Source: Candidatus Bathyarchaeia archaeon (GTDB taxonomy: Archaea > Thermoproteota > Bathyarchaeia > Bathyarchaeales > Bathycorpusculaceae). Taken from it: a stretch of 35,087 nt of DNA. The notes below the pieces were generated by a model, which searched no databases, was not told where the DNA came from, and saw only the letters and a program-made list of their open reading frames with translations. This document shows positions 1 to 35,087 of this stretch, piece after piece; position 1 is the stretch's first letter, and the number at the start of each line of letters is the position of its first letter. The position numbers and the translations under genes were made by a program. The stretch spans positions 1 through 35,087 of the forward strand of contig JBEKHN010000020.1 in NCBI GenBank assembly GCA_050012255.1, read 5' to 3'.

Positions 1-12
1 AAAGGATAAGTC

Positions 13-84
13 GACCTTGCCAAACAAGGTCTCAAGAGTCTCGTATCTCCTCATGACTCACCTCAAGAGAGAGATACGCGACTC
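13..84. repeat. Two adjacent inverted repeats (hairpins)
   Basis: GACCTTG(13-19)/CAAGGTC(25-31); GAGTCTCGTATCTC(36-49)/GAGATACGCGACTC(71-84), 13/14 complementary and extendable inward with a bulge. Confidence 0.8.
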
Positions 85-148
85 ACCTATTACAATCAAA
101 AGACGAATTTAGGAACACGCATGCGCGTAGACCAGAGGTTTCATTGGG

Positions 149-1021
149 TTGGACTCTGATTCTCCTGATTTTGATTTCGATCCTTCCGAGTTTGCTGAAG
201 AAGAAGCCCATCTTTACGATGAGTATGAACAGAATGCTGAAACGGCGATTCTGGAGACGATTTCGCAGCAGCAAGTCGTTACTGACAGAGAATTGAAAGT
301 CAGATTAGAACGCAAATTCTTCCCTTGGATAATTGGCAGAGTTGTTAATCGCTTGATTGCAGATGGTAGCGTCAGGATTATCCATCCTCCGGGCAGAAAA
401 GGGGGTATGGGAACTCCTGACAATTTCTATTTGGATGTGTCAGCCGACTATGAAACGCTCTTGAAATTGATCTTGAGAAAGAAGCGAGTCTCTGTCTACA
501 TCAATTCTCTTCTAACTAGAGTGTCGCCGGCAGGTTTTTTCGCAGAGGAGGTTTTTGAATCTGCTTTCAACTCGTTGCGTTTCAAAATTCATGGGACAGA
601 AGTTTCTGAATTCAGAGGCAAGAAAGTCACAGGGGTTCCTGGAAAGCAGCCACCGAATCTTGATTTTGTGATTGAGAAAGATGATATTATCTATGGTGTT
701 GACGTTAAGAACTGGATAAAGTATGAGTTTGATTCGATCCGCAATGTTATGAGCAAGGTGGACCTAGCTGTTCAACTTGGGATTATTCCTTTTATATGTG
801 CGCGATATGTTGACAAGGGCACTTTTTTCAAGGTTGTCAATATACCCGGTATTGTGTACAGTTATGAAACCTTGATTCTCCCTCCAGAATTTCAGACTCT
901 TGCAGAGGAAGCACGAAGTCTATTGGGGTATCCAGTTTTTGTCGGTGAGATCTTTCCACAGCATAAGTTGGATTTCATAAATAGACTGCATGACATTATG
1001 TTGAAAAAGCTACACGGATGA
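149..1021 (+). CDS. Hypothetical protein: acidic N-terminus, probable wHTH, C-terminal PD-(D/E)xK nuclease-like domain
   Basis: 290 aa; 'PPNLDFVIEKDDIIYGVDVKNW' fits the D...(D/E)xK restriction-endonuclease motif; helical 'RELKVRLE...RVVNRLIADG' segment resembles wHTH. Confidence 0.6.
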   Translation: MDSDSPDFDFDPSEFAEEEAHLYDEYEQNAETAILETISQQQVVTDRELKVRLERKFFPWIIGRVVNRLIADGSVRIIHPPGRKGGMGTPDNFYLDVSADYETLLKLILRKKRVSVYINSLLTRVSPAGFFAEEVFESAFNSLRFKIHGTEVSEFRGKKVTGVPGKQPPNLDFVIEKDDIIYGVDVKNWIKYEFDSIRNVMSKVDLAVQLGIIPFICARYVDKGTFFKVVNIPGIVYSYETLILPPEFQTLAEEARSLLGYPVFVGEIFPQHKLDFINRLHDIMLKKLHG

Positions 1022-1162
1022 ATTACTGATTGTTTAGGCTTGTTTTTGATTACAGAGCGTTGATTTGGGCTTAAATTGGCGAATAGATGTTTTTTGGGGT
1101 TATACCCTATGAATACTAATCATTCGTGGTTGCGCGCGCATGGACAGACAGGACGCAATCAG

Positions 1163-2500
1163 TTACTTTTTGTTCGGAACATAGCAGTTCTTGACGCCAA
1201 TGACTTCCTCTGCGATTTTACCTACTTTCTTTTTAGCGGTTTCCGAACAGAACACATACAACCGCTTAGGAATAGGAGAAGCAGAGAATGGTGATTCTTC
1301 ACCGATATGTCTGACTGATCCATCATAGTGTTCAATAAGAATAGGTTTTTCTTCCACACCTATATTCTCATCAGGGCGTTCATAGAGCTTGATTTCTGTA
1401 CTCTGCAAATGGACTATCAATTCCTCTGGGTTCAAACCTGCTTTTGAGGCAATTGCATTTTCAAGTTTGTCTATTTCCCCTTGTTTCATCTGCATAAGTC
1501 TCATCCGTTCTCTGTAGTCTGGAATAGCTTCAATGGAAATCGGTATTATGTATGAACGTTTCAGCAGCTTTCTGTTTAGCAAGTTCAAGATAATCTTTCG
1601 TGCTTTATCTCTGGATCTTTTGAGTATGAGGTACTGAATGGAACCATCATCCAAGCTTATGTAGTAGTTCAGGAATTTTCCGAGGTCTTTGTGCAAGTCT
1701 AAAGCGTCCCTATCGAGAACCGATTCATCAACGGCAAATCTCAGAGCACGCAAGAACATATCATCTGCTATCAGACGCGTGTGATGTTCATACACTTGTG
1801 TATGCATCAAGTAACGTGCCATCCGATAACTTTCAACAGCATCTCTTCCCTTCTCGTGTATGCAGAGGTAATTTCTCTTCCCATATCCTTTGACAACGCA
1901 TAAATTGCGCACCACTCTTTCAAAATCAAATATGCCGTATGCGACTCCTGTGTGATAAGAATCACGTCTGAGATAGTCTAGTTTGTCGGCATCTAATGTG
2001 CCGGACAATATTTCGGATCTTACTGTCTCCCTCTCGGATTCAAAGATTTGAGCAAGTTCTCCTGCGAGGTCTCCAAGGTTACGTTTCAATTCCGAGTTAT
2101 TTTCCAGAATCAATTGAGTAGCTTTCTCATGTGAGAAATCTTCTCCGAGCAGATCATTCATGATTTTCTCAAAGACGTGAGAAAAGGGGCCGTGTCCCAG
2201 ATCATGCAGCAGTGCGCCAGCACGGACTAAACGAGTGTCTCTTTCAGGCAACTCCAGTTGTCTGCAAATCCTTCCGGCCACGTACAAAGTGCCTAGAGAG
2301 TGTTCGAATCTGTTGTGTACCGCACTAGGATATACTATATAGGTATGGCCCAATTGCTTTATTCTTGTCAGTCGCTGCAAAATCTTGCAGTTAACAAGGT
2401 TCTTTTCTTGACGAGAAAGGCTAATAAAATCATATAGGGGATCGCGGAAGGACACGATTTCACGAAGAGCATCGCGTTTCTTAATCGCCTTTCTTGGCAA
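1163..2500 (-). CDS. HD-domain phosphohydrolase, SAMHD1/YwfO-like putative dNTP triphosphohydrolase
   Basis: Motifs RIKQLG, HNRFEHSLG, LLHDLGHGPFSH, DADKLDYLRRD. Confidence 0.9.
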   Translation of the reverse strand: MPRKAIKKRDALREIVSFRDPLYDFISLSRQEKNLVNCKILQRLTRIKQLGHTYIVYPSAVHNRFEHSLGTLYVAGRICRQLELPERDTRLVRAGALLHDLGHGPFSHVFEKIMNDLLGEDFSHEKATQLILENNSELKRNLGDLAGELAQIFESERETVRSEILSGTLDADKLDYLRRDSYHTGVAYGIFDFERVVRNLCVVKGYGKRNYLCIHEKGRDAVESYRMARYLMHTQVYEHHTRLIADDMFLRALRFAVDESVLDRDALDLHKDLGKFLNYYISLDDGSIQYLILKRSRDKARKIILNLLNRKLLKRSYIIPISIEAIPDYRERMRLMQMKQGEIDKLENAIASKAGLNPEELIVHLQSTEIKLYERPDENIGVEEKPILIEHYDGSVRHIGEESPFSASPIPKRLYVFCSETAKKKVGKIAEEVIGVKNCYVPNKK

Positions 2501-3020
2501 GGTTCAACGCCGTCAACAGTCTTAGGCCAGATTCGATCTCATTTTCTGCAAGTGTCCAACCAAGTTTTCTTCCGACTCTTTTTATTTCGCCATAGGTGAT
2601 TTCCTTTCCTTTTCGCTGGAGCAAAAAGTAAACTTTAGCTGCCCATGATAGAATGCTTATATTATTACCTGCTGTTGTAGTGCAAGTCTCTACTATCTCT
2701 TTCAAACTCTTGTGTAGTTTTGAATCTTTTTCTTTCAAGTCTTCTGCAATTTTCTCTCCATCTTCTGTCAAAGAATAGCTGTACAAGACTCTGCCGTGAT
2801 AAGTCATTCTTCCTCTTTCGACCAAGAAGTCAGACGTTATCAAATCATTCATAGCACGCGAAATAGCTTCGCTATAAGGTCCGTAGAAATGTGGTTTGTA
2901 CCCTAAGTCCAAGCCAGTTTTGACCGCTGCAAAATAGCACCATTTCTGCAAAGTGGTCCTACCCTCAACAGCTCCTTCAGCAGCATCTACCATTAGGATT
3001 ATTATAGCTGATTCATTCAA
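2481..3020 (-). CDS. YwgA-like (SocA/Panacea-related) protein
   Basis: 'GRTTLQKWCYF...YGPYS...YSLTEDG' signature; overlaps the HD gene start by 20 bp. Confidence 0.75.
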   Translation of the reverse strand: MNESAIIILMVDAAEGAVEGRTTLQKWCYFAAVKTGLDLGYKPHFYGPYSEAISRAMNDLITSDFLVERGRMTYHGRVLYSYSLTEDGEKIAEDLKEKDSKLHKSLKEIVETCTTTAGNNISILSWAAKVYFLLQRKGKEITYGEIKRVGRKLGWTLAENEIESGLRLLTALNLAKKGD

Positions 3021-3135
3021 GAAAGATGCCTTCCTCTCTATGTCTGTGTTCTCTTGAGAATTTCTATATAATAAGAATTGTGTAAGTGTTGGTGGAAAGA
3101 CAAATGTCTATTGTGCTGTTTTTTCAAGCAAAGAT

Positions 3136-3441
3136 GTGTCATTTCTTGTCCAGAAGCAGACCGTGTATGATGGCATCAAATTCTATCGATTGACTAGCCA
3201 AAGCATTTCAAGAGCGAAATTGTATGCAGATATTTTCAATGCTAGATATGGGATGCTTATTTCAACAGGAGGGATTGGAACAGAAACAGAGAGATTCATC
3301 AGCAATAGATGGGCGATAAGGGGAAATGTTATCATTGCTCAATTTGACGAAGCAAACAACAAGTTTTGTTTTGACAAGAGACTCTATTCAACTATCCCAG
3401 AACCTTTTGTACCAAATGAATCAAAATACTTTCAACTCTAG
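3136..3441 (+). CDS. Hypothetical protein or gene fragment
   Basis: 101-aa ORF; 'RAKLYADIFNARYGMLIST' loosely resembles the tail of restriction-endonuclease-fold proteins. Confidence 0.35.
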   Translation: MSFLVQKQTVYDGIKFYRLTSQSISRAKLYADIFNARYGMLISTGGIGTETERFISNRWAIRGNVIIAQFDEANNKFCFDKRLYSTIPEPFVPNESKYFQL

Positions 3442-3642
3442 AACATTCTAAGGTTAATTTTTCTGTCTAAAGCGGTTAAACTGATTCACCTACTCACGGA
3501 TATTTGTAGTGTGAAACCATTTTTGACCATTTTCGGAACAGGCATGCGCACGAGTGAGTATAATGTTGGCCACTTGAGTTTTGAACAAATTGAAGCTAGT
3601 GGTGGAGTTGAACCCGTTCGGGTGCTAATCCCCTCCGGCCCG

Positions 3643-4293
3643 TCACTTTTTAGGTGCAAAGAGATTTTCTTTTATTAGGAAGTACGGCTTCATATGCTCA
3701 CGGACATCTATCTCTAAGCTTCGGCATGTCTGTAGAAACTGTCTTGCATGATCCTCTTCTTCCTTCGTCTGGTTTGGACGGAATGCTGGAGATGGGTAGT
3801 TCTCTAACCTAAACCCCAAGCCATCGGCTATCTTCTTATGAAAGTTGTAGCTTCTTCTGGCCCATTCTAGCCTTCCTCTAAGCTCATCTGAGACATCGGC
3901 TTCTAGTTTGAAAGGAACCTCCTTCACCGTGATTAGCACCGCTTTGAACAAAGGAGACCCTGACAAATGATCCAGCAAGCTAGAGACAGCCTTCCATTGG
4001 ACATCCTTCTCAAAACTCAGACCGAACCTTCGGACAAAACTCTCTTTGTCCACAACTTCTTTAGCAACTAAGCAAGCAACTCCTATGAACTGCTTATCCC
4101 TTTCCTGAACGCCAACGCAGAGCTCATCGCTCCAGTATGTTCTGAAAGGCTCCTTGTACAGAGTGAAGCCTTTCGGAACTTGTTTCTCTGTACTATTACC
4201 CTTATCCCAACTTCCAGGCCCATACCATTGCCCATACGCCCACTTACGCCACTTGTGATAATCACCCCATGGGCTTCCATAAGATTCAGGCAT
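3643..4293 (-). CDS. Hypothetical protein, possibly truncated
   Basis: 216-aa ATG ORF, longest locally, no recognised motif. Confidence 0.55.
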   Translation of the reverse strand: MPESYGSPWGDYHKWRKWAYGQWYGPGSWDKGNSTEKQVPKGFTLYKEPFRTYWSDELCVGVQERDKQFIGVACLVAKEVVDKESFVRRFGLSFEKDVQWKAVSSLLDHLSGSPLFKAVLITVKEVPFKLEADVSDELRGRLEWARRSYNFHKKIADGLGFRLENYPSPAFRPNQTKEEEDHARQFLQTCRSLEIDVREHMKPYFLIKENLFAPKK

Positions 4294-4671
4294 AAACTCA
4301 TAGAATCAAGGGTAAGGAATCTAAGTTATGCATGCATGATACTTCTGTTATTAAGAATTGGGAATATCCTGATCCTCTAATGTCGAAAAACAGCCACGTT
4401 TCGAGTGAGGGATGAGGAACTTTGGAGTAGAATCCAGAACAGTACCTATTCTTATCATTCTCTCTCCTCCCTATTTCACTCTCATTTCTGCTTGTTTGTC
4501 TTCAATAAACACAGCAACAATTTGTTGATTCTCAAAGCTTTATAGGAATGGAAAGAAAACCGTCACGCTGCTCTTCATTCTCACGAGATGCTGAGGAGTA
4601 GCGGACAGAGAAAATCTTATAGTCAATTTCATCTCAGAGTAGCATTTGCCCAAACAAAGAAGGAGATAGTT

Positions 4672-5613
4672 TTGCGTAAGTCAGTTGTCTCCCCCATACT
4701 AGCAAGCAGTTTGGAAGTTTTGGAACATGCCATAGAGCATTTGAAACTAGGGACAAACAGAGACATGAAATTTGCTGTTCAGCATGCGGACAATGCCACA
4801 GAATTGATCTTGAAAGAACTCGCACGATTCAAAGGAATTCGCTTGATAGACAAAAGAGGGCAATCTATTAGCTATTATGATTGTATAGACGAATTACAAA
4901 GAAGGGGAGTAGACATTCCAGAACTCACCAATATAGACTTGCTTCACACAGAGAGGAACTCTATATATCATTTAGGCAGCCAACCTGATAAACTAAAAAC
5001 TGATTGGCTAGTCTATGACGTTAGCCTGAACTTTATCAAGAGAATATGCCAAAAAGAGCTGGGATACGATATTGGTCAATTCTCGACACAATTCAAATTG
5101 TCTCCAAAAGTTGAGCAGGAGATTGAGTCAACAAGAAGCGAGATGGTCAATATGTATCTTTTTGAAACTGTGTCTTCGCTAGACTCAAACGTCTACAGTG
5201 CGACAGTGGTTTCAGCTTTTTCTGGAATAGAAGCCCTGTTGAGGGAGACACTTTCTCTTGAGATGCGTTCCCACGTAGACTTCATGAAAAGACTACGGTC
5301 ACAGAAGATATTTTCGAAAGAATTGACAGAAGCTATTGAAAAATTGCGGCAAATCCGAAATAGCACAATTCATGGCATCTCAAGAGCAACAAAAGAACAG
5401 GCGAATTTTTCTCTCGATGTCTTCAAAAGAGCTATCGATGAAATAGGTCTTCCTTTAGAGCTAAAGTGCAAAACTTGTGGAATGCAGTTCAAATCCGGTA
5501 TAGCTATGAGCCGGAAGACTTTCGAGACATCCGTCCTAGTGTCGAATCAGCATGAATGTCCCAATGGGCATATTAATTCATACAACAAACAGGACTATAT
5601 CGCTAGGTTGTAG
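4672..5613 (+). CDS. Tandem HEPN (DUF4145-like) protein with C-terminal Zn ribbon
   Basis: Two RxxxxH motifs (RNSIYH, RNSTIH) in helical domains; CKTC...CPNGH; TTG at 4672 follows AGGAG (ORF track starts at 4588). Confidence 0.7.
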   Translation: MRKSVVSPILASSLEVLEHAIEHLKLGTNRDMKFAVQHADNATELILKELARFKGIRLIDKRGQSISYYDCIDELQRRGVDIPELTNIDLLHTERNSIYHLGSQPDKLKTDWLVYDVSLNFIKRICQKELGYDIGQFSTQFKLSPKVEQEIESTRSEMVNMYLFETVSSLDSNVYSATVVSAFSGIEALLRETLSLEMRSHVDFMKRLRSQKIFSKELTEAIEKLRQIRNSTIHGISRATKEQANFSLDVFKRAIDEIGLPLELKCKTCGMQFKSGIAMSRKTFETSVLVSNQHECPNGHINSYNKQDYIARL

Positions 5614-5952
5614 TTGTATAATTAGCGAGCGCCTAGGAAGCAGTGTTCTATGAGTGGGAGGCAAATTTCGACTCATCCTTTTCGCTTTCTTCGTTGCTTC
5701 AAACATCAACGTACCCCTTGCATCTCTCACACGTAGGTCTACCGTTCTGCCAGATTATCCTCAAAGCGTCAAGACCATTATCTGACCTGTACTCTTTGCA
5801 TTTTGGACAGTAACCTCTCGTCATTTCATACACAACATAAATCTATAGGCTAAGACAACCATTTTATCGACGTACGATATTTCGATTAGTGCCGATGCCA
5901 TAATGCATGGATTATCCCGATCTAATTCTTTTAAGAAACGCTGCTGCTACAC

Positions 5953-6246
5953 GTGTATGAAAGTGACAGAAACATGACGTATCTAGCTAGACAAAGAAAA
6001 GAAATCGAAAAAAGTGTAAGGTGTCCCAATTGCGGTGGGGTTCATGTCTCCTATGCAAGTATGAAACAGACAAGTCTCACCTGTCATGAGTGCGGCTTCA
6101 CAGAAGTTAAGAATATCATTATGGCTGGCGGAAAAGATCCAACGGGGGAGCTGATCAAAGTGATTGCTACAGGAGCTTTGGTAGTCATCGGGATTGCTGG
6201 AGCTATCACCATCGCAAGAGCTTTGTTTGGGGACAATAAAGAGTGA
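5953..6246 (+). CDS. Small Zn-ribbon protein with C-terminal transmembrane helix
   Basis: CPNC...CHEC followed by hydrophobic 'VIATGALVVIGIAGAITIARALF'. Confidence 0.7.
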   Translation: MYESDRNMTYLARQRKEIEKSVRCPNCGGVHVSYASMKQTSLTCHECGFTEVKNIIMAGGKDPTGELIKVIATGALVVIGIAGAITIARALFGDNKE

Positions 6247-7007
6247 GGAGTAGATCCGGAAATCAACCAAGACCAAGCTGGCGAAAGATCAAGAAGAGGT
6301 TAGACCCTTTCGTCAGGCTACTGGTAGCTTCATACACCTTGAAATACGTCAAAGGAGGTCGCGGATCCAACATAAGCGAGTTGTCTTTTGTCACCAACCT
6401 TAAGTCTTCAAAAGTTTCCGCATTGTTGAGAATGATGGGATCTAAACAGCTAGTAGCAGTTCTTGAGGTGAAAATCGACATAAGTAAAGGTCTGGCAAAG
6501 AACTACCAGAAAAACTTCCGTGTCCACACAGTACTACCTAAAAGTCAGTTGAACAGGGCTTATCTAAGAGATGTTAGTAGATCTAGGGGATCATTAGGGA
6601 AGTTATACCTTATTTCGCTGCGTACAGATGAGAGCCTAGTGCCAGTGTTGGAGAAACTGAAGACTGTGGATCTAAGAGATCTGCTGAGAGTTGTTATGCC
6701 TTTAGTCATTAAATATCTCAGAAACTGTAACACCTTCGAGTACAAATTGATGAAACATGCTTTTAAGATCGCAATTAGAAGCGCTTATATAGTGGTACAG
6801 AGAGCCGCGGACTTGTATGAAGATGTCGGATTTGTAGACGACAGAGTTCTGGTTCTCAGACATATGGAGAAAATTCTGGATACCGTCAAAACAGGTTCTG
6901 AAAAAATCCGAAGACGCAGAGAATTATTGAATGCACTTGAGTGCTGTCAGAGAGACTTGAAACAATGGTCATCTCTACCTGAGACTGGGATTCTCGTTTC
7001 AACCTGA
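6243..7007 (+). CDS. Basic protein with N-terminal wHTH-like region
   Basis: GTGA overlap with upstream gene; 'SNISELSFVTNLKSSKVSALLRMMGSKQLV' is HTH-like. Confidence 0.55.
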   Translation: MRSRSGNQPRPSWRKIKKRLDPFVRLLVASYTLKYVKGGRGSNISELSFVTNLKSSKVSALLRMMGSKQLVAVLEVKIDISKGLAKNYQKNFRVHTVLPKSQLNRAYLRDVSRSRGSLGKLYLISLRTDESLVPVLEKLKTVDLRDLLRVVMPLVIKYLRNCNTFEYKLMKHAFKIAIRSAYIVVQRAADLYEDVGFVDDRVLVLRHMEKILDTVKTGSEKIRRRRELLNALECCQRDLKQWSSLPETGILVST

Positions 7008-7015
7008 TATAAGAC

Positions 7016-7519
7016 ATGGGTGATGAATGCGTGTACAAGTTGATTAACCAGATTATTGAGAGACAACCATTAGTTGAGCCCTTGGGCTTAAGGACGAAAA
7101 CTAAGGAAGTTATGAGATCGAACATCTTTCGGAGCTTGCTCGCATTCTTTGATGAGCTAGTAAGCATAAGTCAAGCATGTGGTGAAGTAGAAGTTTCGGG
7201 AATCGCCCTAATCAACAGATTCACTGGAGAAATCATAGCCAAAATGTTTAGGGCTGGGACAGAAAATGAGTGTGCCCCTCCGACAAACTTTCGCACGTGT
7301 ATCCGACCAAATATTATCCAGGTCTTGGCTCACAATCATCCAAATGGAGTCTGCTGCTTTTCTGAGCAAGACGAAGAAGTAATTCATTTTCGATTCAACA
7401 CTAGTATTCTTGGACTCGGGGTCGTGAATGCCGGGATCGATGATGAATCTTATGTTGTTACATATGATAGAGAAGATGGTGGAATCAAATTTAAAGGAAA
7501 GCAAAACAGACTTTGGTAG
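7016..7519 (+). CDS. JAB/MPN metallopeptidase-domain protein (RadC-like motif)
   Basis: Upstream Glu (EVSG) plus HNHPNG-x3-FS-x2-D, matching HxH-x7-S-x2-D. Confidence 0.8.
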   Translation: MGDECVYKLINQIIERQPLVEPLGLRTKTKEVMRSNIFRSLLAFFDELVSISQACGEVEVSGIALINRFTGEIIAKMFRAGTENECAPPTNFRTCIRPNIIQVLAHNHPNGVCCFSEQDEEVIHFRFNTSILGLGVVNAGIDDESYVVTYDREDGGIKFKGKQNRLW

Positions 7520-7641
7520 TCTCACTCAAGCCATGAGGATCAAACCAAATTGAAGATCGCCAAACAAGCCCGAATTGAAGAAGCCAAATGTGGATTCTAT
7601 TGAACCATACGGCATATCACCTACTCATAATCTATTTATGA

Positions 7642-7687
7642 GGTTCTGTTAACTCTTAGGCGCTTAAAGAAGTTTGTTAACTGTCGG
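7642..7687 (-). repeat. 46-bp bipartite module, copy 1
   Basis: Reverse complement CCGACAGTTAACA-N21-GTTAACAGAACC. Confidence 0.85.
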
Positions 7688-7714
7688 CGCTTTTTGTGAT
7701 AGAGCCGCCAGTAC

Positions 7715-7809
7715 GAGCCCATAAGACTTTTCGGAGTTCTAAAACGGGCCCTAATGCAGTTCTGCCAAAAAGGGCTCTCTGCAACTTTTCGAATTCCTAA
7801 AATAGGCCC
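7715..7809. repeat. Array of short units joined at GGGCCC-like cores
   Basis: GAGCCC 7715, GGGCCC 7746, GGGCTC 7772, AGGCCC 7804; the last three are preceded by C(T/C)AAAA. Confidence 0.65.
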
Positions 7810-7818
7810 ATGCAAAAA

Positions 7819-8312
7819 TCATTCATAAGTGCTGGTTCTAAGGTCGTTTAATTGTTTTTCAAAATGTCGGGCAAGTGGATCACCGCTTATGTCTATCTTC
7901 CAAGTATGGGTCGACCTCACTCGCCACTCTGCCATAGCTTCATTCACGGCTTCGTTCAGTTCTTTTTTCCCTAGGCCCGTCACTGTTTGAAAATGGGCAA
8001 CTGCTTTGTCCTACGTGTTCTGCCCATATGCAGTATTAAGTTACAATCTGCGCAGACCACTTCATAGCCAGTAAGTCTTTGTGCATAATCAGACTCATCG
8101 TAAAACCATTTCTCATGGCAGAATAACTCTCCTTTTTTCCTTGAAGCACCACAAATCTCACACCTGTAACTACATCTTTCAAGCTCTCTTTCTCTTATCC
8201 TATTCCAAGTGCTCCCAAAACCTGCACCCTTAGTACGTGCTAATTGAGAAAGGCTTTTTCCCCAAGATTTCAGTGGAACTAAATCGATGTTGTAACAACC
8301 AACCTTTACCAT
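7819..8312 (-). pseudogene. Frameshifted HNH endonuclease
   Basis: CEIC...CHEKW...CADCNLILHMGR; a second frame continues 'VTGLGKKELNEAVNEAMAEWRVRSTHTWKIDIS...YE*' to 7819. Confidence 0.7.
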
Positions 8313-8386
8313 GCGCTTTCAAGCCCATATCATATTTGCCAAAGAATCCTTATTTGATTTTTCTTCTGAAGGTATGACGATTGCAC

Positions 8387-8458
8387 AGAAGATACACGAA
8401 ATATCTGAAGAGACAAGCAAGACGACGAGTGACAGGGGTTCGCCACTAAAAGGGGCCC
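8387..8458 (+). repeat. 72-bp dispersed repeat ending in GGGCCC; inverted copy at 32210-32282
   Basis: 7 mismatches and 1 gap over 73 columns by manual alignment. Confidence 0.9.
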
Positions 8459-8919
8459 TTGTCAAAAATCGGTTGATAAAACTTACATTCTTTGGGTAAG
8501 TGCCCATACCATTCATCATAGTGTTTGCAGGATCAAAGTAGAAGGAAAGAACAAATGGTTGACCCTCATCCAAAGCGCAAGCATAAATGAGACAGATTAG
8601 CCCATGCTGACTCGCAATAGAAAAAACGGGAGTTGAAAATATGTAATTTCGTAACACTATAACTTTTTGTAATTTATCTTGTGATTGTTCTATCTATTTC
8701 TGTACCTATTCACGCTTTTTTGCTGCTTCTCTTGCTCTTTCCACGAATTTTTGGTCTTTGCTTGTTCGCCCAATCCTTTCTGCGGCTTCTTGGGTCATCT
8801 TTGTCTCTTTTGGCAATCTCTCACCTCAAATGTACAAACTGTTCATCAATCCTAAAAACTTTCCCAAATACTCTCAGTAAGAACTCTATAATCATAGTAT
8901 CAACCGATTTTTCACAAGG
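8457..8919. mobile_element. Putative non-autonomous mini-element bounded by 22-bp inverted repeats
   Basis: CCTTGTCAAAAATCGGTTGATA(8457-8478) vs TATCAACCGATTTTTCACAAGG(8898-8919), 21/22 complementary; no transposase. Confidence 0.55.
8706..8816 (-). CDS. 36-aa hydrophilic peptide, SMP/LEA-like
   Basis: MPKETKMTQEAAERIGRTSKDQKFVERAREAAKKRE; TTG start after GAGGTGAG; too short for the ORF track. Confidence 0.6.
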   Translation of the reverse strand: MPKETKMTQEAAERIGRTSKDQKFVERAREAAKKRE

Positions 8920-8949
8920 ACTTTCATCAACCGAGGATTTCACAGAACC
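8904..8949 (+). repeat. 46-bp bipartite module, copy 2 (TTTCA variant)
   Basis: CCGATTTTTCACA-N21-TTTCACAGAACC. Confidence 0.75.
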
Positions 8950-9018
8950 GAGTTGCGTTGCGTTTAAATAGATGGTGCTTCACGTATAGAGTGAATAAGT
9001 TTCCAAAAGGGAAACAAA

Positions 9019-9429
9019 ATGTCTTCGGATCAACGAGCTCAAATACTTGAAGCCGTAGCGTCGACCACCAGCGGCGTCAGAGACTTAACTAGGACACTAA
9101 AATGGAAAACATCGAACGTCATCGGCCTATTAAGAAAGATGCGCGAAGAGCAGCTCATCGAGTTCAAACAAGTTGCAGGTTCGAAGCGAGGTAGACCCCG
9201 AAAGAGCGTAACGTGCACGCCTCTGGGCTTCGAGTTCCTTGAAACCTACAGAAAACTAAGAACCAAACCGCTCAGAGCGAGAAGAGAAGACCTAGACCGC
9301 GCAGCGAAAGACGCAGCATACGCCAGCAGACTCGTTGCAAACGGTCATTCACCCTTCCAAATCTTCATGGAGCTGAACACGATTGCCCGCAATATTAAGG
9401 TCTCTTCACAGACTTCTGAAACTGTTTGA
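9019..9429 (+). CDS. wHTH protein, probable antitoxin/regulator
   Basis: 'VRDLTRTLKWKTSNVIGLLRKM...KRGRPRK...TPLG'; overlaps the downstream NTase gene. Confidence 0.75.
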   Translation: MSSDQRAQILEAVASTTSGVRDLTRTLKWKTSNVIGLLRKMREEQLIEFKQVAGSKRGRPRKSVTCTPLGFEFLETYRKLRTKPLRARREDLDRAAKDAAYASRLVANGHSPFQIFMELNTIARNIKVSSQTSETV

Positions 9430-9925
9430 AGACAAAAAAGTCCCCTACATGATAATCAGGGGCTACGCTCTTCCCTTCTACGGAAGAATCCGAACAACAG
9501 TCGACGTTGACCTGGCCGTGGCAATCAAAACCGGCGAAGAACTAAACCAGCTGCTTGATCTGCTACAATCAGCAGATTTTGACCCAACTATCAAGTCCCC
9601 AAATAACCCTCTGATCCTTGTTGTGGACCGAAAAGAGAAAGTAGAAATAGAACTATGGTTGAAGCCTGACGGCATTATCTTTGACGATGAAACCCTCAGA
9701 AGAAGACAGAAAGTCAAACTGGATGCGAACACTCGGGCGTGGGTTGTCTCCGCAGAGGATTTCATAGTTAACAAGCTGGCCAGACCCGACAGAGGAGTGA
9801 CTGACGAACAAGACGTAAAAAGCGTGCTGGTCAGACAAGAAAACAAACTGGATAAACAGTACCTTGAGAGAAGAGCCAAAGAAGCCGGAGTACTCGCGAT
9901 CCTGCAGACCATCGAGGCTTTGTGA
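9383..9925 (+). CDS. Nucleotidyltransferase (DUF6036/AbiEii-like)
   Basis: 'YMIIRGYAL...GRIRTTVDVD', 'SAEDFIVNKL...R..DEQDV'. Confidence 0.8.
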   Translation: MPAILRSLHRLLKLFEDKKVPYMIIRGYALPFYGRIRTTVDVDLAVAIKTGEELNQLLDLLQSADFDPTIKSPNNPLILVVDRKEKVEIELWLKPDGIIFDDETLRRRQKVKLDANTRAWVVSAEDFIVNKLARPDRGVTDEQDVKSVLVRQENKLDKQYLERRAKEAGVLAILQTIEAL

Positions 9926-10203
9926 AAAACGACTGCACTAGACAATGGTTGACGCAAACCAGTACTCTGAGAGCCTGTGCCAAGAATATTGATGCGCTTT
10001 TTACAGGTAGAGCGCGAACGTGAGAGAAGGAATAAGGAAGATAACCAGTTTTGGATAGAAAAGTTGTAGAAGAATTCCTCTTGGAAGAAATAAAGAACGC
10101 TGGAACACGTATTCCCAAAGGGATCGGAAAGAAAGAATCGGCGCCCGCCAGAACTGACTAAGACAACACTCTGCCATGCGAAAAAACGCGGCGGAGGTAT
10201 GTC

Positions 10204-10290
10204 ATGAGCCAAGACTCCCTAGAAGAGAACAGCAAAGTGAAGATTACTGATAAATTCATAGAGGATTTGAAGAAACTCAAGAATCCATAA
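10204..10290 (+). pseudogene. Truncated RelE/ParE-like toxin remnant
   Basis: GGAGGT RBS then MSQDSLEENSKVKITDKFIEDLKKLKNP*, resembling the RelE-fold N-terminus. Confidence 0.45.
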
Positions 10291-10311
10291 CGTTTACACG
10301 AAGGAACTGTC

Positions 10312-11106
10312 TTACGTCCGCTCTCCATACAAAACCAAGTGTCTTGACAACCCTTTAACTGAAGGTTCCTTGCTCAATCCCAGCAGCATCTCAGTCACCT
10401 GTTTAAAGAACTTTTCATCCCAGCTGCGAGATTCCTGAATTTCTTTGGGAATAGACAGTAAATCCAACATACCGCAAACAGCGTAGATCTCAATAACCTT
10501 AACCCCTTCCTTCTCAAAGAACTCTCTTGCCTCTTCCATGCTAACAGCCTTGTATCTCTCTTCTTCATCATAGACGTAACTCGATTTTGATTTAACTAAG
10601 GCAAGGGCAGAATCTGGGTCCTCGCAAAACTTACTGATGGCAGCGCCGAACCTATTCATCAGAAACATCGAAATCTTTCCCCCCTTCTTCGTCACTCGTA
10701 TGAGTTCTTTCGCGGCATCAATCTTTCCGTCCCAGCAGAGGACAAAATCAAAACTCTCGTCAGCAAAACGAAGCTTGCAGACATCACATTCCAAGATCTC
10801 CACTCTGTCTGAGACTCCCTCCCTGCGCATTTTTCGCTTCGCCACACTTAGCATCCCGGGAGAAATGTCACACAGAGTAACTGAGTACCCCATCTTCGCC
10901 AAAGGAAGCGTCATTCTCCCCGTGCCACCGGCGGCATCCAAAATCCTCGCGCTTTTGTCTTTTGGAAGATGTGCTCCCAGCAGCTCCCAGTCAACATGAT
11001 GTTCAACAGCACCATGGAACCTCTCATACCATTCATCATATCTCTCAGCATGCTCGTCCCATCTCTTTCTCTTGCTTTCAATCTCTCCAGACCCATTATC
11101 CAACAT
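10312..11106 (-). CDS. Class I SAM-dependent methyltransferase
   Basis: ILDAAGGTG, CDISPGML, FADESFDFV motifs. Confidence 0.9.
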   Translation of the reverse strand: MLDNGSGEIESKRKRWDEHAERYDEWYERFHGAVEHHVDWELLGAHLPKDKSARILDAAGGTGRMTLPLAKMGYSVTLCDISPGMLSVAKRKMRREGVSDRVEILECDVCKLRFADESFDFVLCWDGKIDAAKELIRVTKKGGKISMFLMNRFGAAISKFCEDPDSALALVKSKSSYVYDEEERYKAVSMEEAREFFEKEGVKVIEIYAVCGMLDLLSIPKEIQESRSWDEKFFKQVTEMLLGLSKEPSVKGLSRHLVLYGERT

Positions 11107-11197
11107 TTCTCTGCGTACCTAACCATTCCTTTTCCTGGATTCACTACTATCAAAAGTATAGTATTTAAATTACAAAGTTCATAGTCGCATACTTGAT

Positions 11198-11668
11198 ATG
11201 CAGAAGGTAAGTAATGTGAACAACAAAAGCGATAGCGCTTGTTTCTGTCCTCTGGAAAGTTTCATAAACACTATTGGCAGAAAATGGACCGTTCTTATTA
11301 TCAACGCAATTGATATTTACGGAAGGTTAAGGTTCAACAGACTTATGAAAGAGTTGGGCGGTATCAGCCCAAGAACCCTTTCGGACAGGCTTAAAGAGCT
11401 GCAAGCAGAAGGCTTGATCGAAAGAGAATTCTTTGCTGAAATACCTCTGCGCGTTGAATACTCGCTCACAAAAGACGGTGTTGAACTTAGAGAATCGATT
11501 GTACCTCTTCTAGAATGGGCTGTGAGAAGAAATGTCGCAAGCGGTCGCACCGTTGACTGTGAATGTGAGGAATGCAAGAGCAGGTTCAGATCACAAACCA
11601 TGAGTTATACAAAAGTACCTGCAACCAAAAAAGGAATTGGCGGGAGACGTCGCCGCTTAGCCACATAG
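11198..11668 (+). CDS. HxlR-family transcriptional regulator
   Basis: CPLE...IGRKW...RFNRL...ISPRTLSDRLKEL...RVEYSLT; divergent from the methyltransferase. Confidence 0.92.
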   Translation: MQKVSNVNNKSDSACFCPLESFINTIGRKWTVLIINAIDIYGRLRFNRLMKELGGISPRTLSDRLKELQAEGLIEREFFAEIPLRVEYSLTKDGVELRESIVPLLEWAVRRNVASGRTVDCECEECKSRFRSQTMSYTKVPATKKGIGGRRRRLAT

Positions 11669-11748
11669 GGCGCTTAGGCGTTAGCACGCGATTTTAGTCT
11701 GCTGCTCCTAAGAAATCTTATATCCTGAGCGGAACCAGACCTCACATC

Positions 11749-12585
11749 ATGGGCCAAAACGAAAACACAAGGGAGACTGTTCTAAAAGCCTCTCGCGCTT
11801 ACTACACTCACCTAGCCTACTACGAAGACCTACTGGCTCAGCGACAGCGACGAGCCGCTGAGACCACAAAACGTCAGCTCGACTTCCTTGAATCTGCCTT
11901 CCGCGCATACGCAACCCATCAAGTCAGAGAAGTACTCGATGTTGCGTGTGGAAACGGCCGACACGTAATCGGGTTGGCGCACCGCCACTACCAATGCACT
12001 GGACAAGACTACACCCCTGAACGAGTTCAAATAGCCAAAGTCAGAGCTAAACGCGAAGGTGTCTCCGTCAAACTGTTGCAGGGTGACGCCACGAGACTAG
12101 AGCATCAGAATGAGTTTGACGCAGTGCTCGCACTCTACATACTCTTCCTCCTCCCAGACGATGATGATGTTGTGAAGACTCTGCGCCAGATCTACCGCGC
12201 CCTAAGGTCAGGCGGCGTACTAGTCTGCAACATCTACAATCCTTTGTATGAGGGTAAGGGCTGGTTCTCAGACGTGATCCATAAAGGGTTTCATGTTGAA
12301 GAATCCCACGCTCGTGGCATACGCATCACAACTATCTGTCGACTCCAAGACTTTGAACCGATCCGTGGTGTGGCTTGGGATCAGGAGACGAGCATAATCG
12401 AGGCTCCCGACGGCACACATGTTTTCCGAGACCGCGAACGCTCGCGGCTCTTCACCTACTGGGACATCCTCCACTACCTTCAGGCAACCGGCTTCAAAGA
12501 GATCCACTGCTACCCCGACTGGAAGATAAAGCCGCCTAAAAAACCCAAGGCGGAAGAATTAGTATTCGTCTCCCGAAAAGACTAG
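11749..12585 (+). CDS. Class I SAM-dependent methyltransferase
   Basis: VLDVACGNGRH, GDAT, LRSGGVLV. Confidence 0.9.
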   Translation: MGQNENTRETVLKASRAYYTHLAYYEDLLAQRQRRAAETTKRQLDFLESAFRAYATHQVREVLDVACGNGRHVIGLAHRHYQCTGQDYTPERVQIAKVRAKREGVSVKLLQGDATRLEHQNEFDAVLALYILFLLPDDDDVVKTLRQIYRALRSGGVLVCNIYNPLYEGKGWFSDVIHKGFHVEESHARGIRITTICRLQDFEPIRGVAWDQETSIIEAPDGTHVFRDRERSRLFTYWDILHYLQATGFKEIHCYPDWKIKPPKKPKAEELVFVSRKD

Positions 12586-12617
12586 GCCAGATCATTCCTC
12601 TGAACCATAAGTAGGCG

Positions 12618-12821
12618 TTGACTCGGGTGCGTGCACACGGAGTTCCCCTTTCCCTCGTGGCTGCGGCCTTAACTGCCTTGATAACCGCGCTGGTCATCTT
12701 CTATGCTTATCACGATTGGACCCTCGTTGCCGTAAGCCTATTCCTGCTCATAGTTCTTGTCTTCTCGTTAAGAATCATTTGGCTGATTGACACTTTCAGA
12801 CGAAGAAGACCAAAATCGTAA
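12618..12821 (+). CDS. Small two-TM membrane protein
   Basis: Two hydrophobic segments and a basic tail RRRRPK. Confidence 0.6.
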   Translation: MTRVRAHGVPLSLVAAALTALITALVIFYAYHDWTLVAVSLFLLIVLVFSLRIIWLIDTFRRRRPKS

Positions 12822-13072
12822 ATCCATCGACCAACAGGCGCAACTTCTTTCCAGAGATATGTGTGAGATAATTACGCATTCTACCCAGAAAGAGTGTGAC
12901 GTTAAACGGGAATACATCAGGTTTGTATGTCATTACATGGAACGTACGCGCGCGAGGCAATCGCGAATATGAGCCTTATGAAAGATTGGAGATTTCTCCC
13001 GCAGATTCCTTCTTTGTTTCTTCCTCAAAGAACCAACTGCCAAAGCGATTGCAGAGTGATTGTTCCATCCTC

Positions 13073-13336
13073 TTATTCATAGGCTCTTTCTCTTGGCCCG
13101 ATGTAGTGAATGAGTACTACCCTTTCGTTCCAAGAGACTTGGTAAACGATTCTCAAGTCTCCCATTCTGATCCTATAAGTGCTTTCATAGCCCCTCAATT
13201 TGCAGACATCGGCTTTCCTGTATGGAATCGGGTCTTTTTTCAGAATCATAATCATTGTTGCTATTCTTTGTTTTTGCTTTTTGTCCAGTTTCTCTACGTT
13301 TCTTAGGGCTTTCCTCTTTATGCTAACGGCGAACAT
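13073..13336 (-). CDS. RelE/ParE-family toxin
   Basis: 'KLRGYESTYRIRMGDLRIVY...IGPRERAY'. Confidence 0.92.
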   Translation of the reverse strand: MFAVSIKRKALRNVEKLDKKQKQRIATMIMILKKDPIPYRKADVCKLRGYESTYRIRMGDLRIVYQVSWNERVVLIHYIGPRERAYE

Positions 13337-13517
13337 GTGTCTTGCCCAGAGCCTTCATCATTTCTCTTTCGTCAGCAATTTCACCTTTTTCTTCGATTGC
13401 CCTCTTTTCTTCGCTTGTGGGCTCTTCGACTGGTATCAGTTTCTCCACCAGCTCCTTGTAGAGAATCCTCAGTTCTTTCAGCTCTTTCTTAATGTCCTTC
13501 AACACTTCAACGCTCAC
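13323..13517 (-). CDS. Cognate antitoxin
   Basis: Acidic 'LIPVEEPTSEEKRAIE'; overlaps the toxin start; probable GTG start at 13517 (ORF track starts at 13574). Confidence 0.8.
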   Translation of the reverse strand: MSVEVLKDIKKELKELRILYKELVEKLIPVEEPTSEEKRAIEEKGEIADEREMMKALGKTHVRR

Positions 13518-13733
13518 AATCGAGCCTCGCAATCGTTTATGCAGACTCGCGTTTATATTTGTTATGAACATCATTTTGAAGGCCTCGTTTTCCCCGTACT
13601 AGCAGGAGTCGAGCATTCAATTCCATGGAACGATCACCCGCCATCCCCTTTCTCTTTCTATCTCATTAATATCTCCCGCAAACCTCTGTTTTTGTTTTGA
13701 AAGTTTTCATTCTTTCGATTGCTGTTTGAATTC

Positions 13734-14660
13734 TTATGAGGAATTTCTCGGATGTGCTTTAAGGTATTCGCTTAACGCCTTTTTTGTTATGACCCAGTTT
13801 CTGCGGAGTTTGAAGGCTCCTATGCTGCCCTTTCGGGCCAATAGGCTCAAGTATTCTTGTGTGAAGGGCGTGAGTTTGCTCGCTTCGGCCAGAGTCAGTA
13901 TTTCTGCTTCTTTTTCAAACGCAAGAAGGTAGATGTCAAGCGACCTCTCAACACAGGTGGCCACGAAATTTGCGAAAGGAATCAGATTTCCGCTATCTGC
14001 TTCGCTTAATGCTCTCAAATATTTCGGTCGATCTACTTTAAGGAGGACCGTAAACGGATACCCGGTTCTCAATAGAACGACATTCATTAGAAGCCTTGCA
14101 GTTCTGCCATTTCCGTCCAGAAAAGGATGTATGTAGACAAACCTGTGGTGGAAAAAAGCCGCCAGTTCAATCGGCCTTAATTCGTCTGGGTTTTGGCTAA
14201 GCGTCTTCAGAAGCTCGCTCATCATCGATTGGATTTCTTCCGCCGAGGGCGGCATGAAAGTCGCACCCGCAACCCTAACTTGACCACTTCTATACTTGCC
14301 CGCGTTTTGATCATCTATGCCACGCAGGAGAAGTTCATGCACCCTCAAAACATCGTCTTGCCTGATTGATGTTTTCTTTCGAGCGAGCTTCTCCACATAG
14401 TCAATGGCATCCGGATGGTTTCTCGCCTCCAAATGTTCTCTCAGACTTTTTCCACGAACCGTTATTCCCTCTTGAATGACAAGTTGAGTTTCTCTGAGCG
14501 AAAGAGTGTTGCCCTCGATGGCATTAGAGTTGTACGCAAACTCGATTTGCATCTGTTCCCACAGCTTTTTGACAAGCTGAGAAGGCAGGGGGCGAAGTTT
14601 GTCCAGAGCTCTCTTTTTCGAAAATATCCGTGCGTATATCTTAGGTTTCACCATCTGCAT
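13734..14660 (-). CDS. Fic-family protein (class II-like) with C-terminal HTH
   Basis: HPFLDGNGRTAR active site; SNAIEGN inhibitory motif; 'LTLAEASK...QEYLSLLARKG' HTH. Confidence 0.93.
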   Translation of the reverse strand: MQMVKPKIYARIFSKKRALDKLRPLPSQLVKKLWEQMQIEFAYNSNAIEGNTLSLRETQLVIQEGITVRGKSLREHLEARNHPDAIDYVEKLARKKTSIRQDDVLRVHELLLRGIDDQNAGKYRSGQVRVAGATFMPPSAEEIQSMMSELLKTLSQNPDELRPIELAAFFHHRFVYIHPFLDGNGRTARLLMNVVLLRTGYPFTVLLKVDRPKYLRALSEADSGNLIPFANFVATCVERSLDIYLLAFEKEAEILTLAEASKLTPFTQEYLSLLARKGSIGAFKLRRNWVITKKALSEYLKAHPRNSS

Positions 14661-14921
14661 GATGACATTTCCACGATCCCTCTAGGGATTAACCGATATA
14701 AAACAGTATCGTATAGACAAGTTAGTTTCACATCCGATATGTTTTCTCGACCCTTACGAATACTTGTAGCCATGCCTCCGTTCTTCTAGACGTTCAAACA
14801 GTCCATTTGGCCCTTTGGAGTTGACGCTTATTAAGGACAAACTTACCCCTCGAGCACCCACTTTGTAAGCATCAGTTTTGACAGTAAGGAACGAATGCGG
14901 TTTTTATTGGAAACGGTTTTT

Positions 14922-17789
14922 TCAAGAAGAGGCGGCGATGTCTCCCAAACAACGAAACTGGATTGCTGAGTTCTTTTTTTCTTGTCCAAGAATCAGCGTC
15001 CAAGCTTGGTTAAGAAGACTCTTAAAGCCTAGCTTTAGCCTTTCAGACGTGAAATCGGCTCTTCGCCTTTTTATTCTTGGAAAAATCGCCCCGAAGATTG
15101 TTGACACGAGCAGCATACAAATCAGGACCGGCACAGTGAACTCTGGAACGGCCTCGGTAGCCATGATACGCACGCTATGCGTCCCGGATTGGACGACTAG
15201 ATATGCGGATGTGCCGGTGCTTCCCTGAAAAACAACAGGGGTTACGGGAGATCCATCCACGTACGCGGCAAGCGTTCCACCCAAGAGGACTGATGGAAAC
15301 GTTGCGTTGACATAGGAGGACGTCGGGGACGAAATGTTCACGTTGATGCTTTTAGTCGAAAGCGAGAACTCTAACGTGGAGGTGCTCGAGTTCGTTTCCA
15401 GACTCGCAGTGAAAGACTGGGTTCCCGCCTGAATGTTGTAGTGCTCGGTTCTCGGCACGAACGACGGGGCGGTGCCAACGCCAAACCTCAGCAGCCTACC
15501 AGAGAACTTGAACTCGCCCACCCACAGGTAGTTTCCGTCAAACGCGATGCCAGCGGGCCAGAACAGCCGATCATTCCCTATTTCCGGGTCGTTTCTGCAG
15601 GTATCCGTGTCGCCAGTGCAGCCCAAGACCACATCGGCGCTTGAGCCGTTCATCGCACTCGTGATGCTGTTCCACACCAGAACACGGTTGAAGCACGTGT
15701 CTGCGACGAAGAGACGCCCCTGAGCGACGATAGCATCCTCGGGCAGGTTGAACATTCCGTAGTTCCAAAGGGTCACGGGTTGCGATTCCGCAGTGAGGTT
15801 TGAAAGGTCGTATATCCTGATCGACCCTCCTGGGTTGCTATAGGTCGTTGCGACGACCAAATGCTCCCCGTCGCTGGAGAGCCTTGTAGGCCCGTCTGTG
15901 GACAGGACAAACGCCGGGTTCACGCTGCCGTTCATAGGAATGCCGTTCCAAACGTAGATCTTCCCAGCCGCCGCATCGGCCAAGTAGAAGTGGTCCGCAT
16001 CCTCCGCAACGCCCTCCAGCTCTTGGAAGGTCACGTTGCCTATAACTCCTGAGAAACAAATGTCGGGGGGCTGCCCGAATGGCAGTTCAGTCCAGATGTA
16101 GACTTTCTGGGCTCCGGCGAGGACCAGCGTCCCGTTGTACAGGGAGATGGCCCAGGGTGGAAAACCCGGAGACCCGGCGGCCTGAAAGTCGTAGACAACG
16201 TCGGGGTGGGCGTTGGACTGGTCCGGAAGGCGCCTGTACACGTACAGCTTGCTGTCGAAATCCGAGGCAACAAACAGGCTTTTGCCATCCGTTGCTGGAA
16301 CTGGGTTCGTGAAGAAGTAGTTGGCGGCGAGGGTGTTGACGGATAGATCAGGGGCGCCGATCACGAAGTCCGGCGAAGCGTCCGCGCTTATCGGAATGCT
16401 GTTGAACACGACTATCTTGTTGGGGTTGCACAGTTCAAGGAAGAGGCACGTGCCCACGACGGCAACATCGGAGCCAATCCCCCCGCCGAAACTCGTGTCC
16501 CCCGCCCCGTTAATTGTCACATCCGGCGTGACGCTGTCATTCTGCGGGAACAAGTCGAAGATGTAGAGGGCCTCTCCGAGCAGAATGGTCCGCCCGTCAG
16601 GGAGGATGACGCCGCACGCACAATTGAACCCGGCCACCGCCCCCCACGCGGAAGAGGCAGGCGCAAAGTAACTGTATGGCTGGTCGTTCTCGGTTGGGAA
16701 AGTGTTCCAGACGAACGTCCCGGTAACGTCTGGCGATGAAACCTTGGCGTTATGGTCGCCGACCATCAAATGCGCACCGTCGCTGGTTATCATTCTGGGC
16801 GTCCCGAACTTTCCTGATGCGGTGAGGTAGATGTCGGCGGATTGGTTGTTTTGGGTGGGGAAGGTGTTCCAGACCAGGACGAGACCCCCGCCTGTGCTGG
16901 ACACGACCAGCTTCGTCCCATCGGTCCAGACGCCCCAGGGCCAGCTGATGTCGGCAAGTTTGTTTTGGTCTCCTTGGCCGACCAGCTCTAGATCCGCCGG
17001 CTGGCCGTTCTCAGTAGGAAAGGTGTTCCAGATCAGGATGCGGTTGTTGTAGGAATCGGCCACAACCACCTTTCCCCCGCTGATCGAGACTTGGCTGGGC
17101 CAGTTCAATCCGTCAAGCCCGTGCCCAGGGTTGTTGGCGTAGAAGTTTTTCTGACCGAGGACTAGGTCGGGCGGAGAGTTGGATGTGGGAATCGTGTTCC
17201 ACACGAGTATCCTGTTGTTGTCCCTATCAGCAACCAGGAGATGGTGTCCATCGGTGGCTATCCCAGCGGGATGGTTGAAAAGCAGAGGTCCCCCTGTATT
17301 GTTGAAATCGATTCCTGACAACATTACCTCCGCCGACTGGCCTGTAGATAACCACCCGCTTCGGTCGGACGGTGCTATCCTATACGTGGTGTTCACGAAG
17401 TTTACGCTTATGATCTGGGCCGTGGGGATGAATGTTGGTCGCAATAGATGGTTCGTATCCATTGTCACGTTGACCGGGTTCTGCGTGCAGTTCCAAGCGT
17501 CGAAGAACCAGTGGTCGAAACAGTAACCTGATGCGGCGTACGCGGTAACACATACCTGAGTGTTCGATGGATACTCGTGGTTTCCGGCAGGGGGGTCGGT
17601 GGTGCCGCCCGTGGATGCCTCGATCGTGAGCGTGTAGTTCGTAGGCGATCCTTCGGTGGAAGAGAATTGAGGTGAACCATTCACGTTCATGACGATAGGG
17701 TGCAGAAATGATATTACCGAAAGAGAGCCAAAGATCAAGATAGCTATCATGCAGCAAGAAAACCGGCGTTCCATTTCTGCCACATCCAC
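14922..17789 (-). CDS. Secreted NHL-repeat beta-propeller surface protein with PEF-type C-terminal anchor
   Basis: Signal/TM N-terminus; InlB-B-like repeat (YTLTIEASTGGTTDP); repeated VADxxNNRILVWN; VPEF-TM-KRRR. Confidence 0.85.
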   Translation of the reverse strand: MDVAEMERRFSCCMIAILIFGSLSVISFLHPIVMNVNGSPQFSSTEGSPTNYTLTIEASTGGTTDPPAGNHEYPSNTQVCVTAYAASGYCFDHWFFDAWNCTQNPVNVTMDTNHLLRPTFIPTAQIISVNFVNTTYRIAPSDRSGWLSTGQSAEVMLSGIDFNNTGGPLLFNHPAGIATDGHHLLVADRDNNRILVWNTIPTSNSPPDLVLGQKNFYANNPGHGLDGLNWPSQVSISGGKVVVADSYNNRILIWNTFPTENGQPADLELVGQGDQNKLADISWPWGVWTDGTKLVVSSTGGGLVLVWNTFPTQNNQSADIYLTASGKFGTPRMITSDGAHLMVGDHNAKVSSPDVTGTFVWNTFPTENDQPYSYFAPASSAWGAVAGFNCACGVILPDGRTILLGEALYIFDLFPQNDSVTPDVTINGAGDTSFGGGIGSDVAVVGTCLFLELCNPNKIVVFNSIPISADASPDFVIGAPDLSVNTLAANYFFTNPVPATDGKSLFVASDFDSKLYVYRRLPDQSNAHPDVVYDFQAAGSPGFPPWAISLYNGTLVLAGAQKVYIWTELPFGQPPDICFSGVIGNVTFQELEGVAEDADHFYLADAAAGKIYVWNGIPMNGSVNPAFVLSTDGPTRLSSDGEHLVVATTYSNPGGSIRIYDLSNLTAESQPVTLWNYGMFNLPEDAIVAQGRLFVADTCFNRVLVWNSITSAMNGSSADVVLGCTGDTDTCRNDPEIGNDRLFWPAGIAFDGNYLWVGEFKFSGRLLRFGVGTAPSFVPRTEHYNIQAGTQSFTASLETNSSTSTLEFSLSTKSINVNISSPTSSYVNATFPSVLLGGTLAAYVDGSPVTPVVFQGSTGTSAYLVVQSGTHSVRIMATEAVPEFTVPVLICMLLVSTIFGAIFPRIKRRRADFTSERLKLGFKSLLNQAWTLILGQEKKNSAIQFRCLGDIAASS

Positions 17790-18065
17790 ACACTTTCACC
17801 CCTCAGATAAAGCATTTAAGAATTCAGAATCAAGATTTCGAGTCGAGATCAAACTCAATTTCCGTGTTCTCCCGCAAAATCCGATTTTTCTTTTCCAGAT
17901 GCGAACAATCAATGGAAGATATGTGATTGCGAGATTTTGTCGATTCGTTCTACTTTTTCTTCCTCCTGGTTTTTCATCGCGTTTGCTCTGCGCGCTAGGT
18001 GTATGCTCTGTTTAGCGGAAAGTCTTAAATTCGATCAACTTGAATAAGGAAAACAGGTCACAAAC

Positions 18066-18329
18066 ATGAAGCCATACGGAATCGGACTCATCATAATATT
18101 GATTTCGTTCGTGATGGGCACATATTCAGCCTACGTATCCTACAACTATTTTGCGAACCCCCCGACCGCTCTTGACGTAGCGGCAAGGTTAGACGAATTA
18201 AAGACGGCAAGCCTGGTTGGACTAATCTCTTCAATAATAGCAATAATAGGCATACTGATATTTCTATTTGAATTCATGAAACACGAACACGGAACTTCAC
18301 CGACAAGAGTTTCACCGCCGCCTCCATAA
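18066..18329 (+). CDS. Small two-TM membrane protein
   Basis: Two hydrophobic helices, ATG start. Confidence 0.7.
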   Translation: MKPYGIGLIIILISFVMGTYSAYVSYNYFANPPTALDVAARLDELKTASLVGLISSIIAIIGILIFLFEFMKHEHGTSPTRVSPPPP

Positions 18330-18390
18330 AACACTGACCAGCAACACTGCCTACTTACGCAGAGCGCACTGTTGGAAACGCCACGTGATG

Positions 18391-19629
18391 CTAAGCTGTT
18401 CTGGCTGCGGCTCTTTCCAGTGCAGCGACGCCTGGAAGCTTCTTACCCATCAGAAACTCTATCAGCGCTCCACCGGCCGTGCTGACGTACGATATTTTCT
18501 TGCTCAACCCAAACTCTTCAATAGCCGATATCGTGTGCCCCCCTCCGGCCAGAGAAAACGCCTTAGAATTCGCGATCTCTTCAAGAATCCTTTTCGTTCC
18601 AAAACTGAACCTCTTGTTCTCGTAAACTCCCATCGGTCCGCTTATGACGATAGACTTCGCACTTCTTATGATCTTAGCGTAGTCATCAACCGTTTTTCTC
18701 CCGATATCGTAAGTCGAGTACTCTGTGGGCAGCTCGTTGACCGATATTTCTTTTCTTTTGCCATGCACTTCCACAGCCAAATCCTGCGGTGTTTTAATTC
18801 TGTCGGGGTATTTTCTGAAGAGCTCTTTTATGCCTAGTAAGAGGTTCATGAGCTCCTTTTTCTCCAGGAGGTCCATGTTGGGTTTGCCAAGATCTACACC
18901 TTTTGCCGCTAAGAACACTTGGCCCACGACTCCTCCTGTGAGCACGTTGTTCGCTATTTCCTTGTCCAGCACGTACTTGGAAATTTCAAGCGAGTCGTCC
19001 GCTTTGGCCCCTCCAAGTATGAAGATGCAAGGTTTTTCCGGGTTCTCCAACACCTTGCTGAGCGATTTCAGTTCTCTCTCCATTATGCGTCCTGCAACGC
19101 TCGGCAATACGGCTGTGAAGCCTACCATTGACACGTGTGCCCTGTGTGCAGCTGCGAAAGCATCGTTCACGAAAAGATCCGCCAGAGGAGCAAGGTTTTT
19201 GACAAGCTCCGTCTTCGCATGCTCTTCCGGCGATCCGTCTTTGGTTTCACCGGCAAACGTCCTCACGTTCTCCAGAACGAGAATTTCACCGCTCTTCAAG
19301 TTCTTTATGGCGGTCTTCGCTTTTTCTCCGAAAAGGTCATCAACATATTTGACTGGTTTCTTCAGGATTTTGCCGAGGATTTCAGCATGTTGCTTCAAGG
19401 GAATAAAATCCGGGTCTCCTTTGCGTCCCTGATGAGCCAGGATCACGACTTTTGCGCCCTTCTCTGCAAGCTCTTTTATCGTTGTTTCAGCATGAGCGCG
19501 AATCCTCGCGTCTTCCAAGATCTTCTGGGTCTTCGGGTCTATTGCCGAGTTGAAGTCAACCCTGACAAGTACGACTTTGTCCTTGACTTTCACATCATCC
19601 AACGTGAGGAACTTCGGCATCTTCTCCAA
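18391..19629 (-). CDS. pgk: Phosphoglycerate kinase (archaeal type)
   Basis: VRVDFN, AHQGR, LENVR, NDAFAAAHR, LGGAK, GGGHT, STAGGA; start may be the ATG at 19620. Confidence 0.98.
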   Translation of the reverse strand: MEKMPKFLTLDDVKVKDKVVLVRVDFNSAIDPKTQKILEDARIRAHAETTIKELAEKGAKVVILAHQGRKGDPDFIPLKQHAEILGKILKKPVKYVDDLFGEKAKTAIKNLKSGEILVLENVRTFAGETKDGSPEEHAKTELVKNLAPLADLFVNDAFAAAHRAHVSMVGFTAVLPSVAGRIMERELKSLSKVLENPEKPCIFILGGAKADDSLEISKYVLDKEIANNVLTGGVVGQVFLAAKGVDLGKPNMDLLEKKELMNLLLGIKELFRKYPDRIKTPQDLAVEVHGKRKEISVNELPTEYSTYDIGRKTVDDYAKIIRSAKSIVISGPMGVYENKRFSFGTKRILEEIANSKAFSLAGGGHTISAIEEFGLSKKISYVSTAGGALIEFLMGKKLPGVAALERAAARTA

Positions 19630-19687
19630 CTCCTAACAATAGGAAAAAATGGCGGAAAATGTTTGGATTTCACTCGTCAGGTTCGGG

Positions 19688-20713
19688 CTAGAAGCCTTCC
19701 TTTTTCCCGATCATCTCTATCTGTTCGACCATACGGCACGAGAAGCCCCATTCGTTGTCGTACCACGCGAGCACTTTGACGAAGTTCTTGTCGATGACCA
19801 TCGTTGACTGTGCGTCGAACACGGCTGAGTACGTGCTGTGAAGCACGTCTGATGAGACTATCGGGTCTTCCGTGTACTCTAGAATGCCTTTCAGATAGCC
19901 TTCAGCAGCTTTCTTGAACGCTGCGTTCACTGTTTCTTTTGTTGCTTCTTTCTTCAGCGACGCTGTCAAGTCTACGATTGAAACGTCCGGAATAGGTACT
20001 CGGAGGGCTATCCCGTCTATTTTTCCCTTAAGTTCGGGCATGATCTCGCCGATCGCGCGGGCGGCTCCGGTCGACGTGGGGATAATGTTCACTGCAGCGG
20101 CTCTGGCCCGTCTCAGATCCTTATGCACTAGGTCCTGTACTCTCTGGTCATTTGTGTACGCGTGGGCCGTCATCATGAACGCTCTCTCAACGCCGAAGTT
20201 ATCATGCAGCACTTTCGTGACGGGGCCAACACAGTTCGTCGTGCACGAGGCGTTCGAGACCAAATTGTGCTTCTGATGATCGTACGATTTGTCGTTGACG
20301 CCGATGACCATTGTAACGTCAGGGTTCGTCGCTGGAGCTGAAATCAGAACCTTCTTCGCTCCAGCGGCAAGGTGTTTCGATGCGCCTTCCCTGTCCGTGA
20401 AAAACCCTGTCGATTCTACGGCCAAGTAGATGCCTAAGTCTTTCCAAGGAAGCTGCGCCGGGTCTTTCTGCGCCAAGACCTTCAACAGTTTTCCGTTCAC
20501 CACGAGATCATTGCCTCTCACCTGCACGGTGCCGTTGAATCTCCCGTGAACTGAGTCGTACTTCAGCAGGTGTGCAAGCGTTTTCGCGTCCGTTATGTCA
20601 TTAACAGCGACAAAATCTATGTCCGCCTTTCTTTCAAGAGCCGCTCTGTAAAGCAGACGCCCTATTCTTCCAAAACCGTTTATAGCTGCTTTTACCGTCA
20701 TTTCCATCACCAT
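19688..20713 (-). CDS. gap: Type I (bacterial-type) glyceraldehyde-3-phosphate dehydrogenase
   Basis: INGFGRIGR, SNASCTTNC, WYDNEWGFS; likely start at 20701. Confidence 0.98.
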   Translation of the reverse strand: MVMEMTVKAAINGFGRIGRLLYRAALERKADIDFVAVNDITDAKTLAHLLKYDSVHGRFNGTVQVRGNDLVVNGKLLKVLAQKDPAQLPWKDLGIYLAVESTGFFTDREGASKHLAAGAKKVLISAPATNPDVTMVIGVNDKSYDHQKHNLVSNASCTTNCVGPVTKVLHDNFGVERAFMMTAHAYTNDQRVQDLVHKDLRRARAAAVNIIPTSTGAARAIGEIMPELKGKIDGIALRVPIPDVSIVDLTASLKKEATKETVNAAFKKAAEGYLKGILEYTEDPIVSSDVLHSTYSAVFDAQSTMVIDKNFVKVLAWYDNEWGFSCRMVEQIEMIGKKEGF

Positions 20714-20788
20714 AATCGCGTGCTTTTTGTTTAGGCATGCTCCTAATTAAGTTTCCGACTTGCTTTGCGACGAAGAAATGAGTCGTTG

Positions 20789-22135
20789 CTAACGGAGCTT
20801 CATCAGCACCATTTCTGCAGCCAGAACCATCGGCTCCCAAGTTTCACACAAGGGCGGTGCGTACGCAGTGTCTGCCTTCGAAAGGTCTTTCGCGGTCATT
20901 CCCCTCTGTATTGCCAGAGATATGGCGTTGATGCGTTGAGTGACTTCTTCTCCGCCGACGATCTGTGCGCCGATTATCCTCTGCGACTCTTTCTCCACGA
21001 CAAGCTTGACCTTTATCGGCAAGGCACCTGGATAGTAGTCAGCCTTGGTCTTTGAAGAAATAGTGCCAGAGACCACTTCTATACTTGCCTTTTTTGCGGC
21101 TGTTTCTGTCAACCCTGTCCAACCGCAGTCCGTGTCAAACAGCCTTGAAACAGCGGAACCCAAGGCACCTGTGAAGAGGGAGTATCCTCCTGCGGCGTTG
21201 ATGCCTGCCACTTTTCCCGTCCTCACCGCCACCGTGCCGAGCTGTGGCAGCACTGGTCTCTGCGTTGCTATGCCAAAGGTTTCTGCGCAGTCGCCTATCG
21301 CGTAGACGTCTTTGACGTTTGTTTCCATTCGCGCGTTTGTCCTGATGGCTTTGGTTTCACCCAAGGCTACGCCAGCGTTCACAGCGAGTTGCGTGTTTGA
21401 CCTCACCCCGAAGGCGCTCATGAACAGGTCTGCGTCAATCTGCTCTCCGCCTGCCATGATGCCTGTCACCCTGTCGGTTCCCAAGAACTCTTCGACGGTT
21501 TTTCCGGTGAGCACAGTTATTCCTTTTTGCTCAAGCAGGTCTTGAAGCATCTTCGCCATTTCAGCGTCAAGCGGGAGAGGCAGCACCTGGGGCAGCATCT
21601 CCACAACTGTTACTTTCAATCCTCTTTCGTGAAGTGCCACGGCCGTTTCAAGCCCGATCAAGCCTGCACCCATGACAACGGCGGTCTTTGCTCCTTTCTT
21701 GATCGCCTGATCAATCTTCTCGCCGTCGTCCAAGGTTCGGAGGGAACTCACACCCTGCTTCTCTCTGCCCTTTATCGGAGGCGTAAACGAGCTGGCGCCC
21801 GTGGCTATTATCAGGCTGTCATACTGTAATGTTTCAGTCTTGCCGTCCTTGTCGGTCGTGTCGACAGTCTTGTTTTGCGTGTTTACAACCGTGGCTTTCG
21901 TTTCGGTTTTGAGGTTGATCTTCATCATTTGAAAGTATGATGGGGAAAAAACTATCAGGTCATTGAAGCTTGGGATCTGGCCGCCTATGACGAAGGGCAG
22001 TCCGCAGCGCGAGTAACCAGCATGCTTTTCTTCAGTTATCATAGTTATTTCTGCTTGCCGGTCCGTTTTTCTGGCCGCTGAGGCAGCGTCCACGCCTGCT
22101 GCGTGTGCACCGATGATTACTATGCGCTTAGGCAT
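20789..22135 (-). CDS. NADH oxidase/CoA-disulfide reductase-family flavoprotein
   Basis: GAHAAG, single redox Cys in YSRCGLP, GAGLIG, YAIGD, YAPP. Confidence 0.9.
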   Translation of the reverse strand: MPKRIVIIGAHAAGVDAASAARKTDRQAEITMITEEKHAGYSRCGLPFVIGGQIPSFNDLIVFSPSYFQMMKINLKTETKATVVNTQNKTVDTTDKDGKTETLQYDSLIIATGASSFTPPIKGREKQGVSSLRTLDDGEKIDQAIKKGAKTAVVMGAGLIGLETAVALHERGLKVTVVEMLPQVLPLPLDAEMAKMLQDLLEQKGITVLTGKTVEEFLGTDRVTGIMAGGEQIDADLFMSAFGVRSNTQLAVNAGVALGETKAIRTNARMETNVKDVYAIGDCAETFGIATQRPVLPQLGTVAVRTGKVAGINAAGGYSLFTGALGSAVSRLFDTDCGWTGLTETAAKKASIEVVSGTISSKTKADYYPGALPIKVKLVVEKESQRIIGAQIVGGEEVTQRINAISLAIQRGMTAKDLSKADTAYAPPLCETWEPMVLAAEMVLMKLR

Positions 22136-22145
22136 TTGTGGTCCT

Positions 22146-22556
22146 TCATTTCTTCAGCGTCTTGTGCCATTCGACGGCTTGGTTGAAGTTCATAAGGTTG
22201 GCCAGCTCTGCTTGCAGGTTTGACGGCTTCATTATCATGAGCCAACCTTTCACGTACGGGTCTTCGTTCAACAGTTCAGGCTTCGACTGGACCTCCGTGT
22301 TCACTTCCTCTATCGTTCCGCTTACGGGCGCGACGAGGTCTGAGACGGCTTTGACCGACTCCACCGTGCCATAAGGCTCGTTCTGCTTCGTCGTCGTCCC
22401 AGGGCTCGGCAGCTCCGCGTAAACGATCTCCCTGAGCTGTTTCTGAGCGTAGTCTGTGACACCTACGCGCACCTTGTCACCTTCAACCTTGAGCCATTCG
22501 AATTCTTTTGTGTAGTATAGTCCTTCAGGAACTTCGTATCCTTCCACTTTCACCAT
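22146..22556 (-). CDS. gcvH: Glycine cleavage system H protein
   Basis: GVTDYAQ, VESVKAVSD (lipoyl-Lys), NEDPY..GW. Confidence 0.97.
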   Translation of the reverse strand: MVKVEGYEVPEGLYYTKEFEWLKVEGDKVRVGVTDYAQKQLREIVYAELPSPGTTTKQNEPYGTVESVKAVSDLVAPVSGTIEEVNTEVQSKPELLNEDPYVKGWLMIMKPSNLQAELANLMNFNQAVEWHKTLKK

Positions 22557-22632
22557 GTTTGTTCACCTTATTGCAGTGCTGTTACTCTTTCACATCATAG
22601 GTTTTAAGATTAACTGTTACGTTGGGCATAAC

Positions 22633-23284
22633 TTAATCCGAATCTGGAAATGCACGTGCTGCGTGCTCTTCGCTTCTTGAAACACGAATGACCCTCTTGG
22701 GCGTCACGATAATTGACACTTTTTCATCCTTCTCCTCAAAAGGAACATTTTGAACAACCTGCGTCTCGTGAACGGTCGTTATGACAGGCAGAGACCCAAA
22801 TTCTGTCCTCAAAGTTCGAATCTCCACGTCGCCGTATCCGCCTCCTTTGCCAAGCCTGTTCCCATCTAGATCGATTGCAACTGATCCCTCAACGATCAGG
22901 TCCGGCCTGGGCATCTGTTGAAGGTCCACGGTTTTTCCGAGACTGAATGCCCCTCTTATGGTGGAAGCATGACTTTCTGAGCCTCTGACCTTCGCTGGAT
23001 CAACCACGATGTAGCCGTGTTTCAGTTTCGGCGAGGCCATGACTAGCGACTTTCCATCTAAAAGCGCGTACTCTGATCTTCTGCTGAGCAAAATCCGGGT
23101 TGACAAAGACAACCTTCGCTTCTTTCCACTCTGTTAGAAGCCTAACATTCTGTGCAGCTTTGTCGGAGCATTCAAAGTTTGGCACGTGCCCAAAGCATGG
23201 AAGTGGAAACCTTGCAACACCTTCAGCTTCAAGTTTTCTCCATATTTCCTCTCGAAGAAGCCTCTTGGCTGTTCTAACATCCAT
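22633..23284 (-). pseudogene. 5-formyltetrahydrofolate cyclo-ligase, frameshifted
   Basis: N-half ...VNPDFAQQKIR and C-half EYALLDGK...RLGKGGGYGD lie in different frames; adding 2 nt (AG) near 23072 joins them. Confidence 0.85.
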
Positions 23285-23340
23285 GACTGTCTCACCTAGC
23301 ACCCAAAAACAATTGAAAAAGCGAATAGAAATGAACAGTT

Positions 23341-24543
23341 TTAGATTATTTGCAGGTCTTTTCCGATCTTTGCGAAGGCGCTGATGGCGAAATCTAAGTC
23401 GTTCCTCGTCAGGGCAGCGTTCATGATCGTTCTTATCCTAGACTTGTCCCGCGCAACCATCGGAAACACAATTGGCAAAGCAAACACTCCTTCCTCGAAG
23501 AGCCGTTGGCTCAGCTTCTTTGCCACGCCGCTTTCGCCCACGATAATCGGTGTGATCGGTGTTTGACTGTTGCCGATGTTGAAGCCCAGGTCCTTCATGG
23601 CTTTCTTGAAGTATGTGGTGTGGTCCCACAAGGTCTTCACGTGCTGTGGCTCTTTTTCTAAGACGTCAACAGCGGCTATGCAAGCGGCTGCAACCGCAGG
23701 CGGGTGTGACCCGCTGAGAAGCCAAGTCCGCGACTTGTTGTAGGCGAAGTTGAACAGGTCTTTAGAACCTGAAACGTGCCCGCCCACAACTCCGAAAGCC
23801 TTTGAGAAGGTGCCCATTTCCACGTGAACCAGGTCTCGCGTAAGCTTGAAGTGCGAGACGATACCTCTGCCGCCCTCGCCGAGCACGCCTTCGCCGTGAG
23901 CGTCATCAACGTAGACCATTGCGCCGTGTTCAGCGGCGGCCTCAGCTATTTTGTCAAGGGGAGCGATGTCACCGTCCATCGAGAAAACCCCATCAGTGAT
24001 GATCAGGATTCGCCTGTACGGCGGAGAATGCTTCTCCGCCTCATCCAAAACGCGTCGCAAGTCCTGCGGATCCGAATGCTTGTAAACCGCCCTCTCAGCG
24101 TGGGCCAGTCGGACACCGTCGATGATGCTGCCATGGTTAAGCTCATCACTTATTATCAGATCCTCTTTTCCGACGAGCTGAGGGATGAGACCTGCGTTGG
24201 CCGCGAAGCCCGTCTGATAAACAAGCGAAGCCTCCGCATGCTTGAATTTCGCAAGCCGATTCTCTAATTCAACGTGTATATCCATTGTTCCCGCTATGGG
24301 CCGAACTGAACCGGAGCCTGCACCATGAGTTTGAACAGCCTCTATCGCAGCTTCTTTCAGCTTCGGATGATTGCTAAGGCTCAGGTAATTGTTTGAACAG
24401 AACATCAAAACTTTTTTGCCGTCGACAACGCACCACGGCGTGCTAGGACCTTGCAGAACACGGATTTTCCAGTCAAGCTCGCTTTTCACCAACGCTTCGT
24501 ATTCTTCTCTCAGAAATGATGTGGGATCTCGCATATTCACCAT
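23341..24543 (-). CDS. kbl: Glycine C-acetyltransferase (2-amino-3-ketobutyrate CoA ligase)
   Basis: SNNYL, NHGSIIDG, DGVFSMDG, DDAHG, GTFSKAFG; adjacent to threonine dehydrogenase. Confidence 0.9.
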   Translation of the reverse strand: MVNMRDPTSFLREEYEALVKSELDWKIRVLQGPSTPWCVVDGKKVLMFCSNNYLSLSNHPKLKEAAIEAVQTHGAGSGSVRPIAGTMDIHVELENRLAKFKHAEASLVYQTGFAANAGLIPQLVGKEDLIISDELNHGSIIDGVRLAHAERAVYKHSDPQDLRRVLDEAEKHSPPYRRILIITDGVFSMDGDIAPLDKIAEAAAEHGAMVYVDDAHGEGVLGEGGRGIVSHFKLTRDLVHVEMGTFSKAFGVVGGHVSGSKDLFNFAYNKSRTWLLSGSHPPAVAAACIAAVDVLEKEPQHVKTLWDHTTYFKKAMKDLGFNIGNSQTPITPIIVGESGVAKKLSQRLFEEGVFALPIVFPMVARDKSRIRTIMNAALTRNDLDFAISAFAKIGKDLQII

Positions 24544-24598
24544 GCCTCTTTTCGTTTTATTTTTCCGATCCTTCTCTTAACTCTTTCTCGCTCGCAGG

Positions 24599-25561
24599 CT
24601 AGAGTCCGCCCTCAGCGAACCTTTTCGACAGCTTCTGCACCATATCCGTCGTCATCGTGGCCAGATTGTAGGATGGTCTCCAACCCCAGTCTTTGCGCGC
24701 TGCGCTGTCGTCGATCGACATGGGCCATGAGTCGGCGATTTTTTGTCTGAAGTCGGGCTTGTAGTCGCACCTGAAATCCGCAACGTGCTTTCTGATCTCT
24801 GCCGCCAGCTGGCCAGCCGAGAAGCTCATCCCCGCCACGTTGTAGCTGTCGTGACGCTTCACTCTTGAAGGGTCAGCTTCCATCAGATCTATGGTTGACT
24901 TGAGGCAGTCCGGCATGTACATCATCGGCAACACCGTGTCTTCCCTCACGAAGCACGTGTACCGTTTCTTCTTTACAGCCTCATAGAATATTTCCACTGC
25001 GTAGTCCGTTGTCCCTCCGCCTGGAGAAGTTTCGCTGCTTATTATGCCCGGGTACCTGACGCCTCTAACGTCCACGCCGTACTTGACGAAGTAATAGTTG
25101 CACAGGAGCTCACCAGCGACTTTTGTAACGCCGTACATCGTCCCCGGAATCATAACCGTTTCCTGAGGAGTGTCAGTGCGCGGAGCGGTGGGCCCGAAAA
25201 CTGCGATTGAGCTGGGCCAGAAAACCCTGGTTAAGCCGTGTTCCCTCGCGATTTCCAGCACATTGTAAAGACCACCCATGTTCAGGTTCCACGCAGCCTG
25301 AGGGTTCTGCTCCCCCGTAGCGGAAAGAACAGCCGCCAGATGATAAACAGTGTCAACACCATACTTCTTCACAACCGTCTCAAGGCTTTCCTTCTCACCA
25401 ACGTCGACAAACTCGAAGGGACCTGAACTAACGAGTTCATCGCTCGGCTTTCTCCTGTGACCGACAGCAACAACGTTGTCACCGCCGTATTTTTTCCGCA
25501 AGGCCAAGGTCAGTTCAGAACCGATTTGGCCTGTGGCGCCGGTCACAAGAAGCCTTTTCAT
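24599..25561 (-). CDS. tdh: L-threonine 3-dehydrogenase (SDR/epimerase type)
   Basis: GATGQIG, LSATGE, YGVTK, PGGGTTDYAV, LPMMYMPD, IADSWP; start taken at MKRLLVTG. Confidence 0.92.
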   Translation of the reverse strand: MKRLLVTGATGQIGSELTLALRKKYGGDNVVAVGHRRKPSDELVSSGPFEFVDVGEKESLETVVKKYGVDTVYHLAAVLSATGEQNPQAAWNLNMGGLYNVLEIAREHGLTRVFWPSSIAVFGPTAPRTDTPQETVMIPGTMYGVTKVAGELLCNYYFVKYGVDVRGVRYPGIISSETSPGGGTTDYAVEIFYEAVKKKRYTCFVREDTVLPMMYMPDCLKSTIDLMEADPSRVKRHDSYNVAGMSFSAGQLAAEIRKHVADFRCDYKPDFRQKIADSWPMSIDDSAARKDWGWRPSYNLATMTTDMVQKLSKRFAEGGL

Positions 25562-25769
25562 CCTTCTGCTCTGCACCTTAAACCCTCTCCGTCCGTGAGC
25601 AAAGGGTCTAGGATTTTGAAATATAAGAGTTTTCAGATTGAAAAACACTTTTCACGACGGTAAGATTCTCTGAATTTCCATGCACACGGTTAACCCAGTC
25701 TTTGAACTTTCTACCCCCATGAAAAATGGTTTATAGCTCACTCAGCAAATCTTGTTTTACTGATAAACG

Positions 25770-26888
25770 ATGCGTCTAGGCTTCATCGTGAACCCTATAG
25801 CAGGCATGGGTGGCAGAGTGGGCCTGAAAGGAACAGACGACGTGCTCGAAGAGGCGATAGCCAGAGGAGCTAAACCAGTTGCACCGAGCAGAGCAACCGA
25901 ATTTCTGAAGAAACTGAAACGTAACATGACGGAGAAGTCAGTTGAGATTACAACATGCCCAGGAATCATGGGCGAAGAAGAGGCAAGAGAGGCAGACTTC
26001 CACGTGCAAGTCTTGCCGATGAAAATTGGGAAAAAAACATCTGCTGAAGACACAAAGACCGCGGTTGACCTTCTTGCTGCGGCAAACGTTGACCTGATAG
26101 TCTTTGTGGGCGGCGACGGAACAGCTAAGGACATTCTAGACGCCATGCAAGGCTGCCGTCAGGTGCCAGTTCTAGGCGTCCCGTCTGGCGTAAAAATGTA
26201 CAGCGGCATCTTTGCCGTGAATCCCTCAGACGCCGTGGAAGTCGTTCTAGGGTATTCTCAAGGGCGAGCTGAAATCACTGAGCTGGAAGTTATGGATTCT
26301 GATGAAGAGGCTATACGCAGAGATGTCTTCGCTGTGAAGCTTCATGGCTTTTTGAAAGGGCCTTTTCTGCCAGCTCGCATAGCGGGAAGCAAGCAGGTGA
26401 GCCCTGAAACGGATGACGAGGCTGACAATCAGAGGGCGATAGCGCGGTTCATTTTGGAACAAGTGCCGAACGACGCAACGTGGATTCTCGGACCTGGGAC
26501 GACGGTTAAGCGACTCGCAGAGCTGCTTGGCGTCGAAAAAACGGTTCTAGGTGTGGATGTCTGCCACGACAAGAAGGCGATTCTTGACCTAGATGAGAAA
26601 GGAATCTTGAAAGAAGTCAAGGATTGGAAGAACGTTTGGATCGTTCTCTCACCAATCGGGCGTCAGGGTATTCTGCTTGGAAGAGGAAACCAACAGGTAA
26701 GCCCTGAGATAGTTAAACGCGTTGGAAAGGAAAGGCTGATCGTCGCGGCGACAAAGAGCAAGCTGCAGAACATTGAAGGAAACGTTTTGAGGGTCGACAC
26801 CGGTGACGCTGAAACGGACAAGATGCTCAAAGGGTACATCAAAGTCGTCACAGACTACAAAGAATGGAGGCTTATGCACGTTCGATAG
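25770..26888 (+). CDS. ATP-NAD kinase/AcoX-family protein
   Basis: NPIAGMGG, GGDGTAKD, GVKMYSG, GRGNQQ. Confidence 0.9.
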   Translation: MRLGFIVNPIAGMGGRVGLKGTDDVLEEAIARGAKPVAPSRATEFLKKLKRNMTEKSVEITTCPGIMGEEEAREADFHVQVLPMKIGKKTSAEDTKTAVDLLAAANVDLIVFVGGDGTAKDILDAMQGCRQVPVLGVPSGVKMYSGIFAVNPSDAVEVVLGYSQGRAEITELEVMDSDEEAIRRDVFAVKLHGFLKGPFLPARIAGSKQVSPETDDEADNQRAIARFILEQVPNDATWILGPGTTVKRLAELLGVEKTVLGVDVCHDKKAILDLDEKGILKEVKDWKNVWIVLSPIGRQGILLGRGNQQVSPEIVKRVGKERLIVAATKSKLQNIEGNVLRVDTGDAETDKMLKGYIKVVTDYKEWRLMHVR

Positions 26889-26951
26889 CACGCCTTGTTT
26901 TCTGAGGAAGACATAAGAAGCTGAGATAACCAGTAATGTAAATGATACTGC

Positions 26952-29507
26952 ATGGGTACAAGATCTGCCTCTGTGCTGATTTTTTTGACACTCGTGCTTT
27001 GCCTATTTACGACACAATCTAGCTATCTCAAAGCTCACGCCTCTAATAGTTTTCCCGTCCACAACCTCAACACAGGTTTGAACTATACGACAATCGCGGA
27101 GGCAATAGCAGCTAATGAAACACTCTCAGGAGACACGATCTTTGTTGAAAAAGGAGTGTACAACGAATCAATCTGGGTTGAAAAACAACTACATTTGGTC
27201 GGAGAAGACAGAGAAACGACGATCATAGATGGAAACATGGCAAACGAAGTCATATGGCTTCTTCCAGGCGCGAGCGTCACCAATTTCACTGTACGCCACG
27301 GATTCTATGGGATCCGAGCGTATTCTTTCGGCCTGTTACCCCAATACGGAGGAACCAGCATCATCAACAATAAGGTGGAGGATGCTCTCTATGCCGGCAT
27401 CGTTTTAGGAAAAGTTTACAACAACACGATCATGGACAACATCATTACCAACAATATCCTGTCGGGCATTCACATATGGTCTTCCACAAACAACACGATA
27501 ACAAACAACACGGTATTCAACAATGGTCATGGCATCGATTTCTACGGCTACTGCAGAGATAACGTCTTGAGAAACAACACTATAAGCGACAACACGTACA
27601 ATTTTGGACTCATATGGTACGGCGATACATTGAACTGGCTTCTAGGTATGAATGGTCCAAACATAATCAATGACGTTGACGCTTCAAACACTGTGAACGG
27701 GAAGCCGATTTGCTGTTGGGTCAACAGAAGTAACGAACGTGTACCTTTGGACGCGGGATTTGTGTGGCTCACAGACTGCGACAATATAACTGTGAAAAAC
27801 TTGAATCTTTCTAACAACATCGAAGGAATGATGCTCGCCGGAACAACCAACACGCTGATAGATTGTAACAACATAACAGGAAACGCGTATGGAATACACG
27901 TCTCTCTTTTCAGCTACAACAACGTCTTCGTCAACAACACGCTTAGGGACAATGGTAACGGCGTATACCTCGGTGAATATGCCACCAACACGACCATGAG
28001 AAACAACGCCATTAGCGGGGGCCAATACAATTTTGGCGTACCGTCATATGAATGGGGTTACATTAGGTGGGTTTACCTTGGATTCACAAATGCTACGAGT
28101 GGACTGGATGACATCGATCTTTCGAACACGGTTGACGGAAAACCAATAGTCTGGTGGATCAACCAACACAACATGAAAGTTCCTTCCAACGCTGGCTATG
28201 TCATGTTGATAAACTGCACGGACATAACGGCTGAAGGGCTTTCTCTATCAAACAATATACAAAACATCATTCTGCTGAACTCTAATAACACCTTGATCTC
28301 GAACAACTCGATCAGCAATTCCGTTCACGGGATCTCGATCGAAGACCTGCCCTTCCAAACGAGCAACGGTTGGTATTTTCAACCTTCTGTGAACAACACC
28401 ATAATGGGCAACACCCTTCTTGACAACGGAATAGGCTGCAGACTGGAAGAAGGAGACTATACAATCTTGAACAACACTTTGTACAGAAACCCCCTCGGAA
28501 TTGGACTTCTAAATGCCAACGACAGCATAATAGCAGGAAATACCGTAATCGGAAGCGAACTGAATATCACCTACCCACCCCCTGATGTCATCATCTTCTT
28601 TCATCCTTTACAACACTGGCAACTCGACAGCGACTTGAACTATGGCAATGTTGGGGGCATAATGTTCGACGGCAAATCCAACATGATTTACGACAACACT
28701 GTGGAAGACAGTAGGGAGGGCATAATCGCTGGATACAGGACTTACTTCGCCCAAGGCAACATAGTCTGTCATAACAACCTCATCAACAACACGTATCAGG
28801 CATGGGAACCAATGCCCCCCTCAGACTCCTGGGATTTCGGCTATCCTACTGGAGGCAACTACTGGAGCGATTACACAGGAACGGATGTGTACAGCGGGCC
28901 CTATCAAAACGAAACTGGCAGCGACGGAATAGGAGACACGGCGTTTTTGCGCTCGCGCTTACGCATATTTGATCATTACCCGCTCATGAACCCATACACG
29001 GACCTCTACGATATCGCCATAGCCGACTCCATGACGGCGAGAGAATTTCTTAGGCAACACCGCGAAATCATCAACATCAGCATCAACGTCATAAACCTCA
29101 GCGTTGAAGCCGAAACCATCAACATCACGTTCCAAGCAAACTCCACGATGATTGCAACTTTCCAAAACATATCGCTGGCAATCGGAAAATCCACGAATAT
29201 CACATACGAATGGAATGTAACAGGTCTACCGTACGGCGAATACTTGATCAACGCTTCAGCCACCCCTGTGCCCAACGAGACCCGCATATTTGACAACAGA
29301 AGAAGTCTGTTGACAGTTCATACAGTTCCTGGAGACTTGAACCAAGACGGAACAGTCAGCAGCGATGATGCTAAAATATTAGCTGACCAGTTCGGTTCGG
29401 CACAGAACCAGCCAACATGGATTTCCAGCGCGGACATCAACGGTGATGGCGAGGTAGACATATTCGACGCGATCATTCTGGCGAACAACTTTGGAAGGAC
29501 ATGGTAA
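26952..29507 (+). CDS. Secreted NosD/parallel beta-helix protein with Ig/CARDB-like and dockerin-like domains
   Basis: Signal peptide; Asn-rich repeats; duplicated SNTVxGKPI block; GGNYWSDY..DGIGD; GDLNQDG...DINGDGEVDIFD. Confidence 0.88.
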   Translation: MGTRSASVLIFLTLVLCLFTTQSSYLKAHASNSFPVHNLNTGLNYTTIAEAIAANETLSGDTIFVEKGVYNESIWVEKQLHLVGEDRETTIIDGNMANEVIWLLPGASVTNFTVRHGFYGIRAYSFGLLPQYGGTSIINNKVEDALYAGIVLGKVYNNTIMDNIITNNILSGIHIWSSTNNTITNNTVFNNGHGIDFYGYCRDNVLRNNTISDNTYNFGLIWYGDTLNWLLGMNGPNIINDVDASNTVNGKPICCWVNRSNERVPLDAGFVWLTDCDNITVKNLNLSNNIEGMMLAGTTNTLIDCNNITGNAYGIHVSLFSYNNVFVNNTLRDNGNGVYLGEYATNTTMRNNAISGGQYNFGVPSYEWGYIRWVYLGFTNATSGLDDIDLSNTVDGKPIVWWINQHNMKVPSNAGYVMLINCTDITAEGLSLSNNIQNIILLNSNNTLISNNSISNSVHGISIEDLPFQTSNGWYFQPSVNNTIMGNTLLDNGIGCRLEEGDYTILNNTLYRNPLGIGLLNANDSIIAGNTVIGSELNITYPPPDVIIFFHPLQHWQLDSDLNYGNVGGIMFDGKSNMIYDNTVEDSREGIIAGYRTYFAQGNIVCHNNLINNTYQAWEPMPPSDSWDFGYPTGGNYWSDYTGTDVYSGPYQNETGSDGIGDTAFLRSRLRIFDHYPLMNPYTDLYDIAIADSMTAREFLRQHREIINISINVINLSVEAETINITFQANSTMIATFQNISLAIGKSTNITYEWNVTGLPYGEYLINASATPVPNETRIFDNRRSLLTVHTVPGDLNQDGTVSSDDAKILADQFGSAQNQPTWISSADINGDGEVDIFDAIILANNFGRTW

Positions 29508-29597
29508 GGTCCATGGCGTTCTCTCTCAAGTGTGGGAGAGGTAACCTTACATGCTCGTAACCTCAGTCTAGCGCACGTTATAATATGGCGAGCAGAA

Positions 29598-30113
29598 ATG
29601 AGTGTCGTCAATAGACCCGAGGTTTCAAGACCGCTGGCTCGGTTTTACGTAGCAACAACAGTCTTAGTTGCTGCTCTCGGGCTTCTCTTTGTCTACTTGT
29701 ACTTGCAGGCGCCTCAAATTGGAGGAATCATCGGATTAATCGTCATAGTCGCAGTGGAGATAATAATGGTATCTCTGGTGGTCTCCATTTACGGAACAAG
29801 GTACACGCTAACTCGGAAAGAACTTGTCATAAAAGCATCGATCTTGATCGGGGGGACGAAGAGAGTCCCTTTGGAAACGATAGAATCCGCGGAGAGAACA
29901 TTGATACCCTTCGGCATCAGACTCTTCGGAGCAAGCTGGTATGGAGGGTACTTCTATTTTCCAAACATTGGAAGAGCCTTCATGGCCATAACCAACTTCA
30001 AAGACGGCGTCCTCATAAAGGCCCAGCGTGGAAACTACCTCATAACCCCGAAGAACCCTGAAAGCTTCATAGAGTCTCTCATGACCTCGGCCAAATCTGA
30101 AAAGAAAAAGTAA
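29598..30113 (+). CDS. Membrane protein with bacterial PH domain
   Basis: Two TM helices then 'YTLT...RLFGASWYGGYF...YLITPKNPESFI'; ATG at 29598. Confidence 0.8.
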   Translation: MSVVNRPEVSRPLARFYVATTVLVAALGLLFVYLYLQAPQIGGIIGLIVIVAVEIIMVSLVVSIYGTRYTLTRKELVIKASILIGGTKRVPLETIESAERTLIPFGIRLFGASWYGGYFYFPNIGRAFMAITNFKDGVLIKAQRGNYLITPKNPESFIESLMTSAKSEKKK

Positions 30114-30161
30114 CAGTGAGGCCTGCAACGCACATGTCTAGTCTGCTCAGACAAGCGTGTG

Positions 30162-31427
30162 CTAAGCACCGAACTTCTTTGCCTTGCCCATCAAGCTCAT
30201 CAGAGTAGGCATAAGATCAACACCCCTTATCCTGTTCAAACCTCCTCGGGCGCACGTTCTCTCACCATACTCGACAACATCGTCACGCCGAACGTAAGGC
30301 CCAGCGATTGCGACAGGAACAGGGTCGCCCTCATGGTTCCGCGTAGCCAGAGACGTTGTGTGATCGGCAGTCACCGCCAAGAAAGTTTGGTCGATATCAA
30401 CGTGGCTAACAACATAACCAAGCATCCTGTCAATCTTTTCTATCACTTCGATCTTCAGCTTGACATCCCCATCGTGACTTGCCACGTCTGCTGCCTTCAC
30501 ATGCAAAAACACAAAATCATGCGTCCTCAAGGCATGAACGGCCGCTTTCGCTTTAGCCGAATAATCAGTCTGAGGAGTTCCAGTGGCGCCTTTAACATGC
30601 ACCAGACTCATTCCAGCAACTTTACACACGCCCTTGATCAGAGAGACCGCAGCTATGCACGTAGGCTTGATGCCGAACTGTTCATGCAGCGGGACTATTT
30701 TCGGAACGGTGCCAGCTCCCCTGCACAAGATCATGTTTGCCTGCAGCAGTCCCTGCTTGGCTCTTCGCCTGTTGACTGGGTGTTCTTTCAAAACCCTGCG
30801 AAATTCGTTCATGAGCGTGTTAACGATTCTGGCCGTGCGTTTAGCCTCTGGACTCTTGTCCAATGGTTTCACCTGCAAGACTTTCTTTCCATCCGTCTCG
30901 GGGTCTGAGTCACCTATCGCGGGTGACAGTTTTGATCCGCGAAGAACCAAGGCTGCACGGTGCTGTACAGTGTTCTTGAACAGGAATTCAGCATTGAACG
31001 ACTTTGGAAGCCTGACCTTCTGAAGACTTGAGGCGAGTTTAGTAGCGTCTTCATTATCAATCCTGCCGGCACGTCTGTCTAAGACGACAAGGGCCTCGTT
31101 CACCGTCGCGAAGTTGCATCGGAAACCCACATCTGAAGGCAAAACTGTAACGCCTGAGCCTACGGCTTCCAACGCGCCTCTTCCTGAGTAAAACTTCACA
31201 GGGTCGTAACCTAGCATCGCAAGCGTTGCAACGTCGCTTCCAGGAGGGACTCCGGGGGCGATCGGGTCGATTATGCCACAGATTCCTGTCTTGGCTATCT
31301 GATCCAGCACAGGCTTATTGGCCGCCTCTAACGGTGTTTTCCAGCCCAACTCCCTCAAGGGTCTGTCAGCCATACCATCTGCAACGACTAGGATCGCCTT
31401 CAAACTCAACCTGCGCCATCCTCGCAT
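30162..31427 (-). CDS. apgM: 2,3-bisphosphoglycerate-independent phosphoglycerate mutase
   Basis: ADGMADRP, TPLEAA, PGSDVA, GRGALEA, DRRAGRI, HVKAADVASHDG, TADHTT. Confidence 0.96.
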   Translation of the reverse strand: MRGWRRLSLKAILVVADGMADRPLRELGWKTPLEAANKPVLDQIAKTGICGIIDPIAPGVPPGSDVATLAMLGYDPVKFYSGRGALEAVGSGVTVLPSDVGFRCNFATVNEALVVLDRRAGRIDNEDATKLASSLQKVRLPKSFNAEFLFKNTVQHRAALVLRGSKLSPAIGDSDPETDGKKVLQVKPLDKSPEAKRTARIVNTLMNEFRRVLKEHPVNRRRAKQGLLQANMILCRGAGTVPKIVPLHEQFGIKPTCIAAVSLIKGVCKVAGMSLVHVKGATGTPQTDYSAKAKAAVHALRTHDFVFLHVKAADVASHDGDVKLKIEVIEKIDRMLGYVVSHVDIDQTFLAVTADHTTSLATRNHEGDPVPVAIAGPYVRRDDVVEYGERTCARGGLNRIRGVDLMPTLMSLMGKAKKFGA

Positions 31428-31629
31428 TCTGAGAACGCACTAAAGCTTAGGCTGAAGAAGTTAAAACACTTACGCAACCGCGAGAGAAAAGTGACAAAGA
31501 AAATTCCGTTGAATCCTCTGGGCTCGAATTGTCTCAAAAAAGGTGAGAGCGCTAAAAGAGGGTCTGTCAGCCTAGAGGTCCATTTTGAAAAAAGGTTGAG
31601 TGTAAACAGGCGATTCATTTTATGGTGCT

Positions 31630-31959
31630 TTACAAAACAGAATTCCATACATTCATCGAGTACGTGCCAGGCACTACACAACTCGTAAACCCAGACACAA
31701 TTGTCTTGAAGAATTCTTCCTGTCCATGGAAGGTCCTCTTAAAGAACTTCTCATAGTCCGCTAGGCTCTCAAACTCGCCCATTTCGACATATCCGCCTGT
31801 GTTGCCACCAATCATCTGAGAGAGTAGTTTCCACGATTTTACCTCTTTGCACTTCTCTTTGTTCTTCTTGATGTATGCGACCCATTTCTTCATGAGTGCC
31901 ATGTACTGCTCTTGCTTTTCTGGTTTTATGACATACGTTTCCACAAGGAAAACGGTCAT
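31630..31959 (-). CDS. Hypothetical protein, dimeric alpha/beta-barrel (NIPSNAP-like)
   Basis: 'ETYVIKPEKQEQY...VEMGEFESLADYE'; probable ATG at 31959. Confidence 0.65.
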   Translation of the reverse strand: MTVFLVETYVIKPEKQEQYMALMKKWVAYIKKNKEKCKEVKSWKLLSQMIGGNTGGYVEMGEFESLADYEKFFKRTFHGQEEFFKTIVSGFTSCVVPGTYSMNVWNSVL

Positions 31960-32098
31960 CTTGTCACTCTCTTTTCTTCTAATATGCCATTTCAAGTAGT
32001 ATAAATAATCTCAGAAGTATCTCCCATCATCTGAGTCCGAAGAGTTGCCAGAACCGCGCGCACTAACACTTTTATTTAGGAACCCTTCAGTCTTGGAT

Positions 32099-32172
32099 GG
32101 GTTTCCCGGTTCAATCCAACAAATGCAACTGGTGCCTGTCAGTTTGCTACAGGGTTGGATCATTGGAAACCC
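32099..32172. other. 74-nt three-stem imperfect hairpin
   Basis: GGGTTTCC/GGAAACCC, ATCCAAC/GTTGGAT, GCAACTG/CAGTTTGC nested. Confidence 0.7.
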
Positions 32173-32209
32173 CTCTCTTTCCTTTTGAGGAAATCTGCAA
32201 AACTCGTTA

Positions 32210-32432
32210 GGGCCCTTTTTTAGTGGCGAACTCCTGTTACCCTTCGTCTAGCTTGTCTCTTCAGATATTTCGTGTACCTTCTATGATAAGGCAAGTTTAG
32301 ATTCACCAAAAAATCGGAATTGCGCATAGGGCCCGTTTTAGCAGAACTGCGTTAGGGGTCGGGCAATATAAACGGATTTTTTAGAGCTCATCTGGTTGCG
32401 CATGGTGTTCGGCAGACGAACAGTATGGGCTC
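32210..32432. repeat. Second GGGCCC-core array, including inverted copies of 8387-8458 and 7752-7777
   Basis: Cores at 32210, 32329, 32355, 32384, 32427; three are followed by a T-run then AG. Confidence 0.75.
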
Positions 32433-32633
32433 GTTTTTAGCGCGCGCACCATACAAGATTGCTTATGTAGATTGTAGGCACTAACCTATCAGACCTATAA
32501 GAAACAACGGACATAGATAGACTCGGTAAGAATATGCCAAAGAAAAGAGCACACGCAGGACTCAAGAAGAAGAAGAAACGTCAAGAAACATAATCAACGC
32601 ACCGCGCTAATAGAATGAGAACAATATCGCCTC

Positions 32634-32745
32634 CATCACCCGACAGTTAACACGAAGACGATTCACCCGCTAAGTTACCAGAACCCGACGAGAGGTTCTG
32701 GTGCGTCTTAGGGTGATGGTTCTTCGTGGTGCAAGTCGGGTGATG
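32634..32745. repeat. Back-to-back 46-bp modules (copy 3 at 32640-32685 +, copy 4 at 32694-32739 -) forming a 112-nt hairpin
   Basis: Paired blocks CATCACCCGAC, CACGAAGA, TCACCC, TAAG, ACCAGAACC; 8-nt loop CGACGAGA. Confidence 0.88.
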
Positions 32746-32748
32746 ACA

Positions 32749-33678
32749 TCATTCACTCAAAACAGCCTCGTCTGTACGTTTTGCTAACAGGCTGATTAAT
32801 GAGAGATATTCCAACGTTTTGTACGGGTCTTTTTGTACAATATTCATGTGTGCCTCAGGATTGCGGATTCCTACCAAGATACCCATGAACAGGTGTGCGA
32901 ATCCCTTTTGTTCGTTCATTTCGGACAGATTGGAAAGATTGTTTAAGCAAAGAACAGGTTTCTTTGTTACCCGAAGAGGGTTCCTCGAATATTCCACGCC
33001 GAAAGCTTGATCCATGAGATCAGCATCCTTGGTCGTTGTCAATTTAGATTTGTTTCTAACCTGTCCAAAAAGAGCTTTACAACTTTCAAAGATTGCCTGA
33101 GGATAGTGCCCGTCTTTAAACAATTTCTCGCTATGCTTTCTTACCGTGATATGAAACTTCAGACTGTTGAACAGAGCCCCCAACTCGTTTCTGTCTTCGT
33201 GAATGAGATACATAATGTATTCACTCTGCAAAGAGCGCAGTGTATTAACAAAATCTGGAAAGCGGTGATCGTTGCCTATCTCACTCAAAAGCAGACCTTG
33301 GCTTCTAATGATACCTTCGTAATCTCTTGATGAAAGGTTTCTCCGAAGTTCCTGTATCAGTTGGGATATTTCATCGAACCATGCAAAAACCTTGTCTTTC
33401 TCTTTCTGAACATAATCAAGAGAAAATGAAAACTCCATGTTTGTTTTGAAGATTGTTCCTATAGATTGATTGATGTAACTCTCAATCGATTTTCTATACA
33501 TGCTAATCAGTTCAGAAATGGTTTGCGTGTGTCCTTTTGCTTCATCAAAGTGTCTTTTTCCAATCATTTCGTTTATTTTCAGCGTTGAAGTCAAGGCATG
33601 ATCTCTAAAACTACTGACCTCAACTTCGATGAGTTTAATCTGTGCTTTCCCTATTTTTTGATATTTGGACTCAAACAT
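32749..33678 (-). CDS. TIGR02391-family protein with N-terminal helical extension
   Basis: 'LFKDGHYPQAIFES...DLMDQAF...NEQKGFAHLFMG...GIRNPEAH'. Confidence 0.85.
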   Translation of the reverse strand: MFESKYQKIGKAQIKLIEVEVSSFRDHALTSTLKINEMIGKRHFDEAKGHTQTISELISMYRKSIESYINQSIGTIFKTNMEFSFSLDYVQKEKDKVFAWFDEISQLIQELRRNLSSRDYEGIIRSQGLLLSEIGNDHRFPDFVNTLRSLQSEYIMYLIHEDRNELGALFNSLKFHITVRKHSEKLFKDGHYPQAIFESCKALFGQVRNKSKLTTTKDADLMDQAFGVEYSRNPLRVTKKPVLCLNNLSNLSEMNEQKGFAHLFMGILVGIRNPEAHMNIVQKDPYKTLEYLSLISLLAKRTDEAVLSE

Positions 33679-34142
33679 TCTTTTCTTCTCTCCGTTTCAT
33701 AGATGCAATTCGACCATCTAATGCGATTAGGTATTGTCTTAACTATTTTTCTATTAAGGCAAATGATGAACCAGAAAATCAGAGAGGTATTGCGTTTCCG
33801 TGTGATATTTCCAATGATGATCCTATCTTGTGCATCGTCAGGTGCCTTTTTATTGCTCTTACGAGTGAATCTGCTATATCTTCTGATTTTGACACCGTTG
33901 CTATTCGCCAGTGTTGTTTCTTGCCATGGTTTCTATCGGTTCATGGTTGCCATGGAAGAGGCAAGTTGCCATGCAAAAACTGAACGATGAGGTACACCGC
34001 ATGAAGCATTAGACGGAAAGACTCCTAGTGAGATGTGTGGAATTAAGGTAGAAGGAAAAAACAAATGGCTAACACTAATCCAAAACGCAAGCAAAAAGTA
34101 GTTAAGCCCAGTATATTCAGAACTCTCTTCTGCTGATAAGAA

Positions 34143-34532
34143 ATGGTTTTGTTGATTAAGGACATTAATTGGAAAGAATTGGAAAAAAGAATACTGAAAC
34201 AAGAAAGTTTTGTTGATAAATGTGAACATTTGTGTAAGGAAATATCTCTTGGCAGAATCTCAGACCTCACTCCATCTGGTAAGCCTCGTGATTTTGGTAG
34301 AACCTCTCATGATCCGATTTCCCCAGGCTCATGGGGGCAGTACGTTAAAGCACCAGAATTGCGTTCTCGACCAGTCAAGAAGGATGAACAAGATGATAAT
34401 GATTGGTGGAAAGATTTAACAGAAGAAGCTGAAAAACACGGAATATACATAACGCCCTCAGACGAAGATCGCAAGATTATTGTGGCTGGAATAAAGGTCA
34501 AGAATAGGTCAGAGCCATCACACGACAGTTAA
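34143..34532 (+). CDS. Hypothetical protein
   Basis: 129-aa ATG ORF; its stop codon lies inside module copy 5. Confidence 0.5.
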   Translation: MVLLIKDINWKELEKRILKQESFVDKCEHLCKEISLGRISDLTPSGKPRDFGRTSHDPISPGSWGQYVKAPELRSRPVKKDEQDDNDWWKDLTEEAEKHGIYITPSDEDRKIIVAGIKVKNRSEPSHDS

Positions 34533-34567
34533 CAAGGATTTAAATCCCATGGGAAGTTAACAGAACC
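34522..34567 (+). repeat. 46-bp bipartite module, copy 5
   Basis: ACGACAGTTAACA-N21-GTTAACAGAACC, preceded by CCATCAC as copy 3 is. Confidence 0.85.
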
Positions 34568-34587
34568 AAACATAGCTACAGCTTGCC

Positions 34588-34791
34588 TTAAGATGACCAA
34601 TTTTTTCTGTTCCATCCTTCCTCTCGCACGGCGAACTTGATGTCTTTTCTTTCTTTGAATTGACGGTTAAGAAAATCTGCTTCGCTTTGGGCTTTCTTTT
34701 TAGTGAGAGAATGCCTTACGATTCTTACGGGACTGATGCCTTGCTTTCTAATCACAACATAGCTGGGTGAAGGATGCCTATGATAACTCAT
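34588..34791 (-). CDS. Small basic hypothetical protein
   Basis: 67-aa ATG ORF converging on module copy 5. Confidence 0.45.
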   Translation of the reverse strand: MSYHRHPSPSYVVIRKQGISPVRIVRHSLTKKKAQSEADFLNRQFKERKDIKFAVREEGWNRKNWSS

Positions 34792-35087
34792 TAAGGATTC
34801 ACAAAAGAAAAATCCAAAAAGCTAAACCATGACAATCAAGTTAACAGTATCCTGAATCCAGCAAGTTAATATACTCCGCTTCCCATCTTGCCAGAAGCAA
34901 AAGTTTTTGCCCAGTAAGACCGAGAAAATCGGGTTCTCCGCTTTTACTTTTTGGCAAAGTAGCTTAAACAGTAAGGAAGTGAAAAACATGCGATATATGC
35001 GAAACAAGAAAGAAATGCAAGAACGAGAGAGAAAAAATGAAATGAATTGCAATATCACGCGGAAAACGCGAAGTAACTAAAATTCCC

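Follow-up and report, generated by a model that had tools for sequence, protein, structure and literature searches.

The five 46-base modules dispersed through a 35,087-nucleotide stretch of Candidatus Bathyarchaeia archaeon DNA (the whole stretch analysed, hereafter the window) are, very probably, parts of the ~51-bp terminal inverted repeats of a clade of archaeal IS6-family transposons. A preliminary description had listed five copies with two matched five-base boxes (X5) each, and we confirmed the coordinates, strands and geometry of all five. It had offered several readings, among them transposon ends with two co-evolving binding boxes, which is the one borne out by inverted module pairs, 8-bp duplications and IS6-type DDE transposases.

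We scanned the originally described pattern in the 2.35-Mb genome and in 41 related genomes, using the same pattern read backwards as a control. The genome contains 14 full-pattern matches, 5 of them on the contig under study, compared to 0 for the backwards control, and the related genomes contain 58, compared to 7, showing that further copies do exist. Within the window, the motif CAGAACC occurs 14 times (4.9 ± 2.4 in shuffled sequence, with 14 reached in 0 of 100 shuffles). The housekeeping block at 9–32 kb, from which modules had been reported absent, yielded no credible copy in regex and HMM searches. Degraded copies missing from the initial list were also detected, namely terminal units ending at 32055 (plus strand) and ~34852 (plus strand), and an inner-unit fragment on the minus strand.

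Elsewhere in this genome and its relatives, inverted module pairs bound elements of 1.07–7.16 kb with 8-bp target duplications. Pairs were defined as inverted HMM-detected ends at most 20 kb apart, and flanks as matching if their 8-mers differed by no more than one mismatch; by this measure, 12 of the 25 inverted pairs have matching 8-bp flanks, with 0.01 expected by chance, while a shifted control, using 8-mers 8, 16 or 24 bp further out, gave a match in 0 of 25. Together with one further pair, these represent 11 distinct elements, seven of which have a transposase gene inside, in pieces or with a stop in three of the seven. The element at G000:C1:265763-272332, for example, is 6,570 bp long, encloses a transposase gene, is flanked on either side by CTTTATCA, and has module-type ends in which 22 of 24 bases match by eye. 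Tips of the ends read GGTTCTGTTAAC, GGTTCTGTGAAA or GGTTCTGGTAAC.

The transposase found in most complete elements is ~380–397 amino acids long and combines a SWIM zinc finger, a zinc ribbon and an IS6/IS240-type DDE domain. Scores against PF13610 were 62.7 and 69.1 bits (cut-off 27), with the SWIM and zinc-ribbon domains also matched, and the NCBIfam IS6 equivalog NF033587 gave 131.7 bits with a relative's copy, over the cut-off of 125, and 122.7 bits, just below it, with the copy in the genome under study. Residues D211, D275 and E314 are invariant in a 10-sequence alignment, and NCBI lists one homologue under the name 'IS6 family transposase'. The resemblance of the GGTTCTG terminus to IS6 ends, remarked on at the outset, is thus matched by the IS6-type DDE enzymes that the module-bounded elements encode. 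The co-occurring transposase that the preliminary description proposed to look for was found in every genome with internal-repeat pattern matches (9/9 at E ≤ 1e-20, compared to 2/32 of the others, with the caveat that these samples are related by kinship and not independent). Transposase-gene remnants, detected by tblastn, also adjoin the window's ends.

Each end is ~51 bp long, with 5'-GGTTCTG as its outer tip, and carries a bipartite box (ATCnnnCGA ... TTnACA) in two direct copies, the outer at the tip and the inner ~28 bp further in; a box spacing of ~38 bp is seen in other lineages or at an element's opposite end. The two copies form differentiated units, ATCnnnCGA-nnn-TTnACA... and ATCnnnCnnnGA-n-TTnACAGAACC, with a repeat period of 27 bp for the ATCnnnC box and 28 bp for X5. 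The 28-bp period reported earlier therefore stands for X5 but was incomplete, the ATCnnn box with its 27-bp period having been missed, and the 21-nt spacer, taken to be unrelated between copies, in fact includes two conserved parts, the second ATCnnnC box and a GA.

Covariation between the boxes was measured on 63 full-length HMM hits, reduced to 45 by removing copies at least 90% alike and to 33 by keeping those with in-register CGA and CA. Agreement between the X5 boxes extends to 130 of 165 positions (93.9 ± 4.2 with shuffled partners) and that between the three variable bases of ATCnnn to 90 of 99 (46.7 ± 5.3), levels reached in 0 of 10,000 shuffles in either case, so that the matching of X5 within copies is real covariation. 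It arises because box sequence differs between element lineages: within a single element all four boxes are of one type, and between elements the types differ. One element (L056) is an exception, having a perfect duplication and ends of different types, and the pair formed by the window's end D and an end on contig C16 (see below) is also mixed, a misfit with strict one-type-per-element recognition. The genome under study contains approximately six box types and one single transposase of this clade, and most ends in this assembly are therefore without a cognate enzyme.

The two boxes per end are most likely transposase-binding sites. In Tn7, Mu and IS21, a binding site is directly repeated within each end, with a spacing that can differ between left and right, although the transposases of these transposons are unrelated to the IS6 type, their duplication lengths differ and accessory proteins are involved. 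By analogy, repeated binding sites in the style of these elements are most likely how the two-box ends work.

Inside the contig, none of the window's five copies has a clean partner with a matching duplication; they are solo or rearranged ends accompanied by transposase-gene relics. The left part of the window contains the following features.

7642..7692, minus strand: end A, with tip GGTTCTG at 7642 and interior to the right, AAGCGC/GTTAAC type, solo or rearranged (regex and HMM)
8433..8597, plus strand: weak relic of a transposase C-terminus (tblastn E = 0.08 against a relative's transposase C-terminus)
8452-8480, minus strand: inner-unit fragment of an end, weak (nhmmer partial match, E = 0.14)
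8899..8949, plus strand: end B of ATCAAC/TTTCA type, solo and old, its interior lying left of the tip at 8949 (regex and HMM)

Over 61 bp, end A shares 93% identity with the left end of the complete 6.57-kb element described above, and its flank, ATTTATGA, has no match among the flanks of other ends in the genome. Because the flank of end B, GAGTTGCG, differs from that of A, the two do not delimit one simple insertion. End B adjoins the promoter of a nucleotidyltransferase (DUF6036) gene pair, and at the corresponding place a related closed genome has just the terminal unit and the same downstream flank. Between A and B, a 56-bp segment (8532-8587) is 84% identical to 34042-34097, in the right part of the window, where we found the following.

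32029..32055, plus strand: degraded terminal unit of an end (...GTTGCCAGAACC), weak (nhmmer partial match, E = 0.24-0.28)
32361..32685, plus strand: 325-bp repeated unit ending in end C, with one recognisable end
32635-32685, plus strand: end C, with tip at 32685, ATCACC/GTTAA-GTTAC type
32686..32693, no strand: 8-bp CGACGAGA common to the tips of C and D, read as the target duplication of the D element
32694..32744, minus strand: end D of ATCACC/TGCAC-CGCAC type, its interior lying right of the tip at 32694 (regex and HMM)
32749..33678, minus strand: cargo gene in the D element, encoding a 309-aa protein with a Hypoth_Ymh domain (PF09509, E = 7e-28)
33997..34098, plus strand: remnant of an IS6-type transposase gene, comprising its final 35 codons (tblastn against the C-termini of three relatives' transposases, E = 2e-7 to 5e-7)
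34517..34567, plus strand: end E of ATCACA/GTTAA type, its interior lying left of the tip at 34567 (regex and HMM)
34826..34852, plus strand: degraded terminal unit (...GTTAACAGTATCC), followed by a ~270-bp repeat where the assembly breaks

Synteny with the related genome ends at 32053. The 325-bp unit recurs at three other places in two related genomes, at 92–96% identity, with a constant left boundary and right flanks that are all different; a search for a partner end or an 8-bp duplication of this unit found neither. A contig from another sample carries 32567-32693 without difference and is unlike the window sequence beyond that, a weak observation. End D is probably the left end of a ~2.5-kb element that runs over the contig end onto another contig: the last 127 bases of the contig are identical to the end of contig C16, on which an end with the same 8-bp flank stands 116 bp further on, CGACGAGA also following the tip of an end at G000:C16:53811, although this pairing depends on an assembly overlap that is partly common to two other contigs. 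End E is an internal or older end nested in the right arm of the D element, and its flank, AAACATAG, has no match among the flanks of other ends. At the right edge, 34839-35087 matches G000:C17:46606-46853 at 98% identity, and the corresponding place there is occupied by an intact end tip.

Among other explanations, the preliminary description had envisaged an undescribed cassette system acting in trans; in such a system, a recombinase would excise and insert small cassettes at the modules in integron or Xer/pdif fashion. Several arrangements are reminiscent of this: in a related genome, small ORFs that have their own TATA-like boxes are set apart by three like-oriented modules, spaced at 512 and 523 bp; same-orientation arrays are also present at G000:C2:665-1486 and in the window's right arm; the 325-bp unit ending in one module is found at four different places; and modules on either side of the housekeeping block mark the points where synteny with the related genome is lost. 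The same-orientation arrays and the 325-bp one-ended unit, with its fixed left boundary at four loci, are unexplained by simple transposition. However, complete elements are bounded by inverted modules and 8-bp duplications, their enzyme is a DDE transposase rather than a tyrosine or serine recombinase, and the boundaries behave like the tips of transposons. Adjacent modules in the same-orientation arrays differ in box type and are therefore unlike partner sites, and three indels relative to the related closed genome (9930-11665, 12601-18391 and 26888-29530) have no module at their borders. Like integron attC and Xer/pdif sites, the modules are short sequences that border accessory regions, vary between sites and are matched within a site, but attC is an imperfect inverted repeat (R''-L''...L'-R') that folds single-stranded and dif is an 11-6-11 dyad, whereas the modules are direct repeats with a 27–28-bp period that go with a DDE transposase and 8-bp duplications. 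Direct reading revealed no dyad within a unit, of the dif/pdif kind or as in a lox-type core, and single modules are unfolded as DNA (z = −0.47 to +0.90 for five modules); the C/D pair alone folds, because it consists of two inverted copies. We consider a cassette system very unlikely.

If the box pairs were instead operators, each bound by the cognate transcription factor of a neighbouring accessory operon, paralogues per operon would give rise to the covariation. Downstream of end B there is indeed a TATA-like box at 13 bp and the gene pair at 70 bp, TATA-like stretches such as CTTTATCA and TCATAAAT come after several ends, and IS6 ends are known to supply promoter parts (PMC7986276). Ends C, D and E, however, face gene ends or one another rather than gene starts, and neither the constant GGTTCTG tip nor the 8-bp duplications nor the transposase link would be expected of operators, making this explanation extremely improbable. 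The fixed 27–28-bp period and the central bases that vary between copies could also suggest a minimal repeat-spacer-repeat unit encoding a guide RNA or recording an acquisition event, as had been proposed. Nevertheless, the presumed spacer belongs to the second box and has conserved columns, orthologous copies keep their central bases unchanged across species, there are just two units and these are differentiated from each other, and the window showed no Rfam match and the module no fold, leaving a guide unit with a negligible probability. These results agree with the initial remark that the geometry is unlike attC, dif or CRISPR, the tested hallmarks of all three being absent.

The same type of element was recovered without reference to the modules. 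In a module-blind search of 78 transposase loci of other archaea, an 8-bp duplication with inverted ends was found at 51, compared to 6 and 7 in two controls. The majority of these ends start with GGTTCTG, thaumarchaeal relatives having ACTTCTG instead, and further into the end the terminal box is found again, at offsets that cluster around 27–29 and 37–40 bp. Elements of this wider clade are 2.4–11 kb in size and occur in Bathyarchaeia, Methanoregula, ammonia-oxidising archaea, and Woese- and Nanoarchaeia (small-celled archaeal lineages), and many of their cargo genes are restriction-modification, toxin-antitoxin or other defence-type genes. A full-text literature search found no published description of an archaeal IS6-type group with two-box ends and a SWIM domain.

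The defining features of the IS6 family are 8-bp duplications, tips that begin with GG and have G as their seventh base, the motif cTGTt, and GGTTCTGTTGCAAA as consensus (PMC7986276, PMC6807381). The archaeal elements resemble IS6/IS26 elements (IS26, IS257/IS431, IS1216) in a DDE transposase matching IS6/IS240 models, in the 8-bp target duplication (12/25 inverted pairs, 51/78 wider loci), in ends with an initial GG, a G as seventh base and the stretch GGTTCTGTT in common with the bacterial consensus (PMC6807381), and in a tendency to insert beside a resident copy (PMC7986276). Known members, as far as that source's relevant passages describe them, are ~800 bp long with 14–20-bp ends and no cargo, one passenger-gene member being cited (PMC7986276). 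In contrast to this simple organisation (0.7–0.9 kb, the transposase as only gene, 14–20-bp ends), the archaeal elements are 1.07–11 kb long and mostly cargo-bearing, with ~51-bp ends containing two direct-repeat boxes, a transposase with extra SWIM and zinc-ribbon domains, and neighbours that are separated by a shared 8-bp duplication rather than conservatively fused. Harmer and Hall suggest that archaeal 'IS6' elements may merit their own family (PMC6807381). The archaeal elements assigned to IS6 in ISfinder (for example ISPfu1 and the ISC774 group) likewise have archaeal hosts and a DDE transposase of the same superfamily, and their ends are at least 18 bp, longer than the bacterial ones, many starting with GG and having G at position 7 (PMC6807381); the consulted passages on them make no mention of two-box ends, cargo or a SWIM domain. 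The ISC774 model matched two of three transposases tested weakly, at 20.5 and 36 bits (cut-off 200), and not this genome's own.

We propose that the two boxes of each end would be bound by the transposase's N-terminal DNA-binding domains, positioning the catalytic domain at the tip, and that transposase lineages may have co-evolved each with its own boxes, producing the observed covariation. Insertion would proceed by a staggered 8-bp attack, probably replicative (copy-in) by analogy with IS26, and new insertions may be drawn to the 8 bp abutting resident end tips, with later recombination and adjacent deletions leaving the solo ends seen in the window. Only the outcome is visible, as many solo ends and as elements abutting each other at 8 bp: facing tips lie exactly 8 bp apart 17 times in 3.74 Mb, and 0–3 times at any other gap from 0 to 30.

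More tentatively, and as a possibility that we rate somewhat below even, resident ends, solo ones included, may act as landing pads steering incoming elements of the clade to the tip-abutting 8 bp. A transposase bound to a resident end would direct them there, the platform being the two-box end with its inner box one helical turn nearer or farther (~28 or ~38 bp). Elements with different cargo could thereby stack tip-to-tip and build defence-gene islands, in a duplication-making, copy-in counterpart of IS26 targeted insertion.

At the level of confidence given above, identifying the modules as transposon ends settles the puzzle they posed, as neither a new cassette system nor a guide system, and brings to light a large group of archaeal mobile elements of IS6 type with long two-box ends and an added SWIM domain. 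The box types provide natural variants for studying how an IS6-type transposase reads its ends, and the 8-bp tip adjacency hints at the way in which accessory and defence regions expand in these genomes, and at the reason for the assembly breaks in them. Landing pads, if true, would give archaea in general a means of mobilising restriction-modification and toxin-antitoxin genes.

All five modules of the window, which is the complete contig C20 of the source genome (G000; 2.35 Mb, 38 contigs), were confirmed in position and in geometry, and they are the ends of IS6-type transposons; the preliminary observation is thus both real and explained.

End A, 7642-7687 (-), tip at 7642, facing inward toward B
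End B, 8904-8949 (+), tip at 8949, facing inward toward A
End C, 32640-32685 (+), tip at 32685, terminating a 325-bp unit that recurs at three further sites in two related genomes
End D, 32694-32739 (-), tip at 32694, beginning 8 bp past C
End E, 34522-34567 (+), inside the element that begins at D

The CAGAACC motif is over-represented in the window, with 14 occurrences compared to 4.9 ± 2.4 in shuffles. Scanning with the full pattern returned 58 matches in 41 related genomes, compared to 7 for the pattern read backwards, the corresponding genome-wide counts for G000 being 14 and 0. Aligned copies showed two differentiated tandem units per module (consensus ATCnnnCGAnnnTTnACAnGnnnnnnnATCnnnCnnnGAnTTnACAGAACC), a repeat longer than previously described. 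The 21-nt spacer proposed earlier therefore holds as fixed module geometry but not as unrelated sequence, since, with two tandem units in the consensus, a second copy of the ATCnnnC box sits inside it.

The reported covariation of the two five-base boxes (X5) was borne out in 33 non-redundant canonical modules, where the partners agreed at 130 of 165 positions, compared to 93.9 ± 4.2 when partners were shuffled 10,000 times. The three variable bases of ATCnnn agreed at 90 of 99 positions (46.7 ± 5.3 shuffled), and a control column pair from the same modules showed no excess (28/165, compared to 27.8 shuffled). For neither box did any of the 10,000 shuffles reach the observed value, a count that is not a true probability because the module copies are kin.

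Three IS6/IS240-type transposase genes (PF13610) are present in G000, one of which, on contig C1, is flanked by two inverted modules, an arrangement seen again in related genomes.

Complete element on contig C1
G000:C1:265763-272332, 6,570 bp, starting GGTTCTGTTAAC... and finishing ...GTTAACAGAACC, with CTTTATCA on both flanks
Encoded: transposase, 390 aa (C1:269308-270498), with SWIM, Zn-ribbon and DDE domains
Encoded: Eco57I/N6-methylase-type protein, 1,038 aa
Encoded: two proteins without family match

Among 25 inverted pairs of ends detected with an HMM and lying at most 20 kb apart, 12 had 8-bp flanks matching with at most one mismatch (0.01 expected by chance), some of them being combinations that span adjacent elements with a common duplication; when the flanking 8-mers were taken 8, 16 or 24 bp farther out, none of the 25 pairs matched. 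Together with one further pair, these resolve into 11 elements of 1.07-7.16 kb, seven with a transposase gene (fragmented or with a stop in three) and four that are non-autonomous. A co-occurring transposase was present in 9/9 genomes whose pattern matches hold the internal repeat and in 2/32 others, these being related genomes rather than independent samples. Inverted pairs, 8-bp duplications and the transposase match uphold the reading of the modules as IS6-type transposon ends. The other two G000 transposase genes (G000:C2:121092-121991 and G000:C21:1948-2832; ~295-300 aa, 73% mutual identity) have no module near either and were set aside; their products have a Zn-ribbon and no SWIM domain.

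The modules had also been read as recombination sites of a gene-cassette system or as guide units, and a role as operators was considered in addition. Single modules showed no fold (z = -0.47 to +0.90), and Rfam at gathering thresholds and ARAGORN returned no RNA family and no tRNA in the window; all three readings are therefore held at low odds. The cassette reading gives way to IS6-type transposon ends, which explain the modules, and the guide reading found no fold and no Rfam match to sustain it. A C/D-box small RNA was rejected after visual inspection of the reverse strand, on which the order and sequences of the boxes do not fit.

The window shares synteny with a closed related genome from 8924 to 32053, interrupted by three module-free indels, and transposon ends lie at or just past both borders. 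The indel stretches, whose borders carry no transposon end and which the closed genome lacks or has in much shortened form, are the following.

26888-29530: beta-helix/dockerin protein
9930-11665: methyltransferase with HxlR regulator
12601-18391: ParE, Fic/DOC and a 955-aa NHL-repeat protein, with a second copy on contig C5 (82% identical)

Between A and B lie 1.2 kb that include a fragment of an end and a weak relic of a transposase; A and B were rejected as the ends of a single simple insertion, as their 8-bp flanks do not match. They also differ in type. End B is old: in the closed genome its terminal unit persists, along with the same promoter region downstream, but its inner unit is absent. 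For D, the last 127 bases of the window are identical to the end of contig C16, on which CGACGAGA, the sequence present at D, also follows an end lying 116 bp beyond the common stretch. D to C16 is thus probably a 2,510-bp element, the join being less than certain because contigs C17 and C18 also contain part of the same terminal repeat. Apart from a Hypoth_Ymh gene, this element carries end E, a degraded end and a 35-codon relic of a transposase (E = 2e-7); D and E themselves have differing 8-bp flanks and were rejected as a simple insertion. Contigs of four sequencing runs, which break at the repeats, yielded one candidate empty site for the D element, limited to a single sample (in run X2, where the contig spans 32567-32693 and then diverges from the window). 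Two joints also came from these contigs, both most likely derived from paralogous copies.

Several features fit a simple model less well. Each element has one box type, common to the inner and the terminal box at both of its ends, with two exceptions: an element (L056) that has a perfect duplication yet ends of two types, and the D/C16 pair, whose ends likewise differ. G000 has about six end types but one transposase of the module clade. Same-orientation ends form arrays with a spacing of 56-520 bp, often with a tiny lysine/arginine-rich ORF ahead, and the one-ended 325-bp unit (32361-32685) has a fixed left boundary without duplication, at which no TIR-like end was seen by eye. IS6-type elements usually give rise to adjacent deletions and to recombination between ends, events that could have produced the arrays and the 325-bp unit. 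In the window, lysine/arginine-rich ORFs of 28-30 codons lie at 32509-32595 (+) and 34987-35079 (+), 40-110 bp upstream of a same-orientation end, a pairing that recurs in a related genome as well as on contigs C16, C17 and C18.

Other repeats were observed in the window.

3514-3549 (+): one solo copy of a 36-bp repeat ending GCATGCGCGC
32056-32200 (+): ~140-bp element, directly after a degraded transposon tip and TATA-like box
8384-8459 (+) and 32209-32285 (-), also 32208-32361: 75-150-bp repeat (...CCCTTTTTAGTGGCGAAC...), two copies in opposite orientation, 88% identical

The 36-bp repeat has about 24 genome copies (88-100% identical), often paired in inverted orientation at a distance of about 110-230 bp, GCGCGC tips outward, and apparently forms its own family of miniature inverted-repeat elements. 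The ~140-bp element occurs throughout the genus with several copies in a genome (92-96% identical), has a metagenome contig depth of 190-460 compared to 13 nearby, and has no Rfam match; one copy is bracketed by GCGCGCGC. Its possible identities are a small RNA gene and a miniature mobile element. The 75-150-bp repeat also adjoins transposon ends in related genomes.

Across 3.74 Mb (G000 and retrieved loci), facing tips lie exactly 8 bp apart in 17 cases, compared to 0-3 for every other gap of 0-30 bp; C and D, previously termed a hairpin pair, are one of the 17. At one site upstream of a proteasome subunit gene, three genomes within the genus differ in the elements stacked there, all with CTTTATCA between the stacked elements, and Methanoregulaceae and Nitrosotalea loci likewise have elements 8 bp apart. 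We therefore infer that new elements insert by duplicating the 8 bp already beside a resident tip. In the part of the IS6 literature drawn on here (PMC7986276), IS26 and its relatives are similarly described as inserting beside a resident copy, but conservatively, without the duplication made here. In a Nitrosotalea locus (L105, 6944-15944), two adjacent clade elements have one 8-bp duplication, TTATATCA, in common between them, and one holds a BrxC/D-type ATPase and a DNA methylase.

A transposase scan with one genome per species gave 78 loci, from Bathyarchaeia, Methanoregula and relatives, Nitrosotalea and other ammonia oxidisers, Hadarchaeota, Thermoplasmata, Woese- and Nanoarchaeia and a few others. 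A module-blind search for identical 8-mers on either side of the gene, with at least 17/26 inverted matches just inside, found duplication and inverted ends in 51 of the 78, compared to 6 and 7 in two controls. These elements measure 2.4-11 kb, and their ends start mostly with GGTTCTG, thaumarchaeal ends with ACTTCTG. The terminal box recurs within the same end (mean best match 11.4/19, compared to 9.4 in interior control DNA), and among 48 ends with at least 12/19 matches the offset is 37-40 bp in 32 and 27-29 bp in 13, the two often being split, one spacing per element end. The difference of roughly 10 bp is one helical turn, and we infer that it matters.

Apart from the transposase gene, 50 elements contain 155 ORFs that reach 110 aa, and 150 of these were scanned as cargo; most ORFs outside those listed below had no family match at E <= 1e-5.

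Cargo families among the 150 ORFs
Restriction-modification methylase, specificity or nuclease: 18
SocA/Panacea: 5
ParB_N: 3
PIN: 2
Fic: 1
AAA_15/AAA_21: 1
BrxC/D: 1

Against the NCBI IS6 equivalog (cut-off 125), one transposase copy scored 131.7 bits and the G000 copy 122.7 bits, and a homologue carries the name 'IS6 family transposase [Candidatus Bathyarchaeia archaeon]'. The sections of Varani et al. 2021 (PMC7986276) and Harmer and Hall 2019 (PMC6807381) used here give as family traits 8-bp duplications, ends of 14-20 bp (bacterial consensus GGTTCTGTTGCAAA), GG tips, G at position 7 and a cTGTt motif; according to them, only one catalogued member has a passenger gene, and archaeal members have longer ends and may merit a separate family. 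Measured against those sections, the tips (GGTTCTGTT...) and 8-bp duplication agree with the family, whereas the elements are 1.1-11 kb rather than about 0.8 kb, carry cargo, and have two-box ends of about 51 bp rather than 14-20 bp. In the full-text papers searched, no description of this IS6-type variant was found.

Follow-up and report, generated by a model that had tools for sequence, protein, structure and literature searches.

A 112-nt archaeal hairpin is probably a place where the ends of two different IS6-like elements lie tip to tip across 8 bp

We analysed a 35,087-nt stretch of DNA from a Candidatus Bathyarchaeia archaeon (contig JBEKHN010000020.1, positions 1 to 35,087 of the forward strand; hereafter the window). 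A 112-nt sequence at 32634-32745 forms a single long imperfect hairpin, and its edge lies 3 nt from the stop codon (32749-32751, minus strand) of a 309-aa ORF, the TIGR02391 gene. Each arm is one copy of a 53-bp module that is present five times in the window, and all five copies align without gaps from the heptamer GGTTCTG inward. The tips of the modules are at 7642 (plus strand), 8949 (minus), 32685 (minus), 32694 (plus), and 34567 (minus). In the hairpin, an 8-bp spacer separates two facing GGTTCTG tips, and CATCACCC is the inner edge of each module. The features that matter here are listed below (names such as L020 denote loci from other genomes).

7642..7694, plus strand: module Al, a predicted IS6-like end with box TTAAC, both sub-repeats containing GGCGCTT; fits the pattern and the HMM.
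8897..8949, minus strand: module Ar, a predicted IS6-like end of the TGAAA / TGAAAAA type; fits the pattern and the HMM, 92% identity to the L020 end.
31996..32055, minus strand: a sixth, shorter sequence resembling an IS end, tip GGTTCTG at 32055; adjoins a 121-aa ORF (31630-31995).
32361..32632, minus strand: interior of element X beside its left-arm end, without a long ORF.
32633..32685, minus strand: left arm (L), predicted 53-bp terminal inverted repeat (IR) of the IS6-like element X, tip GGTTCTG at 32685, interior leftward; box type GTAAC / GTTAAC, fits the module pattern and the HMM.
32686..32693, no strand: 8-bp spacer CGACGAGA between the two tips, the loop of the hairpin.
32694..32746, plus strand: right arm (R), predicted 53-bp terminal IR of another lineage, tip at 32694, interior rightward; box type GTGCG / GTGCAA, fits the module pattern and the HMM.
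32749..33678, minus strand: TIGR02391 / Hypoth_Ymh gene encoding 309 aa; lies interior to the R end.
About 33991..34101, plus strand: remnant (36 codons) of the C-terminus of a putative IS6-like transposase, similar to the L024 transposase.
34515..34567, minus strand: module C, a predicted IS6-like end with its tip at 34567 and box TTAAC; fits the pattern and the HMM, 92% identity to the L044 end.

The original prediction was of a 112-nt hairpin at these positions, and both the letters and the folds agree with it. As RNA, the plus strand folds with −60.4 kcal/mol and 44 pairs; 200 dinucleotide shuffles averaged −31.3 (sd 3.1; z = −9.3) and none was as stable. The minus strand behaves alike (−58.7 kcal/mol, z = −9.5, 0 of 200 shuffles as stable), showing a strong hairpin either way, and so does single-stranded DNA folded with DNA parameters (−32.5 kcal/mol, z = −7.6, 0 of 200). 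The loop of the DNA stem is the 8 nt CGACGAGA (32686-32693); the RNA folds of both strands have a loop of 5 or 6 nt at the same location. Two further claims, that the variant boxes fall in internal loops and that the hairpin lies 3 nt past the TIGR02391 stop codon, were equally accurate: AGTTAA of the left arm and GTGCAA of the right arm are both unpaired in internal loops of the RNA folds, and the stop codon is where it was said to be. Rfam gave no match, either for the whole window at the gathering score or for 32000-33000 at E≤1. A tRNA scan of the window found none, and blastn with 32620-32760 against plasmids and phages found no match.

A palindrome that begins, on the coding strand, 3 nt past a stop codon could have been co-opted as an RNA element, a stabiliser or terminator at the 3′ end of the TIGR02391 transcript. 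However, no T-run follows the hairpin, and a consensus terminator scan calls only a small stem at 32611-32593, not the hairpin itself. In addition, the R-type ends of two other genomes (L017 and L021) adjoin unrelated ORFs. We therefore consider this function extremely improbable.

The region around the hairpin, 31996-34567, is a patchwork of IS debris. It contains, in order, the short end, element X (truncated on the left), the R end, the TIGR02391 gene, the transposase remnant, a 129-aa ORF that belongs to no known family, and module C. These 2.6 kb thus contain four or more IS ends besides the transposase remnant. The short end aligns with ends at L039 589+ and L045 2820+, the former being one end of a pair that bears a target duplication. 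A profile built from both arms and the copy at 34515-34567 also detects the copies at 8899-8949 and 7642-7687. Module Al is 94-95% identical to the L006 and L029 ends, and the inner sub-repeat of Ar recurs inverted at 8457-8478. None of the five full ends of the window has a matched partner or a target duplication. Both candidate pairs (7642/8949 and 32694/34567) lack an 8-bp duplication and were rejected as single elements: Al and Ar have unlike box types, and R and C differ in box type and have the unequal flanks CGACGAGA and AAACATAG. Two other readings of the module were dropped by eye, a C/D-box sRNA (the box order does not fit) and a CRISPR repeat (the copies are dispersed and inverted). 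The module pattern found no match in 100 shuffles, a circular count because the pattern derives from the same five copies. Independent support for the module thus comes from the genomes outside the window.

We condensed the five copies into one IUPAC pattern and scanned 185,579 species genomes for exact matches, a census biased toward the box types of those five copies. Each match, together with 2 kb on either side, was taken as a locus. The scan yielded 47 loci, with 49 matches listed and 47 distinct sites (L010 and L011 overlap). By record title, 45 of the 47 loci are archaeal: 35 come from Bathyarchaeia or Bathyarchaeota MAGs, 8 from Nitrososphaerales, Nitrososphaeraceae or 'Thaumarchaeota', and single ones from Methanoperedens and Methanoregula. 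The other two come from bacterial MAGs. GGTTCTG is the exact starting point of the similarity at each of the 47 distinct sites, and the 12-20 bases in front of it are unrelated among sites. Thus, the module behaves as the terminus of a mobile element.

An HMM made from 51 unique modules located further copies in the DNA of the window and the loci. Eight pairs of inverted modules in the outside loci point outward, and six of them have exact 8-bp direct repeats immediately outside their tips:

L004: element of 824 bp, 8-bp repeat TACGTCAA.
L013: element of 789 bp with a PaREP1-like ORF, 8-bp repeat GGTTCATG.
L025: element of 1,477 bp, 8-bp repeat TTATCGGA.
L033: element of 740 bp, 8-bp repeat GAAAAACA.
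L039: element of 1,463 bp, 8-bp repeat ATCAATCA.
L037/L031, on one contig: element of 5,263 bp, 8-bp repeat CGACTTCA.

The two IRs of the L037/L031 element are identical across the 60 bases compared. The inverted pairs in L005 and L042 have no 8-bp duplication. Wherever a pair does carry the target duplication, the box type is alike at both ends. Same-orientation clusters of ends occur in 10 of the 47 outside loci (the overlapping L010 and L011 among them), and the elements span 471-5,263 bp; many of them carry cargo or have no transposase. We conclude that a single 53-bp module, as an element end, is the functional unit, and the group moves with an 8-bp target duplication, as shown in relatives. 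The original prediction had linked the hairpin with the 8-bp duplications of IS6, and this link holds, the 8-nt loop being of the same length as the duplication.

To which family do these elements belong? Of 194 non-overlapping ORFs of at least 100 aa in the loci, 101 are located interior to the best module, and these we scanned. PF13610 (DDE_Tnp_IS240, the IS6-type DDE domain) was found in six of them (L016, L024, L029, L030, L037, and L046). The best NCBIfam model throughout was the IS6 transposase NF033587, whose cut-off is 125 bits: L037 (131.4 bits) and L016 (125.0 bits) reach it and L024 (113.1 bits) and L046 (107.8 bits) fall below it. The transposases of the group have about 380-412 aa, and the 412-aa one of L024 carries a SWIM finger and an InsA-type zinc ribbon at its N-terminus; a PDB sequence search with it gave no match. 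There is no intact transposase in the window. The remnant at about 33991-34101 matches L024 residues 378-409 of 412 at 24 of 32 residues (75%, E 9e-18), and its DNA is 83.5% identical to L017; a shorter transposase remnant lies near 8520-8590. Pfam at E≤10 returned nothing meaningful for the short transposase-like frames of the window, and tblastn with the 36-aa remnant found no match among plasmids.

The tips point the same way. Among 60 unique full-length modules (HMM E<1e-6, at least 46 profile positions), GGTTCTG varies little or not at all, and the commonest type has CTGTT. Passages of two reviews (PMC7986276, PMC6807381) give GG tips, a G at position 7, a cTGTt motif and an 8-bp duplication as marks of the IS6 family; the same passages put published IS6 IRs at 15-20 bp (at least 18 bp in archaea) and name a single member with a passenger gene. 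On these grounds we assign the modules as IS6-like terminal inverted repeats, and the group is an IS6 variant with long bipartite IRs and frequent cargo. We found no published account of this IS6-like group in these archaea in the literature searched.

We examined the variable boxes in the same 60 modules. Four of the five column pairs with the strongest mutual information have the same base at an offset of 27 (columns 19-46, 20-47, 21-48, and 22-49), and columns 9-37 (offset 28) likewise co-vary; mutual information across related sequences is descriptive here, not a probability. Columns 19-46, for instance, are GG in 41 modules and TT in 16. The pattern left columns 15-32 free, so that it did not force this covariation. 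Examples of the sub-repeats are GTAAC...GTTAAC, GTGCG...GTGCAA and TGAAA...TGAAAAA, and GGGTGAT, GGCGCTT or GGTTGAT is shared by both halves of an IR. The boxes thus co-vary by identity within one arm, not by complementarity. Judged from these alignments, each 53-bp IR comprises two direct sub-repeats, offset by about 27 bp, which vary in step from one lineage to the next, and the sub-repeats may be read as two tandem binding sites, presumably for the cognate transposase.

These results bear on the possibility that the hairpin has a dedicated role as a structured recombination site or guide, like attC or an IS110 bridge RNA, in which the boxes are read unpaired and lone modules are half-sites. 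The very stable fold of both strands and the location of the lineage-specific boxes in internal loops speak for such a site, and the original prediction had read them in this way: the facing pair could be the complete site, with its specificity in the unpaired boxes of folded DNA or RNA. But lone modules are the rule and act as complete transposon ends with 8-bp duplications, whereas a facing pair is found in only 1 of the 47 outside loci, where the junction pairs about 20 bp (z = −3.1). Boxes that co-vary as direct repeats 27 bp apart inside one arm are likewise not what this reading would lead one to expect, and RNAalifold predicted no pairs, and hence no consensus fold, for the 60 lone modules. 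The Rfam searches described above argue in the same direction, and no integrase or IS110-type transposase was found by Pfam among the 42 window ORFs scanned. We hold a structured site of this kind to be very improbable. The boxes are unpaired because the two IRs differ between lineages.

Indeed, the two arms match each other at 36 of 53 positions only, and each is much closer to ends in other genomes. The left arm matches the solo ends of L008, L015, L026, and L043 at 47-49 of 53 positions, and the right arm matches the ends of L017 and L021 at 49-50. A one-off local inverted duplication, the scenario named in the original prediction as its refutation, is thus ruled out. The similarity of the left arm extends into the element: the L end and its 272 bp of adjoining interior (window 32361-32685) share 96% identity with L043 1727-2051 and 94% with L015 2001-2323, and in both of these loci the L-type tip adjoins unrelated DNA. 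The right arm resembles L017 and L021 only as far as the inner edge of the IR. The interiors to the left of L and to the right of R are unrelated. Since duplication-flanked pairs have like boxes at both ends, L and R are the ends of different elements.

We then asked how often two tips face each other. The exact arrangement CAGAACC-N(0-200)-GGTTCTG occurs three times in the 217,322 bases of the window and the loci, with spacers of 8 bp (window), 8 bp (L029), and 111 bp (L042); the CAGAACC of the L042 case is outside any module, leaving L029 as the one outside locus with a tip-to-tip pair. The L029 locus is located on contig JBEKOM010000001.1 at around 86-90 kb. Its facing pair is made up of a full IS end, situated downstream of an IS6 transposase gene and a 284-aa ORF, and an end of a shorter type, GGTTCTGTAAACTTATCGGTTGGT, which is also present in L021; the junction between them folds to a short stem only. 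Neither spacer has a second copy nearby: CGACGAGA occurs once in the window and the L029 spacer CTTTATCA once in the 4 kb around L029. The window prompted the question of spacing, which makes L029 the sole independent test of the 8-bp distance; its 8-bp spacer would arise by chance roughly once in 200 under uniform spacing of 0-200 bp.

Could the two ends have come to lie 8 bp apart by chance, through unrelated insertions and deletions in a region of IS debris? The crowding of ends around the hairpin makes this conceivable, as do the same-orientation clusters in the outside loci and the lack of a matching duplication of the spacer in the window. However, the 217 kb contain a single further pair of closely facing tips, and its spacing is also 8 bp. 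Coincidence is strained by this, and we give it a small probability.

An equally small probability attaches to a second explanation of the distance, in which a single element formed a tandem dimer or an integrated circle and the hairpin is the junction of its abutted ends (IRR, spacer, IRL). Spacer and duplication are equally long in two independent cases, and passages of PMC7986276 describe such junctions in other families: the copy-out-paste-in elements IS3, IS21, IS30, and IS256 form abutted-end junctions with a spacer of duplication length that are highly reactive. By our own derivation, an intramolecular attack in cis on the adjoining 8 bp would also give an IS circle with an 8-bp junction. 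But the arms are of different lineages with different boxes, which is not the case for pairs flanked by duplications, and the interiors on the two sides are unrelated. Moreover, passages of PMC7986276 set the IS6 family apart from the families with abutted-end circles.

Taken together, these results make it likely that the hairpin consists of the ends of two different archaeal IS6-like elements, tip to tip across 8 bp, and is a by-product of transposition rather than a new recombination site. An end of the decayed element X, with its interior to the left, would meet, 8 bp away, an end of another lineage with its interior to the right, on the TIGR02391 side. Because L and R share one IR design, their juxtaposition appears as a long imperfect palindrome: the common scaffold would pair, and the lineage-specific boxes, which differ, would form the internal loops. 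No function of the hairpin itself would be required. The 8-bp spacing suggests that the flank of a resident tip served the second element as its target, the staggered cut spanning the 8 bp next to that tip. The second element may have arrived by insertion or acted through a replicative deletion within the molecule, and in either case the spacer would represent a single target copy. This account predicts a matching duplication at the far end of the incoming element, and no second copy of the spacer occurs in the window or in the 4 kb around L029. A related outcome is depicted in PMC7986276, where the legend of Fig. 9 has an IS target the flank of another IS, giving two IS copies with the flank between them.

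Whether the spacing in two unrelated genomes is a footprint of end-targeted transposition, or of abutted-end junctions as in copy-out-paste-in elements, is a broader question, and our answer is tentative: a footprint of either kind is conceivable, though we think it rather unlikely. If targeting of ends were the cause, the tip of a related element already in place would be recognised by the transposase, which would set its 8-bp staggered cut right against it. Under either footprint reading the junctions would be a natural record that bears on the unsettled mechanism of IS6/IS26, and the build-up of cargo-bearing IS arrays in Bathyarchaeia and Nitrososphaeria would be accounted for as well. The recurrent 8-bp junction is in any case a small clue to the target choice of the transposase. 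If the hairpin is, as we favour, a meeting of two element ends, it is not a new class of site, and follow-up of the attC or bridge-RNA lead can be spared.

The gene beside the hairpin would fit into this picture as cargo. Its 309-aa product matches PF09509 Hypoth_Ymh (E 7e-28) and TIGR02391 (67.6 bits versus a cut-off of 39.45), and the C-terminal domain is HEPN-like, with the PADLOC models Aga_HEPN (6e-15) and PD-Lambda-3_B (1e-14) as matches. From its position, the TIGR02391 gene is probably cargo of the R-type element. Other loci carry Mrr-like, GmrSD plus HNH, and NOV_C genes beside related ends, and also N4/N6 and Eco57I-type methylases, Holliday-resolvase-like nucleases, PaREP1, and a TnpB-like protein. 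The group is widespread in Bathyarchaeia and Nitrososphaerales MAGs and frequently carries cargo, including restriction-modification, GmrSD, and HEPN-like defence-type genes. Its long bipartite IRs should be a useful marker for the annotation of mobile DNA in such genomes.

How do the hairpin and its modules compare with known systems? Like attC sites and IS110 bridge RNAs, the hairpin is an imperfect fold of about 100 nt with unpaired positions. Unlike attC, it comes with no integron integrase among the 42 window ORFs scanned and with no cassette array, and the modules flank IS-like elements. Unlike an IS110 bridge RNA, it has no DEDD/IS110-type recombinase among these ORFs and no Rfam match, and lone modules have no conserved fold.

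MITEs and mobile insertion cassettes are non-autonomous IS derivatives. Several of the outside elements resemble them: the elements of L004, L013, L033, and L039 are short, with family IRs, an 8-bp duplication and no full transposase, and some short elements carry one small gene, such as the PaREP1-like ORF of L013. The 112-nt hairpin differs from a MITE in that its IR tips face inward, not outward, and it has no flanking duplication. We accordingly rejected the 112-nt unit as a MITE: the GGTTCTG tip is on the loop side of each arm, and the interior of an element continues beyond CATCACCC.

The junctions of IS circles and tandem dimers (IS3, IS21, IS30, IS256, and ISL3, as described in passages of PMC7986276) are similar in having tips a few bp apart, at the length of the duplication. 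They differ in that the tips in the window come from different lineages and elements; moreover, reading the 8-bp spacer and its surroundings shows no TATA-like motif of the archaeal kind.

The closest comparison is with the IS6 family (IS26, IS257, and the archaeal clades). The IRs of the group described here are longer, about 53 bp, and bipartite, with co-varying boxes in two sub-repeats at an offset of 27 bp; the transposases are larger, at about 380-412 aa, with SWIM and zinc-ribbon N-terminal parts; and copies range from 0.47 to 5.3 kb, many of them with cargo or with the transposase lost. The compact IS6 format (700-890 bp, IRs of 15-20 bp, a single transposase gene) does not describe this group, and we therefore treat it as a variant group, not as a typical member. 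In other respects the likeness is close. The DDE transposases match PF13610 and NF033587, and related elements have 8-bp target duplications. The IR tips have the GG, the G at position 7 and the CTGTT that passages of PMC7986276 and PMC6807381 give for the family, and the frequent same-orientation arrays of ends and the frequent loss of target duplications are traits that passages of PMC7986276 also report for IS6 elements.

Besides the hairpin region, the window holds a second patch of IS debris at 7642-8949. It contains two IS ends (53-bp terminal inverted repeats, IRs, of IS6-like elements), typed here by their lineage-specific sub-repeat boxes, together with the following remnants:

tip at 7642, plus strand: TTAAC-type IS end
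7980-8312, minus strand: cysteine-rich ORF of 110 aa, no family assigned
8457-8478: inner sub-repeat, inverted copy
about 8520-8590: transposase C-terminal remnant
tip at 8949, minus strand: TGAAA-type IS end

The ends at 7642 and 8949 are mismatched to each other, and no target duplication (a direct repeat outside both tips) was found for the pair.

Non-coding interior segments are conserved between distant parts of the window. Positions 8384-8459 are 88% identical to 32209-32285, in inverted orientation, and positions 7749-7782 are 85% identical to 32324-32357. Repeated A-run and GGGCCC motifs are present in these conserved segments. The first segment recurs at three of the outside loci matched by the module pattern, L043 (91%), L017, and L021, and there the copies lie a few hundred bp inside the IS ends. 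These conserved interior segments could contain a promoter or a terminator, or else encode a small RNA of the non-autonomous elements.

At the right edge of the window, positions 34853-35087 are 86-87% identical, in reverse orientation, to the interior adjoining the IS ends of two other outside loci, L022 and L040. Extrapolating from L022, a further IS end is expected ∼120-170 bp past the window edge. The neighboring stretch, 34590-34814, is weakly similar at the DNA level (66.5% over 233 bp) to positions 2545-2775 of L017, which fall in a 110-aa ORF immediately inside an R-type end. The adjoining part of this same ORF matches the conserved window segment 32199-32311. These two matches show the mosaic make-up of these elements.

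IS ends also accumulate side by side. Two or three ends in the same orientation, 64-700 bp apart, were found at L003, L006, L007, L008, L010/L011, L017, L020, L043, and L044. At L006, only 12 bp separate the end of the first IR from the second tip, and L043 carries three such ends spaced ∼500 bp apart. Such arrays suggest that elements have repeatedly inserted within resident ones or next to them.

Single elements offer hints about movement and target choice. The element at 589-2051 of L039 has a target duplication on both sides, and at its left end only the outer sub-repeat was matched (HMM positions 1-29), which suggests that movement is possible with only the outer half of the IR. The element at 351-1139 of L013 is flanked by the 8-bp target duplication GGTTCATG, which is similar to the IR tip GGTTCTG; tip-like sequences may be preferred targets, an anecdotal reading from this one element.

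Elsewhere, the window holds further defense-type genes as well as ordinary housekeeping genes:

1163-3020: protein with an HD domain and a weak match to dGTPase, adjoining a protein that matches the C-terminal part of DarG
13734-14660: Fic/DOC protein that carries an HTH domain and matches SoFic at 1.7e-36
18391-31427: housekeeping genes, namely phosphoglycerate kinase, GAPDH, pyridine nucleotide-disulphide oxidoreductase, glycine-cleavage H protein, aminotransferase, epimerase, NAD kinase, and archaeal-type apgM; in addition, a beta-helix/NosD protein of 851 aa that includes a dockerin domain

The X end (the left arm of the hairpin plus the adjoining interior) matches a Bathyarchaeota chromosome at 96%. 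Together with the housekeeping genes, this match suggests that the window originates from Bathyarchaeia. Two of the 47 module sites lie in bacterial MAGs, L016 (Williamwhitmania), where an IS6-type transposase adjoins the IS end, and L047 (Cyclobacteriaceae). Both occurrences could reflect inter-domain transfer or a binning error.

The L037/L031 element (CAYQMM010000003.1, 151138-156400; 5,263 bp) has IRs that are identical across the 60 bases printed, and its target duplication is CGACTTCA. Its gene content, read on either side of the middle 1.16 kb, includes an Eco57I-like restriction-modification methylase of >620 aa alongside an IS6-type transposase. L037/L031 is a cargo-carrying IS with a defense gene.
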